Of a stretch of DNA of 64,000 nt, positions 1 to 64,000 are shown one piece after another. The notes beneath the pieces were generated by a model that did no database searches, was not told where the DNA came from, and was given only the letters and a program-made list of their open reading frames with translations. The stretch's first letter is position 1. Every line of letters starts with the position of its first letter. Both the position numbers and the translations under genes were made by a program. The stretch lies in IMG/VR virus record IMGVR_UViG_3300005253_000164. The stretch is one strand, 5' to 3'. This stretch comes from an uncultured virus (IMG/VR IMGVR_UViG_3300005253_000164) (Duplodnaviria; Heunggongvirae; Uroviricota; Caudoviricetes).

Positions 1-2
1 TT

Positions 3-755
3 GTGGAGCCAGAACTTCTCATTACGCATTTTTTCATTGGTTTTCTTGCTCTGGGTGTTGTCTTTCCTTATTTTTATAAGAAGAAACCTTCTGCCCCCAT
101 TTTCCCCATTATAATATTAAGCTTCATAATTTCATATTTGGTTTATCTCTGGGCATTAGCATGGGAAACAAACGCAATGGTTGAATTCAATCAGATAATG
201 GCACTAAAAGTTTCTGGGTTCGAAAAATATACTTGGTATTTTACATTGCTTGCTGCATCAATTGAAGAGCTAACAAAACTAGTAGGGCTTTTCATTCTGA
301 TGCATCTGACAGTAAAAAATTACATAATTAAAGATAAAAAATATCCTCTTCCAACATTTGGTAAACTAGGAATAATATCTGCAATTCTTATAGGTGGTCT
401 TTTCAGTTCTTATGAAAACCTGTTGTATGTAAAATATTCAACTTATCAAGAGAGTGTTGAAATTCTAATGGATCGAGTTATTGCTGGAGTTTTCTTTATC
501 CATGTAACTGCTGTGTATATTAATTACTATTTTATTACTCATCATAAAAAATTCATCCCAATAGGAATAATACTTTCTATCATATTCCATGCGACCTACA
601 ATTACCTTGTTTTTATGGCTATATTTGGTAGAACATCAGATTTCTACGCATGGTTATATGCATGGGGGACATTCTTCATAATTGTTTTCCTTCCGAATGG
701 GGGTATAAATTCTATGAACCAATTAATAAAAAAATTTAAACAAAAACAAACCTAG
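3..755 (+). CDS. prsW: PrsW-family (M82) intramembrane glutamic/metallo-protease
   Basis: Multi-TM protein with the three family motifs: IEELTK (EExxK), FSSYENLLY (FxxxEN), FHATYN (HxxxN). Confidence 0.85.
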   Translation: MEPELLITHFFIGFLALGVVFPYFYKKKPSAPIFPIIILSFIISYLVYLWALAWETNAMVEFNQIMALKVSGFEKYTWYFTLLAASIEELTKLVGLFILMHLTVKNYIIKDKKYPLPTFGKLGIISAILIGGLFSSYENLLYVKYSTYQESVEILMDRVIAGVFFIHVTAVYINYYFITHHKKFIPIGIILSIIFHATYNYLVFMAIFGRTSDFYAWLYAWGTFFIIVFLPNGGINSMNQLIKKFKQKQT

Positions 756-930
756 TGAACTACCATGACCTTTAGGACATGGCTTCTTGCTTCAGCAAAA
801 AATCTTACCACTCGCAATCTCATTGGATGAGAATGTGAATAGCAGAGGATTCTTCTCCACAAATAACGAAGAAAGTCCCTTTCTCCGATTCCCATTTAGG
901 GAATAAGCATCAAATAAGACATTTTGTGCA
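755..930 (-). ncRNA. Putative TnpB omega/reRNA overlapping the tnpB 3' end and right end
   Basis: Inferred from the known position of omegaRNA in IS200/605 elements; boundaries not determined. Confidence 0.45.
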
Positions 931-1979
931 GCGTTATAATCTCTGGGGACAAGATGTCCACAGTTACAATTATGTGTTCTGTCTGATAATTTCTTTGGAA
1001 CTATGGTCTTACACACACTGCATTTTGGGGTTGTATTCTTGGGATCCACTTTTACTACTTTACGTCCAGCACTTTCAGCCTTGATGTTAAGCATATTGAA
1101 AAATTCACCCCAAGAGGCATCCAAAATATGTCTGTTCAAAGTTTTAGACCTCTTGGATTGTAACATATTTGTGATGTTAAGATCTTCATGAGCAATGAGA
1201 TCATAATTTCGGATATAATATGTTGACATCTTGTGTAAGAAATCAATTCTCTGATTTTCTAAAGTTTCATAAATAATCCCAAGTTGTTGTTTAACTTTCT
1301 TGCGATTATTAGACCCCTTCTTTTTCCCAGATAATTCTCTTTGTTGTTTCTTTATTTTTGTAAGAGTCTTATCTATATTTCTTGGATATTCAAATTCATT
1401 TTTATCACTATCAGTAACAAATTTTGAAATCCCAACATCCAATCCAACATCTTTCCCAGTAACTGGTAAAGGAGCTACTTGTTTATCTATCTGGACATTG
1501 ACAAACCATTTTCCAGTATTAGTTTTCTTAATTATTATCCCTTTCACCGCTCCATCAATCTTACGATGAATAATGGTGCGAATATTACCAATTTTAGAGA
1601 ATTTAATTCTATTGTTTGATTCATCAATCTTGAAACCAGATTGATTGAAATTTAATGTCTTATACCAACCCTTCCCTTTGAATCGTAATCCACCGATTCG
1701 ATTACTTTTTTTCTTGCTCTCTGAAAGACCTCGAACATTACTCCAAAGAGTATAGTTGACCATCTGAAGAACTTTGGAATATACCTTTTTCAAATAAGGA
1801 TTGGTTTTCTTCCACTCTGGTATGAAATTCTGAGTATCCACCTTGGATAATTTGTTTCCTTTTGAAATTGAAGATAATATTTGATTGTATAAGCGTCTAC
1901 AAGTTTCTAAATTTCCCTCAAGCAATAATATTTGTTGAGGTGTGGGATAAAGTCTAAACTTATAGGTATACACCAACAC
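792..1979 (-). CDS. tnpB: RNA-guided endonuclease TnpB
   Basis: N-terminal YKFRLYPT HTH, RuvC-I GLDVG, RuvC-II HED, CSVC/CNCG Zn ribbon, RuvC-III RDYNAA; catalytic D-E-D intact. Confidence 0.95.
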   Translation of the reverse strand: MLVYTYKFRLYPTPQQILLLEGNLETCRRLYNQILSSISKGNKLSKVDTQNFIPEWKKTNPYLKKVYSKVLQMVNYTLWSNVRGLSESKKKSNRIGGLRFKGKGWYKTLNFNQSGFKIDESNNRIKFSKIGNIRTIIHRKIDGAVKGIIIKKTNTGKWFVNVQIDKQVAPLPVTGKDVGLDVGISKFVTDSDKNEFEYPRNIDKTLTKIKKQQRELSGKKKGSNNRKKVKQQLGIIYETLENQRIDFLHKMSTYYIRNYDLIAHEDLNITNMLQSKRSKTLNRHILDASWGEFFNMLNIKAESAGRKVVKVDPKNTTPKCSVCKTIVPKKLSDRTHNCNCGHLVPRDYNAAQNVLFDAYSLNGNRRKGLSSLFVEKNPLLFTFSSNEIASGKIFC

Positions 1980-2192
1980 GTATTAATTGAGGACCTCATC
2001 ATTATTAAATGCTGTCCAGACAGTGTATTATAAATGTAAATTATATCACCAAGCTATTCATCTCCCACCTAAAGGAAGGGGACTTCTTATTCATCAGATT
2101 AAAACAAGATGAACCAGATAAATAACGTCCAAATATTAAAATAAATGAATTATTCACTGAAATCAAATTAGAAAATTGAATGAAAATTATTA

Positions 2193-2228
2193 TTAGTAAA
2201 AATATAAACAAAACACAGACTATTAAAA
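2193..2228 (+). promoter_or_regulatory. 36-bp promoter repeat, identical copy at 56964-56999
   Basis: TTAGTAAAAATATAAACAAAACACAGACTATTAAAA ~30 nt upstream of the ATG at both 2262 and 57027. Confidence 0.8.
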
Positions 2229-2261
2229 AGAGTATTTAAATATTAATTCAAGGAACTAACT

Positions 2262-3098
2262 ATGTCTAAAAGAACAAGACCTCACTATCAGAAATCCCAG
2301 AAAGGAAATGTTAGTAAAAGAGGTTCACCCAAAGGTAAAGTTACTCATAACATTTCAATTAATCCTAGGAAATGGAGAAAGAAAAAAACAGCTCCAACAA
2401 GACATGGGACTGAACTAATAGTAACTAAAGAGTATGCTCAAGCTCTTGCAGATATAAATGGACAAATTCTAGATATTAATAAGGAAATTAATGATTATCA
2501 AAGAAGAGGTGAGGCAACTCCCCAAGGGCTACTTGATGATAAAGCAAAATTAAAACAAGAAATCTTGCAGATCAGAGAGGATGTTCAAGAAGAATTAGAT
2601 TCTCATCCTATTAATAATGTTGAAATGAGAGAAAATCTTTCCACTTCTGAAATTATCGATGCAGTTGAAGAAAAACAGAAACCTATTATTCTTGAAAAAT
2701 TAGAAGCTACTAAGGTTCGCAGAGAGCATGAAAAGACAGGCAAAAAAGCTAAAGAAGCAGAAGCTAAGAAAAAGAAGGAAGGTGTCTCTGTTAGTGTTAC
2801 AGCACTCAAAACCTCTACGAAATCGATGACACCAGATCAAATCCACAACATCAATAGTGTTGTTGTAGCAATTCGTGATGATGGTCACTTTGGTACTTTT
2901 GATAGAAGGAATTCAAAACAATTCACAGACATAAAAACTGCTCTCGAAAAAACGTCTTTGACACAACAAATGATTAAAGACTTGAAGGCAGATGAACATT
3001 TAGCAGTCTCATACAATGAGAAGTCTAAGAAGTTTGGTTATGCGATTGATAAAGATGTATCGAAAGCAAAAGACCAAGCCAAATCCAGAGCAAGGTAA
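2262..3098 (+). CDS. Hypothetical coiled-coil protein with RxHY basic N-tail
   Basis: 278 aa ORF, starts MSKRTRPHYQK. Confidence 0.8.
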   Translation: MSKRTRPHYQKSQKGNVSKRGSPKGKVTHNISINPRKWRKKKTAPTRHGTELIVTKEYAQALADINGQILDINKEINDYQRRGEATPQGLLDDKAKLKQEILQIREDVQEELDSHPINNVEMRENLSTSEIIDAVEEKQKPIILEKLEATKVRREHEKTGKKAKEAEAKKKKEGVSVSVTALKTSTKSMTPDQIHNINSVVVAIRDDGHFGTFDRRNSKQFTDIKTALEKTSLTQQMIKDLKADEHLAVSYNEKSKKFGYAIDKDVSKAKDQAKSRAR

Positions 3099-3106
3099 GG
3101 CTAAAA

Positions 3107-3892
3107 ATGAGTCGCAGATCCCATTATCACAAAAATAAAGATGTAGTTTCCAAAAGAGGTAATTCCAGATCTACTTCTCACGAAGCACCTTGGTCCCCTT
3201 TCAAAAAGAAGGAAAAGAAGGAAAAAATAACCATTCGCAAAAAGAATGAAATTAGAGATCTTCCTTCTATGAAACAAGATCAAGTCGCATCGATATTAAA
3301 TTCATTAAAACCTCATAAAGATCTCCCAGAACAATCGATAGTAATTTCAGAGAAAAAGGGTATTATACTTCAAAAAGAAGGAAGGAATAAGGTAGTAACA
3401 TACGAACCTAAAGCATCAGAAGAACATGTTTATGCAGATCAACCAAAAAATACATTGTATGACATTCATACACATGGAGAGTGGTCAGTTCATTCTGCTC
3501 CAGACGTATTAGTTTTACTAAAATATCCTTCAGTAAAAGAATCAATATTGATGACACCAAAGGAGCATCCAAATGCAAGTAATTTGATTTATGTTCTAAG
3601 CAGAACAAATCTACCTGCAAGGAATAAAATAATCCCTGTTAATGATATAGATTTCGATAAGAAATTTCTGAAGGAATACAATGATGCAATGAAGGCAGGA
3701 AAGAAACACATTCGTTCCAAAAAGAATGCTGTTGATTGGTTTGATGATCCAACTCTTCGAGAAGGCTCTCTTGAAGATAAGGAAATGGCTGCCGAACTAA
3801 AAGGATTGGAACTATTGGGTAAACAATATGGTTTCAAAATTAGTGCCGCAGTTAGGGATACAACCCTAATAGATGAAGAGCTAATAATGTAA
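3107..3892 (+). CDS. JAB/MPN+-like metalloenzyme with RxHY N-tail
   Basis: Upstream Glu plus DIHTHGEWSVHSAPD resembles JAMM H-x-H-x(6-7)-S-x2-D. Confidence 0.55.
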   Translation: MSRRSHYHKNKDVVSKRGNSRSTSHEAPWSPFKKKEKKEKITIRKKNEIRDLPSMKQDQVASILNSLKPHKDLPEQSIVISEKKGIILQKEGRNKVVTYEPKASEEHVYADQPKNTLYDIHTHGEWSVHSAPDVLVLLKYPSVKESILMTPKEHPNASNLIYVLSRTNLPARNKIIPVNDIDFDKKFLKEYNDAMKAGKKHIRSKKNAVDWFDDPTLREGSLEDKEMAAELKGLELLGKQYGFKISAAVRDTTLIDEELIM

Positions 3893-3904
3893 CGGTGAAT
3901 TAAC

Positions 3905-4612
3905 ATGGCAAAAAAGAAAAGAAAACACAGTGCAGTTCGAGGACAAGTAACTCATAGCAAAGGACAGAAGAAATTAGAACTGAAAAAATATGATGCCGCA
4001 GTAGGGGTTGAAGCCAGAGGTTTTGCTTTAGGTATTCAGACGAGAGATGAACGTAAAATGCGGATGCATAAAGACAATATTGATGGTCTTAAAGCACAAG
4101 GATTCAAAGAGATTGAACGAATGGACCGACAAATTGATGTAGATCCAAGAACTTCCTCAACAGAAAGTTATACTGAAGATGAAGTCAAAGGAGCTATGAG
4201 GGCAGGTATTGAAGAATATCGTTTGAGATATAGGGATTTAAGTGATCCTTATCTTGAACAAGCATCAAGTGGAACACATGCACCAGAAAGAGTTCAAAGG
4301 GATGCAACCGAAATGCTCAAGAAAGTTCAAAAATCTATGAAGTTGAATAAATTGACTGCTGACCAATTATCAGAAAAAGAAGGTCTTGATCAGATTATTC
4401 CTCTTTCCGATGAGCCCATTTTATTAGCAGAAATCAATAAATTTACTCCAGAAGATTCTGGTCGATCAAGAGCTTTATCAGAAGATGTAAGGGCATACTA
4501 TGATTTCATGATTATAAAGCTGGATCAGACAAAAGAAACCAGACCAATTAATGCCTGGTCACTTGCAAGTTCATACCTAATCTATCGTGCTTCACTCTAC
4601 GGAAGAAAATAA
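3905..4612 (+). CDS. Hypothetical protein with basic N-tail (RKHS variant)
   Basis: 235 aa ORF preceded by GGTGA SD. Confidence 0.8.
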   Translation: MAKKKRKHSAVRGQVTHSKGQKKLELKKYDAAVGVEARGFALGIQTRDERKMRMHKDNIDGLKAQGFKEIERMDRQIDVDPRTSSTESYTEDEVKGAMRAGIEEYRLRYRDLSDPYLEQASSGTHAPERVQRDATEMLKKVQKSMKLNKLTADQLSEKEGLDQIIPLSDEPILLAEINKFTPEDSGRSRALSEDVRAYYDFMIIKLDQTKETRPINAWSLASSYLIYRASLYGRK

Positions 4613-4680
4613 ATGCTAAACTAACCGTTATATATAAATAAAGTGCCATGATTTAAAAACAAACAAGAGAAGTATTTGAT

Positions 4681-5121
4681 ATGTTCATACATAATTTGCT
4701 CTGTATGCTTTGTGACTCAATCACCACAAAGAAGAGAGTGCATTGGTGTGAACTGAAATTTCATTATATTCTGTATTATCATTCTCTATTTGTAGGAAAT
4801 CCAGTAAACTCTAAATTATTAGTTAAAATTATTACAGATCTGGATAATCCATATCGAGTTCAGAGGAATAGATATTTTAAATTAAAACCAATACTGGAAG
4901 ATAATGGATACATAGAATGTGAACAAAAGAATTTGAGGGATGGAAGAACAGTTAATTTTACTTTTACAGAAAATGGACTAGAAGAATTACAGGAAATTAT
5001 ACAAAAATATCAAGCTTTTATTAATAAAAATGGACTAGAAAATTTCTTAATGAGTTATAAAGCAGAGATTTATCAATTTGTAAAAAATAAAGTCACCATT
5101 TTTACTAGTGAAAACTCGTAG
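4681..5121 (+). CDS. Winged-helix (MarR/PadR-like) DNA-binding protein
   Basis: LEDNGYIE...DGRTVNFTFTENG wing motif. Confidence 0.6.
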   Translation: MFIHNLLCMLCDSITTKKRVHWCELKFHYILYYHSLFVGNPVNSKLLVKIITDLDNPYRVQRNRYFKLKPILEDNGYIECEQKNLRDGRTVNFTFTENGLEELQEIIQKYQAFINKNGLENFLMSYKAEIYQFVKNKVTIFTSENS

Positions 5122-5487
5122 AATCGCTCTAAAACCCACAAAATCGATACTTTTAATAAGGATGGTGAGTATATATAATATAGGGGGAAGTGGTATGAGT
5201 ATCGCACTCAAGCCACATACCCGCAAATTCGACTGTTTTCTTAGATAAAAAGATGGGAAAACTGTCAAATTGGTTGATTTTATAGTCCAAAACAACCAAA
5301 AAACCGAAACCTTATTAAGTAATAAAACGAATATATAGTATAGGAGAAGCATAACCAATGGCTTCTCTATGATCAGCAAAAACTCATCCATTATAAAAAG
5401 ATCATTTATAATGATACAAAAACACATTTTATAGATTAAACAAAAAACAGTTAATATAAATGTGATAACTTGTCGATGAAATACAAG

Positions 5488-5795
5488 TCTCTCTCACATT
5501 AGGATTGCAAACCACTATCCTATAAAATTCTAAATAGGTTCACCTAACTTTAACTTTTCATGGCCTATTTAGTCTCTCCAATTTAAGAAGCAAAAGACGA
5601 GATAAACAGCTAAGGAGAATGTTCTGAGGTAACATTTGATGATAGAGATTTCCAGACTCGTAAGCTACTGGAAGCAAGTCTACAATCCCTCATCTATCAC
5701 ACGACAGGTTTGAAACACCTGTTATAACCACTCAATCAACTTTGATTGTGTTAGAATGGTAAGGTTCCTATTTTTTTCATTACCTTACCATTTCT
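5488..5795 (+). ncRNA. Hairpin-rich non-coding leader/ncRNA at the head of the CTCTC array
   Basis: No ORF; stems CTAAATAGG/CCTATTTAG, GATAGA/TCTATC, TTCCAG/CTGGAA, ACAGGT/ACCTGT, CAATCAA/TTGATTG, AATGGTAAGGT/ACCTTACCATT; TATA-like TTAATATAAA at 5451-5460. Confidence 0.55.
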
Positions 5796-5865
5796 CTGAA
5801 ATGTCTTAATAAGACAGGAAAACGCTTATTCCCCCAAATGGGATAACAAGCAGGTGACAAAAAAG
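5793..5865 (+). repeat. ~70-bp structured 5' leader, copy 1 (other copies ~6358-6428 and ~8301-8374)
   Basis: CTCT-AAATG-NNN-TAA...ACAGGAAAACGCTTATTCCCCC...TGGGATAACAAGCAGGTGA-(A-rich)-ATG present three times. Confidence 0.9.
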
Positions 5866-6327
5866 ATGTTTGCAAAACGAAAAACAATCCTATTAGAAGT
5901 ATATGACCACAAAATAGCAACGGACTCAACCAACCTTGAAACCGACAAATGGACACACTATTGGAATTTTAAAGTAACAGTTGTTACATTATTCAACAAA
6001 GTGAGAGAAGTTAAAGTCGATTTAACTGAAATAGTAAAAATTCTATTAAAGAAGGAGAATGCAGAAGAGTTTTCAGAATTCTTTGATAATATGTCTCTGG
6101 TAAATCTGGCAATCAAGGAGATGCTTTTGAACAAGAAGCTACCAACTAAAGTTGAGCCAGTTGAAACATACTTCGAACATCCAATTGGAACCCACTGGCA
6201 TAGAATTACAGGAAACCTAAAATTCTTTATTAAGGATTTAGATTTCAAAGAAGAAGAACTTATAGCAATGCCTTCTATAGCATCTATAGCTTCTATAACT
6301 GATTCAGTAGCTCCAGTTGTAGTATAA
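5866..6327 (+). CDS. Hypothetical protein
   Basis: Start moved to ATG 5866; the track's GTG at 5854 is part of the GGTGA SD. Confidence 0.75.
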   Translation: MFAKRKTILLEVYDHKIATDSTNLETDKWTHYWNFKVTVVTLFNKVREVKVDLTEIVKILLKKENAEEFSEFFDNMSLVNLAIKEMLLNKKLPTKVEPVETYFEHPIGTHWHRITGNLKFFIKDLDFKEEELIAMPSIASIASITDSVAPVVV

Positions 6328-6428
6328 TTCACAACAAATGATGCCCGAATGCGAGGCACTCTAAAATGTCCTAAAAAGACAGGAAAACGCTTATTCCCCC
6401 ATGATGGGATAACAAGCAGGTGACAAAA

Positions 6429-6896
6429 ATGAACATCACAGTAACAAAAGACACTATGATTGACGCTTTATATAGCGAAACCGATATGCTTGGTCTAATC
6501 AAGCACAATACTAATAAGAACCCTAAAAATAGCAGGGCAATGAACCATTGTAAATCACATGGATACAGAACTTGTGTCCCAGAATCAAGGGTTTATGCAT
6601 CGTTATTAGTAGTAGTAATCAAAGCAGAAGTTGCATTGAAGAAAGGACTTAGAGAAGTGATTATGCCCCCAATCCACAAGGCTAAAACTCACATCAATCT
6701 AAGGAATTTCAATTTTCCAATGAAGGATAATCACTACAAAAATAGACCAAAACAATTGGGTAAACACTATCAAAGGTATGTAGCAATGCCAAACAAAGAT
6801 AGGGTGAAAAGATTCAATCAAGAACTACGATTCCTTGCTTCTCTTACAAATGAGAACATTGATGAATTTGTAGACGACATTTATATTCTTTACTAG
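6429..6896 (+). CDS. Hypothetical basic protein
   Basis: ATG after GGTGA of leader copy 2. Confidence 0.75.
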   Translation: MNITVTKDTMIDALYSETDMLGLIKHNTNKNPKNSRAMNHCKSHGYRTCVPESRVYASLLVVVIKAEVALKKGLREVIMPPIHKAKTHINLRNFNFPMKDNHYKNRPKQLGKHYQRYVAMPNKDRVKRFNQELRFLASLTNENIDEFVDDIYILY

Positions 6897-6984
6897 AATA
6901 TATTCACCAATTATTGATGCCCGAATGCGAGGCTCTCTATGGTATGAATGAATAACAAATATTCATACTGAGTTGAACAATCAC

Positions 6985-7212
6985 ATGAGTACAATCATTG
7001 ATCAAAAATTCGAAACTATTACCGTCAAATCAGACGCAGATGAAATCCAATCACTACTTGAAGAAGCAGATCTACTTATAGGTTTAAACACCTATGTTAC
7101 AGAGATCAATACTTCAACTATTGAAGAACTTGAGGCAGAAATAGCTTACTTAAGAGATACTCCCAAAAATGTATCTGAGTATGAGCCTTGGGATATGGGT
7201 GAATTAAGATAA
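6985..7212 (+). CDS. Small acidic hypothetical protein
   Basis: ORF track; first ATG at 6985. Confidence 0.6.
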   Translation: MSTIIDQKFETITVKSDADEIQSLLEEADLLIGLNTYVTEINTSTIEELEAEIAYLRDTPKNVSEYEPWDMGELR

Positions 7213-7329
7213 TTGGTAATAGTTTAAGTTCTCTCCTCATGTTGACATTAATCGATCAATTATATTATACGAAATTCCAAAAAAGAATGCAATCTGAAAT
7301 AATTGCAGTTTTAAACGGAACTGATTCAA

Positions 7330-7503
7330 ATGGAAACTACACAAATATATGATCCTATTTATATTACAAATTCTAAGTTTTGGAATTATGTAAAATGTAG
7401 GATATGTCATGCTATCCTTACAAAAGATGGAGACACAATAATCTGTTTAGATTGTGGGTTTAAACACCCCGCAATCAAACTAATTGAATTATGTAGTATC
7501 TAA
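7330..7503 (+). CDS. 57-aa Zn-ribbon microprotein (not in ORF track)
   Basis: METTQIYDP...CRIC...CLDCG...; stop immediately precedes the 15-bp repeat. Confidence 0.6.
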   Translation: METTQIYDPIYITNSKFWNYVKCRICHAILTKDGDTIICLDCGFKHPAIKLIELCSI

Positions 7504-7534
7504 AACACAATGCCCGAATGCGAGGCTCTCCCCT

Positions 7535-7927
7535 ATGGATGAAAATAAAAAATCTCCAAAACCAAAATGTGAAGCGACCATTGTTATAGACAATCATACT
7601 ATAAAATGCAGAGAAGATACTCATACAGATGACACATGGCACAAAGGTCTTTTCTACGCAAGACAACCTATAAATGATAAAATTAATATTTTTATCACTC
7701 AACAATATCATTGGAGAAAAGAAAAATCCACAAGTGATGAATATATACAAAAATCAAATGATAGGTTTAATAAACCAATGACTAAGGAATTATCGAGCAC
7801 AATATGCAATTGTGGTGATATTCTTAACACTTGCTTATTTAAAGATCCATGTTGCCACTGTGCTGATAGAGAACTTTGTCATGGATGCTTAGTACTAATG
7901 AAACAAAGGAATCGTAATAAAACTTAA
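7535..7927 (+). CDS. Cys-rich hypothetical protein
   Basis: ATG directly after CTCTCCCCT; N-terminus MDENKKSPKPK shared with 8801. Confidence 0.7.
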   Translation: MDENKKSPKPKCEATIVIDNHTIKCREDTHTDDTWHKGLFYARQPINDKINIFITQQYHWRKEKSTSDEYIQKSNDRFNKPMTKELSSTICNCGDILNTCLFKDPCCHCADRELCHGCLVLMKQRNRNKT

Positions 7928-8018
7928 ACAATTCGCACACACATAACATGCCCGAATGCGAGGCTCTCTCCTATCTATAAGGCGATTATTCGAAAAAATT
8001 ATAGAAAAGGTGAAATAA

Positions 8019-8261
8019 ATGACCAAAGAAAAAATTAGTGAAAGAGAAACAATTGCAGTTCTTCTGTATTTGATTGATGATTTGAAAAGAAAAATAATAG
8101 AAAAGGAAAAATTCCATCCTTATCAATTACCAACACTCAATTCCATTATTAAATGCACAGAAGAGAGTTATGTATTACCTTTGAAAGAAGAAGAATTTCA
8201 AAAAATTATTATTGATACAAAAAGGCATATATTATATACTCAAAAACAATTGCAGTTATAA
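8019..8261 (+). CDS. Hypothetical protein
   Basis: GGTGA SD upstream. Confidence 0.7.
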   Translation: MTKEKISERETIAVLLYLIDDLKRKIIEKEKFHPYQLPTLNSIIKCTEESYVLPLKEEEFQKIIIDTKRHILYTQKQLQL

Positions 8262-8374
8262 TTTTCATTTAATATCACACAATCAAGCCCGAATGCGAGG
8301 CTCTCTCAAATGTTTTAACAGAAACAGGAAAACGCTTATTCCCCCAAATGGGATAACAAGCAGGTGAAAAAAAA

Positions 8375-8779
8375 ATGATAAACCCAACATTAGCAATACT
8401 CATCCTACTTTGGAACACCTTACCAATGATGGTAAACATAATTTTAGTCTTAAATGGCTATGAAATTAAAAAATGGATTTTTTATTTGGCTCCAATCACT
8501 GCATTATTGTGGTGGTGGGCAATTAAAACAGGTTTAACCGAAGTAGAGTGGAATGAGATGCAAATGATCCGAAAAGCACTTAATGAATTTGATTATGTTT
8601 CTTTAGGATGTCCTTCTAACAACAAAATTTGTGATCCTCAAAAAATTTATAAAACTTATAAAAAAACAGGACAAAAGAAATTTGTTGCTTGGAAAAATAA
8701 TGCGACACTATATTTTTATATTGAAGATAATCGTGTCTGGTCAAGGATAGCAAATGCTCCTCGACTACCAGTTTACTAG
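8375..8779 (+). CDS. Membrane protein (2 N-terminal TM helices)
   Basis: Hydrophobic N-terminus; follows leader copy 3. Confidence 0.7.
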   Translation: MINPTLAILILLWNTLPMMVNIILVLNGYEIKKWIFYLAPITALLWWWAIKTGLTEVEWNEMQMIRKALNEFDYVSLGCPSNNKICDPQKIYKTYKKTGQKKFVAWKNNATLYFYIEDNRVWSRIANAPRLPVY

Positions 8780-8800
8780 TAGTTTCTAGTAATCTCTCCT

Positions 8801-9004
8801 ATGGATGAAAATAAAAATCCTCCAGAACCAAAATGGTTGAAATTCAAACTTCACCCAAAATGGCATATTAGAGAAGCAGGCTATCGTTGTTCACAATGCA
8901 ATGCATATAATGGACCCGATCACGAAGCATTTTCAGTTGATAAACATGATACTGATAGATTAGGCTATATTTGTAGAAAATGCTATGACCTCCTCTCTAA
9001 ATAA
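8801..9004 (+). CDS. Zn-finger microprotein
   Basis: CSQC...CRKC; CTCTCCT-ATG start. Confidence 0.7.
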   Translation: MDENKNPPEPKWLKFKLHPKWHIREAGYRCSQCNAYNGPDHEAFSVDKHDTDRLGYICRKCYDLLSK

Positions 9005-9009
9005 ACTCC

Positions 9010-9535
9010 TCTCTTGTATACACAGCTCAAAATCTACACATGCAGATCTTACATGATCTTGTAGAAAGTAGAGTTGATGTACTGTATACAACTAACGATT
9101 TGGCTTGGGATACTGCCATATAAATATCTTAGGAGGTTAATCCAAAGATAAATATCCCACATTCTACCTTCATATGAATAGAATAAACGAGCAGTTTCAG
9201 CAGTACAAACTGAAATTGCAAGTGATATAATGTAGTATGAAGTGCAAAATATGAACACAACAAAAATTGAGAAAAATTATGGATTATATAATTTCATATA
9301 ATTAACATATGTAATACTAATATATTTGAAATGTTTTTTCTTACGAATAAGGATCAATAGATCCTCTCTCCGCCCCAAACGCATACATTGGCATAAAACA
9401 CTCGCAATGACGTGCCGAACTATTGGAATGGCAGCATAGGGGCTGCGGAACTGTGTAATGACAGTGCTATAATTGTAGATGTCATTACATCAATATTATG
9501 TGGGATACGAGTTTATGAGTCATATCCCACATAAA
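9010..9535 (+). ncRNA. Two CTCTC-initiated, hairpin-rich non-coding units (~9010-9360 and ~9365-9535)
   Basis: Nested stems TTGTATACA/TGTATACAA, CAGCTC/GAGTTG, TCTACA/TGTAGA, AGATC/GATCT; GCAGTTTCAG/CTGAAATTGC; TGTAATGACA/TGTCATTACA; TTATGTGGGATA/TATCCCACATAA; no + strand ORF >=60 aa. Confidence 0.6.
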
Positions 9536-9731
9536 TAAATCTTATGAAGCTCTTAGAAAGACTTCGAGAAATGCGAATTAGTATGCCAGAGACAATTCCA
9601 GTAAAAGTGAGATCACTCCCATTGGATAAGATTTCTGTGGATATTAAAATGATTGGTGAAAAATCTATTCCCCAATCGGATCGCAAAAAAGAGCTTATTC
9701 GGTAATCACACTTATGCCGAAATTCTCTCCT

Positions 9732-10217
9732 GTGTTTGATGATGAAATACAAAAAATAAATGTGGGTTTGTATGATAAACACACCCATTTTGGTATGGAT
9801 GAAATATTTGAGTTTAGAGAACATCTCATATCCCTTCATCCTTATCATCAATCATTTGTTCGAACAATATTCGAAATATATCGATACGAACCATTTACAT
9901 TCATTTCAGCAAATGAATTTGGATTAACCATTGTTTATCCGAAAACAAGGTTTCGTGGTCCACTAAAAAGGATCAATGACAGATTTATTAAAATGGATAT
10001 AGCTCGAACAGATGGCATAGAATTAACTACACAGACTAAGACAGCATCACTTTATGATGTGGTTGAAGCAACAATTGCAACAATTGCATTGTCTTTTAGC
10101 TCCGCAATCCACATCAATATATCTTATGAACAAGATGTAAACGCGATGGTGAATGATGCTATGAAAATAATGGGTTACCCCCAGGATGAGTATTTTAGCA
10201 TTTTTTTCCTCTTATAG
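9732..10217 (+). CDS. Hypothetical protein
   Basis: In-frame GTG follows CTCTCCT (track start 9714). Confidence 0.65.
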   Translation: MFDDEIQKINVGLYDKHTHFGMDEIFEFREHLISLHPYHQSFVRTIFEIYRYEPFTFISANEFGLTIVYPKTRFRGPLKRINDRFIKMDIARTDGIELTTQTKTASLYDVVEATIATIALSFSSAIHINISYEQDVNAMVNDAMKIMGYPQDEYFSIFFLL

Positions 10218-10226
10218 TCTCTCCCC

Positions 10227-12362
10227 ATGTCACAATATGACAATAAGACCTTGACTGATATTAAAGAAGCAATTCTAGCATCACCAAGGTCACCACTACT
10301 TGCATTTATTGGAGTAGACGCAAAAGCGTATTTCCGATCAGTGCAATCTGTTTTTGGGCAAGTTATGCAAGAAGGTGATCTAGATCACATTGCAATGATT
10401 AGCATATCAGCTACCGAAGGCATTGAAACTAATTTCGATGCTGGAGTAGATTACTTGTCTCCAAGAGTACCAGAAGAAACCTATGCAGGAGAATTCAAAG
10501 ATCGCCTCATAGTTTTCTACTCCTACGCATCAGCGAAAGCATACGATGAGTTAAATTCAATCAATCACCTTTACGAAGGGGATATGAGTGAAGATGGATT
10601 AATTACAATAGCAAAAAGACTGAATTTGGGAAACCTTACAGGTCTTGATGCATTGAAACAGATGGCAACCAAACAGAAGAATAATATTGACATAATTCCT
10701 TTCATTAGGTTTTTTGGTTCAAGACTTCCATTTTTCTTCTTTGTCAATGTAAATTCATCACCTAGTATCTTTCCACGAAATGTTACTAATCCTCAAAGCA
10801 ACGATGCACTCATTCGTGCTTATGATTTGTTGGATGATAGTATCAATGCGTTAACGAGTGGGAAATCTTTTGGCGATGTTAAATTCAAAGAGAAATCTTC
10901 AGATGAAGAACTGATTTATGGATACTCAAACCTAGTAGTTTTTGCCCTCGATGATGAGGATATTAACGAAAGGATACTAAGGAAAGAATATGCTTATACA
11001 CATAAGTGTTTTTTCCCAGAACCAGAACAAAGAGAATGGATTATAGCAGGATTGCTGGAAGAGAAACAAGATGAATATCTTGATTCTGAACCAATGATCC
11101 AGTTTAAAATCAAACCAATCCCTAGAGAAGAGTGGAACGGTGGTGAGCAGGAATACCGACAGTTGATAACCTCAATTGGTGGGAATACTGCTGGACTAGA
11201 CTCAATTCAATTAGAACAAGCTGTTCTTAAAGGAATTGAATATCAAGTTCGAGAACAACATCTTTTGGAATTAGAAGAAGATCCTAGCGTGAAAGAGTTT
11301 GAAGTCGAAATCGACATTGAACCATTTAATAAATTTCGCGAAGAGATCCTTAATCAATATGATTTCCTTCAAATCCCAGACACGTCTCATACACTTGATG
11401 ATGTTGCAGGGCATACCCTAAACAAAGAAATAATCAGAACTTACATAATCGAAATGGTTAAACGACCAGATAGAAGAAAGTTCATGAAAAACTTCCTTGC
11501 TTTAGTAGGTGTGCCAGGCACAGGTAAAACATGGCTCGTTGGAGCAGTCGCAAATGAACTGAAAAAATATGGTTATATTTTCTTGGTGTTCTTGCTAAAT
11601 TCCTTGAAAGAAGGAATAGTTGGAGCATCAAACAAAAAAGCCAAATTAGCATTTCAAATTGCAGACTCTTGTGGCTATGCAGTCCTATTCTTTGACGAAG
11701 TTGATATGATTACTTCTGGTCGTGAATCACAAGGCGATTCAGGAGTAAGCAGCGGAATTCAACAACAGTTAATGAAATGGTCTGAAAACAAAGACAAATT
11801 CACAGGAAAACAAATAGTTGCCTCAGCAACAAATCGACCAGATTTAGTTGAGGGGGCTTTTTGGGATCGAATATCTAGAGACGGAGTACTAAACTTCGAA
11901 CCTTTGGATAAATTTGGTATCGGTGAACTTGTTGCCTTAAAACTGAATAAGTTTGAAAAGGATAGTCCAGAATTTACCTACAACAAAATCAATACTTATG
12001 AGGAACTCGGTCAGAAGATCTATGATATAAGACCAGAGTTAATGGGTAGACCATTAGTATCTATGATTGAATGGATTCGAGATACAGCCATTGTTAGAGC
12101 AGATGAAGCCAATACAACAGAACTTACTTTCTCAATAGAGTTAGTAGGAGAAGTTATGGGTGAAACTACTAGCAGAGGAATGTCCGAAGAAGTCGAGAAA
12201 ATGCGAGAAGTATGTGAATCATACGCATTTTTCAAAACAGATGCATCTTTAGAAGCATTACTTGGAACGAAATCAAGAAAAGTAAAGTCTACGAAGAAGA
12301 AATCTACCACCAAGAAGAAGAAATCTCCTACTAAGAAGATTGATTTGAAGAAGATTAAATAA
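10227..12362 (+). CDS. AAA+ ATPase, Ycf46/SpoVK-like architecture
   Basis: Walker A GVPGTGKT, Walker B FFDEVD, sensor ATNRPD; degenerate N-terminal domain; Lys-rich tail. Confidence 0.8.
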   Translation: MSQYDNKTLTDIKEAILASPRSPLLAFIGVDAKAYFRSVQSVFGQVMQEGDLDHIAMISISATEGIETNFDAGVDYLSPRVPEETYAGEFKDRLIVFYSYASAKAYDELNSINHLYEGDMSEDGLITIAKRLNLGNLTGLDALKQMATKQKNNIDIIPFIRFFGSRLPFFFFVNVNSSPSIFPRNVTNPQSNDALIRAYDLLDDSINALTSGKSFGDVKFKEKSSDEELIYGYSNLVVFALDDEDINERILRKEYAYTHKCFFPEPEQREWIIAGLLEEKQDEYLDSEPMIQFKIKPIPREEWNGGEQEYRQLITSIGGNTAGLDSIQLEQAVLKGIEYQVREQHLLELEEDPSVKEFEVEIDIEPFNKFREEILNQYDFLQIPDTSHTLDDVAGHTLNKEIIRTYIIEMVKRPDRRKFMKNFLALVGVPGTGKTWLVGAVANELKKYGYIFLVFLLNSLKEGIVGASNKKAKLAFQIADSCGYAVLFFDEVDMITSGRESQGDSGVSSGIQQQLMKWSENKDKFTGKQIVASATNRPDLVEGAFWDRISRDGVLNFEPLDKFGIGELVALKLNKFEKDSPEFTYNKINTYEELGQKIYDIRPELMGRPLVSMIEWIRDTAIVRADEANTTELTFSIELVGEVMGETTSRGMSEEVEKMREVCESYAFFKTDASLEALLGTKSRKVKSTKKKSTTKKKKSPTKKIDLKKIK

Positions 12363-12384
12363 TATAACCTTCAATTTCTCTCAT

Positions 12385-13404
12385 ATGGCTTTAGCAACAA
12401 TATTACTAACCTATAAAGAAATCTTACTATTAAGAGAAAAAATATGGGATATTTATCATAGTGATGAATACACGTCTGAATATGTCGGATTTGTAAACAA
12501 CGTAAAATACATCTTATATCTTGGAGAAGGTGGAACCACATATGGTCCACTAAATTTACTTTCAGTAAATAAATTACTCTCATTAGTAAGTCCGAGAATT
12601 AAAAGCCCAAATTGTACTTTGAAACATTCTCCCTATTACTCAACATGTATTGAGGAATATGGGCTACATTATGAACCAACTTGGGAAAATGTTTGTTCAA
12701 AATGTGAACAAGAAATCAAACGCTTCATTAACACAAACAACTAATCTCTCTTATTATGGATGAATACTACAATGAAGCCATATTAAAAATTAACACCATT
12801 CTCAACGGAGATAGTAACGATGAGAAAGGCGATTTACAAGACATATTATCATTAGTACAACAATATAAATTCAGTGTTGATACAGCTTTAAAAGAAATAT
12901 TAGAAGCTCTTAAAACAAGTGATACAGTTGTGCAAAAAATTTATAAAACCTTGTCATAATCTCTCCTATGACTATAACTACAATCATAATTTTATTTATA
13001 GTAATAATTGGTATTATTTGGGGGCTATTTGACATTATGTTGAAAAACCCTTCAAATAAATGTTGTTTAACTAACCCTTTTATGACATTACGAACAATAA
13101 AACCTTACAATCAAACAACTACAATTTATTGTAGACAATGTTATTCACAATTGGATTGTAATTTCGCATATTATTATGATTAATAATCTCTCCTATGACA
13201 ATTAACAATGTCAGAAAAGAAATAACATACTTCATATTATTAGTATTAATGTGGAGTGCTGGAACTGTTTTCGTAATTATTGGTATAGTTAATAATAATG
13301 ATACGTTGGCAGCTATAGCTTTTATTGGAACAGTTTTTGTTTTAGTAAAAGGTACGGATTTGTGGATAAGTAATTCTAAAGATCAATATTATTTTATCTA
13401 CTAA
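12385..13404 (+). CDS. Four small cassette genes (12385-12744, 12756-12959, 12968-13183, 13195-13404); two are membrane peptides
   Basis: Each preceded by CTCTC; grouped entry. Confidence 0.7.
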
Positions 13405-13412
13405 CCTCTCCT

Positions 13413-13817
13413 ATGAGTGAAAATGGAATAATCACAATTAGAACACTAGAATGCGATGTCTGTGACAGATATGATTCTATAATGCTTTCTGAAGAGGAAG
13501 TCATTACCAGATCAAAATCAACAGACATGGGCATAGGTGCATATTCAGTTGTGCATAAAGATCACACCAGAATCATCTACTTTGATAAAGATGGAACATA
13601 TCTTGGGGATACAATAGCAATGAATCCCGATGACGTGCCAGATACAATAAAAGATGGGCCTAATAAACCAACAGATGAATGGTTTGACACCCTCCCTGGT
13701 AAACAATTAGAAGACGACATCTATGGAGTAGATGAAGATTCTAAAGTGGTCGAGAAACCAAGAAAAAGAGGTAAAATAATTACTTTCTTTACTCAAAGGT
13801 TTTCAACAAAACGCTGA
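13413..13817 (+). CDS. Asgard-type Zn-binding domain protein
   Basis: ECDVC...GIGAYSVVHKDHTRIIYFDKDGTYLG resembles the CxxC...H..H..D..G domain I recognise from Loki/Heimdall proteins. Confidence 0.5.
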   Translation: MSENGIITIRTLECDVCDRYDSIMLSEEEVITRSKSTDMGIGAYSVVHKDHTRIIYFDKDGTYLGDTIAMNPDDVPDTIKDGPNKPTDEWFDTLPGKQLEDDIYGVDEDSKVVEKPRKRGKIITFFTQRFSTKR

Positions 13818-14119
13818 ATCTCTCACTATGAATGAAAATGAATTGAAAAAAACATACATAGAAAATAGGAAATTATTGCCAAAAATAAATGATGTCGATA
13901 ATAATCCTGAATACACACATTCAAGATGCTACATTTGATTCAGATCCATTAGCATTTTGCGGTGAACCTAGTTCACAAAATAAAATAATTCTTTCTGATA
14001 AATTGACTATTAGTGAATTACAGAAAAATTTTAGAAAGTATGATCCAGAATGTGTTAATAGATTAGTCCAATCATTCTTATTTAAAATGATTAATGAGAC
14101 TTAATCTCTCGGTGATATA

Positions 14120-14584
14120 ATGCCATGTTATTATAGCAGAATACCAAAAATTCCAATTAAGAATCAGTTTTTAATTGCTTTTTTTGATTATATAAACACC
14201 TATCCAGAAGAAGCAAAAGCCATAATGGAAGAACTACGAGAAAAAACATCATTATATACTCAAAAAAGAGTAAGTGTATATGGTGTAAGACAACGATCAA
14301 AACGTATTTCTATCTATATTGGCGGAGTTGCTACTCACATTGAACCTCATCAAATAGGTACTCTTGATACACAATTAGTTGAAAGATATACCCATATGAT
14401 TGCAGATATAATAACCACTCCTCTTCGACTTGGAAGATCCAAAGAAATTTTGGCAAACAAAATTGCTGAAAAATTAAATTTGGGTATCCAGGTGGAACGA
14501 GAAATAAGAGGAACAGAACCAACTCAATATGGACAATCATATGAAGTTGTAGCTGAAGAACAAAATATGGTGGTGCAAAGATAA
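14120..14584 (+). CDS. Possible DUF1257/Ycf35-like protein
   Basis: Size, C-terminal GIQVERE...MVVQR pattern and Ycf46-like ATPase context; weak. Confidence 0.35.
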   Translation: MPCYYSRIPKIPIKNQFLIAFFDYINTYPEEAKAIMEELREKTSLYTQKRVSVYGVRQRSKRISIYIGGVATHIEPHQIGTLDTQLVERYTHMIADIITTPLRLGRSKEILANKIAEKLNLGIQVEREIRGTEPTQYGQSYEVVAEEQNMVVQR

Positions 14585-14829
14585 TGTATTTGGAAATATT
14601 AGTCAATGATGATCTAGAAATTCAATTACGAATGTCACAAGATCTGGATAGTTTATCACTAGAAGAACTACAACAAACCCAAAAAATGTTAGAAGAATAC
14701 TACAAGAAATTGGACTTGGAATATGAATTAGAAGATGTTCCTTTAGAATTCGAACAACATGTAACTGAGGATCAATTAAGAACATCAATCACTAACCATA
14801 TTGATGAATTTAATACAGTTCGAAGGTGA
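14584..14829 (+). CDS. Possible DUF2997-like small protein
   Basis: MYLEILVNDDLEI N-terminus; TAATG-coupled to 14120; weak. Confidence 0.35.
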   Translation: MYLEILVNDDLEIQLRMSQDLDSLSLEELQQTQKMLEEYYKKLDLEYELEDVPLEFEQHVTEDQLRTSITNHIDEFNTVRR

Positions 14830-14836
14830 TCTCTCT

Positions 14837-15334
14837 ATGACTATACAACGCCACAAATGGTCAAACAATATAAAATTAGGCAAAAGAATAGCTCGCACCA
14901 TTTACTTACATGCAGACTACGCTAACTTGTTACCAGATAAAGTACAAGAAGTAATTGCATTAGGAAATGGATTTTATGTGAGACGTTGTAATGTATTGAA
15001 ATTAACTATGGGTAAAAATGAAGCTGTTAAATTTATTAGTTTCATTTATTGTCCAGATTTTATTATTTCTGATGAACCAGAGATAAAATATGCAGTTAAA
15101 TTCAATCCTAAAACAAACGAATATACAAAAAGAGAATACACCCAGAATCCCCCTGTTTATCATGGGAAATGGGCATTTGTTCCAGAACATAATACTATGT
15201 TTGATGTACAAGCATCTTATGATAGAACGATCTGGATTAATAAACAACTGCAGAAATTTGGCATTGCAAAAAGATCTATTGGATGGAAAATTCAATGGAA
15301 TGGAATTCTCACACACTTACATAATAATGTCTAA
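14837..15334 (+). CDS. Homologue of the non-catalytic domain of phosphorothioation-associated methyltransferases (TIGR04096-like)
   Basis: GKR...IYLH, SFIYCPDF..DEP and NPPVYHGKWAFV motifs; start after CTCTCT. Confidence 0.55.
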   Translation: MTIQRHKWSNNIKLGKRIARTIYLHADYANLLPDKVQEVIALGNGFYVRRCNVLKLTMGKNEAVKFISFIYCPDFIISDEPEIKYAVKFNPKTNEYTKREYTQNPPVYHGKWAFVPEHNTMFDVQASYDRTIWINKQLQKFGIAKRSIGWKIQWNGILTHLHNNV

Positions 15335-15342
15335 TCTCCCCA

Positions 15343-15770
15343 ATGGCTCATGTAATAAATGAACCACAAATCCCAACTGAGCATTACACGATAGGTAAAA
15401 TGCCCAAATACCCCAAAATGTTTATTAAATGTGAAAAACATAATAAATATGGGATTCAACTCAATCAAGACTTAGTTCAGTGTATTGACTGTAACTAATT
15501 CTCTCAATGTCAAATACATATTCAATATTTGATTCTAAAACACAACACTATTTATTTGATACAGCAAAACCAAATACTAGAAACAAGTGTTCGTGGTGTA
15601 ACTTACCCATTTGCTATAATTGTAAAAAATTATTGGAAATAACAGATGATGTTTATTGTTTCAAATGCAGAATGTCTAGGTAAACTCTCATGTCAATAAA
15701 TGATTATGTGGTGATAATTATTATTGGCTTTCTATTCACATTAGTGATCGGTGGTAATCTCCTACACTGA
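15343..15770 (+). CDS. Three consecutive microprotein cassettes below the track cut-off: 15343-15498 (51 aa), 15507-15683 (58 aa, 3 CxxC), 15690-15770 (26 aa TM)
   Basis: Each starts right after CTCTC/CTCCCC and stops shortly before the next mark. Confidence 0.7.
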
Positions 15771-15789
15771 ATAATGAATAGTCTCTCCT

Positions 15790-17191
15790 ATGATAATCTA
15801 CGGAATAGAACTTAAGGCAGATCAAGATGATGATATAATTATTTTTATCTCCTCTAAACCTTCTAAAGAAATTATAGAAGGTATAAAAGATGTTATTAAT
15901 GAAAATCACGAAGATGAAAATTGGACTTATGATGGTATAAGGCATTCCATAAGAGAATTCTTAAAAAATCATAATATAAAAATAATTGAAGATCCGTACA
16001 AGCCAATTTCCTTTGATATGGATTCCTTTAATTGATCATTTAATAACATTCTCTCTATGGTCAACGAAATATTTGTCCGAGTTGAAGTGAGTGGTGGAAT
16101 CCATAATGGAGTTTTCTACTCAAGCGACTTAAAAAAAGCAATCGAGATTGATCCACAATACAATCCCGAAAAAGAAGATCAGATAGCAGTTTATGCATTA
16201 GATGTATTTGCTACAGACTTAGCGAAATTTAGTGAAGCAAATAAGATCTGGTCACATCCCGAAGACATGAAAGTTTATAAATCAATCGATGAAGCAAAAT
16301 TTGATGGTTTCAAATGGTCTGATGTACTATATTATCAGAATAAAGCCAGAGAATTTTTATCGATAATTTAAATAATCATGCCGAGTATAATATATATAGG
16401 GAAACTTCTCTCCTATGACAACAAATGTCAAAGAACCAAAAAAATACATGGTATTTTTAATATTGATTTGGATTGCCTTAATCGCTGGAATTGTTCTAGT
16501 GATTTTCGGAATAATTCAAAACAATAGTTGGTGGACAGTCGGAATAATTCTAATTCTTTTATCTGTAAGAAGTCGAAGTCAATTAGAAATATACATGCCA
16601 GTCCATCAATAACACCTCTCCCCTATGCCCAAAGAAAGAAAAAATACGGACATAATAATTCCAGAGTACAAACAATGTACACTGTGCAAACAGGATGAAG
16701 CTCATAAGAATCATGATATTTGTACTAAATGCATAGACTCGGAATACGAAGCAACGATTGGTTTCATGCCATTAGCATGTGGTAGAAAAGGATGCAAAGT
16801 AATATTTGCACCACCAGACGGAGAAATCCCAGATGATGAATACTGGCCCGAATCTTATTGTTCAGCATTGTGTGAACTAAGAGACATTCAAGATGAATAC
16901 ATTATCTTAGATTTCAACCAGATGGCTTTTCTAGTTCTTTATCAATCGTTCATTCATGCAAGGCATCACTATCCATGTGAATTGGATAAATGTAAAATAC
17001 CACTAGAAGGTCTAAAACACTGTACTGTTGAATGCATAAACATTCTTAGAAACAGAAGTACAATGGAACTAAGACCTTTGATTGCAAAAGATCTGAAAAA
17101 AGAATGGAAAAAATGCAATACCAAACCCGCAAGAGATATGACAGGTACTTGGTCATGGTATGATTACATGGATCTGGATAAACTGCATTGA
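15790..17191 (+). CDS. Cassette genes 15790-16035, 16057-16371, 16415-16612 (TM), 16625-17191 (Cys-rich)
   Basis: ORF track plus CTCTC starts; grouped entry. Confidence 0.7.
16368..16412 (+). promoter_or_regulatory. Partial copy of the internal palindrome+TATA promoter cassette
   Basis: TTAAATAATCATGCCGAGTATAATATATATAGGGAAAC-TTCTCTC. Confidence 0.8.
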
Positions 17192-17498
17192 ATCTCTCAT
17201 ATGGTAATATTCAAATTAATAGACCATTTCACAAAAATTGATTATCTTAGACTGCAACTATTGTGGCACTCCGATTATCAATAAACTAAAAATATTAGAG
17301 GAACACCTTGCAAACTGTGATGATGTTCCTAGTTCAGTTCAAAAAGAATTGGATCTCTCGTTATGTTAACAGAAATAGCAATCATAACCTTCTTAGTAAA
17401 GAAGTTCAAGAACAGGCAGAAAAAGAAACGAATTGTTGCTTTTGAAATAAATTGTAACACAATGGAAAAATCATTTCTTTATGTCTAATTCTCTCCCG

Positions 17499-18149
17499 AT
17501 GATGAAGCTTACAACTAAAATCAACGATGAAACTATTTCGGAGTACTCATGGATAACTGCTATGAGTGCTAAATTACCAACTTCTCCATTCGTGAGGAAT
17601 TTTATGAAATCACAAATTTCTCGTTATGGACTATTTGATAATATACTATTCTATGGTGCAGGAAGGGGTAGAAATATCCCAATTGCCTTTGAAAATGAAA
17701 TAAGTAAGATCTATGCTTATGATCTTAATTTCCCAAAACTGGAATCAAAAATTCCACCACATTTGCGAGATTATTTTTATAATAATGCAGCTCTTCAAGA
17801 GATGAATGAATTAGACTTAGTAACTTGTTTATTTGTTTTCAACACAATCACTAAAACTCACCAAGAAAAATTAGTAAAAGATTTAGTTCAATTAAATGCC
17901 AACACTTACATTATAGCAGTAAGGAATGATGTAAAGGCATCAGCAATGACATATGGCGATGGTTATATTTCAAGATTGTACACCGATGGCTCACACACCT
18001 ACCAAGAGAACTTTACCCTTGAAAAGATAAATGCTCTTTTGAAGCCACATTTCCCAGAAGGATATGATTGGTATGGTGATGAGGTAAAAGGTGCATTAAC
18101 CCTTATCATTTCTCGAAGCCCTATTGTTGGTATGGAATTAATAGATTAA
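17499..18149 (+). CDS. Class I SAM-dependent methyltransferase (TIGR04096 MTase-domain-like)
   Basis: ILFYGAGRGRN motif I, DLVTCLFVFNTI, IIAVR, YGDGYIS...TYQ. Confidence 0.7.
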   Translation: MMKLTTKINDETISEYSWITAMSAKLPTSPFVRNFMKSQISRYGLFDNILFYGAGRGRNIPIAFENEISKIYAYDLNFPKLESKIPPHLRDYFYNNAALQEMNELDLVTCLFVFNTITKTHQEKLVKDLVQLNANTYIIAVRNDVKASAMTYGDGYISRLYTDGSHTYQENFTLEKINALLKPHFPEGYDWYGDEVKGALTLIISRSPIVGMELID

Positions 18150-18445
18150 TTCTCTCACCTATGGATATAATAAATCTAAAGGATAATAAAAGGAGTCATA
18201 TAATTCATGACAGTAGAATATGAAATAATTGACAACAGCGGAGTAATTGCTGATGCTGAATCAGAAGATGAAATTTCTAGCATCTGGAATGATTTAATTG
18301 CAAGAACAGGTGATTATCATGATTTTAAGCCTAATGGCGAAGTTAAGATGGTAAAAATCTTGGCAACAATAATCTAATTATAACATTAACATTAATTCTC
18401 TCAACTGATATATTAGTATTTATAATATATTTAGAAACCTCTACT

Positions 18446-18886
18446 ATGGTTGAAGACAAAGACAACCTCGAAAAAACTTATGTCGCTTCTGGAGTGGCAT
18501 GTGATCCCGAAAAAGTCACATTCAAATCAAAAGAAGGCATAAATATGGATGTAGATCACCAACTGATGAAAAGTACATCGATAATACAAGACACAGTTTT
18601 AGGATTGGCTCATTTTAATAAAGTAGACGATGAGGAAGATTTAGATAATCTCCTTGACAAAATTTTAGAAAAAGATGAAGATCCTCTGTGTATATCGTGT
18701 AAAAAACCATTAAGTGATCCAGAACGAAATGACGGTAAGATTGAATTTACATGTTGTGATATTTGTGGAGAAAAAGTTCATATGACTTGTAAACAAACAG
18801 TCACAACCCCAAGAGTAAACACACATACAAACGAAAATATTGACTATGATATGTGTATCAAATGCTTTGACCGACATACTGAATAA
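18446..18886 (+). CDS. Cys-rich Zn-binding protein
   Basis: CISC, CDIC, HMTC, CIKC. Confidence 0.7.
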   Translation: MVEDKDNLEKTYVASGVACDPEKVTFKSKEGINMDVDHQLMKSTSIIQDTVLGLAHFNKVDDEEDLDNLLDKILEKDEDPLCISCKKPLSDPERNDGKIEFTCCDICGEKVHMTCKQTVTTPRVNTHTNENIDYDMCIKCFDRHTE

Positions 18887-18951
18887 TATATTCAACCCAA
18901 CATTAATAATGTGGCAAAGTATTAATATTCGTTCCAACATAAATATTTCCT

Positions 18952-20433
18952 ATGGGCAAGAAAAAAGAAAAACCCAAAGAATTAACTGATGTAGAATCAG
19001 TTGATGAGAACTCTGATATTCCAGAGGTAGATGTCGTAGATGAGCTATTTGGCTCATTGAAGGATGCAAATGCAACCGTTGTGGCATCTTCAGTTACAGC
19101 ATTAACTACAAACGCAATTGTTGTTAGAGTTGGACAAAATTTACTAAAACCTAAATACAGAGGTGATTGGAAAAGTGGAATAATTGTTTTATCGCAAGAT
19201 ATTCAAGATAACACCTCTTACCCAGAAACAACTGTAAATGATGAAGGATTTAGAAAAATTAGAAATATCGTGAATAATATGCGATATGCTGCTAAAAGAC
19301 ATGCCTTGGCAATCTTCAATGAAGGTGGAAATAGCGTGAGAGATGAAACATCGGGTAGAATTGCCGATGCTTTTAACCTTCAAGGTTATCTCATGACTAA
19401 GGAAGCCTTCAAAATATTCTTACCAGAATGGGAAGCAATGTACAGGGATTTCGAAATAGCTGTCGATAAATATATCGAAGCTTATCCCGAAGAAAGAAAT
19501 AACTTAACTAGTTATTTTGGTAAGCAGTTCCTCTATAATAAACTCCAACAGGTAGCAAATGACGTTAAAGAGATAGAAATCGTTGGTAATTATTCTACCA
19601 AAGAAGATATGGATTTAGCAGTTAATGCAGTAAAAGAATCACTCGAAGAGATGGTTGATTTCTTCAAAATCAATCTGGGTGGTGGACTTGAAAAGCCTTG
19701 GGTGGCTTACGCAATAATCCTCAACCCATCGGGTATCACAGCTTGGAAATCAATTAGAGCAAACTATCAAAGTTTTATGGAAAATGTTAACTTATACAAA
19801 CATTTGCCAATGGAGCTTCAACAATCAGATTACGGTGTTAAAATGATCCCTCAAAGGATCCCACAGACTGATGAAATATTGACTGCACAAAGAAATCGCA
19901 TGGAAATGCAATTTGAAACAGGTGTGCGGAAAATGAATAAGGACATGAAAATAGAAGGAGAAACAGCCTATCAAGAAACGAAGGTAACTCTTGCTAATAT
20001 AGAGAAAGAATATCAAGATCTATTGAAACAATCCTTAACATCAGCTCTTAGAGAAACATTAGATAATGTGAAATCCCTCAAAGGAAATGTTGATCGCAGA
20101 ACTACAAGAGTACTCTTAGGTCAACCAGATGGTAAGAAAAAGAAAGTCGGATTACTAAAAGAAATCATGGCTCTTGCCAAAGAAGGATTTGAACTTAGAG
20201 ATTGTAATGATCTTGAGGTACTTATCTTGGATTTGAAAGGATCACTTGAATCTGGAGATGCAAAACAAGTTGCATTAGATCTGGAAACAACACTAAAATC
20301 ACTAACAAAGGAAATTATTGTGAATAAACCCGCAAAAGTTGGCCTTAATCTAGGATTGAATAAGATAAAGAAGCCCAGAGCAAAACCTACAAAGAAGAAA
20401 GTAGGCAAGCTAAACTTGAATGGCAAAAAGTAA
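18952..20433 (+). CDS. Helical protein, possibly DUF3150-like
   Basis: GYLMTKEAFKIFLPEWEAMYRDFEIAVDKYIEAYP resembles the DUF3150 core; Lys-rich tail like 10227. Confidence 0.4.
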   Translation: MGKKKEKPKELTDVESVDENSDIPEVDVVDELFGSLKDANATVVASSVTALTTNAIVVRVGQNLLKPKYRGDWKSGIIVLSQDIQDNTSYPETTVNDEGFRKIRNIVNNMRYAAKRHALAIFNEGGNSVRDETSGRIADAFNLQGYLMTKEAFKIFLPEWEAMYRDFEIAVDKYIEAYPEERNNLTSYFGKQFLYNKLQQVANDVKEIEIVGNYSTKEDMDLAVNAVKESLEEMVDFFKINLGGGLEKPWVAYAIILNPSGITAWKSIRANYQSFMENVNLYKHLPMELQQSDYGVKMIPQRIPQTDEILTAQRNRMEMQFETGVRKMNKDMKIEGETAYQETKVTLANIEKEYQDLLKQSLTSALRETLDNVKSLKGNVDRRTTRVLLGQPDGKKKKVGLLKEIMALAKEGFELRDCNDLEVLILDLKGSLESGDAKQVALDLETTLKSLTKEIIVNKPAKVGLNLGLNKIKKPRAKPTKKKVGKLNLNGKK

Positions 20434-20460
20434 TTAACTAATCAGAGCAACTCTCTCATA

Positions 20461-21549
20461 ATGACACTAGATGAATTCTTCGATGAAGAAACTGTTATAG
20501 ATTATGAAAACTCTACAACTTTTCTATCGAAATCTTGTGGTCAAGAAAGCAAAGCACTTTTGGTGAAGCTAAAACATGATGCAGAATTCAGAAAGCAACA
20601 TACTAAAGGAACAATAGTTCTGATAATGTCAAATACAGGCAATGAACACCCCACTACTTATGATGAGCTGTGGGGTGAAACACTTCAAATCGCTCAAAGC
20701 ATGGGAGTGGACCTGTATTTCGTTTCCTCTAAGAAAAAAGAGGATTTTAAGGCAGAAGAACGATTTATCAAGCCTGGCATATGGTTGAATGGAGAACATT
20801 TCAGTGATGAAACATTTCATACTGATTCTTGGACTTCATTAGATGCTAAATATAGACAGAATTCAACATGTGGAAGCCCACTATTCAAAAAGACGTGTAC
20901 TGATGGATTAAAAATCCAACCAATCTATAAATTTGTAGAATGGTATTTGATACTAACTTATCCCGATCTGGAATATAATAAAAGAAACAAAAACATTTTC
21001 TATGCTTATCGTAAAAAATATGGCATGATTAGAATGATGATTGGTTTCTCAGCGGGAGAGGAAGGAAGAAGAAGAAAACCCCAACTCCCATTCAAATGGA
21101 TTAAAGCAGGTAGAAAAGAAATTAAAGTTCCTAATAAATCATATATTAAATGGTTTGAAGAGAACATTAAGACTACTTATCCTTTAATTGATATTGGAAT
21201 GGATAGAAAAGGAACTCAAGACTACTTAGTAGAAATGGGTTATACTATTCCACTCCCCTCAAATTGTATGAAATGCCCTTTTACAACTCATCGTGAATTA
21301 CTCTGGCTTGATATGTTTGAGCGAGATGAATTCGATGAATGGGTTGTTATTGAAGCAAATAAGCTAATCAAGTACGCTGATAAAGGCAAGAAAAACAGGG
21401 GTGTTTTTGGAAAACTGAATAAAGATGGCACGCCCTACACATTGGTCGATGCACTTGCTTATGCAAAGAAAAGATATAAACATATGTCTCCGAAAGCAAT
21501 TCAAGACTGGAAAATGTCTCATGGGCATTGTGTGACATCACAATATTAG
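20461..21549 (+). CDS. PAPS-reductase/PP-loop family protein (phage type)
   Basis: SKSCGQES PP-loop variant, SNTGNEHP, CT..LKIQPI, IGFSAGE, YPLID, SNCMKCPF. Confidence 0.75.
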   Translation: MTLDEFFDEETVIDYENSTTFLSKSCGQESKALLVKLKHDAEFRKQHTKGTIVLIMSNTGNEHPTTYDELWGETLQIAQSMGVDLYFVSSKKKEDFKAEERFIKPGIWLNGEHFSDETFHTDSWTSLDAKYRQNSTCGSPLFKKTCTDGLKIQPIYKFVEWYLILTYPDLEYNKRNKNIFYAYRKKYGMIRMMIGFSAGEEGRRRKPQLPFKWIKAGRKEIKVPNKSYIKWFEENIKTTYPLIDIGMDRKGTQDYLVEMGYTIPLPSNCMKCPFTTHRELLWLDMFERDEFDEWVVIEANKLIKYADKGKKNRGVFGKLNKDGTPYTLVDALAYAKKRYKHMSPKAIQDWKMSHGHCVTSQY

Positions 21550-21610
21550 TTCTCTCAAAATCGGCAGGTTAAATAATCATGCCGAGTATAATATATATAG
21601 GGATACTCTC
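21547..21610 (+). promoter_or_regulatory. Internal promoter cassette (TCGGCA...TGCCGA palindrome + TATA) flanked by CTCTC on both sides
   Basis: 59 bp identical to 33826-33884; variants at 22690-22745 and 16368-16412. Confidence 0.85.
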
Positions 21611-21614
21611 TTTT

Positions 21615-22115
21615 ATGTCAACAAACACTAACAGACATACAAACAGACTAGAAAGACTATCAAAGATTGATCAGAGTGATTTATCCGAGGATGTATTAGA
21701 GGCTCTTGAATCACAAAGATATTGGGCTACAGTAAAATATATAGAAAATCATGGAAACAAAGGGAAGAAACATCCTTTTAGGACCAAGACAATAAATCAC
21801 TCTGAAGATGAAAGAAATAAGCTCTTAAAAGCTGCAAGACATGAAATAATCATGGGATGTTTTTCATCACAAATGATTAAAGATTTTTATAGAGAAACAA
21901 CTCCAATTGGATCTGACAAAGGAACAAAAAGAACTTTTGAGGAAGATTATGAAAATGGAGATGTTTATCTAATAGAACCAATGTTCTGTGCAATTTATAG
22001 GACTCTTCATCCAAATCTAAATACAAAAAACCAAAATAAGTTAGAAACTAATCCATTGGTAATAATACTACGATGGTGTTGGGAAGCTAAAAAAAAGGGT
22101 TTAGTGAAATATTAA
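21615..22115 (+). CDS. Hypothetical protein, close paralogue of 35363-35854
   Basis: Near-identical protein sequences; start corrected to the ATG after CTCTC. Confidence 0.85.
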   Translation: MSTNTNRHTNRLERLSKIDQSDLSEDVLEALESQRYWATVKYIENHGNKGKKHPFRTKTINHSEDERNKLLKAARHEIIMGCFSSQMIKDFYRETTPIGSDKGTKRTFEEDYENGDVYLIEPMFCAIYRTLHPNLNTKNQNKLETNPLVIILRWCWEAKKKGLVKY

Positions 22116-22155
22116 AGATAGTTTGCTATAATCTCTCTCATGTCATTTAAATTGG

Positions 22156-24020
22156 ATGATGAAAATGAAAAAGAAACAATATGAAATTAAATACGAAGAA
22201 ACGCAAGTGATCTATGTTGTGCACTCGTTAAAATTTGAGACTTACAAATATGATAAAATAATTATCACATATCTTGAAGATGAAGATCTACAAGTTACGT
22301 TTATACATATAGATGAAGATCATGGTGAGTATGTATATTATCTCGCCAATATAAAAAATCTTAATGAAACTGATTTAGAAAAAATAGGAGATAATGTTTT
22401 ACTTTACTATAAGTTAACTATAAATAGTCTAGTCTTGTCTAACGAGGAACCACAACCGATCAAAACGATCACGTATTTACAAATGTTTGATGAGGATCTT
22501 CAAAGAATAGAAAAAGAGATCTACATTGAAGACAGTCAATATGAAGACATGCTTGAACTTATCAATATGATGATGCAAGAAGTTGAAGTAATTGATCATC
22601 AAACAAAACAACTAAAATAAAATTTTTATTCTCAATATTTCTGAAAATAATAAGAATAAGTAATACTCTCAATGGTGAAAGAACTCATCAAAATCGGCAG
22701 ATTAAATAATCATGCCGAGTATAATATATATAGGGAAACCCTCTCAATGATAAGAGATGATTATATTTCAAATATTATTTTCAATCAACGAAATAATATT
22801 AAGAAAACACTTATCAAAATAGACGAAACTAAAGTTATCGAGATTAATTTTGTCCAATATTCCCCCCTAAAACATGGAACATGGGAATTTTGGACTTATG
22901 ATGGATATACATACTGTATAAGTAAGTATTATCTAAAACATCACAAATTACATACTAAATCTTCTCCTCTATATTACAGAGATGGAAAAATGCAACATAA
23001 TTGGTCTACTCTCGATGATGAAATATTCTTTTTTAGTGAGAAAAGAAGAAATGACTATATCTATTTAGCATTTAAAGTAGAATCTCCAATAAAAATAAAT
23101 ATAAAAGATCTTTAGTTCTCTCCTATGGTTAAAATATTTAGACTACTAACCATTATTATAAAAGCATTTTCAACAAAGTCTAATGAATATATTAGACCCA
23201 ATATAGATCACATAACGAAAACACCATGTTCTGATTGTAATAATAACAATCCGCGTGTAATGTATCGTATTTGTGATAGATTAACTCCAAAAGGATATAT
23301 TAATCGTGATGGCTCATCCCATGATGGGTGTGATGATTGCAACCCAGATGATTTCTTTACTAAAGAAGCAATCGAATGGAGCAAGAAAAACAAAGTTCCA
23401 TTTCATCTTATTGAATGGGATGTTAGATGCGGCCATTGTTGGAAATTAGGAGGATAACTTCTAATAGCTTTTACTCTCCAGATGTCAGAAGAAAACATCG
23501 ATAAACTAGCAGAAACCATCAAGGCATGTTTCATGGATGCAGAATTCATGGAAGACGTTTGGAAATATTTTTTAAACGAAATTGATGGTTGGGATAAAAC
23601 TGGTGATCACTCTGAAGAAGATCATGAATGCATGTTAAACATGTATGTGAGATTTGATAGAGAGACAGGCAATTACGAAAATACAGAATATCAAAATTCA
23701 GATCAGACCAATCAACCCTTTTCAACAGAAAGTACTGTTGTCGTGGCGATCATGGTATGCCCTGGATTTGATAATTCAAAAGATCAAATGCAAACCGATT
23801 TTATCCAAATGATAGATCAAGTCCTTTACGACTAGTTCTCTCTATGGCAGATGTTGAATATGCCTATATTTGTAATAATAGTGGATGTCCTTCCAGTTTT
23901 ATCCGATTTAAAAACGATGATGGTGGCAAATGCCCCTTTTGTGGTTTTGATATGGTAAAAAACACCGAGGATGTAAAAATGGAAGAAAAAACTAAGATTA
24001 CAATACTGGATGATAAATAA
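22156..24020 (+). CDS. Cassette genes 22156-22620, 22747-23115, 23125-23457 (Cys-rich), 23482-23835, 23844-24020 (58-aa Zn ribbon, not in track)
   Basis: ORF track plus manual translation; grouped entry. Confidence 0.7.
22690..22745 (+). promoter_or_regulatory. Copy of the internal promoter cassette
   Basis: AAAATCGGCAGATTAAATAATCATGCCGAGTATAATATATATAGGGAAACCCTCTC. Confidence 0.85.
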
Positions 24021-24046
24021 TCATTCCGAATTAAATATTCTCTCAA

Positions 24047-24376
24047 ATGACTATATATGAACAATACAAAGTTGAAAACCCATCTAAATTAAGAATCATT
24101 CTCAATAATAATAAGAATGCAATTTACATTCATTGTGATGATATAACCGCATGGGAACACAAACAAAGGCATGATATACATTCTCAACAAGAACTATATG
24201 ATTATGCCAGAACCATGTCCCCTATATTGTATCATAAGGGTGGTTTTCATGATGGGAATCACAGAATTAACACACTTAAAATATTTAAAATATTAATTCC
24301 AGCGATTATGGATGAAGATGCCAAAAAATTAACATCTATAAGAATATATAATCGTCAATATGAACGAATCAATTAG
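24047..24376 (+). CDS. Minimal ParB/sulfiredoxin-like domain protein
   Basis: PIL...FHDGNHRI motif. Confidence 0.5.
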   Translation: MTIYEQYKVENPSKLRIILNNNKNAIYIHCDDITAWEHKQRHDIHSQQELYDYARTMSPILYHKGGFHDGNHRINTLKIFKILIPAIMDEDAKKLTSIRIYNRQYERIN

Positions 24377-24385
24377 GTGTCTCTC

Positions 24386-25343
24386 ATGACTGAAAAACAC
24401 ACATGTTATGTAATTTCAGAAAATAGATCTGATGAATTCCCAGAACTATGTGATGATAATCCATTTTATGAAGATACAGGTGAATCAACACTTGAACTCT
24501 GTGATAACTGCAAAAAACTTTGCTGTTTAGTTCATAAAATGGGTGCATATTGTCTGGAATGTATTGCAAACCCATTACTTCCAGACGAGAAGAAACCTTT
24601 CTGTTTCAAAAGAGAATCAGAAAGAGACAGAAATCTAGAAAAAGAATTCAAATAAATCTCTCCAGATGCCTTTTAACAAGGATGAAGAACTTGAATATAT
24701 TCAAAAAAAACTCAAAAAAGCAATTGAACTAACATTTGTTAAAGAAATTGCTAAATTAGAAAAAATAATTGAAGATCTAAAGAAACCTCAACTCTTGCAA
24801 ATAGTAAGAGATATGACACACAAAAATGAGCTAGAAGAAACAGAATTGAATGAGCGATACTATATCGCTATGTTAATGGGAATGAGTAAAAATTTAATAG
24901 ATTACTCTGATACATCTCTTAACAAACTCAAAAATATTTTTAGTTCATATTTGAAGCAATCTTCTCTTCACAAAATCACAATGAGTAGTTTTGTGCATGA
25001 AGATTTTCGCTATCTTCTTCAATTATAATTCTCTCCTATGGTAGAAGCTTATTACCGATGCGTTTCATGTGGTGAAGCACAAGAAACGAAATACATTAAG
25101 AAAGACAAATGTCCTTGGTGTCTTAAGAACAACAAACCTAGACTATATGAATATTACACCAAAGCTTATTTAGATCTTGAAGAAATCAAAAAAGAAATAT
25201 GGCCAGATTACATGGATCTGGATTATGATTTCCAATTGCATCTTTACAATCAATCTAAAGAAGTAGAAACAGCAGACCTACACGCATTCGTTAAAGGTTA
25301 TATGCTTTGTTACAAAAAGCTGAAAGAACTACGTCTTTCTTAA
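24386..25343 (+). CDS. Cassette genes 24386-24655 (Cys-rich), 24666-25028, 25038-25343 (Zn ribbon)
   Basis: CTCTC starts; grouped entry. Confidence 0.7.
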
Positions 25344-25350
25344 TTCTCTC

Positions 25351-25980
25351 ATGGTAGGACTATTATCTAGTCACATATCTAAACTTGGAGGTTATCGAAT
25401 CCCCTCGTTTAATTTACCATCAAAAAGAACATGCCCTGGCAGGACTGAACAATGTGTAAAATATTGTTATGCCACAAAAGGGCATTTTCTCTACGAGGGA
25501 ACTATGAATAAGTATGAACGGAATTTAATTGCTTCAAAGCAAGACGATTTTGTTGAAAAATTCACAAATGAATTATATTTGACAAATATATTTATTCGAA
25601 TTCATTCTTCTGGAGATTTCTACAACCAAGAATACTTTGACAAGATCTGTCAAGTAGCTAGAAAAAGACCAGATACAAAATTCTTAGCATACACTCGTAA
25701 TTATAGAATAAATATAAAGAATGCTCCACGCAATCTAATCCTATTCTATACGGTAGACAATTCGACAAAAACAATAAATCCAGATGCAAAACATTACGCA
25801 TTTGTGGAACATTTTGATGTAATTCCAGAACATGGAAGCAACTACAAAAATGGAATAATTTGTACAAGTAAAGACTGCTCTTCTTGTTTGAAGTGCTGGA
25901 ACAAACCTACAAATGTGTATTTCCCACAAAAGTACAAAAAATACAGTGAACGCTTGCTGGATTTATATGTCAACAGTTGA
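25351..25980 (+). CDS. Gp88-like (radical-SAM-like Fe-S) phage protein
   Basis: FNLPS..TCPG...C..YCYA, IRIHSSGDF, YTR and C-terminal CxxCxxC. Confidence 0.7.
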   Translation: MVGLLSSHISKLGGYRIPSFNLPSKRTCPGRTEQCVKYCYATKGHFLYEGTMNKYERNLIASKQDDFVEKFTNELYLTNIFIRIHSSGDFYNQEYFDKICQVARKRPDTKFLAYTRNYRINIKNAPRNLILFYTVDNSTKTINPDAKHYAFVEHFDVIPEHGSNYKNGIICTSKDCSSCLKCWNKPTNVYFPQKYKKYSERLLDLYVNS

Positions 25981-25997
25981 AACTCTCTAGTGATATT

Positions 25998-28217
25998 ATG
26001 CAATTAGTAATTACACTATCAACCGAAGCATTCACACAAGACGTGAATCATAATATAACAGCAAGTCATACTTTTAGATCTTGGGAAAAACCATTTTTTA
26101 CTAAAACATTGAAAGATCAATTTTTTAGTATTGAGGAAGAAATAATAGAATTCCTTAAAACAAGGGATAAGATCTACAAGATTTCAGCAATTCAAAATGT
26201 AAGTGTTTACAGTACAGTAGTATTGAAAACATATGAGGAACTAGATGATCCCGCAACCAATGGGTTATGTGATTATGTGGCAACTTATGTATTTTTTGCA
26301 TTTGATAGATCTGAAAAAATAACTCCAGAACTTTTAGAAACAATTCAGCAAAGCTCACATTATCATGAGCGTAAAGTAAAATTGATAATAAAGAACATGG
26401 AGCAGTTCAAAGAAAGATTATTGGCTGAATTTCCCAACAAAACGAAATTAACCAATAAGATATATTAATGCAAGGCTGTTACTCTCTCCTATGGAATTAC
26501 TCAAAACACTGAAATTTTCATATGAAGAAGGCAAGAGAACGGATTATTTAGTGAAAGCACTACTTAACCCAGAAGAGTTCTTTGAAAAAGAAAAATCCCG
26601 ACAAAATTGGGATGATGGAGATTACCCAGACGTGATCAACGAATTATTCAAAGCACTACCAGATGCAGACCAAGGTACGATCTGGGACATTGCCCAATGC
26701 GATAATGATGCATTAGACTTTATATGGTCAGCAGCCATAATGAGACTACATTCCCCATTGAAATTACTATTTTTGAAGGTCAGACTTCAAGGAATAACAA
26801 TCTTCGATGTGGATGCAGTAGACATAGTAAAAGAACGATATATGCAAATATTTGATGAACATAACTTAAGTCATCAAAATATTTACAGATAAATTCTCTC
26901 TTATGAATAATCAAGGACACTGCCTTTGGTGCAGCATAACATTCATAAAAAAACACACAAATCAACAAATTTGTGGATCTGAAGAATGCAATAAGAAAGA
27001 AAAAGCATATCAGAAAAAACGATCAAAGATCACGTACTGATCTTTCTTTATGTTAAGACATAATCTCTCATGTTCCGTAAAAAAGAACTAAAATTCCACT
27101 ACAAAGGATATTTTTTTCTTGCCAAGGGAATGCATCGCAAACCCAGAGATTCACTCACTCCAAAAGACATTGAGTGGAAAAAATCAAGAAAAAGAGCCAG
27201 AGAGGAATATGACTTATTAAAAAAACATCAATCAGATTTATCTTTTTGATCTCTCTTATGTTTATTCAAATACATAATGGATTTTGTTTTAGATGTGGTC
27301 GTCAAGATCGCCTCTTCAAAATAAATGAAAACCAATATCGGTGTAAGGGCTGTCGTAAGACATCTAATAATTACTTGAAAATTGAAAGATGGTATACTGA
27401 AAAATTCAATGGAGAAATTCATGAATCAACAGCAGTACTAGATTTCCATGATATTTGCACTTTTTGCAAAGAAAAAGTAGAAGCAAGTGATGACAAACCA
27501 ACATATTATGAGGAAGAAACAACAGTTCCTCCTCTTATGGAATGTCTGGAATGCAATTTGTGGATAGTCACTGACAAACCTAGACGAATAGATATTAGTA
27601 AATATAAACACTAATTCTCTCATATGGCTGAACGTAGAACTATACTACTACACCTATATAATGAAAAAGAAGATGATTATACAATCATTAACACCTACAA
27701 GACAGATGATGAAATCATAGCAATAATTCAATCTTTGAGGGAAGAACACCTTAAAGATAACATTAGTGCAGAAGATTTTATTAATGTAGCAATTGAAGAA
27801 ATTGGAGATTTGGCAACATATGATACCCTAACCTTCAATATGGATAGTAGGTAAATTCTCTCCTTATGGACAAAGATATTGTTGTAATACTATGTCAATT
27901 TAGGTGATACTTATGATCTAACAATCGTCTATGATATATTCCAAGAAATAGATGGAACCTCGGTTCATATCAATTCTTGGGGCGAATGGTATGAAGAAAC
28001 AGAAAATTATGGAAATTAATTCTCTCCTATGAAGTACGACATACTTCTTAAAAACAGAAAAAATGGAGAAACAATAAAGGCAATAGCCCTTAGTGTCTCT
28101 ATAGAAACCATTCCAGATTATATAATTCGTCACAGTGCTGTGATGATTAATCTAGATTACTATATTGAAATTAGACCAGGTATACTACATAGAGTAATAC
28201 CTCCTTCAAAAACATAA
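25998..28217 (+). CDS. Cassette genes 25998-26468, 26491-26892, 26903-27040 (Zn), 27070-27249, 27258-27614 (Zn), 27624-27854, 28029-28217
   Basis: CTCTC starts; two were translated manually; grouped entry. Confidence 0.65.
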
Positions 28218-28283
28218 TTCAAAATAGATTTTGGAACGAGGTCTGGGTAATAATACATAAATATGATTTCAAATAACTCTCAT

Positions 28284-29348
28284 ATGACTATGAAACAAGA
28301 AGAGTTTATATCCCAACCTGTGGATGTTAGGCTCTCAAGTCATGACGAAATTCTAGAAGCAATTGATTATGACCAATTAATGTCATACGATCATTATCTT
28401 ATAGATATGAGTGGTGGAAAAGACAGTCAGAATCTTGTCTTTGCATTACTAGATTTAGATATTCAGCCAGAACAAATGGAGCTTCACCATCATCTCGTAG
28501 ATGGTTGGAAAGAGCATCCATTATTCGATTGGCCTGTTATCGAGGATTACAATAGAAAATTTGCAGAGCATTTTGGAATTCCTTTATACTTCTCATGGAG
28601 AGAAGGTGGGATTAAAAAAGAAATGTTCCGATTTAATTCTCCAACAGCTCCTATTCGGTGGCAAAACCCCGATGGATCTATTGGAAGTAATCGACCTCGA
28701 ACAACAGATAAATATCTAAGAACTAGAATGAAATATCCACAAGTAGTGGCAGATTTAAATCAGAGATGGTGTTCTGCCTATGCTAAGATAGATGTTGGAA
28801 CTACATTAATTGCTAATCAGCATAGATTTCGTGATAAAAAAACATTAGTTTTATCTGGAGAAAGAGCAGAGGAAAGTGCAGCTCGAAAGAACTACAAAAC
28901 CTTTGAACCAGATAGATCTGATTTAAGAAATGGAAAAAGATACCAACGACATGTTGATCGTGCCAGGATTGTGCATAAATTTACAGAACGTCAAATTTGG
29001 GATCAAGCCAAAAAATACAGGATAAGACCTGCCCCACCATATGAAATAGGATGGTCAAGGCTGTCTTGCAGATTTTGTATTTTTGGATCTGGTCAGCAAT
29101 GGAAAACATTAGAATTGATTTCCCCAGACGAGTTAACTATGCATATTGAAAACGAAAGAGAATTTGGTTTAACAATCAAACGCAAGAAAAATATCGAAGA
29201 GACAATTGCAAGTGCAAATCCTTTGGAATTAGAAGGTTTGGATGATATAATAAAACTCGCTCTTTCAGATAAATATGACACACCAATTTACGTTGAAGAT
29301 TGGGAACTGCCAAGAGGTGCATTTGCCAAGAACTTTGGTCCATCTTAA
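28284..29348 (+). CDS. Phosphoadenosine-phosphosulfate-reductase-family protein (MGE type)
   Basis: SGGKDS PP-loop, RWCSAYAKID, GERAEESAAR, RLSCRFCIF. Confidence 0.85.
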   Translation: MTMKQEEFISQPVDVRLSSHDEILEAIDYDQLMSYDHYLIDMSGGKDSQNLVFALLDLDIQPEQMELHHHLVDGWKEHPLFDWPVIEDYNRKFAEHFGIPLYFSWREGGIKKEMFRFNSPTAPIRWQNPDGSIGSNRPRTTDKYLRTRMKYPQVVADLNQRWCSAYAKIDVGTTLIANQHRFRDKKTLVLSGERAEESAARKNYKTFEPDRSDLRNGKRYQRHVDRARIVHKFTERQIWDQAKKYRIRPAPPYEIGWSRLSCRFCIFGSGQQWKTLELISPDELTMHIENEREFGLTIKRKKNIEETIASANPLELEGLDDIIKLALSDKYDTPIYVEDWELPRGAFAKNFGPS

Positions 29349-29357
29349 TACTCTCAT

Positions 29358-31778
29358 ATGATTTATTATGCTGTAATAGATAATAAACCAATATTTAGAA
29401 AAACAATTACAATATTTTCTGATAAACACACAATAAATACTTCAAAAGAAGTGAAAGAACTATCAAATTACTCAAGATTGATGACATATCTTTATTGTCA
29501 AATTGATAAAATAAAAGATAATAATCAATCCAAGTGGGTTATTATTGATAAAACAGGTGTTGTTAAAAAATATAATTCTTTAATCAGATTAGTCAATATT
29601 GAATAATATTTCTTTCTTAATACTCTCACATGCATCCAAATGAAAAAAATGGATTCAAAAAATGTATTTGTTGCCATTCATGGATCTACCCAGATAAAAT
29701 ACCAGAAATGAATGGACAACACTGTAAAGGCTGCAAAAATTGCAAATATTTAGGTATTTGTAGATTAGCAGGTTAATACTATTATTTAGAAGGAATAAAT
29801 AAAAGATTCCCAAAAGAACCTTAAATCCTCAAAATAAATCTCTCTATGGCAATGGCATTAACACCAATTGACCTAAAAATATTCGAACATATTACTATGG
29901 AACTGATGAAAGAATTGAAATTTAATTTCTACACAACATCTAAAAAAACCATTAGTGAATTTGTTCAAACCAATGTTGAGAAAATCGTTCTCTCTTATTT
30001 AGAGCGATCCAACAAAGTATTTGGAAGTATGGAGGAAAACCTTCAACCTTTCATAGATTTTATATTGAAGGACCTTCCCAACTAACTCTCCTATGACTGA
30101 TATAGAAGTAAAAGTCAATATAACAAAGAAAATCTCTTATCAAAGATTAAGTAGTATATTAGTAGGTTATTTTGAAGGAAACCCTTCTGCAAATAATACT
30201 ATCACAAAATATACTAAAGTCGAACCACTAAATTGGGAAGGGCTTAAAGAAACCTATGGATCCGATGGAAAAGTATGGTACTATTGTTACCCTTTCAATG
30301 AAGGTGGTGCAATCATTCTCCATGAACGTGAGAATTGGACTGAAAGTGGTAAGCCACCTAGAAAACTTAGATTAGACCTGACTACCATTGTAAGAGGTTT
30401 AAGAATACTAGAAGAAAAATACCCCCATCATTTAGAAGCAATTGTCGAAGGCAACGATGATTGCTGGACATCAAGTGCGTTAGTAGAATGTGCTTTGTAT
30501 GGGGACATAATCTTTGGTTAATTCTCTCCAAATATCAATGAATAACTTATTGAATACATTTGATGTAGGCTCTCTATGGCAACTTATAGCTGTCCAAAAT
30601 GCCTTTGCAACGTAGTTACTGCGAAGAAAGGCGACATTGAAACATGCAAAAAATGTTTTACAACATCATATCTGGATAAGAATAACAATTCAGTAAAAGT
30701 AGGTCACAATGATTACGCGGAAAAAATTTCCAAAAGCAATATTAGTGACAGATAACTTATTCAATATATATTATGATGTCTCTCTATGGTTGGTACTAAA
30801 ACACCCCCAAGATTTATTATTAGACTGGATCTGGAAGATACGGTCTACAAACAACTCGAATCACTTGGCTACAAGGTAAAAAAATCAAACGGAAAAGGAA
30901 AAAAAGTCTGGTTTGATAAAAAAGAATACAATCTTAAAAACATTAATACTCCAAAATTAGTTGGATTATTCGATGCTTTAACCAAGAAACACAATATAAA
31001 ATGGGATTATAATGAACATCATTACATGCCCAAATATATTGCTGAAAATCGAAGTTGACCTCTCATGCCATCTACAACTATAGATGAGTTAAAAACAGAA
31101 ATTTTCACTCTAACCGAGAGAAGATTAATTGAACGCTACAATACTCTTCGAGCAGCATATATAATGGCTGCCGACAAAAAAAATGAATATTCATTCTGGA
31201 ATAAACATTTCAGTAAGAAAGCATCATGGAAACAATTAAAAATAAAATTGAAAGAATTGAGAATTTATATTGATATTATTCTAGAAGATATGATCAGACG
31301 AAAAATGGATATAAGCATTTATTTAATGCATCCACTGTAGCTTCTCTCTTATGGCAGAATCGTCAGATACTATAAGATTAAAAGATTTATTTAGAAAATT
31401 TATTACCTATGATTTCTATCTTAATCATATTGCTGAAAGACCTCCACCAAATTATAGTGGAACTATAATTAGGAAGGCTTTAAATTATCTTGATATTAAT
31501 AAATCCTTAATTCTTACTGAAATAAAAGTGATTTTAGAAGAATCATTCTAATCTCTCCAATGGCAATTAATAACATTAAACCATTAACAGCAATCGAAAG
31601 AATACCTTATCTTGATCACGATAAATTGGTCAAACAGATTAATCAACTCAATGAGTTAAAAGATCCTATCGAAACTATTCTGGTTGAAGAAGAAGATTTA
31701 ACTGAAGCCTCCATCGAAACACTAGGTTTAATTCATGACATCTATCATGAAGTGATGGGAACGATTGCTAACTCCTAA
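29358..31778 (+). CDS. Cassette genes 29358-29606, 29846-30085, 30093-30521 (widespread phage hypothetical, ...ALYGDIIFG end), 30786-31058, 31065-31340, 31351-31551, 31560-31778, plus Zn microproteins starting at 29630 and 30576
   Basis: CTCTC starts; grouped entry. Confidence 0.7.
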
Positions 31779-31799
31779 TGAAAAATTAAATTTCTCTCA

Positions 31800-31868
31800 T
31801 TTACACTTTACACTTTACATTACATTTATTAATGGTAAAGTAAAGGTAAAAGTAAAAGTAAAGGTAAA
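31800..31868. repeat. Inverted arrays of TTTAC (x3-4) and GTAAA (x6) pentamers
   Basis: Read directly, upstream of HTH gene 31875. Confidence 0.85.
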
Positions 31869-31874
31869 GAAAAA

Positions 31875-32297
31875 ATGACATTACCAAATACTAAAGAAGA
31901 ATATGAAATACTATTCGATGAACACAAACAGAAGAAATTAGTGGCAGAAGCATTGAACATATCACGACCAACTCTTGATTCAGAAATCAAAAAAGTGGGA
32001 TTTGATTATGAAACATGGAAACAAAAACACATGAAAAATAATCAAACCACACCAGGTCAAACAAGAACTCGTTCTAGAAAAATAAAAAAATCTCTTCCAA
32101 CTATGGAAATTGCAATGGCAATGGTGAAAAAACGTCTAGAGCGAGAAATGGCTTTTCAAATCAAAGAATTTGGTTACGAGAACGTCAATCATAGAAGAAT
32201 ATATAATCGCCTCTATGGTGAGATTAAACGTGACAGACAAACAGTTGAATTTGCATTCCGTCATTTACTAGACGAATTAAAGCTAGAGGGCTACTAA
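31875..32297 (+). CDS. Fis-type HTH DNA-binding protein
   Basis: KKLVAEALNISRPTLDSEIKK. Confidence 0.7.
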   Translation: MTLPNTKEEYEILFDEHKQKKLVAEALNISRPTLDSEIKKVGFDYETWKQKHMKNNQTTPGQTRTRSRKIKKSLPTMEIAMAMVKKRLEREMAFQIKEFGYENVNHRRIYNRLYGEIKRDRQTVEFAFRHLLDELKLEGY

Positions 32298-32307
32298 TAT
32301 CTCTCCT

Positions 32308-33828
32308 ATGGGAAAAATAAACCCCAAACCTATGAAACTCGTAAGAGAATTCAAAGGGATAACAATAACTATCGAATCAGAAAATTCAGATAGTATAGAT
32401 CTGGTTAATGATATGGCCGATGACATTGGTAGTATAAGCAGACACGACCTAACAATATATTTGGGTAAATTCACTCTAAAAGGTACTGCAAGAGTTCTAT
32501 CAAACAAAGAAGCATATCCATTAATCATGGAGCAAATTCAGAAAGATAAAGATTCGCAAAGATTTAAATCCTCTGAATAGTTCTCTCATTTACTCTCAAA
32601 GGTTAGAAAAATGTTAACCAAAAAAGAAAAAGAAATAATAGACAAAGATTTTAGTTATTGCTATCATTCAGTTGATTTCGAGATCCCCAATAAAAAATTG
32701 GAAGTGGTTTCTGAAAGTAAATATATTACTGAAAAAACAGACGAACTGAATTATACATTTAGAGATCGTTTAACTTTATCTGAAAATGATCTTGGCAGTT
32801 TCAAAAACAAATTCAATGACATATTGGCTCAAATTAAGGAGTTAGTGGATCAGAGAAAAACAAATGAGACTGAAAAGGTAAAAAAACGAGATGATATTCT
32901 ATCTGTAGAATATTCTCCTTTACAAACAGAGAAAATACAAATAGAGGAAGAATATTATGAAGTTAAAAGAATATTTGATAAAGTTAGTAATGCTAAAAAT
33001 GCATTGCAAAAACGATTAAATGATATAAATGATGCAATAAAAATCTTGACAAAAAGTGAAAAAATGATAAAGGTTGAAATAGACCTGTTTGAAAATTATG
33101 GTGCTAAAGATGCAGCTATTGTTGAAAAGATAGATCATATTATTGATGATCTTGAATCAAGAGTTGATACCATTAGAGAAACTGCCATAAACGAAAAACA
33201 GAAAAAGGAAACCAAATTGGACCTGGTAATTAATACCTATGCTAAAACAATATTAGAACACAAATTCCCTAAAAGGAAAGATGGGACTTGGTGGACTAAT
33301 AGTATAAAGTATCTAGAACGCAGAGAAAATATATTTAATCATTACAAACTGGAACGATCTATTCCCAATAGATTTACTAATACTATTGGAGAAAATCGTA
33401 AATTAAAGAAAATACTCTTTGATTTCGAATATTATCGTATGGTTGGAAAATCAATGAAAATTAATAATATTCCCATTTATGTAAGTGAAGGGTCGTATAT
33501 TGGTGTAACACCAATATTAAAGCCCGATATTAAAAACCAAATGATTAAAAATTCTGTAAAATTAGATGAGGATCAATTTAATATTCTTAAAAAGAATCTG
33601 GAATATTCTATGTCTGGAACATCTGCCGATTCATTTAAAATTGATGAATGCAGGTATCCTCTGGATGGATTGACCAGCTTTGAAGAATTTGATAATGAAT
33701 TATTAAATGCGTATTTTCTTACATCAGAGAAAAAACCAAAATATTTTAAAGAAGGCACATCATTTTTACTACTTTTAGAGACTCCTTACTCATTATGGGT
33801 ACTCACACCTATATTAGTAAAGGAATAG
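32308..33828 (+). CDS. Hypothetical 32308-32580 and coiled-coil protein 32611-33828
   Basis: ORF track; heptad-rich N-terminal half in the latter. Confidence 0.75.
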
Positions 33829-33890
33829 TTCTCTCAAAATCGGCAGGTTAAATAATCATGCCGAGTATAATATATATAGGGATAACTCTC
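33826..33890 (+). promoter_or_regulatory. Copy of the internal promoter cassette
   Basis: 33826-33884 identical to 21547-21605. Confidence 0.85.
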
Positions 33891-35378
33891 ATGATAACAT
33901 TATTAGAAATTGGAATCATCATAGGGGTGGTTCTACTTTCTTATTTAATAATCAGAAAATTAACTCCTCCAATAAACTGGTATCTCGAAATGTATAAACA
34001 TCAGACATACATTGTACACACAACTGATGAAAAACTAATTGGTAAAAAAACCAAAGAAAAAATCGGTGGTAGAAATGGATTGCATATAACAACCTATTAT
34101 AAGCGAAAACCAGAATTAGTTCAACGCATGGATACATACTTTAAGAAAAATCCCGATGTAGTGCCAGTTACAGCAGAACAGCATGTAAAAACGATGAATA
34201 AAATTATGGCTGAACTTAATAAGGAGTAAATCTCTCTATGTCAAACACTGACAACGAAAAACTAAATAAATTATTTAATTTATTTATAGAAAATAAAAAA
34301 TTAATAATTTCGAATCTAAAATATGCATTAGATAGAACTGAAACAATAATGAATATACACAAGGATAATCCAGCTTCAGATCGTGATAATCCAGCTTGGG
34401 CATATCATTATGAAGAAACTATAGGATGGGATATTAATAAGGAGATGGTCCCCAAATTAGAAGATGAGATCAAACAATTAAAAGAAATTATTCCAAAAAT
34501 AGAAGAAATTAATTAATTACTCTCAATGACACTATTAACAATAATATATAGTTTCAAAATAATGGAGTGGGGCGGTATACTCTGCTACTTATTAAAAAAT
34601 CAAAACAATGAACATTTTGCTATCAAAGCAGATTTTTTGGGTAAAATACGAGTAAGAGAACCAAGAGCACCAAGGGGGCATCCATCTACAAATCTAATAG
34701 ATCTAAAAACTCTTAAAGCAGGGAACACAGTAAAAGTTTCTCTTACTTTCACTCAAATGATAGAATCCACAGTTGAATTTCTTAAAAATATAAAGTGGAT
34801 CACACCTATTATATTGTTTTAATTCTCTCATGCCTCTTACCGAAGAACAAAAGAAGTTATTTGCAAGAAAAGACTATGAAGTTTGGAAACGAGCTTCAGA
34901 TCATTCAGAAGATATTGAAATGGTCTTTGAGACAGATGATGAATTAGAAGCATACAAACAAGCAACTGTAAAGAATTACACAATGGATATAAAAGATAGG
35001 ACATCATTTTTTTACAATGTAAAAATTGTAAAAGTAGATAAACTACACCATGCGTATAAAGCCCAAGACAAATTATACCAACTCTGGGCAGAAGACGCAA
35101 AAAAGAATTCTGAATAGTTCTCTCCAATGAAAGTACCAACACTTTTACAACAACTTGCTATGGAATCTTTTAAAAATGACATACAAGAGAAATATTGGGA
35201 ATCAACAAATTACCCAGACAGCAAAAGAATAATAATTGTTGTCAAAAACACATTTTCTCTTTGTGATGATATTTTATACAGGGAACCTAGCATAGAAGTT
35301 ATTGCAATCGACACAGATGGATCAAAAGAAGGAATTGATGCATATTGTGAAGAAGCTCTCCTATGTCAAACGATATAA
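33891..35378 (+). CDS. Cassette genes 33891-34229 (N-terminal TM), 34238-34516, 34526-34822, 34830-35117, 35127-35378
   Basis: CTCTC starts; grouped entry. Confidence 0.7.
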
Positions 35379-35854
35379 CAAGTAGACTAGAAAAACTATC
35401 GAAGATTGATCAGAGTGGTTTATCCGAAGATGTGTTAGATGCTCTTGAATCCCAGAAATATTGGGCTACAGTAAAACATATCGAAAACCATGGGAATAAA
35501 GGGAAAAAACATCCTTTTAGGACCAAGACAATAAAACACTCTGAAGAAGAAAGAAATAATCTCTTAAAAGCTGCAAGACATGAAATAATCATGGGATGTT
35601 TCACATCACAAATGATTAAAGATTTTTATAGAGAGACAACTCCAAATGGATCTGACAAGGGAACAAAAAGAACCTTTGAGGAAGATTACGAGAATGGAGA
35701 TGTTTTTCTATTAGATCCAATGTTCTGTGCAATTTATAGAGTCCTTCATCCGAATCTAAATACAAAAAACCAAAATAAGTTAGAAAACAATCCATTGTTA
35801 ATAATACTACGATGGTGTTGGAAATCTAAAAAAAAGGGTTTAGTGAAATATTAA
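35363..35854 (+). CDS. Hypothetical protein, close paralogue of 21615-22115
   Basis: Direct sequence comparison. Confidence 0.85.
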   Translation: MSNDITSRLEKLSKIDQSGLSEDVLDALESQKYWATVKHIENHGNKGKKHPFRTKTIKHSEEERNNLLKAARHEIIMGCFTSQMIKDFYRETTPNGSDKGTKRTFEEDYENGDVFLLDPMFCAIYRVLHPNLNTKNQNKLENNPLLIILRWCWKSKKKGLVKY

Positions 35855-35878
35855 AGATAGTTTATTATAATCTCTCCA

Positions 35879-38800
35879 ATGTCAAACGAAGACATAAAAT
35901 TACTCTGTGAAGGATGTGGCACACATGATTATGTGCGACTCGTAAACACATTGAAAGGAAAAGAGGATAGGTGTCTGGAATGCGTATCACTCTTAGTATC
36001 CCCAATCAAATGCCAGTTATGTAATAAACTAATTACACGACTGGAAGATCTATGTTGGAATAAAGATGAAACCAAACCACAACATGTGAAATGTCCAACA
36101 TAATATCTCTCCTATGTCAATGAAATTAATAATGACAGACGACACACTAGAAACAACTGAAGAAACACCAGTTGCAGATAAAGACGATTTAATCAATACT
36201 TTACTGATTATCCTAAACGATCAAACTGGTGTTACCTACCAAATTACTGCTGATAACAAAGATGATTTAGAAGGCATTGCTTCTGAATTTCACTTGGTAT
36301 CAACATAACTTCTCTCCCATGTCACAAAAAGACATATTATCAAAAATTGATAACAAATTACAAGAATGTACATCTAAAAGCGAATTTTATTCGCTTTATG
36401 AACAGGTGAAGACATTACTCACCACTCATGAAATAAAATACAATGAGTATGAGTATGGTCGCAATGGAGAACTCATAGTAGATAATAATATTTTCTATAA
36501 ATGGATCTTAGATCAAGAGGAAATTCCCTTTCCTGATGTATATGATGATATTATGGTTGAACAAATCAATTCATTACGTTCTATTAGTTAATTTCAATAC
36601 ACATGTTGTCTTAAATCAAGACACTCCAAAATTATTTTGGAATAATGTGAAACAATCTCTCCGATGTCACAAACGACATTACACCCCAAACATCCGATAT
36701 GTTACAAACCCAATTGTGATGGAATCAAACCTCACATTCATTACGGTGAATATTCAGATCTATACCAAAAGACAAAAGATTTTGATAATAATTATCAAAA
36801 AGATAGAAAATTAGGAATCGAAATCAGAAAGAAAGCTAATGATCTGGGAATAGAAGGCGACACAATTGATGAAATTAGAATGAATGTGGAACGGAAAATT
36901 AATAATTGGGGTAACTAATCTCTCCTATGGAATGTAAACACGTTCTAAAACTAGAACTAGGTATTATAGAGCAGAATATTCTAAGAGCTATTCTTGGAAA
37001 TATTTCAGCAAAAAAAATAGAAGAAATGATAAATGATGCAAATAAAAAAAATCCTCGTTTAAATTTACCTCTTGATGAAACACATGAACTTATTGAAAGT
37101 CTTTTTGCTGTATTTACACCTGCATATAATATGTTAGATGAACAAAAAGATTAATAATCTCTCCTATGGCAACAGAGCCAGAATTAGAAAATGAACCTAT
37201 ATCTATTGGAAATAAGAGAATAGAGGCAAAATTTAAATTTGAAAAAGGTGTAGAGATTACTCCCCACAACTTGAAAAAATATAATTCGCCCAAAAGAGTT
37301 CTCGCCAGATATGATAGATGGATGGGTGAAAACTCATACATCTGTTTTATCCATGCTACCGAAGAAGAATTAGATAAACTATTTGCAGAACTTGATCCCA
37401 TAAACGGTCAAAGAATGAAGAAAGAGAAAATAAAATTATCTAATTGCAAAGCAGGGATTACAGAAGAAGGCTTCATGCTCTATAATATACACAATACATT
37501 TTATCCAAAAAGTGTTGATAAATACATAAAAAGATGGGAAGTTTTAATCTACTATATGCCAGAGATAAAAAACTATCCGATCTGGATAAAATTCAAGAAA
37601 AATTGGTTTTTCGGCATGACACCCATCATAATGAAAGAAGACATTGAAAATCTCAGTTTCCCCTAATTTCTCTCCTATGAGTACAGAAGTATTACAAACT
37701 GACGACTTAACAAATTTAGAATTTGAATCATATATTGAAGAAAAAGACTATGGAATATTTTTTTCAAAAGATCAATATCGTTTAGAAGGAAATGTAGATC
37801 CGATTGAAAAAGGAAATTTTTACATTAGCTTTAGTGAGAATTGTGATGAAACTCACTGGATGGTTACTGCAAGATACATTATTGATAAATCTCATTGGTC
37901 AAAAGATGAAATTGATTCTGTAATGGAGTTAGGAGGAATCGAATATAATCAGATAAATCCTGAAGATTTATGTGTAGAATACGATTCTAAATGTATAATA
38001 AATCTATATGAAATGTGGTTAAGTAGCTACACACCAGATAGATTTGAAAGAAGTAAATCATTTGAAGAAATGGTTCAAATTATTACTGAAGCAATAAAAA
38101 CATATTGTCAGTAATCTCTCCTATGGTTTTCACAGGAATATCCAAAGAAGCAGAAGACATTCTGGCTGACAATCCAGGGTCTAGAAATTCAAATGCAAAA
38201 TTAATATTAGCGTTTTTAAATTCTAGAGGCTTAGAAGTTGTTCAATCTGAAGGCACAACAGGTGTTAGTATATTAAAGACACTTCGATCAGTTGTATCGA
38301 TTGTCAGATCTGCACGTAAGATCCAGAATGATTTCGGTTTATACCCCTCTACTGATAAAATCAAAAAACTTCGAGAAGAGAAAGCAGAAGAGGTTTCCGA
38401 TTGGGCAGTAGAAGATAAAAAAGATGATGAAGGAGTGTATCCTTAATCTCTCTCATGAACACAAAAATTCATATTAACCGAGAAACAGGTTTAACCTCGA
38501 TGACTGCAATTCGATACTTCTTTTCAATTCAGTCTGCTTATGCAGATTTTTATAGAGAAAGAAAGGAAATAAGTATGCAGAATTCAGCAGAGGCATTTTT
38601 AGAACAAGCACATAAAAGTTATGCTGATCTAAAAGAGAAACTTAAATTAAAACAAGAACCACCTATATTAGATGTAAAGCTTTACAATTCAATGACTAAA
38701 ATTCTAAACTTATAGGTAATTCTCTCACATGGATATTGTTTACGAATATCTATATGAAGCGGATGATGATTATAACCATTATAACTACCAACAATACACT

Positions 38801-40083
38801 GCACCCACACTAAGACTTAGGACTATTGCAGCAATAGAGCTGACACAAATAGCTATTGAAATTCTCGATGAGCTAAAAATTAGTCAATTAGGTGATGAAG
38901 AACTAGAAGATGACCACAGAAAGCAACTTCTGGAGGAATATTCACAAGAAGAATTTGAAGAATGGGTTGAAGAACATATTTATTGGCAAGAACGTGAAGA
39001 ACAAAAGAGAAAATACCTTGAAGTATTACGATTAACCCCCTCAATTTTTCATGCCGCAGTTAAAGAAGAGATATTCACTTAACCTCTCTAATGACAGTAA
39101 AAGTTTACCTCATTACATACAGAAAAATATTCCCACCCATTACAGAAATATTTTCAGTAGATGACCAACTCTACGAAAATAAAGAATTAGCAAAGCTTGA
39201 AGCAGAAGCTAAAATGGGAAAGGATGTAAATCTAATTGAATATGCTATTGCGGAATTAAAACTCCCAGATACAGCAACATTCAAAGGAATAACTGAACAT
39301 TAATACACACAATTCAGTCTCTCGTTATGTCAACAAAGATGTACAAAGTAACAAGCTACTTAATCGAGGATGTTGAGGCCATTGAGTATTTCTTCAATTT
39401 TGAAGATGCTCATAATATAATCCTAAAACTTCTCGCTAAGGTAAAATCGAAATATGGCGGATATATTGAAATCAGATCAGAAACAGGTCCAAAAAATAAA
39501 ACTCAATATATATTTCATCCAAAAGAATCAATTTCTTGGTCTATACGACAATTGATCGGATTTGACATAGAAATAGAATTCATTGAACAAACCGCACCAT
39601 TCGATAAACTAGATGAAGAATTACGCAACAAATTCAAATTTAGGTAGTTCTCTCTTATGGCGATAAAACGCAAAAAATGCAAAAAATGCAAAAAATGCAA
39701 AAAGAAATTTATATTCTCAAAAACATTAAAATTTCATAAAAGCATGAATGATTGCAAAAAATCTCTCTATGGTAACTAAAATTTACCGAGTTAGTGTTCA
39801 ACACCAAAGTAGATTAAACATCGCTGACACCGATTTACATACTTTTGAAGAACATTTCACAAATTGGGAGAAGGCTTTTGCTGAAACAATGAGTCTTCTT
39901 GACAAATTCAGTACTGCATATCATGGACCTATTCAAATTCATGAGAACCGTTCTGAAGCTGAAACAGTATTCACATACACAGCAGAAGAAGAAATAGAAT
40001 ATTCTATTAAAAAACAAGTAGTTGTAACAATAAAACAACTGCTTTTAGATACTCCAGATTCATTTGATGGAATTAGAATATAA
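35879..40083 (+). CDS. Cassette genes starting at 35879, 36114, 36319, 36664, 36927, 37166, 37677, 38123, 38455, 38729, 39091, 39327, 39657, 39769
   Basis: Every start sits 0-4 nt after CTCTC; grouped entry. Confidence 0.75.
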
Positions 40084-40157
40084 TTTTCTAGTTGGAATGA
40101 ATATTTCTCTCATCAGATCTAAGATTTAATAAATGATTTTGTTTACAAATAATTTAG

Positions 40158-40523
40158 ATGTTCCGTAGGAAAAAAGAGAATGAGGCTAAAATAGCATCTG
40201 CAATACTTAATCCTAAAAATTATGTTAAATGCTTAGAAGAACGAGGCACCCTTCATGTTCCAGTAATAATACAGGATAATGAAGATGCAGAATCATTAGG
40301 CATTGAAATCCCAGAGGGAGTAATATTTGCACCTATCTTACGAAGAGGCCAATCAAGTCTCATTAAAAATAAAGAAGGTGAAATAATGGCTCCACCCAGA
40401 GAGAAAATGCAAATTGTTGCAGTATTACATTGCTTAGCTTGTAAAAACATATTAATCTGGGATACTGTGATGGTGGTTCCCAAAAGGTGGTTAAATTCTG
40501 ATGCAAAAACACAAGAAACCTAA
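40158..40523 (+). CDS. Hypothetical protein (first gene after the array)
   Basis: ORF track; upstream AT-rich TATA-like sequence, no CTCTC-ATG. Confidence 0.7.
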   Translation: MFRRKKENEAKIASAILNPKNYVKCLEERGTLHVPVIIQDNEDAESLGIEIPEGVIFAPILRRGQSSLIKNKEGEIMAPPREKMQIVAVLHCLACKNILIWDTVMVVPKRWLNSDAKTQET

Positions 40524-40797
40524 ACTGCCTCTCTCCAAAAAGGTTGCAATAATAATTGCAATCTTAGAGAAAGACACTAAAATCACATATAAAAGCCTTT
40601 TAGCAAAAGGATTAAGTATGAATCAGTGTCAACAAGTTCTTCGAAAATTAGAAAAGACAAATTTTCTTAATAAGAGAATACCTTGGACAGTCAATGAAAA
40701 AGAAACTGACAAAGCTGATAATCGAAGAATTTATTATTTATTAAATCCCAAAACAACAATTGAAAACCTACGCTCTACCTTCCTTCTGGGAGGATAG
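40501..40797 (+). CDS. Winged-helix (MarR-like) protein
   Basis: QQVLRKLEKTNFL...DNRRIYYLL. Confidence 0.55.
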   Translation: MQKHKKPKLPLSKKVAIIIAILEKDTKITYKSLLAKGLSMNQCQQVLRKLEKTNFLNKRIPWTVNEKETDKADNRRIYYLLNPKTTIENLRSTFLLGG

Positions 40798-40813
40798 AGC
40801 TTTTTTTATGCGC
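40772..40813 (+). terminator. Hairpin + T7 tract (terminator-like), ending TTTTTTTATGCGC
   Basis: GCTCTA-CCTTCC..GGGAGG-A-TAGAGC then T-run. Confidence 0.6.
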
Positions 40814-40864
40814 TAAACATAAACAAACCTCTCTCTTTATAATCACCAGATTTATTCTTTGTTT

Positions 40865-41188
40865 GTGAATAACACAGGCTATAAATTACTATTCTACACT
40901 CTTATTATTTCCATGCTTTCTATTGCATATTATCATTTCTTTTTTGGACATCTTGATTTTCTATAATCTTTTGCAAATCTTATTGGAGATCTTACTCATA
41001 GTGGCGGTGGCATAAATGTATTTTCAGCAAGTCTGATCATTGTTGCTTTTATTGCTCTTGTTACAATTCACTCCGACTCAGATAATAAAGGAAAGCGAAG
41101 TGCAATAGAATTCGTTTTATTAAGTGCTTTAATATTTGGGTTGTATTTCGCTTTAGGATTTGAATTCAATCCATTTTACTCTAGATAA
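40865..41188 (+). pseudogene. Frameshifted small membrane-protein gene related to 47722/48675
   Basis: Hydrophobic segments spread over three frames with breaks at T-runs; same AAACATAAAC promoter motif; C-terminus FEFNPF resembles VEFDLFNF/VDFDVFNL. Confidence 0.5.
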
Positions 41189-41190
41189 TA

Positions 41191-41234
41191 ATCTCCCCCC
41201 CTCCTAGAAGGGGAGTGGAGATTTTTTTATGCGC
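41191..41234 (+). terminator. GC-rich hairpin + T7 tract, ending TTTTTTTATGCGC
   Basis: ATCTCC-CCCCCT...AGGGGAG-T-GGAGAT then T-run. Confidence 0.65.
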
Positions 41235-41289
41235 AACAGAAAAGTAATAATGTACGAGATTTTATATGCTGGATCCAGAATATTAACTC

Positions 41290-41689
41290 ATGATAAACTA
41301 TTCAACTGCTATTAAGAAGGTAAAAGTTGAAGAATCATTTTCATCTATTACGTGTTATAATGATCCCTGTGATGGCAATGTATTCCTTAAGTTTCCAAGT
41401 GGCAAATATACAGCAAAAGAATTGAGAGAGAAGAAGGCAGAACATCTAAAAATGAAACATGATATTGTCGCCAGAGCATATGGGGAGAAGAAATCATAAT
41501 ATAGGTGTTTCGCATATATCCCTTAAGATGATTCATGAGCAAGTGGTTATATCCGATCTAATTCTCTTTGAAGATTTTCTTGCCAGACATAAATTTTCAA
41601 CTGTGGAGATAGCATACATTAAATCTCTTCGAGCTGATGGACTATCTTTACGCTCAATCATTGAAAAACTCGACATTCGAAACCTTTGA
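41290..41689 (+). CDS. Two small hypothetical genes (41290-41499; 41459-41689 with C-terminal HTH-like GLSLRSIIEKL)
   Basis: ORF track. Confidence 0.55.
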
Positions 41690-41760
41690 ATAATATTTGT
41701 TCACAAAATTAACATACATCGGAAACATATATATTACACAACATCTATGACAGTTATACA

Positions 41761-41955
41761 ATGGCAGAAATTGATAAGCATATTCGTATTACAGATGAGG
41801 CAGACACAATCTTAACAAAAATAAAGACTAAATTATTTGAAGAGGATAGAAAGCCTATCAGTAAGAAGATTATTGCATCATATGCAATCGAGAAGGCATT
41901 CGGTGAAGATATTACTCAGGATGATATAATTGCAATAAAAAAAATATCCAGTTAA
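41761..41955 (+). CDS. Ribbon-helix-helix/CopG-like small DNA-binding protein
   Basis: KHIRIT beta-strand followed by two helices; precedes the Rep-like gene. Confidence 0.55.
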   Translation: MAEIDKHIRITDEADTILTKIKTKLFEEDRKPISKKIIASYAIEKAFGEDITQDDIIAIKKISS

Positions 41956-41980
41956 TTTTTTTATTTTGTGAGGGTTTTAT

Positions 41981-44080
41981 TTGGTACAAAATAACAATGA
42001 AAATGTCGCATTTGCCAGTAGTGGCACAGGAATGTATCAGTTCCGAGTCATCAAAAAACAAATTTCAAAGACAGACGTAAAAATATGTAAAACAACAGTC
42101 CTATTCGGGAACAGAATAACAATTAAGGACTTTATGACTCATCAAGGGTTGGATTACAATGATGACCGATCAAAAAGAGCCATTCGTAAAGCATTTGAAA
42201 GACACAGAAGTTTTAAACGGATAAATCATAATTGTCTGAAACTAAAAAATAATATTTATTATCATACTCCCAAAAAGTGTCCACACTATGTTGGCGAAGG
42301 GGGTGTTGGTCAAAAAAATGTCGCATCCTTAACTAATCTGGATAATCTTTACCTCCCTGCTTTTGGGGTTGAAGATATACCGATGAAAGTACTTCTGGAT
42401 AATGATTTCATTTTGGATATAAACTATCCAATCGAAGCTCATGGAATGCAATGGCGAGGCAACTGGAAATATGTCGCATCAAGAAACGAAGCACCTTTTG
42501 TATTTATCCCAGAAATAAATAAATATTCCAAAGTAACAATTCAAGCCAACTTTAATGGTACTTACAGAATAACAGTGGGACCTAACCTGGATATGGGTAG
42601 AAAAACCAAATATGCATTCACAGGAGTAAAAGCAACAGCACTAAGAAACGAGATTCTGAATAAAGTGGCTACAATTTTCAGTGAATTAATCATACTGGAT
42701 AGAATATATCTGATAGATTTTTCAAATGATGATCACAGGACAGAGGTTCAAGTACTTGATGGAGTGCCAGTCCCAATCCAAGAGGGGGCCTACAATATTT
42801 TGTTGAATGAATATGGTATTGTCAGATATGATCACCCCATCCCAGAAGCCAACGGAGTTCCTCTTAGAAGAAGAGAAGTCAGATTACTCAATCAAGCTAC
42901 AGTTGGAATTGGAACATTGGTTAGAGATCTGGTTACTATTCGCAGGGAAGATATTAGAAATGCATTCAGCATAAAAGGAATTACTTCTACTATGCAGGAT
43001 GCAATCATTCAAAATCAGAGTGTGACCAGTTCTCTGAACCAGACAGCAAATCTGGCATATCGCAAACAAACCAATTTAATTGGTATTATGGCTGATGGAT
43101 TATCATCTGGTTTGGCAACTATTGGAAAAACAGTAGAAGAAGCCAAGGGACGGGGTGCAACTTGGCAGAAAAAAATGTCGTATGACCTATTAAACATGGA
43201 TTCCAAACTCTCACAATCGATAGAATTGCAAGATACTATGAACCAAAGATTGAATTTAATCAATACAATTCCGACTGCACTTGCGACAATTTCAGAACAA
43301 TACGCGGCAAATGTCTTACAGCAAAGAGAGCTAATTTCACTTACCAGACAAGCAAATAATGATAGAAGAATAGGTAATGAGGAAAGATTAGAGGTTTTAG
43401 GTCAAGTTTCAGTAAGACTTAAAGAATTACAAACGGATTTCACAAATTGGAAGAATATAGACACTCTGGAGAAGAAAGAGATAATCGGGAGCCTCCTGCA
43501 ACTTGGTAACAACCAAAGTGCAACTTCAAGGATGATAAACAAATACTTTAAAGTATCTCGTCAAGCCATCAGTGCCTTATCAAATATAACGGAGCTAGCT
43601 GATGCGACAAAAATTTCGGGGATGCGACATTTTGACAAACTCGGTGGTTCTGATGAGACTGGAGACGAGGGGCAGGGTGCAACTTGGGAATATCCAATCT
43701 CAAGGCTTGAACTAACCAATAATATACATGATGTTTTACAGGATATTGTTGACTTTGTAAAAGAAAATCCAGACTGTGTTGGAACTGACATCCGAGATGG
43801 TGTTAAAAGACGCAGAATAATCATTAGTAAATCTGTAACATATTTACTCAAGTTAGAAATCCTAATGCGATACAAGGGCAAAAGGACTTCATTCCATTAC
43901 AATTATAGAGACGATGCATTTTTGATAGACATATTCAACAAAATTCTCCCAGAACCAATCACATTAGCTGACTTATCCTCGCAATTACTCCTCGATGAAG
44001 AAGTAATAGTGTCAGCAATCAATCGCTTAAAACAAGTGTTTCTGATTATTTATGAGGATGACAAATACAAGGTGGAGTGA
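41981..44080 (+). CDS. Large protein with coiled coil and C-terminal winged helices; candidate replication initiator
   Basis: C-terminal wHTH-like repeats, RHH gene upstream, internal iteron-like DNA repeats; function inferred. Confidence 0.4.
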   Translation: MVQNNNENVAFASSGTGMYQFRVIKKQISKTDVKICKTTVLFGNRITIKDFMTHQGLDYNDDRSKRAIRKAFERHRSFKRINHNCLKLKNNIYYHTPKKCPHYVGEGGVGQKNVASLTNLDNLYLPAFGVEDIPMKVLLDNDFILDINYPIEAHGMQWRGNWKYVASRNEAPFVFIPEINKYSKVTIQANFNGTYRITVGPNLDMGRKTKYAFTGVKATALRNEILNKVATIFSELIILDRIYLIDFSNDDHRTEVQVLDGVPVPIQEGAYNILLNEYGIVRYDHPIPEANGVPLRRREVRLLNQATVGIGTLVRDLVTIRREDIRNAFSIKGITSTMQDAIIQNQSVTSSLNQTANLAYRKQTNLIGIMADGLSSGLATIGKTVEEAKGRGATWQKKMSYDLLNMDSKLSQSIELQDTMNQRLNLINTIPTALATISEQYAANVLQQRELISLTRQANNDRRIGNEERLEVLGQVSVRLKELQTDFTNWKNIDTLEKKEIIGSLLQLGNNQSATSRMINKYFKVSRQAISALSNITELADATKISGMRHFDKLGGSDETGDEGQGATWEYPISRLELTNNIHDVLQDIVDFVKENPDCVGTDIRDGVKRRRIIISKSVTYLLKLEILMRYKGKRTSFHYNYRDDAFLIDIFNKILPEPITLADLSSQLLLDEEVIVSAINRLKQVFLIIYEDDKYKVE

Positions 44081-44083
44081 AAA

Positions 44084-44701
44084 TTGAACAAGCGTAAAAA
44101 AAAGAAATTAAATAAAACAAATAAAATTCTATTAAAAAATATAATCGATGATATTATTGAGTTATACAATCTATTTACACTCTTAAATCAGATAACTGAT
44201 CACTTTATAGGTAACTGGAACTGGTCAGACATTAAAATTTCTTATGTTGATTTTCGACAGTTTTATGGATCGATACATCCAGATAATATTGGAACCTATA
44301 GTGGAATGTATGATTATGAAGATGATATAATCATGTTAAACACCTCCTCAAATTTTCTTGCCCTAATAAGAAAATACTATTTTGAAACACCAGAAATCGC
44401 AATTGCCGCAATTCTTGATTTAATATTGCATGAGTGGTGTCATAAAATTGAACATGTAATAGTTACAGAAAATGAAATTATAGATAAATTAGATTTAAAC
44501 AAATTATCAAACGAAGAAGATGAAACATATAAGGATCTTCACAATGAATTATTTAACCACATTTCCCTCGAAGCAGGTAAATTACTTGAGTTATATCTAA
44601 AAGAAAAAGGATTTGAATATTATCAAATTACTGCAATAAAAGAAACAGCTATTATTGAACGAAACTTTCCTGCATTAGTTTTGAATAGTAAGGTGGAATG
44701 A
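44084..44701 (+). CDS. Zincin-like metallopeptidase
   Basis: LILHEWCHKIEH (HExxH) with downstream HNELF. Confidence 0.6.
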   Translation: MNKRKKKKLNKTNKILLKNIIDDIIELYNLFTLLNQITDHFIGNWNWSDIKISYVDFRQFYGSIHPDNIGTYSGMYDYEDDIIMLNTSSNFLALIRKYYFETPEIAIAAILDLILHEWCHKIEHVIVTENEIIDKLDLNKLSNEEDETYKDLHNELFNHISLEAGKLLELYLKEKGFEYYQITAIKETAIIERNFPALVLNSKVE

Positions 44702-44704
44702 AAA

Positions 44705-45381
44705 TTGACCAAAACAATAAAGATGATACTATTCTTTCAAAAAAAGAACACTCCAGATTGGGATGAATTCGATGGACCTCCTACAGACTATAACAAAATT
44801 CATTGTACTCAAAAAGAAGTCAATGTTATAACTAGCTGTGAAAAATATTTTGAATCACTTCCAGCGGATCCAGATGATGGATATTATAAATGTGAATCAT
44901 GTGGCAATTATATTTGTTCTCGTTGTTTCCCAGAAGCGTGTGAAATATGCAAATATGGTGAAGTAGATCATTCACCTCTATTTTCACAAGAGCAGATACT
45001 TGATATATATCTTAATAAGGATCAACGTGAAATGATGGATAGAATGAAACGCAAAGACATATCTAAACAAGAACTGGATGAGTTAAAATGACAACATTAG
45101 AAAGAAATAAGATATTAGAACTTGAATTAAAATTACACAATTTTAAATTTCATACCTTAGCCCTTCACAAAGACTGTTTTTCTCAATATTCATATAGGTG
45201 GGTTAGAGCTTATGCTGTTATGCATAAAACTGATGCAGAAAGACACCTTATAGAAAGAATAGCAGAAAATAACGCATATGAAATAAATAATAAACCAGAA
45301 TTAAACATGTTTGAAAGTAGAGAAATACGCAATACGTTTGGGTATAGTGTTCTTCTATATGTAATAATACAGGAATGGTAA
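44705..45381 (+). CDS. Zn-binding protein 44705-45091 and hypothetical 45088-45381
   Basis: CESC/CSRC/CEIC; overlapping stop-start. Confidence 0.7.
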
Positions 45382-45518
45382 GAATAAAATATTCAACTCG
45401 GATTAAATATTCTTATTATTGGTACTTACTAATCTACAATCATATAAACAGAGAAATATACTGAATCTTATTAATATGATAAGAGTTATTTTATATATTA
45501 ATCCCCAATGAAAATATA

Positions 45519-46139
45519 ATGAAAATAAACTATTTTAGATTATCATCTTTTTTTCAATTAATTGCATCTGGTTTAATTCTTTATTATTATAGATTTATAT
45601 TGTCAGATGAACAACGACAAACAATATATGGCGATCCATTTTTGTTCATACTATTTTTTTCATTATTCGTAATTTTAATAATCATTAATGTTAAATTGTT
45701 ACTGGAATCTTACTGGAATCTTATTTCCTTGTTTAAAAAAGAAACTGGAAATGAGAAAAAAGACAACCAACCAACCAAACCAACCATTAAACGCAAAGTG
45801 ATGCATTACACACCTCGCATTGGTGTTTGGCTCAATAGATTTTATAGTTCATTTGAACACAGATTACATAAAGACTATTGTGAATGGACTTGCTTCTTTT
45901 GTTCAAAAAAATTATGGTCACTTGAACTAAAGACAGTGGCAAAGGCAGTGATAAGTATTAATCTTGGTTTGGTTATTGTATTTGTTCTCTCACTTGCAAT
46001 TGGAGAAAAAAATATGTTAGATACAATATTGCTATTATTAATAATATTCGCAACAATGCTACCAATGCCAATTCTGGCAGTTTTTATGAACAATAAGATT
46101 CGTAAACAAAAACCCAATGGAGTTGAGATTAATGATTAG
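45519..46139 (+). CDS. 4-TM membrane protein
   Basis: Four hydrophobic segments. Confidence 0.75.
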   Translation: MKINYFRLSSFFQLIASGLILYYYRFILSDEQRQTIYGDPFLFILFFSLFVILIIINVKLLLESYWNLISLFKKETGNEKKDNQPTKPTIKRKVMHYTPRIGVWLNRFYSSFEHRLHKDYCEWTCFFCSKKLWSLELKTVAKAVISINLGLVIVFVLSLAIGEKNMLDTILLLLIIFATMLPMPILAVFMNNKIRKQKPNGVEIND

Positions 46140-46476
46140 ACCATTCAAATCCAGAAAAAAATTGATCAGAGATAATAAGCTGTTGAATGATAAAATAACT
46201 ATTCAAATAGAAATAGATGCCTATAAAGATGATCTAATCACAACATTGAGGAACATATTGGTATACAAAGATGAGAGGCTCACCCTTCAATATCTCAAAG
46301 CAGATAAACTATTAAAAGACGCTAATGAATCATTAGTCGATAGAATTAATATTCAAACAGCAACAGATGGATACAAAGATGATATGAATAACACTTTAAA
46401 ATCTCTATTGGAATATAAAGAAGATATAATCGAGATGCAAGCCGATAAACTGAATAAACACAAACGAAACGAATAA
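46117..46476 (+). CDS. Coiled-coil protein with an internal duplication
   Basis: IQIEIDAYKDDLITTLRNILVYKDE vs IQTATDGYKDDMNNTLKSLLEYKED. Confidence 0.7.
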   Translation: MELRLMIRPFKSRKKLIRDNKLLNDKITIQIEIDAYKDDLITTLRNILVYKDERLTLQYLKADKLLKDANESLVDRINIQTATDGYKDDMNNTLKSLLEYKEDIIEMQADKLNKHKRNE

Positions 46477-46512
46477 ACTGAATAAACACAAACGAAACGA
46501 ATAAACTGAATA
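46445..46512 (+). repeat. 28-bp tandem repeat x2.4
   Basis: ATAAACTGAATAAACACAAACGAAACGA. Confidence 0.9.
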
Positions 46513-46656
46513 GATTCAAACCAATAAAATATTCATTTCTGATTAAATATAATATATAATTTTGTGAACAAATCTTTACCATAATTTATACAATCTAAAA
46601 AAAAATGAACAATAACCTTAATAATATTTATTCAAAGATATATTTAAGAGAATAAA

Positions 46657-47100
46657 ATGAAGTCGAAAAAAAGAAATCCTAGATTATTTATTAATGGTCT
46701 TCCAAGACCCACTCTTAAACAAACACAAATAACAGGTGAAAGACTGGCAAAAGATTTCCAGAACTACTATTCCATTCTTGCCAAGAAACATACTCTTCCT
46801 ATTCCAAAATTTAACGATGCATTTCTTATTGATACTGCCCAGGCAATTCTCAATAGTTACATAGTAGAACACCGTTGGTTAAAAATAGAAAATACAAATA
46901 TGAATCCATCTGGGGATTATATATACACTGGTGGGAAAGCCAGAATGCAGGAAGCAATGGAAAAAGAATTAGCCAATCCAACTAAGAAACCTTTATTTTT
47001 ATATTTTAGGAAAATGTGGTGGAAACATAAATTTAGAAAAGATGCAAGCCAACAAACTATTGGAATTGGAAATGAAGAAACAACCATAAACATAAACTAA
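46657..47100 (+). CDS. Hypothetical basic protein
   Basis: ORF track. Confidence 0.7.
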   Translation: MKSKKRNPRLFINGLPRPTLKQTQITGERLAKDFQNYYSILAKKHTLPIPKFNDAFLIDTAQAILNSYIVEHRWLKIENTNMNPSGDYIYTGGKARMQEAMEKELANPTKKPLFLYFRKMWWKHKFRKDASQQTIGIGNEETTININ

Positions 47101-49064
47101 ACTTTCAATTTATATATTCATCATCATTAATCAAATACTATGGATCATGGAAAATATTTTGGAAATGAAGAACTAAGTGATGGTGAAGTATGGTCACTAA
47201 TTGCATATTCTATTTTATTCATTATAGGCTTAATTATAATTTTTAGAAAATCACCTACAAAATACAAACTTGCAGACATATTAGTATTTCTTGGTTTGTT
47301 TTTAATTCTTGCCCAAAATACATATCATTTAGAACATGGTGAGCAATTGGAACAATATCAACTCATGGGTTACGCACTGATTTTCGGATTAATAAATTAC
47401 ATTGTTGGATGGGTTATGGCAAATAATGGATTTCCTGTGTCATTCATTGATCATAGTAAAGATGCATTCTATTGGTTTGGATTATTCTTGGTATTAGCAA
47501 CTATTATATTTGTCATGTTTGGCACATTTGATTCGGGATACCCAGGTAATCTTACTAATACTGAAAAATATATTGCTTATACTGGAATTGTAGGTGGTAT
47601 ATTATTACTGACATCCTATCTCGCTGTTAGAAGTAAAAAATAAATTTATATTGAATTTACAAATATTAGAAACATAAACTGAACTTTCAATTTATATATT
47701 CAACCCAGATATACAATTTATATGGCAAAGACAAAAAGCTCAGACATGTTTGGATTTATAGGAATCGCAATGGGATCAATGGCAATCGCTATGGCAGTAT
47801 TGAGGGCATTATTTGGTGAAAGTACCCTGTTTGATCTCTCAAAAGGAGCTTTCCTTGATGTTTCAGATGCAATCATAGTAGCAGTATTATTTTTTGGTGG
47901 AATTTTTATATTGGCTGTATCTGTTAAAAACAAAAAGAAAAATCAGATTGCAGTAGATACAATTGTTATAATTGTTATAATTGTGGTAATAAACCTACTC
48001 CTTGATGTTGAGTTTGATCTCTTCAATTTTTAAAACATAAACCGAACTTTCAATTTAAATAATCAGCAATGTTAACTAAATTGTGGATATTTTCATATCA
48101 GTCTATCTTATAATGGTTGCAGTCATACTTAAACCAAGACTTGAAAGAGTGATAAAGCGTATTCCAGAAAATTATTTGATTTGGTTAGCATTTTCTCCAA
48201 TTATTTTATACTTCCTAAGTTTCTACAATTGGTTATATGATAGTTACCTTTCAATTAGCTCAAGACAAATTGAATTTTCTGGTAGTGAAAGTCTGATTCA
48301 TCCAATAAATGCATTTATTTTTGTTACAATATCTTATTGGGTAGTAGGCTACGTGTTGTTGATATTCTATGAAAAGATAAAGGAGAGATCTACCAATGCC
48401 AAAAAAGAAACCTAAAACAATTAATGTTTCATACACATTATTATTCATATTATCTTGGTTTTTAATACCAAGTATTTACGCTTATACTGTAATTAACCAG
48501 ATATTTCTAGCAATAGGAATTACTGAAATTAATAAAAATATATACAGCTCGGTATTCATTGTTCTTGGAATAATAATAACAGCTTTCGTATTCTGGATAA
48601 GCAATTACAAAAGCAAGAAGTAAAACTTAAACAGAACTTTGAATTTTTAAATGAGATGAAATACTATTAATTATATGAAAAAAATGAGACTTTTGGGATT
48701 TTTTGTATCCATAGTTGGGATAATTTTCTATGCTATGGGTTTTCACGCTCTATTTTATGGAAGTAGTGGTCTATTTGAAAATATTGTGGATCAATTGGTT
48801 GATATTATTGCAATAGGTGGAACTCCATCTTCAGCGATAAATTATTCTATTGCAGTTGGATTGTTTTTAGTTGGAGCCTTCTTTATAATTGGTGGTGGAT
48901 CATTAATGCCAGATGTAAATAAGAACGTAACAAAGCTTTTCAAAACTTCGTTTATTGTGATAATTGTAATTCCTTTCGTAGTAATGATTTATAATTATGT
49001 AAACGATGTTGATTTTGATGTATTCAATTTATAAAAACATAAACAAAACTTTCAACTTTTAAAT
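47088..49064 (+). promoter_or_regulatory. Five copies of promoter motif AAAC(A/T)TAAACNRAACTTTSAAYTT(TATA-like) at ~47088, 47670, 48033, 48623, 49035
   Basis: Read directly; TATA-like part ~25 nt before each ATG; relatives at 2200, 40815, 56634, 56970, 63068. Confidence 0.85.
47140..49034 (+). CDS. Cluster of five small membrane proteins (47140-47643, 47722-48033, 48083-48415, 48396-48623, 48675-49034)
   Basis: 2-5 TM helices each; 47722 and 48675 share the C-terminal DVxFDxFN. Confidence 0.8.
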
Positions 49065-49088
49065 TCCAATAGTTTATTGGTATATGTA

Positions 49089-49808
49089 ATGCCTCGATCA
49101 AGTAAACGTATCTCCAATGAGAAGGCAATCGATGTGAAGGGAACGTCACTTAAAACAAAGACTTTACCCAGAAATATACTACCTGTTAAACATCATGCAG
49201 CAGCAGTTGCAACTGAACAGATAGTAATTTCCGATGAACACATTGCAGGGCTTCTTGAAGAGGGATGGACCAAGGAATCAACTTTTGAAACAGAGGTTTT
49301 AGAAGATATTTATCCTGGCTCTACTGATCATCATTTATTGAGTAAACATCTAAAAGCAAGAGGTTTTCGATTAATAAATGATCTACCAATGGAGTTAGAA
49401 GTTGCTATGCTGGATAAACAGAAATTAAAGGATGCAGATTATATATTCGAGTTATCCAGATCTGATGCAAAAGCCACTGTTCTGACGAGAACTGCTGAAA
49501 AATATACCAAAGCCCTACCCAGATACAATCCGAATGATCCCAACAATAATTTCTTTGGAAGAAGTTATGTGGTTGCTGTGATTGATGAATTTGGGAAAGT
49601 ATATGCTATATCTGTCTCACAAAATATACTAAGACAAATCCCAACTACAAAGAGAAAGGGGCGACCACAAACCAACCTTCACACATTCAATAATGCATAC
49701 AAAAAAGAAACTAAGAATGCAAGAAAGGCATATAGTCGCCAAGATACACAAGGCAGATATTCAAAGAATCGAAAAGATTATGTTGATGAGCTGCGAGGTA
49801 AAAAATAA
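49089..49808 (+). CDS. Hypothetical protein with basic N-tail
   Basis: MPRSSKR...RNILPVK; first gene of the coupled 49-54 kb operon. Confidence 0.75.
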   Translation: MPRSSKRISNEKAIDVKGTSLKTKTLPRNILPVKHHAAAVATEQIVISDEHIAGLLEEGWTKESTFETEVLEDIYPGSTDHHLLSKHLKARGFRLINDLPMELEVAMLDKQKLKDADYIFELSRSDAKATVLTRTAEKYTKALPRYNPNDPNNNFFGRSYVVAVIDEFGKVYAISVSQNILRQIPTTKRKGRPQTNLHTFNNAYKKETKNARKAYSRQDTQGRYSKNRKDYVDELRGKK

Positions 49809-50719
49809 TGAAAACTCGTAAACGCATTCTTACTAGTCCAAAAGGTAAGAAAAGAACCATTGATGTGAATTCTGGGACAAAGAAACCAATTAGGAAAAGC
49901 AATTTATTACCCCCACAATACACTATCAATATGACTCAACCAACAGGGAAGAACCGAATTCTTGTAAATCGAGGTGAAGTTCCTTATAGTGACATAATGT
50001 TCCATAAGGACCAAAAGAATTCTTCTTCATTAATAGTGAAAAGAAAATATCGTAAAAAATTCATCTCGGCAGGAATAATTGGAGAACCAGTTGGTCTTGG
50101 AGTTAGGAAAAAAGATAGGCAATTTGATAAGAATCCAACAAATTTTACAGTTAGTCCTTACGATATGATGTATGCCAATGAAATTGGTTTACTTGATCCA
50201 GAAACGATGTCAAGACGACAAGTAACCAGAGAATTAGAAAGATGGGGATTAAGACAGGATCCAGCTTTCTTTAACAAATATTCCTCTTATAAAAAGTTGA
50301 GAGATAATGGTTTCATAGTAATGAGTGGCCTTCAATATGGAGTTGACTTTGTTGCATATGATCTCACACCTACTGAATTTACTTCTAAAGAGATGAAGAA
50401 ACACAGTAAATATATGATTGATATTATGGATGAACCAACTCTTCACATGTCTAACATAATTAAAGGACTGGAAGAAGCTAAAGAAATCAATAAGGAATAT
50501 ATTCTCATGCAAGCAGGAGATACTAAACTATCCAAGAGGTACTTAGATCGCCCAACTGATAAAATTAGGTTCTACGCTATTGATGCAGAAGCACTTCTTG
50601 TGGATAATGAATATGATCTGGATGCTGTAATTATGAGGCGGATAAAGCAATCCAAAACATATCGGACTTTTCCAGTGGAAATTAGGGACACCTATGTGGA
50701 GTTAGATGACGATGAGTGA
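49808..50719 (+). CDS. endA: tRNA-splicing endonuclease-like protein, catalytic type
   Basis: KYSSYKKLRDNGFIVMSGLQYGVDFVAY...HSKYMI...EINKEYIL aligns to the EndA catalytic domain with the Tyr/His/Lys triad. Confidence 0.8.
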   Translation: MKTRKRILTSPKGKKRTIDVNSGTKKPIRKSNLLPPQYTINMTQPTGKNRILVNRGEVPYSDIMFHKDQKNSSSLIVKRKYRKKFISAGIIGEPVGLGVRKKDRQFDKNPTNFTVSPYDMMYANEIGLLDPETMSRRQVTRELERWGLRQDPAFFNKYSSYKKLRDNGFIVMSGLQYGVDFVAYDLTPTEFTSKEMKKHSKYMIDIMDEPTLHMSNIIKGLEEAKEINKEYILMQAGDTKLSKRYLDRPTDKIRFYAIDAEALLVDNEYDLDAVIMRRIKQSKTYRTFPVEIRDTYVELDDDE

Positions 50720-51656
50720 AAAACCAAAAAGAAAACATTATGCTAAAATTAAGAAGCGGATGTCTGCTAGAGGCACTACCGAGGCAATGAATAAACATTC
50801 TGGGAGATCATTTGAATCAAGTGCAATAAAACAAGCAAAGACCACTCAAAATACACGAATATGGAATTCAAGAAAACCAGAATTGATATATGGCCCATAT
50901 TTAGATAATAATTATATTCCACCTGTGATGAGGGAAGAATTAAAATTATTAGGTGTTCATTATCGTGTGGGAAGAGATACTCCCTATACTCCAGTAATTG
51001 CTATGGATCCATACAAAGTTTCAATACAAGAACTACATGACCATGGTATTGTTATTGAAATGAATAGACAAGATCGTCACAAATGGAGAATGTCTGGTTA
51101 TGATTTACTTCACATTCTAGAGAATAAACTAATCCAAGATAGTCCAATAAATGATCGCAGCTATGATGCATTCAGAAATTATATGGAAAGTCAAGATCCA
51201 GATTTCACAGAAAAATATTTTGTCTATAAAGAATTGAAGGAATCTGGTGCAATAGTTATGGATGCCACAATGCATGGTTATGACTTCATTGTGTATGAAG
51301 AACCAAGTGAGGACTTCATAAAAGAATTACAGAAAATTCCTATTGCAAGAATCGGAGCTAAGAAGAATCTTCCAGATAGACGTAAGAGTAGTTTTGCATC
51401 CATAAACGGTGTCGGATTGGTGACAGTAATGACTGCCGATAATGAATACACAGTGAAAGAAGTAATCAAAGCACAACACATTGCACAGAAGAATAAGATC
51501 AAATATCTTATGACTAATGCAGATGGGTATCATGATGAGGATGGGCATTTAGTTGTTCCAATAGAGAATTCGACCAAAGTATATGACACAAGACATATGA
51601 GGAAGAATTTAACTACTGCCAGAGGTAATGAAACAATTATTGGAACTGGTGAATAA
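50706..51656 (+). CDS. tRNA-splicing endonuclease-like protein, probably structural subunit; RxHY N-tail
   Basis: KYFVYKELKESGAIV...GYDFIVYE; catalytic His not evident. Confidence 0.7.
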   Translation: MTMSEKPKRKHYAKIKKRMSARGTTEAMNKHSGRSFESSAIKQAKTTQNTRIWNSRKPELIYGPYLDNNYIPPVMREELKLLGVHYRVGRDTPYTPVIAMDPYKVSIQELHDHGIVIEMNRQDRHKWRMSGYDLLHILENKLIQDSPINDRSYDAFRNYMESQDPDFTEKYFVYKELKESGAIVMDATMHGYDFIVYEEPSEDFIKELQKIPIARIGAKKNLPDRRKSSFASINGVGLVTVMTADNEYTVKEVIKAQHIAQKNKIKYLMTNADGYHDEDGHLVVPIENSTKVYDTRHMRKNLTTARGNETIIGTGE

Positions 51657-52846
51657 TGGGTAAAAATCGCAGATCTCACTATAAAAAGAAAGGAACAAAA
51701 GTGTCACACTATGCTCCACGATCATTAAAAGATGTGAAACCTATCAAGTGGGATCAGTTCGCAACTGATAAAGAGGGTAGAAAAGTAGCTCCAGAAACAA
51801 GGTTTGTTAGAGGGCAACATAACGATTACCATTCTTTATCATCCCCTAAAGGAAATAAAGGAATTGTTTACCCAAAACATTTTCCTAATCCAAATACAAT
51901 CATCATTGATGCAAACACAGATCACATAGACGTAAAAGTGATTATAGAGAATTTAGTTCAACATGGAATTGATCCAGATGAAATAAGACAAGATTATGAA
52001 GAAACATTTTATTTAACTTCTTTAATAAGGGGAGTTCTGGTTAATGGTGGTGTCAGAGAGATAAAAGTGTTTGGTGAAACAATCAAAACTGAAGAATCTG
52101 TAATTGAACGCTATGATCGCTTAGAGACACTTGGTTTGACTGATATGGTCATTGATGCACAATATAATACAATTATGGATCTGATAGAATTAGCAGATGG
52201 TAAATTGGCAACAGATGTTTCTCTCCAATATAAGACAATAGAGAAAACAAGAGGAATGGTCCCTGTCATTGATGCGTCTAATTATACCACAGATAATCTA
52301 GATGATCGACCACTGACACATATTTTCAAAAATTATTTTGGTCAACCTGGATATGATATAAACGAGAATCTATATTTAGTTGCAGCTAAAATAATAAATC
52401 TTGTTTATGGATTACAGTCTGCAATGGAACAAGCTGAACGTAAGGCACTTCCAGAACAAGCTGAAGAACAAGCAAAAGAATCTGCTGAAATAATAGAAAA
52501 AACTCAAGAAGATCTATCAAAGATAATCTTCGAGGCATATCAAAAAGAAACTACTATTAAGGAAAAAGGTAGAAAAACTTCTGTTAGAATTGAAGAGCCA
52601 TCAGAATTAACAAGTAAAGAGCAAAGGACTGCTCAAAGAATATTTGAGAAACCTCAAGGTGTAGATTTATTATCTGAACTAGACAAAGCTCTTGAGAAGT
52701 TGACTGTTTCAGAAGAAATAATCATCCCAGAAGAAATAATCAAGGAAAAGAGAATTGGTTCTAGTTTTGAGAATTTAGAATCAGTTGAAGAAATCCTTGA
52801 TAATTGGGAGCCTCCTGTAAGAAAAGAAAAGGAGGAATCTGAATGA
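51656..52846 (+). CDS. Hypothetical RxHY-tail protein with MIM-like C-terminal module
   Basis: C-terminal block shared with 52843. Confidence 0.8.
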   Translation: MGKNRRSHYKKKGTKVSHYAPRSLKDVKPIKWDQFATDKEGRKVAPETRFVRGQHNDYHSLSSPKGNKGIVYPKHFPNPNTIIIDANTDHIDVKVIIENLVQHGIDPDEIRQDYEETFYLTSLIRGVLVNGGVREIKVFGETIKTEESVIERYDRLETLGLTDMVIDAQYNTIMDLIELADGKLATDVSLQYKTIEKTRGMVPVIDASNYTTDNLDDRPLTHIFKNYFGQPGYDINENLYLVAAKIINLVYGLQSAMEQAERKALPEQAEEQAKESAEIIEKTQEDLSKIIFEAYQKETTIKEKGRKTSVRIEEPSELTSKEQRTAQRIFEKPQGVDLLSELDKALEKLTVSEEIIIPEEIIKEKRIGSSFENLESVEEILDNWEPPVRKEKEESE

Positions 52847-54441
52847 GACGACAACACTATAAGAAATCTGGTGATAAAGCCAGAAAGATGAAAGGCAATT
52901 CCAAAAAACCTGTTCATAGAAATAGAGTTATTCATCGTGTGGATCAAGGCCAATATATCTCCAACAATTTTTTAAATTCAAATGATATAGATGGAGATTT
53001 CTTCAGCTCTTCTGAAGAGGCAACCATTAAAAACAGACAAATGATCCGCCCAAAAATATTCGACATTTTAACTGGTGATGCTATAACTATTTTGAAAAAC
53101 TCCTATCCCACCAATAGAGATAGACACTTAACCCAGATTAATGAAGAATTAAATGAACAATTCAATCTGGCAACAAGTGAGCAGAAGGGTTGGGTTAAAC
53201 TGGAACTATTTATAACCCCCTCTGACCAATTACAATTCAATCTGACCTTATTTGGTGGAGATGAGGATGATACTTCAGAGGATAATTTACAAATAATTTT
53301 TGAAGAATTAGAAGATCCTCTGAACCTACATTATAAAGAGCAATTCTTCAAAAATTATGCCGAGCTACCATCTCTTGATATATTTAAAGATGAAATGGAT
53401 CAGAATATAGAAAAATCAGTTGCTTCAATTGTTAATGATCTAGATCCATCAATGTATGAACAAATGAAAACTGATGAAGGAGAGCCAATTCCCAACGCTT
53501 ATGGTCCAGCCCCAATGGTAATGCTTGCATATGAGACAGGACAAGCACCAACATATGCTGCTGAGTTAGAAAAATTAATAGATCCAGGTGCAAAGAAAGA
53601 GGGAATTAGTCCACCTAAAACAATGGCAATAACTACTTATCAAGCAATAGTAAGATATGTTGACATGCGAAATGAAGAATTAAGAGACTGGACTGATATG
53701 CATAATGAAGTGTATTTCAGGGGTTGGTATATGAATAATTTGGATTATACCCCTCTTGCAGAGGCATTTAATGCAGAATATAATAAACAAATAGATGGGT
53801 TATATGAACAACTAGTCGAGGATACTCCCAACGGAATAAATCTTCCCGAAGACGATCAAGTAACTGAAGATGGGATAATTGATAGTTTTATTGACATAAC
53901 AGGAGTCACACCTGTTTTCAAATATCATACAGATGAATATGGCAAAAATTTGGGATTATTTGATGAGGAAACAGGGAAACTTATCACATTGGGAACCATA
54001 GATGCCTTCATTAATGAAATTATAGCACATGGAGTTATGGGTGGATTACCTAAGATGGATATGGATGGGCAATACTTACGTAGACAAACTCCTTCCCCTG
54101 TTAGTAAAAAGACAGCAAGAAGAATATTTGATGAAAAATCTGAATTAACCAATAAAGAACGAAGGACTGCTCAAAGAATATTTGAGGAACCAACAGGTAT
54201 TGATTTATTGTCTGAATTAGATAAAGCACTAGAAAAGTTGAATGTTGTAGAAGCAAAACCAAAAATCAGAGAAAAGGCAAAGGAAAAACCTAGAAGGGAA
54301 AGATCTGCTTTTGAAAACATATCTACTGAAAAATCTGCATTTGAAGGATTAGAATCAATTGATGACATTCTTGACGATTGGGAAATTCCAGTAAGAGAAA
54401 AGAAATCAAGAGAGAGTGTAAAAGAAAGAGAAAAAATTTAA
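52843..54441 (+). CDS. Acidic hypothetical RxHY-tail protein with MIM-like C-terminal module
   Basis: C-terminal block shared with 51656. Confidence 0.8.
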   Translation: MRRQHYKKSGDKARKMKGNSKKPVHRNRVIHRVDQGQYISNNFLNSNDIDGDFFSSSEEATIKNRQMIRPKIFDILTGDAITILKNSYPTNRDRHLTQINEELNEQFNLATSEQKGWVKLELFITPSDQLQFNLTLFGGDEDDTSEDNLQIIFEELEDPLNLHYKEQFFKNYAELPSLDIFKDEMDQNIEKSVASIVNDLDPSMYEQMKTDEGEPIPNAYGPAPMVMLAYETGQAPTYAAELEKLIDPGAKKEGISPPKTMAITTYQAIVRYVDMRNEELRDWTDMHNEVYFRGWYMNNLDYTPLAEAFNAEYNKQIDGLYEQLVEDTPNGINLPEDDQVTEDGIIDSFIDITGVTPVFKYHTDEYGKNLGLFDEETGKLITLGTIDAFINEIIAHGVMGGLPKMDMDGQYLRRQTPSPVSKKTARRIFDEKSELTNKERRTAQRIFEEPTGIDLLSELDKALEKLNVVEAKPKIREKAKEKPRRERSAFENISTEKSAFEGLESIDDILDDWEIPVREKKSRESVKEREKI

Positions 54442-54484
54442 ACAATTCACATACTTATTAAAATAGTATTGTAAATCTAACTTA

Positions 54485-55948
54485 ATGTCAAAAAGACCTC
54501 ACTTCTCAGTCGATCAATCCAAGTCAAAGGCATCGAAGAAGAATCCAAAGAAAATTAAAAAACAAAGGTCTAATATACTCACTCCTAAGAAGATAAAATC
54601 AAACATAAAACAATCTGCATTGAGGGCAAGACAACAATATTCCAATAAAAATTATTACACTGCAATTGAGGGATTAGGTGATGCTCTTGGAATGTACGAT
54701 GATTTAATTGATCAACTATATTCAGACAAAATATTATCTGATGGTCAGAGAAAGGATTTTCTTTCTCAATTCCAAAGAGAAAAGGATAAACTTGATGATA
54801 GAATAGAAAAAATCCAAGATAAACTAGTTGAACAAGGCGATGAGATAGCAATAATTGATCCTCAAAATAAATTTGCTCCTTTAATTACTACAAGAGACAA
54901 AATTGAAGAATTTCCAGATGTTGAGGATGTAATAGGGAATGATCATATGAAGACTTCGCTGTTACAGAATATAAAATTAGCTCAAACTAATCCTTTGATT
55001 GCAAAACAATTAGGAATTGGTAAGAATTATCTAATGTTTGGTCCACCAGGGACAGGAAAGACATTACTTGCAAAAGCATTTGCAAAAGAAACAGGTATAA
55101 ATTTCATGAATATAGAATCTGCCAATGTTTTGTCAGAGAACTTTGGAGAATCAGAGAAGAATCTGAAAGGTATATTCGCATTCGCCAGAAAGAACAAACC
55201 TACATTCATGTTCTTTGATGAGATAGATCAACTAGCTGGAACCAGATCTGGGAAAGAAGCAGGAGCAGAAACCAGAGTAAAAACCGCATTTCTGGCAGAA
55301 GTATCAGGTTTCGCAAGTGAAAATGAGGATGTATATATATTGGGGTCAACAAATCGACCTTGGGCTTTAGATCCAGCATTCAGATCAAGATTTACTGTTC
55401 AGAAGTATGTGGGCTTACCAACTCCAGAAGAAATAGGTATAATGACAAAGAGAATGCTAGAAAATCCAGAATTCCAAGAAGATTTAGTAAAAACTAAGGA
55501 TCTGGATTATGATGAACTTGGTCAATTAATGAAGGGGTATGCTGGAAGAACTGTCACAGAGAGTATCGTACAAGAGATTAGACTGATACCAATTCATGAA
55601 CAGATTGCCAAGACAGGAATTTTGGATTTGACAAAAACAAGACCTATTACTATGGCTGACTTTAGGAAGAAAATAAAGGAAACACCTAAAGCAACATCTG
55701 CTGCTGAATTGAAGAAATATGCAGAATATCGGACAGAAATGGGTGAAACTCTGGATGAGGAAGAGCCAGTTGTCATTGATACGAGAAAAGTTGTAAGAGT
55801 CGGAACTAGTAGTCGAGGTACTGTCAAGGGTTTATACAAAACAATGGCAGGGGCAGAAGATGCTAAAGATAAGAGAGGCGGAAGAGATGAGATCTATCCA
55901 GTCAAGGGAGGATGGAAAATTAGACGACCAAAAAAAAAGGTGAATTGA
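54485..55948 (+). CDS. vps4: Vps4/CdvC-like meiotic-clade AAA ATPase with putative MIT domain
   Basis: GPPGTGKT, GESEK, FFDEID, RVKTAFL, GSTNRPWALD, Vps4_C-like PITMADF...LKKYAEYRTEMG; three-helix MIT-like N-region. Confidence 0.75.
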   Translation: MSKRPHFSVDQSKSKASKKNPKKIKKQRSNILTPKKIKSNIKQSALRARQQYSNKNYYTAIEGLGDALGMYDDLIDQLYSDKILSDGQRKDFLSQFQREKDKLDDRIEKIQDKLVEQGDEIAIIDPQNKFAPLITTRDKIEEFPDVEDVIGNDHMKTSLLQNIKLAQTNPLIAKQLGIGKNYLMFGPPGTGKTLLAKAFAKETGINFMNIESANVLSENFGESEKNLKGIFAFARKNKPTFMFFDEIDQLAGTRSGKEAGAETRVKTAFLAEVSGFASENEDVYILGSTNRPWALDPAFRSRFTVQKYVGLPTPEEIGIMTKRMLENPEFQEDLVKTKDLDYDELGQLMKGYAGRTVTESIVQEIRLIPIHEQIAKTGILDLTKTRPITMADFRKKIKETPKATSAAELKKYAEYRTEMGETLDEEEPVVIDTRKVVRVGTSSRGTVKGLYKTMAGAEDAKDKRGGRDEIYPVKGGWKIRRPKKKVN

Positions 55949-56328
55949 AAACACCATCACTAATAACTGAAAAATATTTACGTAATAATAAAAATAAAAT
56001 ATTTGTTTTCGGAGACAATTTAGATCGTAAAGGAAAAGGAGGAGCAGCTAAATTAAGAGATGAAAAGAATACTTATGGATTTATTACCAAGAAACATCCT
56101 AGATCCAACGATAGTGACTTCTATACTCCAGATGAATATAAGGAAGTCTATAATCTAGAAATCATAAAACTGAAAAAAGAAATTTCTGCCAATCCAGAAA
56201 AAACATATTTAATATCGAACATTGGTGGGGGCTTAGCAAACAGGTTTGATATTAAGAAAGAGGTTATTGATAAAAATCTAAAAAAAGATTTAAATAAATT
56301 CAATAACATAGAATTTTTAGAAGAGTAA
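55945..56328 (+). CDS. Phage A1-like/macro-like domain protein
   Basis: IFVFGDN...GKGGAA...YGFITK...IGGGLA. Confidence 0.55.
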   Translation: MKTPSLITEKYLRNNKNKIFVFGDNLDRKGKGGAAKLRDEKNTYGFITKKHPRSNDSDFYTPDEYKEVYNLEIIKLKKEISANPEKTYLISNIGGGLANRFDIKKEVIDKNLKKDLNKFNNIEFLEE

Positions 56329-56387
56329 AAAGAAATAAAATATCAATAAATTAAAAAGATTTAAAAACATTAACTATACTATTAATC

Positions 56388-56967
56388 ATGCAAGAAAAAC
56401 TAAAATTACATTTAATGCATTTGAAAGGCATTATTTGGGGCATACCAATATTATATATTTATTCATTATTTATAGAGGCTTTCATCATTAATCCATTACA
56501 ATTAGACAAAAGACTTTTCGGGTTCATATACTTTTTTGGATTTTTATTATTTATTTTTATATTTGTAAAGGTACTAATATTATTATTGAAAGATTTGAAA
56601 TATTGGGTTAATCAGTTTAGAGAATTTGAATGGAAAAACATAAACAAAACATAGACTATTAAAATCTCATTAAAATAGTATTACTTGATCTAAGATGATA
56701 TTAACAAAATTAATGAAATATAAAGAATACACCTGGTGGTCTAGCGAGAGAAAACTGGTAGATAGTTGGAAATCATTTGGTTATTTATTCCTAACATGGT
56801 TATTATTTAACTTAATAACATTCTGGATTGTATCTTTAACTATCAGTCCTAAACACTTAGCACTTAGTGGGATTATAGCCATCATCATATGGACATTATT
56901 CCCTCACTACAAAATCATCCACAGATATATTAGCAGTATAGAGAAATCGAATGAAAATAATCTTTAG
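56388..56967 (+). CDS. Two 2-TM membrane proteins (56388-56654, 56695-56967)
   Basis: Hydrophobic hairpins; second preceded by the AAACATAAAC motif. Confidence 0.75.
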
Positions 56968-56999
56968 TAAAAATATAAACAAAACACAGACTATTAAAA
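56964..56999 (+). promoter_or_regulatory. Copy of the 36-bp promoter repeat (2193-2228)
   Basis: Identical sequence. Confidence 0.8.
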
Positions 57000-57026
57000 C
57001 AAACCCCATCTATATTAAAATAAGGT

Positions 57027-57575
57027 ATGCCAGAGAAACGAGGTCACTACATTCGTAAGAAAGGTGGTAAAGTAAGGAAAAGTTCGGGAGATAAAAAATC
57101 TACCCAACATAATTATTTACCTCCTGTTAAGAATGTTCCAGATATAGTTATTCAAGAGGACACAATACTGTTTTCTGATGATGAACGTAAAACAATCTGG
57201 TCAGTGACTAAAACATCAATTGTGAAAGATGAGGATATACTTGCAGATAATGAGGAAATAATCCTTGATGCAGTAATTAAGATGCCATTGGATATTGATT
57301 CTCAAAGTGATATTGGAGAGAAATATGAACTATATTATCTTGAAATAGTAAAATTTCATGCTTATTCCGAACATATGGAATTAGGTGGAGATTCATCTAC
57401 TATCAAGAAACTATCTTCAATATCTAAAAGACAATCTGTACTGAATGCAGAGATAGAAGAGATAATTAATTCAGAACCAGATTTGTCGAATCGAAATGAA
57501 TCACTAAAAATCCATAACCAAACAAAATTATTGTTAAATAGCAATGTAAGAAATCTTTTTGAGATAGGTGATTAG
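57027..57575 (+). CDS. Hypothetical RxHY-tail protein
   Basis: MPEKRGHYIRKK. Confidence 0.8.
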   Translation: MPEKRGHYIRKKGGKVRKSSGDKKSTQHNYLPPVKNVPDIVIQEDTILFSDDERKTIWSVTKTSIVKDEDILADNEEIILDAVIKMPLDIDSQSDIGEKYELYYLEIVKFHAYSEHMELGGDSSTIKKLSSISKRQSVLNAEIEEIINSEPDLSNRNESLKIHNQTKLLLNSNVRNLFEIGD

Positions 57576-57576
57576 A

Positions 57577-60500
57577 ATGGAAAAACGAACACATTACAAG
57601 AAACTTGATACCAAGGTGACGAAAGCAGGGAAAAATAAAAAAGTAAAAAATATGTCTCCTGTCATTCATGAAGCATTTCTCTCAAGAGAGAACATTTCAG
57701 ATCATAATCCATTAAGGTCACATCCAGATACAGATTTACAAAAATTATTCTCGGAGAATGGTAAAGCATTTACAAATGTAATTTATCAGAAAGAAGGCGA
57801 TCCGCTTTATGAGAAGATCCTGGATAATGTAATACTTGGTCAATTAAAAACTACACTGAATATTGAAGCCAGTAGTAATACTTTCTCTGTTGGTGTAAAA
57901 CCTAATGATGATGATTTAATATTAACTGAAAGTCAGATGGAAAATCTGATTGGGGTTCTTTTGAGAAAGAATCCAGACGCAAAGAAACTAAACGCTTTGG
58001 ATAAATTAAATCGTATTAATAGGAAACAAAGAAAATTACAACAAGGTTTTTCCAATGCAGGTTTTGGTCATAAAGATTTAACTAAAATCGCAAAAGAACA
58101 AGAGGAAATTCTTACTCTCATAAAAGATTATCAGAAAAAGAATAATGATCGTGAAATTGGTGAACTTTCTTCTTTTGATAAGATAAAACTGAAACAGAAG
58201 AAGAAGCAAATTCTCAACAAATTAACAAGATTACCCGATAAGCTAAAGGAAGCAATGCTTAGTTATGATGATTATATTTCAACAGATGGTTCAATCCCTA
58301 AACATGAATTTAGTGGTGTCGATCTTTCAAAATTAGATTTCTGGTTAGGTTCAGAAAACATCGAAATGTTTGATAAAATTCTTTCAGATGTTGAAAAAGA
58401 ACAGGATAAGAAACTAAAAAATATTGAAAAAGGGGATGAAGATAAACTCATAACTCGTTTTGGTATCTTAACAGATGACGCTACACTTATTGCTCAATTA
58501 TCAACAATAGATGATAATTTATCTTTACTTATGGAAGAAGAAGCCAATCCCACTTATATTTTAGGCATTGGAAATCCGCAACCTGCATATGAATTAGTTG
58601 ATGGGACAGATAGGACTAGATATTTAAGTTCATTAACTGAGATTAAAGAAAAAATTGGGGATTTAACAGGAGTTGCATTACCTTCTGATGATGATAATAT
58701 TTCCCCAAATCCAAATTTAGGGGAGATAAAAATATCTGGTGAGACAGATCTAGCTAATGCAATCAATGAGCAGAGTTTAAGATTGTCCAAATATGGTCGA
58801 TCAATAACCGATTCAAGGAGAAGTCACAAGAGAGTGATAATTGATCCAACAACTGGAGAGTATATGGTTAAGGCCATAGATCAGAAATCTGGAGTAATTA
58901 TTTCTTATAATAGTGCAAATGATTTATTATTTGGTTCTGCTAAACCATTTGAAGAAAGAGCAGCAGTATCAGAGTCATTAGCCTCCCAGAATTCTCCACT
59001 AAAAGCTTTGAATAGCCTAGTTAACTCATTGATAAATGGATCTATTAAAGATTATGATTTTAGTGGTTTCCCCTCTGGAAGAATAATTACAGATGCAGAA
59101 GTTGCAGAGCTAAAAGCATTAATTGAACACTTAAGAGGGGCAGGATATTCTGATGATTTGATTTTTGACTTTATTTCTGGTGCAATTGAGATTGATTTAA
59201 TTCAAGATACTTATATTCATGGAATAAATCTTTTAGTAGAATTAAGAGATATTTATCGATTGATTAGTAGTGAAGCAATCTATATTGCAAAAGAGAAATC
59301 TAGAGAAGATATTTCTTCAAACGTATTTGATAGTGAAGAATGGGCAATGTATTTTGGTGGAGAAAATGCAATTGAGCAGATGAGAGAGCTTTATGATTTT
59401 AGAACCACTGTTAGCAATGAAACACCATATATGGATGTTATCGCATATGGTGAGGAATTAGGGTTATTCAGAGTATTAGACAGGGATGAAGACGGTTATC
59501 CAAGAAAAGTTTATTCCGAACTTGATAAGAGAACAATAGAAGCAAAAGATATGCCAGATTCAATTTTAAGAAAACAATTCTTTATTGATCGGATCTATGT
59601 TGCTCTTGATGTTTTATCTGATGATAAACTAAAATTGGATCCCCAAACAAAAGAAACTTATCAGAAAAGGGCGATTGATTATCAAGTTTCTAATTGGTCA
59701 AATGAGGATGTGATGCTACAATCAAGTTTCTTTGGTGTTCCAGTATTAAATACTAATGAGGCAGCAAAACAAAGAATGAATGCAATCTCAAAACTATCAG
59801 CTATAGAAATAAAGGAAATGGTTGATGAAAATCCCCTTCTTTACAATGGATTGAAACAATTAGGTATAGATCCAGATGGAGATATTACTGAACTCTATGA
59901 GGGGGTAAAGAAGTATTTTACACAAATAGTTCTATCTGAAAGTTCAGAACGTACTCTTACCAAATTCAATTCTGCTAGAAGTAAGGGAGATGCTAAACAG
60001 GCATTCATTGCAGCAGAAAAACTTCGAACAAGTGCAACAAGAATTGATGAAGTAACCCCAACATTGCAGAAATTGGGGGCATTACATGGTGTTAGAAGTT
60101 ATCTTAATCAGCTTCCTTCCCAAAAAATAGTGGGTAAAAGTGGGAGTTTCACCAGAAAGATAGATGTTAAAGACAAAGAGACTGGTAAAACTTATACATA
60201 TTATGTTAAATATCGACCAACTAGAGCAGGCGAAAAAATTGAAGAGATAAGAAAAATAGATAGTTATCTCAAAGATTACCTGCCTGCTGAATACGATGAA
60301 ATGTTAAATGATCCCAAATTCAAAGCTCTCACCAGAGATAGGGTTAATGAGACAAGAAAATCCCAAAATGACAGAATGCAAGCGTTGACTGAATACTATG
60401 GAGAAAAAGCTCACTATTTGCTATTGGATCTTGAAAAAGAAGATCTTAGAATTCAAAAAGATGCAAATTCTATAAAGATAATGCAATTAGAATTGTTAAA

Positions 60501-61404
60501 AGAGGTTTACAAATCAAAATTGAACAATGATGATAAGAGCACATTCGATCCTTATGATATATTTGGGGCAATTCAAAAAGAGAAAACATTCCAAATAAGC
60601 AAAGCAGAACTCCAAGGTAAATTCAAAGAGGACGTATTCAAAGCAAATGAATTGAAATATGGTTTTGACAGTGATCTTTTTGCAGATCTGACCTACGACA
60701 AATCTGGACAGCCTCTCGGAGATACCCCTAAATTAGTCAGTAAAGACTTGAAAGATTTGATTAAGGGATTTGATCAAAAGAGGAAATCCGAGATTTCTAG
60801 TGAAACCAAAGCAACAATCAAGATACCAACTGCAGAATCTCCTAAAAAGAGTCCTTTGATAGTAACACCTAAATCTGGAATTGGAAGTGCTAAGAGAAAC
60901 TTTGTTACTGTATCAAATAGGTTTTCTACTCATTTAACCCGAACAGAAAACAAATTGATGAAGAACAAGCCCAGAGTTAGAAAACCAACTCCTGCTGAAA
61001 AAGAATTGATTGGAGAAATAGATGAGACAATCAAGGTCCTCAAAACTTCAAAGATGAAAATCAAAAAGTTGGCAACATCAGAGTATTCAGAAGATGCAAA
61101 CATTAAATTGATCGGTGAATTAAATATAGCTGATCAAACCTTGAAAACACAACTGAATTCTCTAAGTGAAACTTTACCACAAAAGAATATTGGAGCAGAC
61201 GACTTCAATAAGTTAGATAGTAAGGATGCACAACTTTTTACTAGAGAAGAGATGAAGGTAAGAGGTGCAACTGATGAATCAATAAATAATTTTTATTCTA
61301 AGTTTACAAATATTAAACAAAGAGATTTATATCGCTTAATGCAAGATATTATTGAAGAAAGAAAGGATTTAGGAATTCTTTCTAATAGTGTGATTAAACA
61401 ATGA
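57577..61404 (+). CDS. 1275-aa helical hypothetical protein with RxHY tail
   Basis: ATG 57577 follows GGTGA SD; MEKRTHYKK. Confidence 0.85.
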   Translation: MEKRTHYKKLDTKVTKAGKNKKVKNMSPVIHEAFLSRENISDHNPLRSHPDTDLQKLFSENGKAFTNVIYQKEGDPLYEKILDNVILGQLKTTLNIEASSNTFSVGVKPNDDDLILTESQMENLIGVLLRKNPDAKKLNALDKLNRINRKQRKLQQGFSNAGFGHKDLTKIAKEQEEILTLIKDYQKKNNDREIGELSSFDKIKLKQKKKQILNKLTRLPDKLKEAMLSYDDYISTDGSIPKHEFSGVDLSKLDFWLGSENIEMFDKILSDVEKEQDKKLKNIEKGDEDKLITRFGILTDDATLIAQLSTIDDNLSLLMEEEANPTYILGIGNPQPAYELVDGTDRTRYLSSLTEIKEKIGDLTGVALPSDDDNISPNPNLGEIKISGETDLANAINEQSLRLSKYGRSITDSRRSHKRVIIDPTTGEYMVKAIDQKSGVIISYNSANDLLFGSAKPFEERAAVSESLASQNSPLKALNSLVNSLINGSIKDYDFSGFPSGRIITDAEVAELKALIEHLRGAGYSDDLIFDFISGAIEIDLIQDTYIHGINLLVELRDIYRLISSEAIYIAKEKSREDISSNVFDSEEWAMYFGGENAIEQMRELYDFRTTVSNETPYMDVIAYGEELGLFRVLDRDEDGYPRKVYSELDKRTIEAKDMPDSILRKQFFIDRIYVALDVLSDDKLKLDPQTKETYQKRAIDYQVSNWSNEDVMLQSSFFGVPVLNTNEAAKQRMNAISKLSAIEIKEMVDENPLLYNGLKQLGIDPDGDITELYEGVKKYFTQIVLSESSERTLTKFNSARSKGDAKQAFIAAEKLRTSATRIDEVTPTLQKLGALHGVRSYLNQLPSQKIVGKSGSFTRKIDVKDKETGKTYTYYVKYRPTRAGEKIEEIRKIDSYLKDYLPAEYDEMLNDPKFKALTRDRVNETRKSQNDRMQALTEYYGEKAHYLLLDLEKEDLRIQKDANSIKIMQLELLKEVYKSKLNNDDKSTFDPYDIFGAIQKEKTFQISKAELQGKFKEDVFKANELKYGFDSDLFADLTYDKSGQPLGDTPKLVSKDLKDLIKGFDQKRKSEISSETKATIKIPTAESPKKSPLIVTPKSGIGSAKRNFVTVSNRFSTHLTRTENKLMKNKPRVRKPTPAEKELIGEIDETIKVLKTSKMKIKKLATSEYSEDANIKLIGELNIADQTLKTQLNSLSETLPQKNIGADDFNKLDSKDAQLFTREEMKVRGATDESINNFYSKFTNIKQRDLYRLMQDIIEERKDLGILSNSVIKQ

Positions 61405-61853
61405 GATTTAATAGAACTTCAAGCTCACAAATCCAAACTATTGAAAAGGGGAAACATGGCAATACACAACATCATTTAATAAGATTCACAGATACCTATG
61501 AGGGAGATGCTGCTTTTGTTTTAGCCCCTTTCCTAAGACTTTATGGTGTTGAAGCTCCTATTTCAACTCACAAGACAAAAAGTCCATACATAACAGAATC
61601 TATAATCCACATTCATAGGAACTGTGGGATCTCACCAAAAGTGGAATGTACAATATATGCTCACTCTCAAGCCTACTATGCAGTTACAGAGGCACAATGG
61701 GATTTTGCTAAGAGAAAAGAGGCTCAAATACGCAGGAAAGTGGAAAGACTAGATGCGTCACGAATGAAGCGATTAAGGCGTGGGAGACAATTGGAAAATT
61801 ATACACTGGAAGAGGATGCCCCAGAACTATTTTTCGAACTTCCAAAGGCTTAA
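61401..61853 (+). CDS. Hypothetical protein
   Basis: ATGA overlap with upstream gene. Confidence 0.7.
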   Translation: MRFNRTSSSQIQTIEKGKHGNTQHHLIRFTDTYEGDAAFVLAPFLRLYGVEAPISTHKTKSPYITESIIHIHRNCGISPKVECTIYAHSQAYYAVTEAQWDFAKRKEAQIRRKVERLDASRMKRLRRGRQLENYTLEEDAPELFFELPKA

Positions 61854-62262
61854 GACGCTACAATTTTGGATTTCCTGTCTAAAGAAATAGTTGAATTTGA
61901 CCATATTTCAGATGCCATAATCTGTGCAAATCTACCGCCTAATCTGATCCTATGCGATTTGCCATGCTCCTTAACCGATGCTCTTGAGGGTGTTTTAGTT
62001 TGAACATACTTTTGAAAACCTTCACATATATATTTAGAACCTGCTAAATTGTTTTATTACTATATAAAATATGATACGTGACACCCGAAACATATTATGT
62101 TGTTATTTTCACATTGAACATTTAACTATTTCAGCCACTCCTTAAAGAAATCGATGGTGTTTTTCAGACCGATTCACTCCAAAAACATAATTAATATTCA
62201 ACTCGGCATGAAAATATTACCCGACTTCAAATAAGCTTATTAAGTCGTAATGCGATATTATA

Positions 62263-62529
62263 GTGATGTCGATGGTAACCCAAACGATTAATCAAGCAAA
62301 GATTGGAAAATTAGGGTTACGTGAAGCAATGATTATAACGCTCTCACAAGCAAATACCCCACTTTCCATAGAAGATACTTATGACCGTATGCAAGAATTT
62401 GATCTTGAATTCCATTTGCACTTTCAAACAGTAAGAGAAATGGCTCTAAAATTACACATGGGGAATTTCATTACATGGGAAAAAATTAAGGGTTTGAAAA
62501 GATACGGAATGGTCTTAAGGAAGTTCTGA
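62263..62529 (+). CDS. Small winged-helix protein
   Basis: PLSIEDTYDRM...QTVREMALKL...GNFI pattern. Confidence 0.55.
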   Translation: MMSMVTQTINQAKIGKLGLREAMIITLSQANTPLSIEDTYDRMQEFDLEFHLHFQTVREMALKLHMGNFITWEKIKGLKRYGMVLRKF

Positions 62530-62644
62530 TTATATTATACTTAGCAGTAATTTTATTTGTTCACAAAACAACATTGGCCATAGCAAAATAATAAATATAA
62601 TACTGCAAACTCCAAATATACCTAAGAATAGGAAGGGTAAAACA

Positions 62645-63076
62645 ATGCAATCTGTACTTGAATTTAGAACACAAGCCATTCATGAATATGAAATTTCAGA
62701 AGAAAAACCACATCACAAGTCTCACAGTGATATTGAGATAGTTAGAGTTGATTTATATGATGATGATAATAATCTAATTAAAAGAAAAGAACGTGTCGCA
62801 ATATGTTGGGACTGTGATTATAGCGAAGAATTGGAAAACTTCAGTGAGGCAAATAAAGCAGTTGATATTCATTCACCTCGCTGTCCATCTTTGAGAAGAT
62901 TGACTGCAATCGAGAAATGCGGAAACTGTGCTAAAGGCTGGAATTGTCGTTATCACGCTGATATAGGGGCTGGCATATTTGCTCGTCAACCAGACACTAA
63001 AGATAAATCAAGTCAACATGAATCACAAAGGACAAATATAGAAAAAATGAATAAAGAAATAGAAGGTAAAACATAA
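62645..63076 (+). CDS. Cys/His-rich hypothetical protein
   Basis: CWDC, HxxxC, CGNC...CRYH. Confidence 0.7.
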   Translation: MQSVLEFRTQAIHEYEISEEKPHHKSHSDIEIVRVDLYDDDNNLIKRKERVAICWDCDYSEELENFSEANKAVDIHSPRCPSLRRLTAIEKCGNCAKGWNCRYHADIGAGIFARQPDTKDKSSQHESQRTNIEKMNKEIEGKT

Positions 63077-63128
63077 ACATAAATAAAGTGAAAACATTTA
63101 AGATGTTATTCTCTATACTAATTATCAT

Positions 63129-64000
63129 ATGAGAAGATACGTTATTGCACTGTCATTCATAATTTTAATTGCGAGTACCATGACTTCAATTCAACCTGTG
63201 AAAGTAAAAGGAATAGAAGGATGTTATATTATTGGAGAACCGATAGTTATTCAAAATAATAATGATTTTAGTGATTTATGTTTTAATGGAGATGGAACTT
63301 TTAACAGTCCATACAGAATTGAGAATTATAATATAAATAAGGAAGGCGTATCGAGTATTTCAATTATGGGGACAACAGATTATTTTGTCATTAGAAATTC
63401 TACGTTCTCAAGCATAGTGATGTGGAATGTTCAAAATGGGTATATAGTTAATAATACCATTAAAGGAAATTATGATTATTATATAAGTCCGATTAATGGT
63501 AGGAGGCACTCTACTGGTGTGGATATTGGTTCCGATCTATATGGCAAAAGAGAAAGGACAGTAAATATTGTAATCTTGAATAATACTATTATAAATCATT
63601 TAAATGGAATTCGTGCTATAACAGAAACTCATGGTGAGATAATTGATTGCATTATATCATCAAATTCTATTAAAAATAATAAAAATTATGGATTGATAGG
63701 TATTAATGATGCACACATATTGGTTAGATATAATAATTTTATCAATAATACTAAGCAAGCAATTTATGATGGGGAAGATAACCCTGGTTTGTTTGAATAT
63801 AATTATTGGGATGATCATACACAACCCGATGAAAACAATAATGGGATTGTGGATACTCCTTATGAGATCAGCTATTCTTTAGAATATGGCACTAGAACTT
63901 ATGATTATCATCCTCTAACAGAACCTAATGGTGAGATTGAACGTGAAGTTCGAGAGCAACTACCACCTCTTGATACCACATTTACACCTGCCTCACCAGT
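63129..64000 (+). CDS. Secreted NosD/CASH beta-helix protein (runs off window end; absent from track)
   Basis: Signal peptide MRRYVIALSFIILIAS; GDGTFNSPYRIEN, I.NN.I repeats, NYWDDH..PDENNNGIVDTPY. Confidence 0.75.
   Translation, partial: MRRYVIALSFIILIASTMTSIQPVKVKGIEGCYIIGEPIVIQNNNDFSDLCFNGDGTFNSPYRIENYNINKEGVSSISIMGTTDYFVIRNSTFSSIVMWNVQNGYIVNNTIKGNYDYYISPINGRRHSTGVDIGSDLYGKRERTVNIVILNNTIINHLNGIRAITETHGEIIDCIISSNSIKNNKNYGLIGINDAHILVRYNNFINNTKQAIYDGEDNPGLFEYNYWDDHTQPDENNNGIVDTPYEISYSLEYGTRTYDYHPLTEPNGEIEREVREQLPPLDTTFTPASP

Follow-up and report, generated by a model that had tools for sequence, protein, structure and literature searches.

What address, if any, is written into the short basic peptide with which otherwise largely dissimilar proteins of one virus-like element begin? 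The window analysed here, a stretch of 64,000 nucleotides taken at its full length, comes from an orphan, one-strand, AT-rich, archaeal virus-like element; the flanking TnpB is 50–52% identical to copies in Heimdallarchaeota MAGs, and thus weakly suggests an Asgard host. An earlier note had listed nine proteins with an R-x-H-Y-type motif near the N terminus and had read the shared segment as a portable leader for sorting or packaging. All nine motifs lie where that note placed them, each beginning at residue 3–9. At least nine soluble proteins carry the leader, or 11 counting two basic variants lacking RxHY (genes 49808 and 49089). The carriers, with genes named by their first position, are:

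2262..3098, + strand: first gene of tag cluster A; 278 aa, leader MSKRTRPHYQKSQKGNVSKRG...NISINP, motif RPHY
3107..3892, + strand: 261 aa, leader MSRRSHYHKNKDVVSKRG, motif RSHY
3905..4612, + strand: 235 aa, variant leader MAKKKRKHSAVRGQVTHSKG, in which RKHS replaces RxHY
49089..49808, + strand: 239 aa, basic leader without RxHY, NILP at residue 29
49808..50719, + strand: 303 aa, EndA-like, with the catalytic domain of tRNA-intron endonuclease at residues 154–235
50712..51656, + strand: 314 aa, second EndA-like protein, leader MSEKPKRKHYAKIKKRMSARG, motif RKHY (noted under 50706), NYIPP at residue 67
51656..52846, + strand: 396 aa, leader MGKNRRSHYKKKGTKVSH, motif RSHY, C-terminal domain common to the 52843 protein
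52843..54441, + strand: 532 aa, leader MRRQHYKKSGDKARKMKG, motif RQHY
54485..55948, + strand: 487 aa, Vps4/CdvC-like AAA ATPase, motif RPHF
57027..57575, + strand: 182 aa, leader MPEKRGHYIRKKGGKVRKSSG...NYLPP, motif RGHY
57577..61404, + strand: 1275 aa, leader MEKRTHYKKLDTKVTKAG...NMSP, motif RTHY

The shared leader is non-random, far beyond chance. Among 139 non-overlapping + strand ORFs (21,749 aa, covering the window and 10 kb past its end), R.H[YF] starts within the first 15 residues of eight, against 0.18 expected from composition, and 5000 shuffles of the N termini gave a mean of 0.14 and a maximum of three such ORFs. The 19,247 remaining positions contain a single match, RHHY at residue 113 of the 16625 ORF; the ninth tagged protein, from gene 3905, is the one with RKHS. 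Across all six frames, 819 open frames begin with ATG and run for 30 codons or more; only nine of these ATGs carry the motif, and they belong to the same eight genes, with 50706 and 50712 counted separately. The N-terminal tag is absent from the element's other ORFs and from a control set of 38 unrelated archaeal loci, where none of 242 ORFs of 100 aa or longer has it, so equal frequency elsewhere, which would have refuted the proposal, is not what we find.

Leaders are about 20–35 residues long and open with a dibasic [KR]-R-x-H-[YF] box at residues 3–10, which a short, often Gly-containing stretch joins to V-[ST]-K-x-G, located 9–11 residues after the R in seven of the nine tagged proteins. 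The middle element in its looser form, V/M-S/T/R-K/A-x-G, and N-hydrophobic-x-P had been proposed earlier; both were defined post hoc, and the former occurs in 7/9 tagged proteins (residues 13–17) versus 1/128 untagged N termini, while the latter has seven matches in 6/11 leader proteins versus eight in 20,869 aa elsewhere. We regard the first as real, with the 54485 leader lacking the V-S-K-x-G box. The second is enriched but strict only in cluster B, where it falls near residue 25–32 in five proteins (five of the six having the box), and it is not fully kept in a close sister element, in which NILP becomes NTLP and NYLPP becomes NYLSP. The leaders are Lys-rich (26–37% K/R, 0–9% D/E) and have no hydrophobic core. 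Ranked by net charge over residues 1–35, 119 ORFs place the nine tagged proteins plus 49808 and 49089 in the top 11; the 49808 leader, which lacks RxHY, reaches +11 and has NLLPP at residue 32.

Judged from its start sites, the leader is probably translated, because Shine-Dalgarno-like sites (GGTGA or GGAGG, 5–10 nt upstream) precede the internal starts or these starts adjoin or overlap the stop codon before them. Gene 3905, for example, has GGTGA 6 nt upstream of its ATG, and gene 52843 has an upstream GGAGG and an ATG overlapping the preceding stop codon. Operon-first starts lie 50–60 nt downstream of a promoter-like box. The large gene begins at ATG 57577, not GTG 57568, and its sister protein P0002 begins MEKRTHY; for gene 50706, the record's own product, P0132, starts at ATG 50712. 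Thus, the leaders lie downstream of supported starts, and the worry that they sit upstream of the true start codons falls away.

Comparison with the sister element shows leaders identical at 308/354 positions (87%) versus 3184/3898 (82%) for the bodies, with all RxH motifs kept (9/9) and only in-frame gaps, no frameshift or disrupting indel, in the nine RxH-tagged leaders. With conservation that equals or exceeds that of the bodies, the leaders probably have a present function. The sister ortholog of the 2262 protein, P0140, is 100% identical over residues 1–35 and 74% over the rest; P0124 is 40% identical overall to the 51656 protein, with MGRRDHYRKKGNKAGKVSH kept and the C terminus almost identical; and P0129 is the ortholog of the 3905 protein. 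Codons for V-S-K-x-G, and for R, H and Y/F, differ from gene to gene, and because the latter vary, the constraint acts at the protein level. Profile searches for the leader matched this element and its close sister only, suggesting a lineage-specific feature.

Four operons (2262–4612, 49089–54441, 54485–56328 and 57027–61853) encode the leader proteins; of their 13 soluble products, 11 have the leader, and of the remaining two, the DUF7831 protein of gene 55945 does not occur in the sister. The promoter-like box recurs at these positions:

2202..2215, + strand: ATATAAACAAAACA, located 60 nt upstream of gene 2262 and followed by A/T-rich, TATA-like sequence
47090..49050, + strand: five copies, at 47090, 47672, 48035, 48625 and 49037, lying 48–52 nt upstream of genes 47140, 47722, 48083 and 48675 (small membrane proteins) and 49089 (tag operon)
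56638..56986, + strand: two copies, one (56638) preceding membrane-protein gene 56695, the other (56973) preceding the 57027 tag operon
63071..63084, + strand: one copy, 58 nt upstream of gene 63129

Allowing at most one mismatch, the box has 17 matches versus 6.6 ± 2.7 expected, a number reached in 0/100 shuffles, and it lies 48–60 nt upstream of nine genes. Gene 49089 heads the cluster B operon, 52 nt downstream of its box. The box 54 nt upstream of gene 57027 is almost identical to that of gene 2262, and upstream of these two genes about 33 nt nearly coincide. The 63129 protein has a hydrophobic N terminus and a beta-helix region, with weak Beta_helix / NosD-type matches, and its gene ends at 64079, beyond the window. 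The box is therefore common to the operons at 2262, 49089 and 57027, to genes for small membrane proteins and to the gene for a secreted beta-helix protein; the 54485 operon has only a weaker variant. This arrangement supports the view that the leader marks one putatively co-regulated gene set, together with membrane and secreted proteins.

The Vps4-like ATPase bears directly on how the leader relates to the proteins behind it. In this protein the leader spans 31 residues (MSKRPHF...SNILTP); behind it come an MIT domain folded as a three-helix bundle and then an AAA module, and the chain ends in an extra C-terminal stretch of about 65 aa. The NCBIfam CdvC model aligns residues 39–416 with model positions 9–365 of 370 (E=1e-49), at 169 bits against a curated equivalog cut-off of 650. 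An AF2 model built from 22 sequences (mean pLDDT 68.5) places helices at 34–53, 57–80 and 86–116, and Foldseek matches it best to Vps4, spastin and FIGNL1; residues 1–31 fall below 50 and have no secondary structure, as for a disordered leader before the MIT bundle, onto which the leader is not docked in cis. Cellular Vps4/CdvC likewise has a three-helix MIT bundle, a linker, a single AAA module and the Vps4-type C-terminal helix, and Asgard Vps4 proteins are 34–41% identical over the AAA part. The element's protein differs from 30/30 cellular Asgard Vps4 proteins in its extra basic leader, which none of them has, and in its C-terminal extension. These observations support the leader being a modular add-on before a complete MIT+AAA protein.

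A similar picture emerges for the EndA-like pair. The 49808 protein matches PF01974 (E=3.7e-15) and TIGR00324 (E=1.8e-12, at 47.5 bits against a curated cut-off of 59.6), and its Y/H/K candidates align with those of one Heimdall EndA. The 50712 protein matches PF01974 at E=1e-6 and shares 33% identity with the 49808 protein across 86 aa, with a His candidate that does not align with the Heimdall EndA. Both have a basic N-terminal extension, which the one aligned Heimdall EndA lacks. Because the cellular homologs examined have no leader, it was probably added to pre-existing Vps4-like and EndA-like proteins.

The earlier description of the bodies as unrelated holds for most of them, except that BLAST finds two paralogous pairs: 49808/50706, related through the EndA domain, and 51656/52843, related through their C-terminal 111 aa. 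The 2262 protein has no match in Pfam, PHROG, NCBIfam or PDB, and for the 52843 protein, HMMER run exhaustively against 1.84 billion representatives returned only the protein itself, P0124 and P0125. The sole relative found of the 57577 protein is P0002 (84% identical, same start), with no other in viral contigs, genome contigs, 400 Asgard genomes or a phage collection. The 3107 protein had been called JAB-like, a label whose sole basis is HTHGEWSVHSAPD, a JAMM-like HxHx6Sx2D motif in its body; Pfam gives no match even at E≤10. Phage minor-capsid / Mu F-type clusters come closest to its ESM Atlas model (pTM 0.67), with TM 0.52–0.55, under the tool's family-naming bar, and a relationship to these may be taken as a lead only; a single-sequence AF2 model (pLDDT 39) is too poor to use.

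We put the probability that the leader is a lineage-specific address or packaging leader at roughly 45%, with its mechanism and destination conjectural. What stands of the portable-leader proposal is that the segment is modular, translated, constrained at the protein level, conserved in the sister and carried by one co-regulated set. As a common address, it would bind one shared partner and so bring all carriers to one place. That partner would most probably be nucleic acid of the element itself, its nucleoprotein core or a receptor of the scaffold type, and the place most probably the interior of a particle or vesicle built by the co-regulated membrane and surface proteins. As a guess, the two conserved boxes, set at a fixed spacing with a Gly-rich turn between them, would fit a basic beta-hairpin arm. 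One profile search of 117 proteins and another of 43 recognised neither capsid, portal or terminase genes nor other genes for a particle, so the existence of a particle is itself something we infer. Against packaging, a Vps4-like ATPase would be expected to act in the cytoplasm, not as packaged cargo.

The leader could instead be a nucleic-acid-binding arm that tethers each enzyme to its RNA or DNA substrate, the shared motif reflecting a shared ligand and not sorting. Basic N-terminal arms occur on ribosomal and capsid proteins, and the charge and lack of a hydrophobic core, the predicted disorder of the 54485 leader, and the RNA-endonuclease fold in the tagged 50712 protein and its basic-leader neighbour 49808 all agree with such a role. 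We nevertheless hold it unlikely, as a two-box motif with fixed spacing exceeds a generic polycation, neither the Vps4-like ATPase nor the 1275-aa protein has an evident need for an arm, and the EndA and Vps4 proteins examined from cells function without one. The two readings overlap if DNA is the shared partner. We find it harder still to credit a handle for the element's AAA+ machines, either 54485 through its MIT domain or the second AAA protein (711 aa, gene 10227), with N-hydrophobic-x-P(P) as a proline-type MIT-interacting motif and the ATPase unfolding, translocating or loading the carriers. The element does encode both ATPases, AAA+ unfoldases usually engage substrates at disordered termini, and N-hydrophobic-x-P is about 20-fold enriched in leaders; however, the ATPase itself bears the leader and leaves it undocked on its MIT bundle in the model, cluster A leaders lack the strict motif, and the sister conserves it incompletely.

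The tandem gene layout leaves room for spread of the leader through duplication. If the leader were a leftover from a common ancestor and no portable signal, with bodies replaced or diverged and the N terminus kept, for example, as an oligomerisation strand, this would account for the tandem genes, the two paralogous pairs and the upstream sequence common to genes 2262 and 57027. This too seems improbable, given leaderless cellular homologs of the Vps4-like and EndA-like bodies and leaders conserved at least as well as bodies. By far the least credible explanation is that there is no functional protein feature, the leader being 5' UTR behind mis-called starts or a side effect of A-rich codons promoting initiation. 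A-rich early codons are indeed common in AT-rich genomes, but the placement of internal starts against stops and GGTGA or GGAGG, the distance of operon-first starts from the box, the purely in-frame gaps in the sister and the varying codons for R-x-H-Y and V-S-K-x-G all speak for a protein feature, and about 128 other ORFs of the same base composition lack the motif.

The address reading also has to be set beside known leaders. Two analogues in concept had been proposed earlier, and the leader fits neither the pattern of the T4 capsid-targeting sequence nor the bipartite consensus of a nuclear localization signal (NLS). The T4 sequence, on the internal proteins IPI-III and Alt, is sufficient for prohead loading; it is about 10 residues long, not polybasic, and removed by the prohead protease after L/I-x-E. 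Common to both are a short N-terminal peptide on unrelated proteins of one virus and the concept of a portable address. The element's leader differs in being 20–35 residues long and polybasic, with L/I-x-E within the first 45 residues in only 2/11 leader proteins, and no HK97-type capsid gene or prohead protease was recognised among the element's proteins. Like a classical NLS, the leader is Lys/Arg-rich, disordered and portable, and opens with dibasic KR/RR. However, the bipartite consensus KR-x(10-12)-(3 of 5 basic) occurs in 1/11 leaders and K-[KR]-x-[KR] in 5/11, the H-[YF] and V-S-K-x-G conserved here are not known from NLSs, and the element's genes lie in prokaryote-type operons with Shine-Dalgarno-like sites. 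Separately, the importin-beta N-terminal family had no match in two Heimdall genomes, but the controls were likewise unmatched, so this absence carries no information.

Encapsulin cargo-loading peptides and microcompartment encapsulation peptides, mostly C-terminal in the former and amphipathic helices in the latter, are also short conserved terminal peptides on unrelated enzymes. They bind the shell interior and are encoded beside shell genes, whereas the element's leader is N-terminal, polybasic and disordered in one model (54485), and no shell protein family was detected in a profile search of 117 proteins. The arginine-rich arms of small icosahedral viruses and the adenovirus core proteins are disordered polycations that bind the packaged genome and hence end up inside the particle. 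Such arms sit on structural proteins, not enzyme sets, and are not known to share a motif of the R-x-H-Y ... V-S-K-x-G type; what the leader has in common with them is a disordered, polycationic N terminus.

We confirm and strengthen the observation that a basic N-terminal leader with the motif R-x-H-[YF] opens nine proteins of this element, at a frequency far beyond chance. The motif is present in the products of 2262, 3107, 3905 (as RKHS), 50712, 51656, 52843, 54485, 57027 and 57577 (genes are named by start coordinate), each time starting at residues 3-9. Across the 139 non-overlapping plus-strand ORFs of the window and the 10 kb beyond its end (21,749 aa), R.H[YF] starts within the first 15 residues of 8, against a composition-based expectation of 0.18; 5000 shuffles of the N-termini gave a mean of 0.14 and a maximum of 3. 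Elsewhere in the same ORF set there is one match in the other 19,247 positions. A count over all six frames, covering 819 ATG-started open frames of 30 codons or more, finds the motif at the ATGs of the 8 genes only. A control set of 242 ORFs (100 aa or longer, taken from 38 unrelated archaeal loci) is free of it at the N-terminus. Thus, the motif is not equally frequent at other N-termini. Net charge is an independent property that selects the same protein set: over residues 1-35 of 119 ORFs, the 11 highest values belong to the nine tagged proteins and to 49808 and 49089, which have basic leaders of their own.

Alignment of the leaders gives the consensus M-x-x-K-R-x-H-Y-x-K-x-x-x-K-V-S-K-x-G, in which the residue before the invariant Arg is basic in eight of the nine tagged proteins. 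The leaders are Lys-rich, as had been described, with 26-37% K/R and 0-9% D/E. A second box, proposed as V/M-S/T/R-K/A-x-G, was recovered in seven of the nine, at residues 13-17, as the post hoc pattern [VMA]-[STR]-[KAH]-x(0-2)-G, and is missing from the other two. It always lies 9-11 residues after the Arg, and its background is one of 128 untagged N-termini and 9 occurrences in 17,579 other positions. The suggested N-hydrophobic-P element near residues 25-35 likewise held in part: the pattern N-[hydrophobic]-[LIST]-(x)-P, also defined post hoc, gives seven matches spread over six of the 11 leader proteins, most of them at residues 25-32, and is lacking in the other five; elsewhere it has 8 matches in 20,869 aa. 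All six carriers fall in cluster B, the genes at about 49-61 kb.

The leader is conserved in a sister element, a close relative on a 97-kb contig that encodes orthologs of ten of the leader proteins. Summed identity is 308/354 (87%) over residues 1-35 and 3184/3898 (82%) over the remainder, and all nine RxH motifs are unchanged. The stretch MGRRDHYRKKGNKAGKVSH is kept in P0124, the sister ortholog of the 51656 product, despite 40% overall identity. Separately, P0124 is nearly identical to its ortholog over the last ~100 residues, and this uneven identity suggests domain-wise recombination or very uneven constraint. Between the window and the contigs of the sequencing run that contains the sister element, 731 differences were counted.

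Nine genes are preceded, at a distance of 48-60 nt, by a promoter-like box, aaA[CT]ATAAAC-NN-AAC[AT], with an A/T-rich TATA-like stretch after it.

Copies of the promoter-like box
2202-2215, plus strand, upstream of 2262 (first gene of a tag operon)
47090-47103, plus strand, upstream of 47140 (small hydrophobic protein)
47672-47685, plus strand, upstream of 47722 (small hydrophobic protein)
48035-48048, plus strand, upstream of 48083 (small hydrophobic protein)
48625-48638, plus strand, upstream of 48675 (small hydrophobic protein)
49037-49050, plus strand, upstream of 49089 (first gene of a tag operon)
56638-56651, plus strand, upstream of 56695 (small hydrophobic protein)
56973-56986, plus strand, upstream of 57027 (first gene of a tag operon)
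63071-63084, plus strand, upstream of 63129 (hydrophobic N-terminus and beta-helix region)

With at most one mismatch, 17 copies were counted against 6.6 +/- 2.7 expected, and 17 was reached in 0 of 100 shuffles. The upstream regions of 2262 and 57027, 55 kb apart, have about 33 nearly identical bases in common. Judged from its placement in the sequence, the box would bring the tag operons, the small membrane proteins and the beta-helix protein together in one regulon. The leader occurs on 11 of the 13 soluble proteins of the four tag operons (2262-4612, 49089-54441, 54485-56328 and 57027-61853) and is restricted to one co-regulated gene set. An extra box match at 40817 lies 473 nt from the next called gene.

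Within the tag cluster, the interval 55936-56634 looks like an accessory insertion or deletion. In the sister contig, position 55936 is followed by 5 other letters and then by 56634, so that the DUF7831 gene (55945-56328) is absent, as is most of 56388-56654, a small membrane-protein gene. The DUF7831 protein is one of the two soluble proteins of the tag operons without the leader; since the sister contig passes over its gene and the small gene after it, the DUF7831 gene looks like an accessory insertion.

The bodies behind the leaders had been called unrelated, and all-against-all BLAST largely agrees. The exceptions are 49808 and 50706 (the 50712 gene), linked through an EndA domain, and 51656 and 52843, linked over their C-terminal 111 aa; the third linked pair in the element consists of two AAA proteins (10227 and 54485). 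The products of 51656-52846 and 52843-54441 have a common C-terminal domain of about 110 aa at 50-53% identity. Compared with PDB sequences, the 2262, 52843 and 51656 proteins had no significant match.

The 54485 body has the architecture of Vps4/CdvC: an MIT bundle, a single meiotic-clade AAA module and a Vps4 C-terminal helix. From residue 39 onwards it aligns with positions 9-365 of the 370 in the CdvC model, and because it scores 169 bits against an NCBIfam equivalog cut-off of 650 we regard the protein as a divergent homolog, not an ortholog, of cell-division CdvC. A weak Vps4_C match (18.7 bits, below the 21.3-bit cut-off) spans residues 385-420. In the AF2 model (22-sequence alignment, mean pLDDT 68.5), residues 1-31 are disordered with no helix, residues 34-116 form a three-helix MIT bundle, the AAA module follows, and the C-terminal extension is of low confidence; the best structural matches of the whole protein by Foldseek are Vps4, spastin and FIGNL1. 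That extension (residues 423-487) is basic, about 65 residues long and absent from cellular Vps4 proteins, with a small low-confidence beta-hairpin at residues 469-480. As predicted, the cellular Vps4 proteins compared are without the leader: R.H[YF] occurs in 0 of 30 from Asgard archaea (374-409 aa), their MIT helix lies directly at the N-terminus, and over residues 1-35 they carry a net charge of -2 to +6, where 54485 has +11.

The two EndA-like proteins score 56.2 bits (49808) and 29.1 bits (50712) to PF01974, both above the gathering cut-off of 27, and 47.5 and 25.3 bits to TIGR00324, below its 59.6-bit cut-off. Their N-terminal extension is missing from the one Heimdall EndA compared (202 aa), in line with the expectation for cellular EndA. 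In a 3-sequence alignment with cellular EndA, 49808 has candidates for all three residues of the Tyr-His-Lys triad, and 50712 is without an aligned His. Heteromeric archaeal splicing endonucleases contain pairs of catalytic and structural subunits, and the adjacent genes 49808-50719 and 50712-51656 resemble, by analogy, such a pair.

The 3107 body contains HTHGEWSVHSAPD, a JAMM-like arrangement with one residue fewer between HxH and S than E...HxHx7Sx2D. A Pfam search gave no match at E<=10, including JAB/MPN and the Mu F / SPP1 gp7-type minor head families PF04233 and PF06152, and the single-sequence AF2 model has a pLDDT of 39. An Atlas feature search gave only 0.82-0.84 to JAB-containing clusters. 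The clusters nearest to the ESM Atlas model are of the phage minor-capsid / Mu F type (TM 0.52-0.55, below the bar for naming a family); this predicted likeness is compatible with a packaging role. Overall, the proposal of a portable sorting or packaging leader is partly supported: the peptide is a portable, conserved add-on, grafted onto unrelated bodies and missing from the cellular homologs examined, and its sorting role is putative.

The window is AT-rich (GC 0.28-0.37), and nearly all long ORFs lie on the plus strand. With the 10 kb past its end, the analysis covered 74 kb of a metagenome record of 145-151 kb. Family scans covered 117 proteins against Pfam and 43 against PHROGs, with most products without a family.

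Features assigned by family scan or pattern
3-755, PrsW-like protein
792-1979, minus strand, TnpB/IS605 OrfB adjoining tag cluster A (2262-4612); sole long minus-strand gene
10227, AAA protein
20461-21549, PAPS-reductase-like gene (phrog_424, E=2e-12)
25351, GP88-family protein
28263-29348, PAPS-reductase-like gene (phrog_424, E=2e-22)
49808, EndA-domain protein (PF01974)
50706, EndA-domain protein (PF01974)
54485, AAA protein
55945-56328, DUF7831 protein
63129, beta-helix protein
7330-7500, 8801-9004, 13413-13817, 23844-24020, 25038-25343, 30576-30755, 35879-36103 and others, zinc-ribbon-like ORFs (CxxC...CxxC pattern)

No capsid, portal or terminase families were detected in these scans, and no tRNA genes or Rfam families were found in the window. 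Many small ORFs of the 5-46 kb middle part carry the zinc-ribbon-like pattern, with weak Pfam zinc-ribbon matches, and the genes 21579-22115 and 35363-35854 are paralogous (86% identity over 162 aa). Two Heimdallarchaeota MAGs have multicopy TnpB genes with 50-52% identity to the TnpB of the element, and more distant copies occur in Bathyarchaeia and methanogens. These relatives place the element in an archaeal setting, and point weakly to an Asgard host.

Outside the element and its sister, the lineage appears to be an orphan by sequence comparison. The 1275-aa protein (57577) has one relative among candidates from 5.8 billion clusters, and neither it nor its sister ortholog P0002 has a relative in viral_contigs, genome_contigs, 400 Asgard genomes or the phage collection; the 41981 and 18952 proteins have none in the phage collection or viral_contigs. 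Exhaustive HMMER with the 52843 protein against 1.84 billion representatives returned three proteins, all of the same lineage, and homolog searches with the Vps4-like protein were swamped by CDC48 proteins. A ten-leader profile gave 14 matches at E<=10 among 6218 candidate proteins, all on the element's own contigs or the sister contig, in a search that needs shared 5-residue words and so could miss distant leaders. The leader profile had no match to PDB sequences, and none at E<=10 in two Heimdall genomes, an empty result that shows little.

The leader would give its carriers a common destination or partner. Our preferred reading, to which we give a probability of about 45%, is that the leader is an address attaching these proteins to a scaffold-type receptor or to nucleoprotein of the element. 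The leader would bind that receptor or nucleoprotein, and the bound proteins would end up in the particle or vesicle that the co-regulated membrane and surface proteins would build. A stronger version makes the leader a sorting signal in the strict sense, recognised by a dedicated receptor or translocation machine; it seems very doubtful. It would imply a new kind of archaeal virus, possibly Asgard-infecting, that uses its own Vps4-type ATPase to build a particle bounded by membrane, or a compartment inside the cell, and imports a defined enzyme set into it.

That the leader is an artefact of annotation or codon bias is scarcely credible: tag codons differ among genes (R as AGA/CGA, H as CAT/CAC, Y/F as TAT/TAC/TTC), which indicates constraint on the protein, not on DNA or RNA, and a nucleotide-level signal is rejected for the same reason. 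Two start codons were corrected: the large gene starts at ATG 57577, and P0002 begins MEKRTHY; the record's own product of the 50706 gene starts at ATG 50712. The internal tag genes (3905, 51656, 52843 and 57577) start at or overlap the preceding stop, with GGTGA/GGAGG 5-10 nt upstream. For the operon-first genes 2262, 49089 and 57027, the promoter-like box with its TATA-like stretch comes 52-60 nt before the start; 54485 has a weaker box variant only. Leader gaps in the sister element are in-frame only. The leader is thus, as far as these sequences indicate, a specific, conserved and translated N-terminal peptide. A nucleic-acid-binding arm with no sorting role, to which the basic composition would lend itself, is unlikely. 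We consider it distinctly improbable that the leader is a handle for the element's AAA+ ATPases, for example as an MIT-binding proline motif; the proline element is there in cluster B, and about half of the leader proteins have it. Little credence is given to a relic of tandem duplication.

Shared targeting peptides are a handle by which viruses and compartments select protein cargo. Here 9-11 proteins are set apart by a compact two-box basic leader. A virus-encoded Vps4-like ATPase and RNA-endonuclease-like proteins are among them, and all share one promoter regulon with membrane and surface proteins. If the leader is an address, it provides a list of cargo for an element that is otherwise entirely dark, a ready-made tag to load foreign proteins and a testable entry into the element's use of ESCRT-type machinery. 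Were it a sorting signal proper, prokaryotes would have a virus-encoded counterpart of signal-dependent protein import into compartments, similar in kind to an NLS or phage-nucleus import. Even as merely a nucleic-acid-binding arm, it would be a new and sharply defined short motif. A title-level literature search for virus-encoded Vps4/CdvC found nothing relevant, and passages of PMC13700489 and bioRxiv 10.1101/2021.07.29.453957 contain no description of the element or the leader.

The leader is alike in concept to the T4 capsid-targeting sequence, encapsulin and microcompartment cargo peptides, NLSs and the basic arms of capsid proteins. As in T4-type capsid targeting, a short N-terminal peptide is carried by 9-11 proteins of one virus with unrelated bodies. 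The strict T4 pattern is not matched, however: just 2 of the 11 leader proteins have an L/I-x-E site within residues 1-45, and the Pfam scan of 117 proteins found no prohead protease family. Nor is the strict NLS consensus matched, with a bipartite KR-x(10-12)-basic cluster in 1 of 11 and a monopartite K-K/R-x-K/R in 5 of 11, and on these counts we reject both a strict NLS and a T4-type sequence. The importin family PF03810 was not found in two Heimdall genomes, nor in the control genomes, so this negative carries no weight. A Sec/Tat signal is rejected because there is no hydrophobic h-region (longest hydrophobic run 1-5 in the first 45 residues; hydrophobic fraction 0.14-0.31). Encapsulin and microcompartment cargo peptides are mostly C-terminal or amphipathic-helix, whereas this leader is N-terminal and, in the one leader modelled (54485), without a helix; no encapsulin or microcompartment shell family was found among the 117 proteins. 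We know of no shared targeting peptide defined for archaeal viruses. We conclude that the leader belongs to none of these known systems, and is a polybasic N-terminal peptide with its own two-box motif.

Follow-up and report, generated by a model that had tools for sequence, protein, structure and literature searches.

Results

The stretch of DNA analysed here (the window; 64,000 nt of a 145-kb contig) contains a long array of small co-directional genes (Table 1). The array belongs to a large mobile element or virus of marine sediment that is as yet unclassified and probably has an archaeal host, and a TnpB at about 51% identity together with archaeal-type promoters suggests an Asgard link of this element. 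Gene calls were mechanical and the array count takes genes of at least 35 aa, which gives about 84 genes rather than the approximately 90 of the preliminary description. For almost all of these small genes a known family is absent, and only 3 pairs of array proteins were alike (BLASTP, E 1e-3). The T7 run behind the last genes could, judging from the sequence, be a terminator-like end of the array unit.

CTCTC occurs 120 times on the + strand of the window, 103 times within the array and 17 times outside it, and the reverse complement GAGAG 37 times, 9 of them within the array. When overlaps were merged, 95 distinct array sites remained: 67 lie 0-5 nt before an ATG-led ORF of at least 35 aa, 7 head ATG-led ORFs of 2-27 codons, 6 fall within called CDS and 15 are intergenic without an ATG behind them (orphan boxes). 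The start mark had been described as real, and this was borne out by 83 matches to CTCTCN{0,5}ATG on both strands, compared with 12.07±3.62 in dinucleotide-preserving shuffles (0/100 shuffles reached 83). It is also strand-specific, as described, with 81 of the 83 matches on the + strand. For the longer TCTCTCC, a second-order Markov model predicts 2.5±1.5 copies within the array and 1.0 outside it; the observed numbers were 30 and 2, respectively. Motif-led called genes amount to 64/84 in the array and 0/35 outside (Fisher 3e-16), which agrees with the mark being missing from gene starts elsewhere. The statement that nearly every unit is led by the box was too strong, as it is missing at 20/84 array genes, some of which have an SD site instead. 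ATG-linked boxes occupy a shorter part of the span originally proposed for the array (Table 1).

CTCTC was not avoided inside array ORFs (11 vs 9.2±3.0 expected). GAGAG was under-represented in array CDS (8 vs 19.3±4.6 with codon shuffling, z about -2.5), compared with no deficit in CDS outside the array (24 vs 24.9).

The box has the consensus TCTCTCCT, and in a PWM of the 67 motif-led ORFs the information is confined to -8..-1 and the ATG. Its spacing to the ATG was 2 nt in 35 ORFs (the mode), 1 nt in 12, 3 nt in 9, 0 nt in 7, 4 nt in 3 and 5 nt in 1. The typical TAA-box-ATG junction of the preliminary description is present, and motif-led genes usually begin 6-13 nt after the previous stop. 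Where this gap is long (21-106 nt) the box still adjoins the ATG, and where genes overlap it is retained within the upstream ORF, as in Table 1 and at 39763 (overlap 11 nt). Some array junctions are identical over 14-16 nt, and the neighbouring junctions 30524/30755 have longer common stretches. No general TATA signal was found at -26 of box-led genes. There was a weak A/T rise at -27..-24 (86% at -27 and 82% at -25 in 105 contexts, vs about 70%), and from our reading of the k-mers the enrichment of TATAT-type k-mers is mostly due to the repeated D2 cassettes, copies of which were kept in the set. The predicted unpaired fraction at -8..-1 was ordinary (0.53; random sites 0.46, late genes 0.57).

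Beyond the array, genes are preceded either by SD sites of the GGTGA/GGAGG type or by a BRE/TATA-like promoter lying about 23 nt ahead of the ATG. The box had been called the opposite of an SD, and this holds: it is all pyrimidine and is unable to pair with the 16S tail GGATCACCTCCT (from G304, the only tail readable whole). Two Asgard 16S rRNAs were searched for an accessible complement of the box and none was identified; GGAGAG is present in Asgard 16S rRNA upstream of the GGTGAAAT stretch, a position which we take to be within the paired helix-22 region. None of five Asgard genomes uses the box, and no candidate protein or RNA for reading it was found in the window.

The 15 orphan boxes in about 3 kb of non-coding array DNA compare with an expectation of roughly 1, so the box is, as had been noted, not confined to translated starts. 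Its reported positions ahead of non-coding units, ahead of two-codon mini-ORFs (directly behind the boxes at 6933 and 8301) and at both ends of promoter-like cassettes were all recovered (Table 1). Orphan boxes also stand before two promoter-like cassettes and SD-led genes (14106, 32583). The conserved leader has the order pyrimidine box, 2-codon mini-ORF (ATG-NNN-TAA), conserved hairpin-like stretch, GGTGA SD, A-run and ATG, and the middle codon of the mini-ORF is TCT, TCC or TTT across its three copies.

Table 1. Positions of the array, its junctions, promoter-like cassettes and neighbouring features in the window
Feature	Position	Strand	Details
Array	5488..40112	+	About 84 co-directional small genes; 95 distinct CTCTC sites
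CTCTC-N0-5-ATG matches	6933..39771	+	All + strand matches (n=81) lie within
D2 promoter-like cassette	5130..5188	+	Diverged copy (66%), left array edge
D2 promoter-like cassette	16346..16404	+	Followed by box and ATG
D2 promoter-like cassette	21547..21605	+	Boxes both sides (21552, 21606)
D2 promoter-like cassette	22680..22738	+	Boxes at 22666 and 22741
D2 promoter-like cassette	33826..33884	+	100% identical to 21547-21605; boxes 33831, 33886
Structured non-coding stretch	5185..5860	+	Behind first D2 copy; fold z -3.54; orphan boxes 5489/5491, 5574
Structured non-coding stretch	8990..9545	+	Fold z -6.10; orphan boxes 8993, 9009, 9364/9366
Conserved leader	8274..8380	+	One of three copies (others 5775-5872, 6330-6435)
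Repeat D3	6323..8307	+	Five copies, each after a gene end and running into a box (first copy: variant box)
Type junction	12957..12970	+	Stop TAA, T, CTCTC, CT, ATG
16-nt junction	32295..32310	+	Identical to 36101-36116
Box within upstream ORF	35356..35365	+	Genes overlap 16 nt
Orphan box	40107..40111	+	Right array edge
T7 run	40797..40810	+	Behind last array genes
Repeated BRE/TATA-like promoters D5/D8	47088..49071	+	Precede small membrane-protein genes, about 23 nt from the ATG; CTCTC box absent

A related contig (L043) carries the box at 39/43 genes, including 10 of its 11 genes without a homologue in the window. The ends of homology blocks between the two lie at most 12 nt from CTCTC in 26/35 cases, vs 3.3 at random (maximum 10 in 2000 draws). 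At 12 shared junctions 0/60 box positions had changed, compared with 24/420 flanking positions. Gains, losses and moves of cassettes between the window and L043 or the contigs of another study (run X4) have their breakpoints at the box. One X4 contig joins 36100 to 32295 through the identical 16-nt junction, and in the same run the orphan box at the right array edge is followed by the start of gene 39657. A 2.2-kb difference has an unclean breakpoint, the 22793 side lying 46 nt within a gene and leaving a stump.

Discussion

We interpret the box as an element-specific gene-start signal that stands at the start codon of most of the unrelated small genes in the 35-kb array. We tentatively favour, at somewhat below an even chance, an SD-independent start or restart signal on polycistronic RNA, the repetition of which provides microhomology for cassette shuffling. 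Transcription of the array would most likely proceed from about five promoter-like cassettes and yield a small number of long polycistronic RNAs, and the box would act at the RNA level, with ribosomes starting at the AUG 0-5 nt behind it or, alternatively, restarting at the box-led AUG after a stop codon 6-13 nt upstream. As the same 8-16 nt recur at nearly every junction, this microhomology could allow whole genes to be gained, lost and moved while keeping their expression signal.

The preliminary description had considered a viral initiator element or a termination-reinitiation signal. A host-type initiator is unlikely, given the missing general TATA at -26, and a signal for translation start or restart is the best fit, since the spacing of 0-5 nt to the ATG is maintained however far away the previous stop lies. 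In the S. solfataricus ribosome, the presence of eS26 in the exit channel precludes an SD duplex and favours leaderless mRNA, and TACK and Asgard archaea have eS26 in common, according to the part of PMC11698992 available to us. A pyrimidine leader might suit this state of the ribosome. All three leaders keep the box-led mini-ORF upstream of an SD-led gene, which is what initiation at box-led AUGs would predict. The deficit of GAGAG in array CDS fits a box that needs to stay unpaired and would be explained equally well if boxes were avoided on the other DNA strand. The 15 orphan boxes are not explained by a pure start signal unless they are remnants, a status demonstrated for 40107 only, by run X4. 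That few array proteins are related, that novel genes of L043 are box-led and that box positions are unchanged point to selection rather than descent. A junction without its own function, copied with cassettes by gene conversion or common descent and spaced by compaction, would account for the identical stretches of 14-16 nt and for the longer ones at 30524/30755, but it is very unlikely, as it leaves unexplained that more than 60 box-headed genes are unrelated at the protein level, that the box is retained inside overlapping ORFs, that changes are limited to the flanks and that new genes come box-led.

An RNA processing mark, also proposed initially, would have an endoribonuclease cut the polycistron at or just behind CUCUC, yielding leaderless or near-leaderless mRNAs and structured ncRNAs. 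Bacterial MazF-type nucleases cutting short pyrimidine motifs have been described, as has cleavage upstream of AUG yielding leaderless mRNA in bacteria. The box is at the right spot for this, and it also heads structured non-coding units and promoter-like cassettes, neither of which has any use for a signal acting on translation. The element encodes two tRNA-intron-endonuclease-like proteins (49808-51656), but these EndA-like genes sit in the SD-led late block and not in the array. CTCTC is not avoided in array ORFs, so the pentamer by itself is excluded as the site, and the PWM has no conserved flank or pairing for a bulge-helix-bulge or hairpin site. Leaderless mRNA binding in S. solfataricus is helped by a 5'-triphosphate, in the part of PMC11698992 available to us, and cut RNAs would lack it. 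Processing is unlikely on this evidence. Transcription from each box by an element-encoded polymerase or factor (from a minimal promoter or initiator, or in a stop-start mode, so that each gene has its own short-leader mRNA), which would also fall under the initiator model, is quite improbable. Class-specific motifs at gene starts in large viruses are usually promoters; examples of such motifs are the poxvirus late TAAATG, the phiKZ late motif and the 9-nt yeast mitochondrial promoter. The weak A/T rise and the avoidance of the complement on the sense strand, expected if antisense starts are harmful, would suit this model. However, the 64 kb examined of the 145-kb contig yielded no RNA polymerase-like protein, a general BRE/TATA that the host polymerase could use is missing, and five separate promoter-like cassettes would be superfluous if every gene self-started.

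The breakpoints at the box, the new L043 genes that bring one with them and the boxes flanking promoter-like cassettes could also mean that crossover takes place at the box in a site-specific system dedicated to moving single-gene cassettes, for which an under-represented complement is expected if inverted sites are harmful. This had been proposed as a recombination core of an integron-like array; the breakpoints support a weak form of it, and the comparison with integrons fails. Scans of 119 ORFs with Pfam, and of subsets of 49 and 59 with PHROGs and NCBIfam, revealed no integrase, resolvase or HUH enzyme, the only transposase-type gene is the TnpB outside the array, and the 6-13 nt junctions contain no attC-like inverted repeats. 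Some breakpoints are unclean (the 22793 side), neither the fixed distance to the ATG nor retention within overlapping ORFs is required of such a site, and selection leaves the survivors of random recombination at gene borders too; we consider a dedicated system quite unlikely. A repressor could instead bind the oriented boxes and block transcription through the array. Stoperators are sites of this kind, bound by the repressors of Cluster A mycobacteriophages. They are named in the part of PMC3203893 available to us. The boxes are many, asymmetric, in a single orientation, intergenic and limited to one block, as this would predict, yet a DNA-binding protein would find very little to recognise specifically in a pyrimidine core of 5-8 nt, a roadblock needs no fixed distance to the ATG, and the only regulator candidate is a weak winged-helix match (4681-5121), so a regulator site seems extremely improbable.

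Literature searches agree with the earlier statement that no archaeal system like this has been described, while phage analogues exist; within the literature searched, an archaeal element with a non-SD box made only of pyrimidines seems to be without precedent. The nearest analogues are the start-associated sequences (SAS) known from Cluster K mycobacteriophages and, in T4-type phages, the PeSL (promoter-early plus stem-loop) cassettes. In the available part of PMC3203893, the SAS is 13 bp long with an AGGAG SD core and is present at about 93 sites across six phages; its function, for which the authors proposed translation initiation, is unproven. Both are short, asymmetric, one-orientation repeats near the start, which is mostly ATG (SAS 3-7 bp, box 0-5 nt), limited to the non-structural genome half, heading different families and absent or rare in host genomes. 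They differ in that the SAS is at a minority of genes and the box at 64/84, and in that the box is 5-8 nt, all pyrimidine, without anti-SD pairing and in an archaeal-type element. As far as the available parts of PMC2839356 and PMC4122927 go, PeSLs are likewise conserved regulatory repeats between small ORFans in variable regions, with proposed modular shuffling between close relatives and repeat-bounded insertions, deletions and replacements, but they are composite promoter-terminator motifs of tens of nt. Array junctions are mostly 6-13 nt without promoter or hairpin, and there are five promoter-like cassettes in 35 kb.

Like an integron array, this array consists of many co-directional, mostly promoterless, unrelated small genes, and close relatives vary in cassette content with breakpoints at a repeated junction; unlike integrons, the element has no integrase, attI or structured attC, and the junction is locked to the start codon. 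Both the box and an SD site precede the start codon of internal cistrons, but the box is of opposite composition, is not complementary to the 16S 3' tail and is spaced 0-5 nt rather than the usual 5-10 nt or so of an SD, and other genes of the same element are served by a true SD (GGTGA/GGAGG). Unrelated small genes with one common upstream sequence also occur in archaeal viruses, according to the available part of PMC11065993. Theirs is a strong BRE/TATA promoter with flanks before single genes (PMC11065993, same part), whereas the box is 8 nt, has no BRE/TATA and lies between tightly packed cistrons. In that part of PMC11065993 an early or anti-defence role is presumed for such virus genes, and the array genes may share it.

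A pyrimidine box at the gene starts of the array

The pentamer CTCTC was found 103 times in the array (5488-40112) and 17 times elsewhere in the window, and its reverse complement nine and 28 times, respectively. When followed by an ATG at zero to five nucleotides (CTCTC-N0-5-ATG), it gave 83 matches, where shuffles gave 12.07±3.62; of the 83, 81 lie on the + strand, all between 6933 and 39771. Among mechanically called genes, 64 of the 84 in the array are headed by this box, compared with none of the 35 outside it. The enrichment within the array proposed in the preliminary description, and the absence of the mark from gene starts elsewhere, are both borne out by these counts; its statement that nearly every unit is box-led holds for the 64 genes and not for the remaining 20.

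The 95 distinct sites in the array comprise 67 that head ORFs of at least 35 aa, seven that head ORFs of 2-27 codons, six inside coding sequences and 15 that are intergenic with no ATG behind them, about one such site being expected by chance in ~3 kb of non-coding DNA. In a position matrix of the 67 starts, information resides solely at -8..-1 (TCTCTCCT) and in the ATG, plus a weak C at +4, and the box lies 0 nt from the ATG in 7 starts, 1 in 12, 2 in 35, 3 in 9, 4 in 3 and 5 in 1. The commonest junction reads stop codon, 0-6 nt, box, 0-5 nt, ATG, and junctions are mostly 6-13 nt. At junctions with a long gap (e.g. 12385, 16057, 22672, 28284, 29846, 36664) the box still adjoins the ATG, and where genes overlap (35363, 39769) it sits within the upstream ORF; the box is therefore tied to the gene start. 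Boxes without an ATG follow a stop codon before two identical promoter-like cassettes (21552, 33831) and before genes led by a Shine-Dalgarno (SD) site (14106, 32583), and also occur within two structured non-coding stretches, which agrees with the earlier remark that the mark precedes non-coding units and promoter cassette ends as well. The box is thus real and strongly non-random, is conserved in a relative and is tied to both gene starts and cassette borders.

Cassette shuffling in relatives

Recent duplication does not explain the shared junction, since only three pairs of array proteins are alike by BLASTP at E 1e-3. A separate assembly yielded a 68,043-nt contig, 16,068 nt of which (L043) carry a related array with 39 of 43 genes box-led. 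Homologues in the window were found at 80% identity or more for 20 of these genes and at less than 80% for 12, and ten of the 11 genes with no homologue there are box-led. Gene order differs from that of the window by insertions, deletions, duplications and moves. Of 35 ends of nucleotide homology blocks, 26 are no more than 12 nt from a box, against 3.3 expected and a maximum of 10 in 2000 random draws; because the box is common to all junctions, an end that falls "in" it can be placed no more precisely than within the junction.

Contigs from a metagenome run (X4), belonging to a study other than that of the likely source runs, share two L043 differences from the window, namely a 2.2-kb skip from 22793 to 25030 and ~490 nt inserted at the 25343/25346 junction. 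In X4, 36100 is also joined to 32295 via a 16-nt junction identical at both sites, genes 23125 and 24047 are placed between 37677-38114 and 38123-38446, 39657-40083 is lost from stop to stop, and an orphan box at 40107 is followed by the start of gene 39657. These joints come from reads matched at 80% likeness, a level prone to foreign joints, so only those with sides of at least 52 letters, or confirmed by L043, were used; joints with a side below 30 letters were set aside, as they could be matches to paralogues or repeats. L043 and X4 are probably the same relative and are therefore not independent.

Not every breakpoint is clean: the 22793 side lies 46 nt within a gene and leaves a stump, which fits the short box-led ORFs of the window being remnants. 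At the 12 junctions common to the window and L043, none of 60 box positions has changed, compared with 24 of 420 in the flanks, which is a weak sign of constraint on the box. The array shows single genes being shuffled at a minimal junction, with no recombinase recognised among the ORFs scanned in the window.

Promoters, Shine-Dalgarno sites and leaders

The archaeal core promoter is a BRE/TATA centred ~26 nt 5' of the start site. No general BRE/TATA signal was found before box-led genes, either in the matrix of 67 starts or in a scan of A/T octamers, which makes a host-type promoter at each box unlikely. At -30..-22, A/T-rich octamers reach about twice their frequency farther upstream. Enriched TATAT-type words in 105 contexts (window and L043) belong mostly to the promoter-like D2 cassettes, as judged from k-mers with D2 copies still included, and the A/T rise at -27 and -25 is weak once D2-type words are set aside. 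The presence of five D2 copies suggests that the array may be transcribed as a few long units; no avoidance of oligo-T, as a mark of long transcripts, was seen (48 T5+ runs, ~46 expected). Outside the array, genes show BRE/TATA-like promoters ~23 nt before the ATG or GGTGA/GGAGG sites, and late genes show BRE/TATA. The promoters at ~23 nt imply that these genes would give leaderless mRNAs. Two of the promoter copies (2173 and 56944) are 93% alike, which links the left end of the window to the same element.

SD sites are purine-rich and complementary to the 3' tail of 16S rRNA. The matrix of the box is all pyrimidine and is not complementary to the tail GGATCACCTCCT of the one Asgard 16S rRNA read to its end (G304), which may not be the host's, and the SD core AGGAG is absent from the box. 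Two Asgard 16S rRNAs contain GGAGAG, but 5' of the GGTGAAAT stretch, at a position that we take to be the paired helix-22 region; neither molecule has an accessible complement, and pairing of the box with 16S rRNA found no support. In the 16S rRNA gene of a Heimdall-type genome (G001), the conserved CCTGCGG is separated from the GGATC tail by additional sequence, which may be an insertion or intron close to the 3' end. The predicted accessibility of the box in RNA was ordinary, and the second-codon bias (NCN in 35 of 67 array genes and 9 of 27 late genes) was too weak to be considered part of the signal.

A leader conserved in three copies contains, in order, a pyrimidine box, a two-codon mini-ORF, a conserved hairpin-like stretch, GGTGA, an A-run and the ATG, and looks like a translational control element. 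In the mini-ORF, ATG and TAA are fixed and the middle codon is TCT, TCC or TTT, a hint that ribosomes may start at box-led AUGs.

Comparison with known systems

Integrons have an IntI-type tyrosine recombinase adjoining the array and, at each cassette end, an attC site, which is an imperfect inverted repeat of ~55-140 bp. The preliminary description had considered an integron-like array, and part of this stands: cassette content and order vary between the related contigs, with breakpoints at a repeated site. The other part does not, as no integrase or recombinase family was found among 119 ORFs of the 64-kb window with Pfam, nor in subsets of 49 and 59 with PHROGs and NCBIfam, and junctions of the observed length, with information solely at -8..-1, are not attC sites. 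Integron membership was therefore rejected.

The possibility that the motif simply precedes ordinary genes genome-wide, raised in the preliminary description, was not seen in five Asgard genomes, which may not include the host's: the 10-mer pattern CTCTCNNATG occurred at 0.6 to 1.6 times control (~0.02-0.03 matches per kb), and the array has 35 sites at this spacing in 34.6 kb. The 14-nt type junction matched 18 times, in 17 of 400 Asgard genomes, about as often as the reversed control. In IMG/VR, no relative was found by the 711-aa ATPase or by two repeat patterns, and the 14-mer junction hit at least 118 stretches with a single match, a box density near that of L043 or of the contig containing the window being found at none of the loci examined among the matches listed. 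No relative with the 711-aa ATPase was found in the genome_contigs collection, none of 151 Asgard genomes matched the 1278-aa protein, and the 493-aa array protein had one homologue, at 97% identity, among 5.8 billion proteins. No pyrimidine start box in archaea or archaeal viruses was found in the literature searched, as the preliminary description had supposed.

Among known systems, the box most resembles the start-associated sequence of Cluster K mycobacteriophages, which contains the SD core and is found at a minority of genes (PMC3203893). Both sequences lie near the start in one orientation (the box is asymmetric and 0-5 nt 5' of start codons), and the phage sequence is restricted to the non-structural half, heads mixed gene families and is absent from the host; the box is likewise confined to one part of its element and unused by the Asgard genomes examined (400 and five, which may not include the host's). 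They differ in that the box has no AGGAG and heads 64 of 84 array genes. The PeSL cassettes of T4-type phages, which are promoter-terminator units, are similar in shuffling at regulatory repeats (PMC2839356, PMC4122927); array junctions do not each have a promoter and stem-loop. The BRE/TATA regulatory sequences that early genes of archaeal viruses share (PMC11065993) are an element of another kind. By analogy, the box and its array may be akin to phage start-associated repeats and regulatory shuffling cassettes.

Interpretation of the box

A role in starting translation fits best, given the locking to the ATG, the single gene class, the few promoters and the presence of the box at unrelated and newly arrived genes. 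Our preferred explanation, held tentatively and at somewhat less than an even chance, is that the box is an SD-independent start or restart signal on polycistronic RNA and that the repeated junction also explains the shuffling. The anti-SD would not be used, and the junction would provide microhomology that, with selection for intact genes, could lead to cassette shuffling. A pyrimidine leader without the capacity for an SD duplex could suit the state of the S. solfataricus ribosome with eS26 in the exit channel (PMC11698992). Another, rather unlikely, possibility is that the box is a two-in-one cassette joint, acting in RNA as an SD-independent (re)initiation signal and in DNA as a crossover point for the capture and moves of single genes. 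Its reader would be the eukaryote-like exit channel (eS26 state) of a ribosome of Asgard or TACK type, or a factor encoded by the element, and genes could be captured or moved at the same DNA repeat yet still be expressed. In a sharper variant, a CUCC-type endoribonuclease would cut both the boxes, resulting in leaderless viral mRNAs, and the host anti-SD. If the box were such a joint, the element would be an archaeal virus with a gene-cassette array that is self-expressing and integrase-free.

Cleavage of the RNA at boxes into leaderless mRNAs is unlikely, and a dedicated recombination core is improbable; CTCTC inside array ORFs numbers 11 compared with 9.2±3.0 on codon shuffling, and this lack of avoidance argues against the bare pentamer being a hazard for either process. 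GAGAG is rarer than expected in array coding sequences (8 against 19.3±4.6; outside, 24 against 24.9), which would fit either CUCUC being kept unpaired in RNA or the box being avoided on the opposite DNA strand. For the archaeal splicing endonuclease, the bulge-helix-bulge site has two 3-nt bulges around a 4-bp helix; such a common structure at the boxes is unlikely, because the matrix has no conserved flank. An element-specific transcription start at each box is also improbable, the absence of any function is very improbable, and a regulator site is the most far-fetched of these explanations.

How archaea start at internal cistrons without an SD site is an open question, foremost in TACK and Asgard archaea with eukaryote-type exit-channel ribosomal proteins. 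With more than 60 unrelated genes that share one 8-nt non-SD leader, beside SD-led and leaderless genes of the same element, the array is a natural test set, so the question can be tested with reporters and toeprints. The box is also a search handle for fast-turning ORFan genes, possibly early or anti-defence, of an unclassified large archaeal element.

The element and its probable host

The window has a G+C content of 30-37%, with nearly all long ORFs on the + strand, and a 145,465-nt metagenome contig (L044) contains it without a difference; its DNA was found in four marine-sediment metagenome runs from two studies, all four without a record as RNA. Very few of its proteins matched a family when 119 ORFs were compared with Pfam, and subsets of 49 and 59 with PHROGs and NCBIfam.

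Features of the window and their coordinates
Feature	Position	Remark
PrsW-like protease and TnpB	left end	family matches
TnpB, IS605-type, 395 aa	792-1979 (-)	against main gene direction
Repeated BRE/TATA-like promoters	2173-2228, 47088-49071, 56609-56999	~23 nt before ATGs
Four proteins with very basic, similar-looking N-termini	2262-4612, 57027-57575	
D2 promoter-like cassettes, 5 copies	5130, 16346, 21547, 22680, 33826	
Structured non-coding stretches	5185-5860, 8990-9545	predicted folds much stronger than in shuffles (z -3.54 and -6.10); no Rfam family
Conserved leader, 3 copies	5775-5872, 6330-6435, 8274-8380	
D3 repeat, ~20 nt, 5 copies	6323-8307	20-35 nt past gene ends, running into pyrimidine box
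Duplicated cassette, 516 nt, 91% identity	21630-22145, 35369-35884	right end meets next box exactly; copies diverge beyond
28-nt tandem repeat, 3 copies	46445-46531	
Five adjacent small multi-pass membrane-protein genes	47140-49034	one BRE/TATA-like promoter apiece
Late SD-led operon with two tRNA-intron-endonuclease-like proteins	49808-55948	family matches; tandem, 303 and 316 aa
Two AAA ATPases, one CdvC/Vps4-like		family matches
GP88-family protein		family match
Two PAPS-reductase-like proteins		family matches
DUF7831 protein		family match

Nothing recognisable as a tailed-phage structural gene, an integrase or a polymerase turned up within the 64-kb window, which also gave no tRNA and no Rfam match. 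The 699-, 1278- and 532-aa proteins had no PDB sequence match, an Atlas look-up of the CdvC-like ATPase returned general AAA relatives only, and the two PAPS-reductase-like proteins were mutually too dissimilar to align for a broader search.

The closest relatives found for TnpB are in Heimdallarchaeota MAGs (~51% identity, many copies per genome), with Bathyarchaeia next. Together with the BRE/TATA-like promoters or GGTGA/GGAGG sites outside the array and the archaeal EndA-type endonuclease, this makes an archaeal host likely. The EndA catalytic domain was matched at E = 3.7e-15 and 1e-6 in the 303- and 316-aa proteins, and such a splicing-endonuclease pair is unusual for a mobile element. 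Next in this operon come two paralogues, 396 and 532 aa long, which share 53% identity over 111 aa and have a weak DncV_C match, and then the CdvC/Vps4-like ATPase.

The two structured non-coding stretches may, from their predicted folding, be structured RNAs encoded by the element, and the four proteins with basic N-termini may be DNA-binding or particle core proteins. A repeat tract at 31837-31875 may vary in copy number, as contigs of the X1 and X2 metagenome runs have joints there that go back 38-39.

What the first reader, a model, noticed from the sequence alone, without database searches (positions are those of the whole stretch)
9010..9535. Structured ncRNA cassettes embedded in the array
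Seen: ~530 nt without a + strand ORF in an otherwise fully packed array. It splits into two units, each starting right after a CTCTC. Unit 1 opens with an ~80-nt interrupted hairpin followed by several more. Unit 2 has a multibranch fold (CCGC/CCCC pairing with GGGG/GCGG, enclosing CATTG/CAATG and TGCC/GGCA) and two long stems of 10 and 12 bp. Inference: novel viral sRNAs (decoys, anti-defence or guide RNAs).
Basis: partly seen in the sequence, partly recalled or inferred. Interest (0 to 1): 0.72.

Follow-up and report, generated by a model that had tools for sequence, protein, structure and literature searches.

The report
Hairpin-rich non-coding spacer in gene array
A 539-base gene-free stretch inside a packed array of small genes on an uncultivated archaeal virus or plasmid carries a chain of hairpins, several kept in its one known relative; it most likely acts as structured RNA within a long transcript, but its function is untested.

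Summary
The gap is real: window 9005-9543 has no + strand ORF, and no ORF on either strand is kept in the one relative (L003, about 90% alike). It starts at CTCTC (9009) and is split by CTCTCTCC (9364). L003 carries an extra 87-nt module bounded by the same hairpin-plus-TCTCTC joint, so the modular reading holds.

The hairpins are real. The whole gap folds at z -6.3 (+) and -5.7 (-). The two long stems at 9453-9534 form the most stable 100-nt window of 2557 on both strands. Shared-structure scores for h1, h2 and hairpin B exceed all 26 coding controls, and the signal is stronger on the + strand.

The claimed multibranch fold fails: z is +0.1 and its CATTG/CAATG stem is broken in L003.

There is no Rfam, tRNA, terminator, repeat, splicing-motif or paralog match, and no RNA data.

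The context is an archaeal mobile element: GGTGA ribosome sites, TATA boxes about 30 nt before some ATGs, and 69 genes preceded by CTCTC 0-5 nt before the start.

Best reading (0.4): transcribed intercistronic RNA. Unit 2 is a structured leader of the 53-codon gene at 9544; unit 1 is a gene-less module. Free-standing sRNAs, DNA-level palindromes and junk remain open.

The parts
8985..9013 (+). Left joint. The 14-nt word ending in CTCCTCTCT occurs twice (8985-8998 and 9001-9014), across the stop codon of the 67-aa zinc-ribbon gene (8801-9004). CTCTC at 9009-9013 opens unit 1.
   Evidence: family D3
9014..9091 (+). Hairpin h1, a 78-nt interrupted stem-loop. It begins with TTG in the window (a 16-codon ORF) and with ATG in L003 (a 5-codon ORF); the ORF is not kept.
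   Evidence: z -3.66 in the window, -1.43 in L003; shared-structure z -5.8 (+) against -0.75 (-); 66% identity; 3 pairs changed on both sides and kept.
9106..9160 (+). Hairpin h2; the inner stem-loop 9125-9150 is the part kept in L003.
   Evidence: z -0.71 alone; shared-structure z -6.6 (+) and -3.95 (-).
9168..9243 (+). Hairpin h3, a long hairpin with an 8-pair outer stem and a 10-pair inner stem.
   Evidence: z -3.47 in the window, -2.53 in L003; outer-stem U-A becomes C-G and inner G.U becomes C-G, both kept; z -4.4 (+) and -2.6 (-).
9283..9350 (+). AT-rich block, the best-kept part of unit 1 (63 of 68 identical). It holds AT palindromes and a T6 run at 9334-9339.
   Evidence: Its conservation is not above the local neutral level. 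Structure is not significant (z -2.1 and -1.8).
9350..9371 (+). Module joint: a 6-pair hairpin AGGATC-AATA-GATCCT followed by CTCTCTCC. L003 has this joint twice, with 87 extra nt between the copies.
   Evidence: one match in 64 kb, none in 100 shuffles.
9372..9450 (+). Core of unit 2, richer in G+C. It is 89% identical overall; differences cluster in one loop (9395-9410), inside the kept stem TTGGCAT/GTGCCGA.
   Evidence: z +0.11; z -1.0 and -0.4.
9453..9490 (+). Hairpin A: 11 pairs and a 16-nt loop, 93% identical in L003.
   Evidence: z -3.3 and -3.55, which is within the range of the coding controls.
9496..9534 (+). Hairpin B: 12 pairs, ending 9 nt before the ATG at 9544. In L003 the stem is kept but the loop fits better as its reverse complement.
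   Evidence: z -10.2 (+) and -6.45 (-); 29 of 35 identical as reverse complement against 26 of 36 direct.
9544..9705 (+). A 53-codon gene directly after the gap. It has no CTCTC, no GGTGA and no kept TATA box in front. It is kept without indels in L003, with 10 mostly conservative residue changes.

Best explanation
The gap is a non-coding stretch between genes, inside a long + strand transcription unit of an archaeal mobile element (virus or plasmid), and it works at the RNA level in cis.

The array is built of modules that each begin at a CTCTC word. In 69 modules the ATG follows within 0-5 nt. In several others a hairpin-bearing leader lies between CTCTC and the ATG.

Unit 2 (9364-9543) is such a leader, the longest one. 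After CTCTCTCC come a G+C-richer core and two very stable tandem hairpins, the second ending 9 nt before the AUG of the 53-codon gene at 9544. That gene has no start signal of its own. The hairpins most likely fix or protect the 5' end of the downstream message, or set how the ribosome reaches this AUG.

Unit 1 (9009-9363) is a module without a gene. Its RNA is a chain of hairpins that has drifted fast in sequence while keeping several stems.

Shown: there is no conserved ORF, the hairpins exist, several are kept, and the make-up is modular. Inferred: that the gap is transcribed, which strand is transcribed, that any RNA processing occurs, and the effect on translation.
For: Non-coding. No ORF is kept between the window and L003. 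tblastx of the gap against the rest of the window and L003 gives only short hits, best E 0.019.

Structure. The stretch 9451-9550 ranks 1 of 2557 windows. Shared-structure z (RNAalifold against column shuffles) is -8.3 on + for unit 1 (0 of 200 shuffles as good), -5.8 for h1, -6.6 for h2 and -10.2 for hairpin B. Coding controls treated the same way give -3.52 to +0.63 on + for 13 blocks of 274 nt, and a mean of -1.35 with a minimum of -4.01 for 26 blocks of 90 columns.

Strand. The shared-structure signal is weaker on the - strand: unit 1 -3.5, h1 -0.75.

Kept pairs. Six of the 7 pairs that changed on both sides outside the misaligned hairpin B are still pairs. The one change in the closing stem of unit 2 is G-C to G.U.

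Leader precedent in the same array. CTCTC followed by a hairpin leader and then the ATG occurs at 5793-5866, 6340-6431 and 8287-8374 and at 31794-31875.

Position in the transcription unit. The nearest promoter-like repeats lie at about 5165 and 16368, which puts the gap inside one + strand unit. The element's terminator-like sites (a G+C hairpin plus T7 at 40780-40810 and 41190-41230) look unlike hairpins A and B, which have no T run.
Against: There is no RNA evidence at all.

Only two sequences exist, so covariation has little power. Among single transitions at paired sites of the window's fold, 9 give G.T and 7 give A.C (read), so that count shows no strand preference.

In L003, unit 1 folds only marginally better than shuffles: z -1.96 on +, -1.34 on -.

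The core of unit 2 shows neither significant folding nor conservation above the local neutral level. Fourfold sites of the two neighbouring genes are 65 of 70 identical.

Hairpin A's shared-structure score lies within the control range.

Single-sequence folding is nearly as good on the - strand, as expected for DNA palindromes. The apparent loop inversion in hairpin B is a DNA-level event. No mechanism is known for a CTCTC start signal.
Confidence: 0.4

Rival explanations
1. Free-standing, trans-acting small RNAs. The CUCUC words would be cleavage sites that cut the polycistronic RNA into pieces. Units 1 and 2 (and the extra unit of L003) would then be released as structured sRNAs that act on host or rival nucleic acids or proteins.
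For: The units begin exactly at CTCTC, and a whole extra unit is present or absent between the two genomes. Structure is kept while sequence drifts faster than fourfold sites: unit 1 is 66-79% identical against 88%. The loop 9395-9410 changes far more than its stem.
Against: No transcript data exist. No 3' end signal was found between unit 2 and the ATG at 9544. There is no Rfam family, no repeat or spacer-like unit and no paralog in 64 kb plus 22 kb. The hairpin B loop appears inverted in L003, which would turn a guide into its complement. The fast drift of unit 1 may simply be mosaic recombination, since its left neighbour differs in L003.
Confidence: 0.2
2. DNA-level elements. The inverted repeats would be protein-binding sites (for example operators in front of the small gene at 9544), recombination joints for module exchange, or part of a replication origin with the AT-rich block as the unwinding region.
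For: Folding is almost as good on the - strand. Hairpins A and B lie directly upstream of a small gene. Modules are reshuffled between the window and L003, with repeated joints. The AT-rich block 9283-9350 is full of AT palindromes. The hairpin B loop seems to have flipped between its arms.
Against: Shared-structure scores are clearly lower on the - strand for unit 1 (-3.5 against -8.3) and for h1 (-0.75 against -5.8), because several kept pairs are G.U. There are no iterons or direct repeats beyond chance. Cumulative GC skew has no turning point here. The arm spacing of 15-16 nt is unusual for operators (established knowledge, not tested). The AAA protein downstream matches the classic AAA family PF00004, not an initiator family.
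Confidence: 0.2
3. Non-functional remnant. One or two gene modules would have lost their coding sequence, and the hairpins would be quasi-palindromes kept or perfected by mutational processes (template switching, small inversions) rather than by selection.
For: In L003, unit 1 starts like a normal gene (joint, CTCTCTC, ATG) but stops after 5 codons. Unit 1 is the most diverged stretch of the neighbourhood and carries indels. Neither the AT block nor the core of unit 2 is conserved above the local neutral level. Unit 1 of L003 folds barely better than shuffles.
Against: No trace of protein likeness is left. Shared-structure scores exceed all 13 and 26 coding controls. In a genome packed this tightly, with about 10 nt between most genes, 539 useless bases kept in both lineages would be odd.
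Confidence: 0.2

Closest known systems
Structured 5' leaders and intercistronic hairpins that set mRNA stability or start-site access in phage and archaeal operons (general class; recalled, no single family)
   Same: Stable hairpins lie directly upstream of a start codon inside a polycistronic unit. The same array has shorter leaders of this kind.
   Different: At about 170 nt it is much longer than its sister leaders. It has no Shine-Dalgarno site after it, belongs to no described family, and any effect on expression is untested.
Phage T4 RegB system: a sequence-specific endoribonuclease that cuts early mRNAs at GGAG in intergenic start regions (recalled from the literature, not read here)
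   Same: A short fixed word sits at nearly every early-gene junction and could be read by one factor acting on RNA.
   Different: The word is CUCUC, not GGAG. No nuclease is linked to it and cleavage is not shown. A weak Atlas lead from the neighbouring 161-aa protein to the T4 RegA family was not borne out.
Integron attC sites
   Same: An array of small, same-strand, mostly orphan gene modules whose order differs between relatives. The elements at the joints are kept in structure but variable in sequence.
   Different: Most joints here are only about 10 nt (stop, CTCTC, ATG) with no hairpin. No integrase family was seen in the window. The kept pairs include G.U on the coding strand.
RNA anti-CRISPRs (solitary repeat units) and virus-borne mini-CRISPR arrays (recalled)
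   Same: Small structured non-coding units carried by a mobile element.
   Different: There is no repeat-spacer pattern. The stems, 10-12 pairs with 15-16-nt loops, are longer than typical repeat hairpins. The host's repeats are unknown, so mimicry could not be tested.

Membership tests
Any Rfam 15 family | Score at or above the family's gathering threshold | tested here: not met
   0 matches in the whole window at gathering thresholds. In the gap the best match is SNORD62 on the - strand, 15.8 bits against a threshold of 39, E 5.4. In L003 the best is 22.1 bits against 56.
tRNA / tmRNA | Cloverleaf found by ARAGORN | tested here: not met
   0 genes in 64 kb.
Intrinsic (hairpin plus T-run) terminator | G+C-rich stem followed at once by a T run | tested here: not met
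   No site in 9005-9543 on either strand. Hairpin B is followed by AAATAAATCTT. The element's own terminator-like sites at about 40.8 and 41.2 kb do carry T7.
Archaeal bulge-helix-bulge splice or processing motif (the window encodes two proteins with a tRNA-intron-endonuclease domain) | Helix, 3-nt bulge, 4-pair helix, 3-nt bulge, helix | tested here: not met
   2 candidates in 8950-9620, against 1 to 6 in 20 shuffles. The scan was strict: 3+4+3 pairs with at most one G.U.
MITE or other dispersed repeat | Several copies with terminal inverted repeats | tested here: not met
   No second copy of any part of the gap, or of L003's extra unit, in the window or L003. The best chance hits are 13-14 nt. 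Only 64 kb plus 22 kb could be searched.
Protein-coding gene (hidden or decayed) | ORF kept in relatives, third-position drift, protein likeness | tested here: not met
   Frames are broken by indels of 1, 2, 4 and 9 nt. A 31/35-aa - strand ORF over 9277-9384 is open in both, but its start codons are not homologous and the changes under it appear to alter residues. tblastx gives nothing.
CRISPR array or solitary repeat unit | Direct repeats of 24-40 nt at regular spacing, or a match to a host repeat | tested here: inconclusive
   No direct or tandem repeats. A match to host repeats cannot be tested because the host is unknown.
Replication origin | AT-rich unwinding block with repeated initiator boxes, a skew turning point and an adjacent initiator gene | tested here: inconclusive
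   An AT-rich block is present. There are no repeated boxes beyond chance, no skew turn and no recognisable initiator gene.

The most novel reading that the evidence does not exclude
CUCUC is an RNA processing or re-initiation signal special to this element. It would cut or partition a long early transcript at every module boundary, giving near-leaderless mRNAs for about 70 small genes and, where a module has no gene, releasing free structured RNAs (unit 1, unit 2, and the extra unit of L003). The gap would then be the first sight of gene-less RNA modules in a new kind of archaeal expression array.
Probability: 0.15. Interest if true: 0.75.

Novelty: new member of a known kind. Interest (0 to 1): 0.4.

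Why it matters
By itself the gap is a modest find: an unclassified structured non-coding stretch, seen in two metagenomic sequences and without expression data.

Its value lies in what it shows about the array around it. An uncultivated archaeal element expresses some 70 orphan genes behind a pyrimidine word, CTCTC, instead of a Shine-Dalgarno site or a promoter. The same word also heads modules that hold only folded RNA.

If that word proves to be a processing or initiation signal, it would be a new way of organising gene expression in archaea, and these non-coding modules would be its natural test substrates.

Tried and rejected
**Searches for relatives**
- Protein-guided scans of viral contigs and genome contigs with the 711-aa ATPase found none.
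- The 161-aa protein gave one IMG/VR locus, L001. It is unrelated: 54% G+C and no CTCTC-ATG pattern.
- Exact-pattern scans with a 34-nt word of unit 2 and a 28-nt word of the promoter-like repeat gave 0 hits in viral contigs and genome contigs.
- INPHARED phages, blastn of 8000-11000: no match.
- The metagenome scan gave only the window's own contig (L002) and L003.
- The 711-aa and 161-aa proteins each have only one close relative among 5.8 billion proteins. A cluster look-up gave no names.

**Expression**
- No RNA holder is listed among the 4 runs.
- Laying the 4 DNA runs showed only the two known variants.

**Whole genome**
- No whole genome is held, and the records behind L002 and L003 are not held.

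**Motifs and leads**
- Bulge-helix-bulge scan: no excess.
- TATCCCACAT has 3 exact copies in the gap, but 7 matches at up to 1 mismatch in the window is near chance (31 of 100 shuffles reach 7), and the first copy is not kept in L003.
- T6 at 9334 as an archaeal terminator: T runs are no rarer than base composition predicts and occur inside genes, so this is unsupported.
- RegA-like translational repressor lead for the 161-aa neighbour: Atlas score 0.79, below the useful level. The AlphaFold model was unusable, pLDDT 35. There is no Pfam hit even at E 10. Dropped.
- The 53-aa protein: no Atlas hit.
- The - strand ORF of 31/35 aa and the + strand ORF of 33/40 aa across hairpin A are not credibly conserved.

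**Failed or partial runs**
- A full z-score scan with shuffles timed out and was replaced by the G+C-regressed scan.
- The long-block control run timed out after 13 blocks.

**Earlier scan notes**
- Nothing on this genome and nothing related.

**Literature**
- Four full-text searches (listings and abstracts only, no paper opened) found no paper naming the contig, a CTCTC start motif in archaeal viruses, or comparable non-coding modules.

Full report
**What the window is**

The 64-kb window has 32% G+C, and nearly all long ORFs lie on the + strand. It is 100% identical to part of a 145-kb metagenome contig (L002). It has one relative, L003, on a 68-kb contig. The protein database knows the 711-aa ATPase of the window only from these two lineages.

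Few proteins match a family:
- two AAA ATPases whose nearest named relatives are archaeal CDC48-type proteins;
- two neighbouring proteins with a tRNA-intron-endonuclease domain;
- two PAPS-reductase-like proteins;
- a TnpB transposase, a GP88-family protein and a PrsW protease.

No capsid, portal or terminase family was seen, so 'virus' is not shown.

The start signals point to an archaeal host. Several genes carry GGTGA 6-9 nt before the ATG. A set of genes at 45-57 kb carries TTTATATA-like boxes that begin about 30 nt before the ATG, the geometry of archaeal promoters of leaderless mRNAs (this rule is established knowledge).

**The array**

Between 7.2 and 40 kb, 69 ORFs are preceded by CTCTC with 0-5 nt to the start codon (68 ATG, 1 GTG). 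The upstream stop codon usually sits directly before the word. The profile shows information only at -8 to -1 and none near -26. The word occurs about 127 times on the + strand and about 45 times on the - strand.

CTCTC is not always next to the ATG. At 5793-5866, 6340-6431 and 8287-8374 it is followed by a repeated 65-90-nt leader with hairpins and a GGTGA site. At 31794-31875 it is followed by a long hairpin made of CTTTAC and GTAAAG repeats. At 21552 and 33831 it is followed by a 45-nt promoter-like repeat, which occurs four times and ends in TATATATAGGGA. A similar word lies at about 5165.

So CTCTC marks the head of a module, not only a ribosome site.

**The observation**

The stretch 9005-9543 has no + strand ORF of 45 aa or more and is the largest such gap between 5.9 and 63 kb. 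It begins at CTCTC (9009) and is divided by CTCTCTCC (9364).

It folds far better than shuffles: z -6.27 on +, -5.74 on -, and no shuffle of 100 as good on either strand. Piece by piece:

| Piece | z in the window |
|---|---|
| h1, 9014-9091 | -3.66 |
| 9100-9180 | -0.71 |
| h3, 9168-9243 | -3.47 |
| AT-rich part | -2.13 |
| Core of unit 2, 9364-9450 | +0.11 |
| Two long stems, 9453-9534 | -5.95 |

After regression on G+C, 9451-9550 is the most stable of 2557 100-nt windows on both strands.

The multibranch fold is not supported.

**Comparison with L003**

The alignment shows the same gap upstream of the same genes, but with a different left neighbour. It also shows an extra 87-nt module between units 1 and 2. 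That module is bounded on both sides by a short GATC-type hairpin followed by TCTCTC.

Identity by block:

| Block | Identity |
|---|---|
| h1 | 66% |
| Linker | 37% |
| 9126-9282 | 74-79% |
| AT-rich block | 93% |
| Core of unit 2 | 89% |
| Hairpin A | 93% |
| Hairpin B | 50% |
| 53-codon gene | 90% |

Fourfold-degenerate sites of four flanking genes are 305 of 348 identical (88%). For the two nearest genes the figure is 65 of 70. Most of unit 1 is thus more diverged than neutral sites nearby. Together with the changed left neighbour, this fits mosaic exchange of modules. The AT block and the core of unit 2 are not conserved above the local neutral level.

Indels of 1, 2, 4 and 9 nt exclude a kept reading frame.

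**Is structure kept?**

RNAalifold consensus energies were compared with column shuffles of the same alignment:

| Region | z on + | z on - |
|---|---|---|
| Unit 1 | -8.3 | -3.5 |
| h1 | -5.8 | -0.75 |
| h2 | -6.6 | -3.95 |
| h3 | -4.4 | -2.6 |
| Hairpin A | -3.3 | -3.55 |
| Hairpin B | -10.2 | -6.45 |
| AT block | -2.1 | -1.8 |
| Core of unit 2 | -1.0 | -0.4 |

This method is biased towards negative values, so I ran coding controls from the same pair of genomes. Thirteen blocks of 274 nt gave -3.52 to +0.63 on + and -4.43 to +1.11 on - (stopped by the time limit). Twenty-six blocks of 90 columns gave a mean of -1.35 and a minimum of -4.01 on +, and a mean of -0.97 and a minimum of -4.88 on -.

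Unit 1 as a whole, h1, h2 and hairpin B exceed every control. h3 exceeds them narrowly. Hairpin A, the AT block and the core do not.

On the window's own minimum-energy pairs, 101 are unchanged in L003, 14 changed on one side and still pair, 6 changed on both sides and still pair, 28 are broken and 5 fall in gaps. Twelve of the broken rows belong to hairpin B, which MAFFT misaligned.

**Evidence against**

- In L003, unit 1 on its own folds at only z -1.96 on + and -1.34 on -.
- Single transitions at paired sites give G.T 9 times and A.C 7 times (read), so that count shows no strand preference.
- With two sequences no covariation test has real power.

**Hairpin B**

Its stem is kept in L003. 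The segment between the outer arms aligns better as a reverse complement (29 of 35 identical, including an 11-nt exact run) than directly (26 of 36). A small inversion between the arms is the likely cause. The loop sequence is then not constrained in orientation, which argues against a guide or decoy sequence there.

**What it is not**

- Not an Rfam family.
- Not a tRNA.
- Not a hairpin-plus-T terminator. The element's own terminator-like sites at 40.8 and 41.2 kb do have T7.
- Not a tandem or direct repeat.
- Not a dispersed repeat.
- Not a decayed paralog.
- No enrichment of bulge-helix-bulge motifs.

**How it most likely works**

The gap lies between promoter-like repeats at about 5165 and 16368. 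All flanking genes are on the + strand, so it is probably transcribed as part of one long RNA (inference).

The gene at 9544 is real by its indel-free, conservatively changing ORF. Yet it has no CTCTC, no GGTGA and no kept TATA box in front of it. Its nearest CTCTC is 172 nt upstream, and the space between is unit 2. Since four other modules place a hairpin leader between CTCTC and the ATG, I read unit 2 as the longest leader of this class. Hairpins A and B would protect or define the 5' side of the downstream message, or control access to the AUG.

Unit 1 is a module that has no gene. Whether its RNA does anything is open.

I give this cis-acting RNA reading 0.4. Free sRNAs, DNA-level palindromes and non-functional remnants get about 0.2 each.

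**Novelty and interest**

The gap belongs to no described family, but structured leaders and intergenic RNAs are a known kind. The more unusual matter is the CTCTC word at about 70 gene heads in an archaeal element. I found nothing on it in four full-text searches (listings and abstracts only, no paper opened). I score the finding itself at 0.4.

Noticed in passing
window 7200-40100 (+ strand): 69 ORFs (68 ATG, 1 GTG) are preceded by (T)CTCTC(C) only 0-5 nt before the start, usually right after the upstream stop codon. There is no Shine-Dalgarno site and no TATA box at about -26. The word occurs about 127 times on + and about 45 times on -. Genes elsewhere in the window use GGTGA or TATA-box leaderless starts. 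This may be a new initiation, re-initiation or RNA-processing signal in an archaeal element, and it deserves its own follow-up.
   Followed up: partly
window 5119-5866: A second gene-free, strongly folding stretch of 748 nt (z -5.0 on +, -3.9 on -). It has a promoter-like word GAGTATATATAATATAGGGGGA near 5165 and CTCTC words at 5489 and 5574. It ends in the repeated hairpin-plus-GGTGA leader of the gene at 5866. There is no Rfam match.
   Followed up: partly
window 16368-16412, 21560-21605, 22690-22744, 33840-33885: A 45-nt repeat occurs four times. It has a 6-pair hairpin (TCGGCA...TGCCGA) around TTAAATAA, then GTATAATATATATAGGGA, then CTCTC and the ATG within about 15 nt. It looks like the element's own early promoter, with a start near AGGGA.
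   Followed up: partly
window 5793-5866, 6340-6431, 8287-8374; joints at 6933, 7526, 7964, 8301: Module joints share the word GCCCGAATGCGAGGC directly before TCTCTC. Three genes share a 65-90-nt leader with two hairpins and GGTGA. The order of these modules differs between the window and L003.
   Followed up: partly
window 31794-31875: Between CTCTC and the ATG at 31875 lies a leader made of CTTTAC-type repeats facing GTAAAG-type repeats. These can form one long hairpin.
   Followed up: no
window 40780-40815 and 41190-41235: Two terminator-like sites at the end of the small-gene array: a G+C-rich stem, then T7, then the shared word ATGCGC. The - strand at 40476-40625 is also among the most stable windows.
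   Followed up: no
window 49808-51656: Two adjacent paralogous proteins (303 and 316 aa) carry a tRNA-intron-endonuclease catalytic domain (E 3.7e-15 and 1e-6). This is unusual cargo for a mobile element. No bulge-helix-bulge motif was found in the gap studied.
   Followed up: partly
window 792-1979 (- strand): A TnpB (IS605 OrfB) gene is the only long - strand ORF in the window. It lies at the point where gene direction switches.
   Followed up: no
L003 9044-9130: An extra 87-nt non-coding module is absent from the window. It has three small hairpins and is flanked by a duplicated hairpin-plus-TCTCTC joint. It arose either by insertion with duplication of the joint or by deletion between the repeats.
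   Followed up: partly

What the first reader, a model, noticed from the sequence alone, without database searches (positions are those of the whole stretch)
49808..51656. Tandem divergent EndA pair (catalytic + structural) on an element with no visible tRNAs: candidate array-processing nuclease
Seen: two adjacent EndA-fold genes. 49808 keeps the Tyr/His/Lys triad (FVAY, HSKY, INK), but the segment matching EndA's RVAHSVRK reads EEAKEINK, so the conserved arginines linked to bulge-helix-bulge recognition appear replaced. 50706 lacks the His, as in (alpha-beta)2 enzymes. Known: EndA cleaves RNA leaving 2',3'-cyclic phosphate and 5'-OH. Inference: a retargeted viral endoribonuclease that may cut at CUCUC in the array transcript, or attack host tRNA/mRNA.
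Basis: partly seen in the sequence, partly recalled or inferred. Interest (0 to 1): 0.85.

Follow-up and report, generated by a model that had tools for sequence, protein, structure and literature searches.

The report
Mobile-element EndA-type RNA endonuclease gene pair
A large uncultivated archaeal virus-like element from marine sediment carries its own diverged two-subunit version of the enzyme that archaea use to cut introns out of tRNA, and no such element-borne enzyme turned up in the literature searched, though what RNA it cuts is still unknown.

Summary
ORFs 49808-50719 (EndA1, 303 aa) and 50706-51656 (EndA2, 316 aa) both pass Pfam's tRNA_int_endo cut-off, and both models match whole EndA subunits. 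EndA1 keeps Tyr184/His199/Lys229; EndA2 keeps only the Tyr. By alignment, both bulge-clamp positions of canonical EndA are non-basic in EndA1 (E222 where 38 of 48 aligned sequences have Arg).

The pair belongs to a small clade found only in metagenomic contigs of up to 151 kb. A 100/100 branch separates it from 30 cellular EndAs, and EndA2 arose by duplication inside the clade. Gene order (239-aa protein, EndA1, EndA2, basic-N-terminus protein) is kept in a relative at about 28% identity and in a second study's contig at about 94% nucleotide identity.

The "array-processing" reading is not supported. CTCTC is a start-codon-proximal motif of a separate class of about 50-70 small genes, not an array. 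The EndA operon has ordinary Shine-Dalgarno sites. Bulge-helix-bulge candidates are no more frequent than in shuffles, and the junctions are unstructured. The window has no tRNA or Rfam match.

Most likely this is a heteromeric EndA-derived RNA endonuclease of an archaeal mobile element with altered substrate recognition. The substrate is unknown.

The parts
49033..49071 (+). Promoter-like repeat element (AAACATAAAC...TTTTAAATT) directly upstream of the operon. The TATA-like box lies about 28 nt before the ATG at 49089.
   Evidence: Repeat family D5, 5 copies, also before the genes at 47140, 47722, 48675 and 56695; sequence read. Promoter function is inferred.
49089..49808 (+). 239-aa protein (243 aa from the TTG at 49077), first gene of the operon, with a basic N-terminus. 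Possible third, degenerate EndA/Hjc-fold paralogue.
   Evidence: 29% identical orthologue in the same position in L001. hhalign to EndA profiles gives probability 30-41%, E 3-5e-4, over the Y-x-x-L-K-x-x-G-F helix-strand region. Atlas feature hits are Hjc clusters at 0.84, a lead only. Inconclusive.
49808..50719 (+). EndA1, the catalytic subunit (Y184, H199, K229). E222 sits at the Arg-clamp position. Basic, disordered N-terminal stretch of about 50 aa and a C-terminal extension of about 45-60 aa.
50706..51656 (+). EndA2, a non-catalytic paralogue. Tyr197 is kept, while His and Lys are replaced. A conserved Q-H occupies the Arg-clamp position in its family. Its start overlaps the end of EndA1 by 14 nt.
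51656..52846 (+). 396-aa protein of unknown fold. N-terminal RRSHYKKK motif, and a C-terminal module shared with the next gene.
   Evidence: (repeat D6). The start of a probable orthologue follows EndA2 in L001.
52843..54441 (+). 532-aa protein of unknown fold. N-terminal RRQHYKK motif, with the same C-terminal module as the 396-aa protein.
54485..55948 (+). AAA+ ATPase closest to CdvC/Vps4, with an N-terminal KRPHF motif.
   Evidence: Pfam AAA E=1.6e-35, Vps4_C weak. NCBIfam CdvC E=1e-49, below the equivalog cut-off.

Best explanation
EndA1 and EndA2 are the catalytic and non-catalytic subunits of a heteromeric RNA endonuclease derived from the archaeal tRNA-splicing endonuclease. It is carried by a large, uncultivated, virus-like mobile element of a sediment archaeon; an Asgard host is only weakly hinted. 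EndA1 would cut RNA by the EndA chemistry (Tyr/His/Lys-assisted attack of the 2'-OH, giving a 2',3'-cyclic phosphate and a 5'-OH). EndA2, a duplicate that lost His and Lys, would act as the structural partner that positions the active sites, as beta subunits do in (alpha-beta)2 enzymes. Both canonical bulge-clamp positions are non-basic in EndA1. The clade also carries its own conserved loop insertion and C-terminal extension. Substrate recognition has therefore probably shifted away from the strict bulge-helix-bulge clamp. The target is structured RNA of the host or of the element, serving RNA maturation or host takeover. Shown: fold, residues, clade, duplication, operon and synteny. Inferred: heteromer formation, chemistry, altered specificity and target.
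For: Family and fold. The triad is intact in EndA1 and in 5 of 8 90%-identity clusters of the clade. EndA2 lacks His and Lys. Paralogy: BLASTP gives 33% identity over 86 aa, E 2e-10. Tree of 45 sequences: EndA1-type plus EndA2-type are split from 30 cellular EndAs at 100/100, and EndA2-type is monophyletic (100/95) and sister to an EndA1-type member (98/92). Overlapping starts and stops and Shine-Dalgarno sites indicate co-translation. The gene order is conserved in L001 at 27-30% identity. One 5.5-kb contig of a second study covers 48993-51662 with 151 differences and 1 gap. Orthologues at 93-95% identity of all three proteins lie on 97,456-bp contigs. Non-cellular context: nearly all genes are on one strand and most are orphans, with a phage-type GP88 family member, two PAPS-reductase-like PHROG hits and a TnpB. 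No full-length clade member was found in 400 Asgard genomes, which carry only short cellular EndA genes. Arg clamp: E222 against R in 38 of 48. The cellular C-terminal W/R-x-K/R-P motif is absent and replaced by a loop and an extension. The role of these residues is taken from passages of PMC12397907 and PMC6379350.
Against: No binding, stoichiometry or activity data exist; the complex predictor was unavailable. EndA2's model is only moderately confident (pLDDT 62), and its Pfam match covers 35 of 85 profile positions. Both proteins fall below the NCBIfam endA equivalog cut-off (47.5 and 25.3 bits against 59.6). The clamp comparison rests on sequence alignment, not on superposed coordinates, and nearby lysines (K219, K225) could substitute. 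Three of 8 clade clusters have an incomplete triad (F for Y, no H, R for K). No viral hallmark gene (capsid, portal, terminase) was recognised in the window, so 'virus' is not shown. The host assignment rests only on a TnpB 50-52% identical to Heimdallarchaeota copies.
Confidence: 0.6

Rival explanations
1. It is a canonical BHB splicing endonuclease kept as an auxiliary gene. It removes introns from tRNAs encoded elsewhere on the 151-kb element, or boosts or replaces host pre-tRNA and rRNA processing during infection.
For: The triad is intact and the fold is the full two-domain subunit. Five of 8 clade clusters keep a basic residue at the Arg-clamp position. Only 64 of about 151 kb could be inspected. 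Candidate host lineages have their own two-gene EndA and hence BHB substrates.
Against: The window has no tRNA, not even an intron-containing one, and no Rfam hit. There is no BHB excess. E222 sits at a position where a positive charge is described as indispensable and where R280A abolishes cleavage in the A. fulgidus enzyme (passages of PMC12397907). The second clamp motif is absent. No RNA ligase or kinase partner was recognised among the window's ORFs of 90 aa or more.
Confidence: 0.22
2. One reading: the enzyme cuts at or near CUCUC(C) between the tightly packed small genes. This would turn polycistronic RNA into monocistronic, near-leaderless mRNAs, or would switch that gene class off.
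For: The motif is highly enriched and strand-specific: 120 CTCTC against 19 expected and 37 GAGAG, with 81 copies 0-5 nt before an ATG. The junctions are punctuated: 34 of 54 spacers are 5-15 nt and only 1 overlaps, against 13 of 61 overlaps in the other class. The EndA operon belongs to the other gene class, so it could act on this one in trans. The canonical clamp residues are lost.
Against: EndA-family enzymes recognise structure, and the junctions show none: no BHB, no conserved flanks beyond -9..-1, and a weaker fold than controls. The position directly before the ATG fits a translation or transcription start signal equally well. The motif is not clustered in any of 400 Asgard genomes, and the only related DNA in hand (L001, 5 kb) does not cover such a gene block, so co-occurrence could not be tested.
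Confidence: 0.07
3. The proteins no longer act as RNases. They would be structural or nucleic-acid-binding components (for example packaged with the other proteins that share the basic N-terminal motif), or Hjc-like DNA nucleases.
For: Eleven proteins, including both EndAs, share a basic N-terminal motif that suggests common targeting. Hjc resolvases appear as distant fold and feature neighbours. Three of 8 clade clusters have an incomplete triad.
Against: The Tyr/His/Lys triad is complete in EndA1 and in 5 of 8 clusters despite 27-36% overall identity, which argues for retained RNA-cleavage chemistry. Hjc matches are far weaker (E>0.02) than EndA matches (E about 1e-9).
Confidence: 0.07
4. 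The contig is part of an archaeal chromosome, and the pair is simply that organism's own, fast-evolving alpha/beta EndA.
For: Archaea with (alpha-beta)2 enzymes have two EndA genes. No viral hallmark gene was identified in the window.
Against: No housekeeping gene, tRNA or rRNA occurs in 64 kb. The clade is separated from 30 cellular EndAs at 100/100, and its 'beta' arose by internal duplication. The proteins are about 100 aa longer than cellular subunits and have extra termini. The strand-uniform array of small orphan genes with its own start motif is typical of viruses and plasmids.
Confidence: 0.04

Closest known systems
(alpha-beta)2 heterotetrameric archaeal RNA-splicing endonucleases (Aeropyrum pernix 3P1Z/3AJV, Sulfolobus tokodaii 2CV8, Pyrobaculum aerophilum 2ZYZ, Nanoarchaeum equitans 3IEY/3IF0)
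   Same: One subunit has the Tyr/His/Lys triad and one paralogous subunit lacks catalytic residues. Both have the two-domain EndA fold. These are the best structural matches.
   Different: The non-catalytic subunit arose by a separate duplication inside the element clade. The genes are adjacent and overlapping, whereas they are unlinked in the two Heimdallarchaeota genomes checked. The subunits are about 100 aa longer, with basic N-terminal tails and C-terminal extensions. The clamp Arg is replaced in EndA1, and the W/R C-terminal motif is absent. The pair is carried on a mobile element.
epsilon2 EndA of ARMAN-2 (4FZ2, 9W2K) and the Methanopyrus kandleri heterotetramer (fusion construct 5X89)
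   Same: These are examples of EndA remodelling by duplication and rearrangement of units, with extra loops that change substrate range. 5X89 is the best sequence hit (E 1.4e-14).
   Different: Those enzymes keep the Arg clamp (R275 in ARMAN-2) with a Trp and cut tRNA introns (PMC12397907 passages). The element clade has a different insertion (G-x-R-D-x-x-G-H-L hairpin loop) and no shown substrate.
Eukaryotic TSEN (Sen2/Sen34 catalytic, Sen15/Sen54 structural)
   Same: Heteromerisation of EndA paralogues into catalytic and structural subunits. TSEN chains appear among the fold hits.
   Different: TSEN hits are far weaker, and there are no Sen54- or Sen15-specific features. A third paralogue here is only a weak possibility.
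Phage T4 RegB endoribonuclease (recalled from memory, not from any call)
   Same: A functional analogy only: a virus-encoded RNase that cuts within translation-initiation regions of one temporal gene class.
   Different: The fold is unrelated, the recognition is of the sequence GGAG, and the host is bacterial. No evidence here shows that the EndA pair acts on the CTCTC motif.

Membership tests
EndA / tRNA_int_endo (PF01974) | Match to the catalytic C-terminal domain profile above Pfam's gathering score | tested here: met
   EndA1 56.2 bits and EndA2 29.1 bits, against a cut-off of 27. EndA2 matches only profile positions 1-35 of 85.
EndA / tRNA_int_endo (PF01974) | Two-domain subunit fold (N-terminal domain plus C-terminal alpha/beta domain) | tested here: met
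   Foldseek TM to target is 0.71-0.76 for EndA1 and 0.5-0.66 for EndA2, over whole subunits of about 180 aa. Models have pLDDT 72.6 and 62.0.
EndA / tRNA_int_endo (PF01974) | Catalytic triad Tyr-His-Lys | tested here: met
   EndA1 has Y184/H199/K229 in the conserved columns. EndA2 keeps Tyr197 only, as non-catalytic subunits do.
EndA / tRNA_int_endo (PF01974) | Arg that clamps the first bulge base (A. fulgidus R280, ARMAN-2 R275; Lys minus 7) | tested here: not met
   E222 in EndA1, against R in 38 of 48 aligned sequences. Within the clade a basic residue is kept in 5 of 8 clusters. The residue's role comes from PMC12397907 passages.
EndA / tRNA_int_endo (PF01974) | Second clamp residue (Arg or Trp near the C-terminus) | tested here: inconclusive
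   The cellular motif Y-x4-(W/R)-x-(K/R)-(P/L) is absent from the clade by alignment. No coordinate superposition was possible.
EndA / tRNA_int_endo (PF01974) | Oligomer presenting two active sites spaced for the two bulges | not testable with these tools
Inferred only from paralogy, operon structure and synteny.
EndA / tRNA_int_endo (PF01974) | Cleavage of bulge-helix-bulge RNA to a 2',3'-cyclic phosphate and a 5'-OH | not testable with these tools
   Needs biochemistry. No BHB excess in the window.
Cellular endA equivalog (NCBIfam TIGR00324) | Score above the curated equivalog cut-off (59.6 bits) | tested here: not met
   47.5 bits for EndA1 and 25.3 bits for EndA2. In the tree the clade lies outside 30 cellular EndAs.
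(alpha-beta)2-type EndA | Distinct catalytic alpha and structural beta subunits descended from the cellular alpha and beta lineages | tested here: not met
   The composition is alpha/beta-like, but EndA2-type sequences nest inside the element clade (100/95; sister to P0005 at 98/92) and do not group with cellular subunits.

The most novel reading that the evidence does not exclude
The element encodes an EndA-derived nuclease that has given up the bulge clamp. Possibly as a three-paralogue complex with the 239-aa protein, it recognises the UCUCUCCU punctuation placed between stop and start codons of 50-70 small genes. Cutting there would turn long transcripts into near-leaderless mRNAs, or would shut that gene class off. 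This would be a sequence- or junction-directed descendant of a structure-specific splicing enzyme, used for viral gene-expression control in archaea.
Probability: 0.07. Interest if true: 0.9.

Novelty: new variant of a known kind. Interest (0 to 1): 0.62.

Why it matters
EndA is regarded as a cellular housekeeping enzyme of archaea and eukaryotes. Three full-text searches found no report of a virus- or plasmid-borne EndA. An element-specific clade that independently re-evolved a catalytic plus structural heteromer parallels the origin of crenarchaeal (alpha-beta)2 enzymes and of eukaryotic TSEN. Its changed clamp residues point to a new RNA specificity, so it could be a new archaeal virus-host RNA interaction and a source of new RNA-cutting enzymes. 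If the host is an Asgard archaeon, which is only weakly hinted, it would add to what is known of the biology of their mobile elements.

Tried and rejected
**Related DNA**
- IMG/VR scans with six clade members found none.
- Metagenome scans: P0003 gave nothing; P0008 gave L001.
- Genome contigs with EndA1 gave nothing.
- tblastn with EndA1 against phages and against plasmids gave nothing.
- tblastn with the 1278-aa protein against phages gave nothing.
- No whole genome is held for the window.

**Homologue searches by word index**
- They returned only the window's own proteins and the 93-95% and about 28-31% lineages.

**Complex prediction**

**Expression**
- No RNA holder is listed. Only four marine-sediment DNA runs from two studies hold the stretch.
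- Transcript ends could therefore not be examined.

**Other operon proteins**
- The 396-aa and 532-aa proteins have no significant PDB sequence match, no PHROG and no PADLOC hit.
- The 396-aa protein's DncV_C hit (E 0.0084, below cut-off) is dismissed.
- The atlas had no usable hit for the 1278-aa protein.

**Third paralogue**
- hhalign probability is 30-41%, atlas Hjc leads score 0.84, and no deeper profile was obtainable. Left open.

**CTCTC as a host signal or a marker of related elements**
- No Asgard genome of 400 has more than 5 scattered copies of ATCTCTCCTATG, close to the reversed-pattern control. The window has 8 in 64 kb.
- L001 has 13 CTCTC against 4.8 expected, but they are not at gene starts.

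**Earlier scan notes**
- Nothing on this genome or sequence.

**TATA-box reading of the CTCTC class**
- There is only a weak A/T rise at -27..-24, so separate promoters for every gene are not supported.
Full report
**Observation.**
The two ORFs are real and adjacent on the + strand: 49808-50719 (303 aa, EndA1) and 50706-51656 (316 aa, EndA2), overlapping by 14 nt.
Both pass Pfam's gathering score for tRNA_int_endo. EndA1 scores E 3.7e-15 and 56.2 bits over residues 154-235. EndA2 scores E 1e-6 and 29.1 bits, over residues 167-200 only.
Sequence searches of the PDB return only EndA and TSEN chains. The best is 5X89, the Methanopyrus kandleri fusion enzyme, at E 1.4e-14 for EndA1 and 7.9e-4 for EndA2.
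AlphaFold2 models (pLDDT 72.6 and 62.0, with disordered termini) match whole EndA subunits. EndA1 matches 2CV8_B, 3P1Z and 1A79 with TM to target 0.71-0.76. EndA2 matches 1A79_A at 0.64 and the N. equitans structural subunit 3IF0 at 0.66.
The two proteins are paralogues, 33% identical over 86 aa with E 2e-10.

**Residues.**
I aligned 48 sequences: EndA1, 10 clade members and 37 further hits.
Y184, H199 and K229 of EndA1 fall in columns that are Y in 45, H in 42 and K in 41 of the 48.
EndA2 keeps Tyr197 but has Asn/Gly in place of the His and Ile in place of the Lys. It therefore lacks two of the three catalytic residues, not only the His.
Passages of PMC12397907 name the ARMAN-2 triad Y236/H251/K282. 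They describe R275 (equal to A. fulgidus R280, seven residues before the Lys) as clamping the first bulge base together with a Trp or Arg. They state that R280A abolishes cleavage and that a positive charge there is indispensable. A passage of PMC6379350 agrees that two Arg, or Arg plus Trp, are the recognition residues.
In EndA1 that position is E222, where 38 of 48 sequences have Arg.
Cellular sequences end Y-x4-(W/R)-x-(K/R)-(P/L). The clade lacks this ending. It has a longer hairpin loop (G-x-R-D-x-x-G-H-L in several EndA1-type and EndA2-type members) and an extension of about 45-60 aa.
Within the clade the Lys-7 residue is basic in 5 of 8 90%-identity clusters (K, R, R, R, R) and E, H or L in the other three.
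The triad is complete in 5 of 8 clusters. P0004 has Phe for Tyr, P0005 lacks His, and P0007 has Arg for Lys.

**A distinct clade.**
An exhaustive HMMER search of 1.84 billion representatives gave 52 hits at E<=1e-3.
- One is a 118-aa fragment at 93% identity.
- Seven are full-length relatives at 29-36% identity (E 8e-39 to 6e-17).
- The rest begin at E 1.4e-8, and three of them (P0010, P0012, P0014) turned out to be EndA2-type.

All clade members come from metagenome-derived sources and carry no names, on contigs of 3 to 151 kb.
For the maximum-likelihood tree I used 45 sequences:
- 9 EndA1-type;
- 6 EndA2-type;
- 20 of the single-unit cellular hits;
- 10 of the 13 EndA ORFs recovered from Asgard loci.

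I left out the longer two-unit proteins, near-duplicates, and three of those Asgard ORFs.
A 100/100 branch separates EndA1-type plus EndA2-type from all 30 cellular sequences. EndA2-type is monophyletic (100/95) and sister to the EndA1-type member P0005 (98/92).
The non-catalytic subunit therefore arose by duplication inside this lineage, not by capture of a host beta subunit.
The tree is unrooted, and the alignable core is short (243 columns).
Both proteins are below NCBI's endA equivalog cut-off.

**Conserved module.**
EndA1 and EndA2 sit in a run of overlapping or abutting genes:
- 49089-49808 (239 aa);
- EndA1;
- EndA2;
- 51656-52846 (396 aa);
- 52843-54441 (532 aa);
- then a CdvC/Vps4-like AAA ATPase at 54485-55948.

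The operon genes have GGAGG/GGTGA-type sites. The operon follows a repeated promoter-like element whose TATA-like box lies about 28 nt before the first ATG.
A 5-kb metagenome contig (L001) encodes the same order after small membrane proteins: the 239-aa homologue (29% identity), the EndA1 homologue (27-28%), the EndA2 homologue (30%), and then a basic-N-terminus protein.
Homologues at 93-95% identity of all three proteins lie on 97,456-bp contigs.
In a run from a second study, one 5.5-kb contig covers window 48993-51662 with 151 differences and 1 gap.
The 239-aa protein may be a third, degenerate paralogue. hhalign gives probability 30-41% and E 3-5e-4, aligned over the Y-x-x-L-K-x-x-G-F helix and the later hairpin. 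Atlas feature neighbours are Hjc-type nucleases at 0.84, below the level that counts. No deeper profile could be built, so this stays inconclusive.

**What the element is.**
- The window is about 32% G+C.
- Almost all ORFs are on the + strand.
- Of 59 ORFs of 90 aa or more outside the operon, only 6 have a Pfam family: PrsW, an IS605-type TnpB, AAA, phage GP88 and DUF7831.
- Two ORFs hit the PAPS-reductase-like phrog_424.
- GP88 relatives are in 360 phage records.
- No capsid, portal or terminase gene was recognised.
- The TnpB's nearest relatives among 185,579 species genomes are multi-copy elements of Heimdallarchaeota MAGs (50-52% identity), followed by Bathyarchaeia and Methanomethylicales. 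This is a weak host hint.
- Two Heimdallarchaeota genomes each have two unlinked cellular EndA genes.
- In 400 Asgard genomes, 383 matched the clade profile, but in the rows listed these were short cellular genes (open frames mostly about 185-250 aa, best 100 bits, core only). No full-length clade member was seen.
- The stretch is held only by marine-sediment DNA runs.

I read it as a large virus-like or plasmid-like archaeal element. "Virus" is not shown.

**The CTCTC link.**
CTCTC occurs 120 times on the + strand, against 19 expected from composition and 37 GAGAG. Eighty-one copies lie 0-5 nt before an ATG.
Forty-nine of 107 non-nested ORFs of 60 aa or more, all between 7535 and 39647, have the consensus TCTCTCCT-ATG at -8..-1. 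There is only a weak A/T rise at -27..-24. Their median length is 95 aa.
Seventy distinct start codons carry the motif.
The junctions are punctuated. Thirty-four of 54 spacers are 5-15 nt and 1 overlaps. In the other class, 13 of 61 overlap and 4 of 61 are 5-15 nt.
It is thus a gene-start signal of one gene class, not a repeat array; Tandem Repeats Finder reports no such array.
The EndA operon belongs to the other class.
A strict scan for bulge-helix-bulge candidates used a 4-bp central helix, two 3-nt bulges and flanking helices of at least 5 bp, up to 3 kb apart. It gave 11 on the + strand, 10 on the - strand, and 6-16 in ten dinucleotide shuffles, none at a junction.
Junction windows fold more weakly than windows 150 nt downstream (mean -9.3 against -12.0 kcal/mol), and the motif is about 50-60% unpaired.
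Nothing therefore connects the EndA pair to the motif, but nothing excludes it either. There are no RNA data, and the only related DNA does not cover such a gene block.
The motif is not a general Asgard signal.

**Mechanism, with odds.**
- *Best explanation (0.6).* This is a heteromeric EndA-derived endoribonuclease of the element. EndA1 is catalytic, EndA2 is structural, and substrate recognition is altered. It acts on structured host or element RNA.
- *Rival: canonical BHB splicing enzyme (0.22).* It would serve tRNAs encoded elsewhere on the element, or host RNA.
- *Rival: loss of RNase function (0.07).*
- *Rival: cellular genes on a chromosome fragment (0.04).*

Fold, residues, clade, duplication, operon and synteny are shown. 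Heteromer formation, chemistry, specificity and target are inferred. The complex predictor was unavailable.

**Novelty.**
Three full-text searches found no virus- or plasmid-encoded EndA (listings and abstracts only, apart from the two papers read in passages).
I rate it a new variant of a known kind: an element-specific EndA clade with an independent catalytic/structural split and changed recognition residues.

Noticed in passing
window 7535-39647 (+ strand): A class of about 50-70 small genes (median 95 aa) each preceded by TCTCTCCT directly before the ATG, usually as stop codon, 8-10 nt spacer holding the motif, then start. It is not complementary to the anti-Shine-Dalgarno sequence, has only a weak upstream A/T rise, and is absent from the other gene class, which uses GGAGG/GGTGA. 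Its role (translation, transcription start or RNA processing) is unexplained.
   Followed up: partly
window gene starts 2262, 3107, 3905, 50706, 51656, 52843, 54485, 57027, 57577 (variants at 49089 and 49808): Nine proteins begin with a shared basic motif, [KR]R-x(0-2)-H-[YFS], often followed by K-K, within the first 12 residues. The codons differ between copies, so the conservation is at protein level. Similar N-termini occur in distant relatives (L001, P0004, P0005, P0007, P0014). This suggests a common targeting, packaging or RNA-binding signal for two gene clusters that include the EndA pair, a Vps4-like ATPase and a 1275-aa protein.
   Followed up: partly
window 52590-52718 and 54128-54256: The 396-aa and 532-aa operon proteins share a C-terminal module (129-nt repeat at 81% identity; ...ELT-x-KE-x-RTAQRIFE-x-P-x-G-x-DLLSELDKALEKL..., and a further shared acidic tail ending ...W-E-x-P-V-R-x-K-K).
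   Followed up: no
window 792-1976 (- strand): An IS200/IS605-type TnpB (NCBIfam guided_TnpB, E 3e-77), the only long gene on the minus strand. Its closest relatives are multi-copy elements in Heimdallarchaeota MAGs (50-52% identity).
   Followed up: partly
window 5130-5188, 16346-16404, 21547-21605, 22680-22738, 33826-33884: A 59-nt repeat, present five times, with a 6-bp hairpin (TCGGCA...TGCCGA) followed by TATAATATATATA and GGGA. It looks like a promoter or operator. Two copies are 100% identical.
   Followed up: no
window 21639-21938 and 35378-35677: A 300-nt direct repeat at 91% identity, 13.7 kb apart, covering the starts of two paralogous genes (21579-22115 and 35363-35854).
   Followed up: no
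window 5814-8374: Two further repeat families before genes in this block: GCCCGAATGCGAGGC followed by TCTCTC (5 close copies), and a 51-nt element with an imperfect hairpin ending in AGGTGA (3 close copies). They may be leader RNA elements.
   Followed up: no
window 55937-56633: In the related strain of the second study (run X4), one contig joins 55936 to 56634 with 5 other letters between. That strain therefore lacks the DUF7831 gene (55945-56328) and the next small ORF.
   Followed up: no
window 46445-46531: A 28-nt unit (ATAAACTGAATAAACACAAACGAAACGA) in 2.4 tandem copies at 100% identity. The X4 strain has one unit fewer (28 nt left out at 46445).
   Followed up: no
protein P0005 (metagenomic clade member): An EndA1-type sequence that lacks the catalytic His, carries His at the Arg-clamp position as EndA2-type proteins do, and is sister to the EndA2 family in the tree. 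It may be an intermediate or a second kind of non-catalytic subunit.
   Followed up: no
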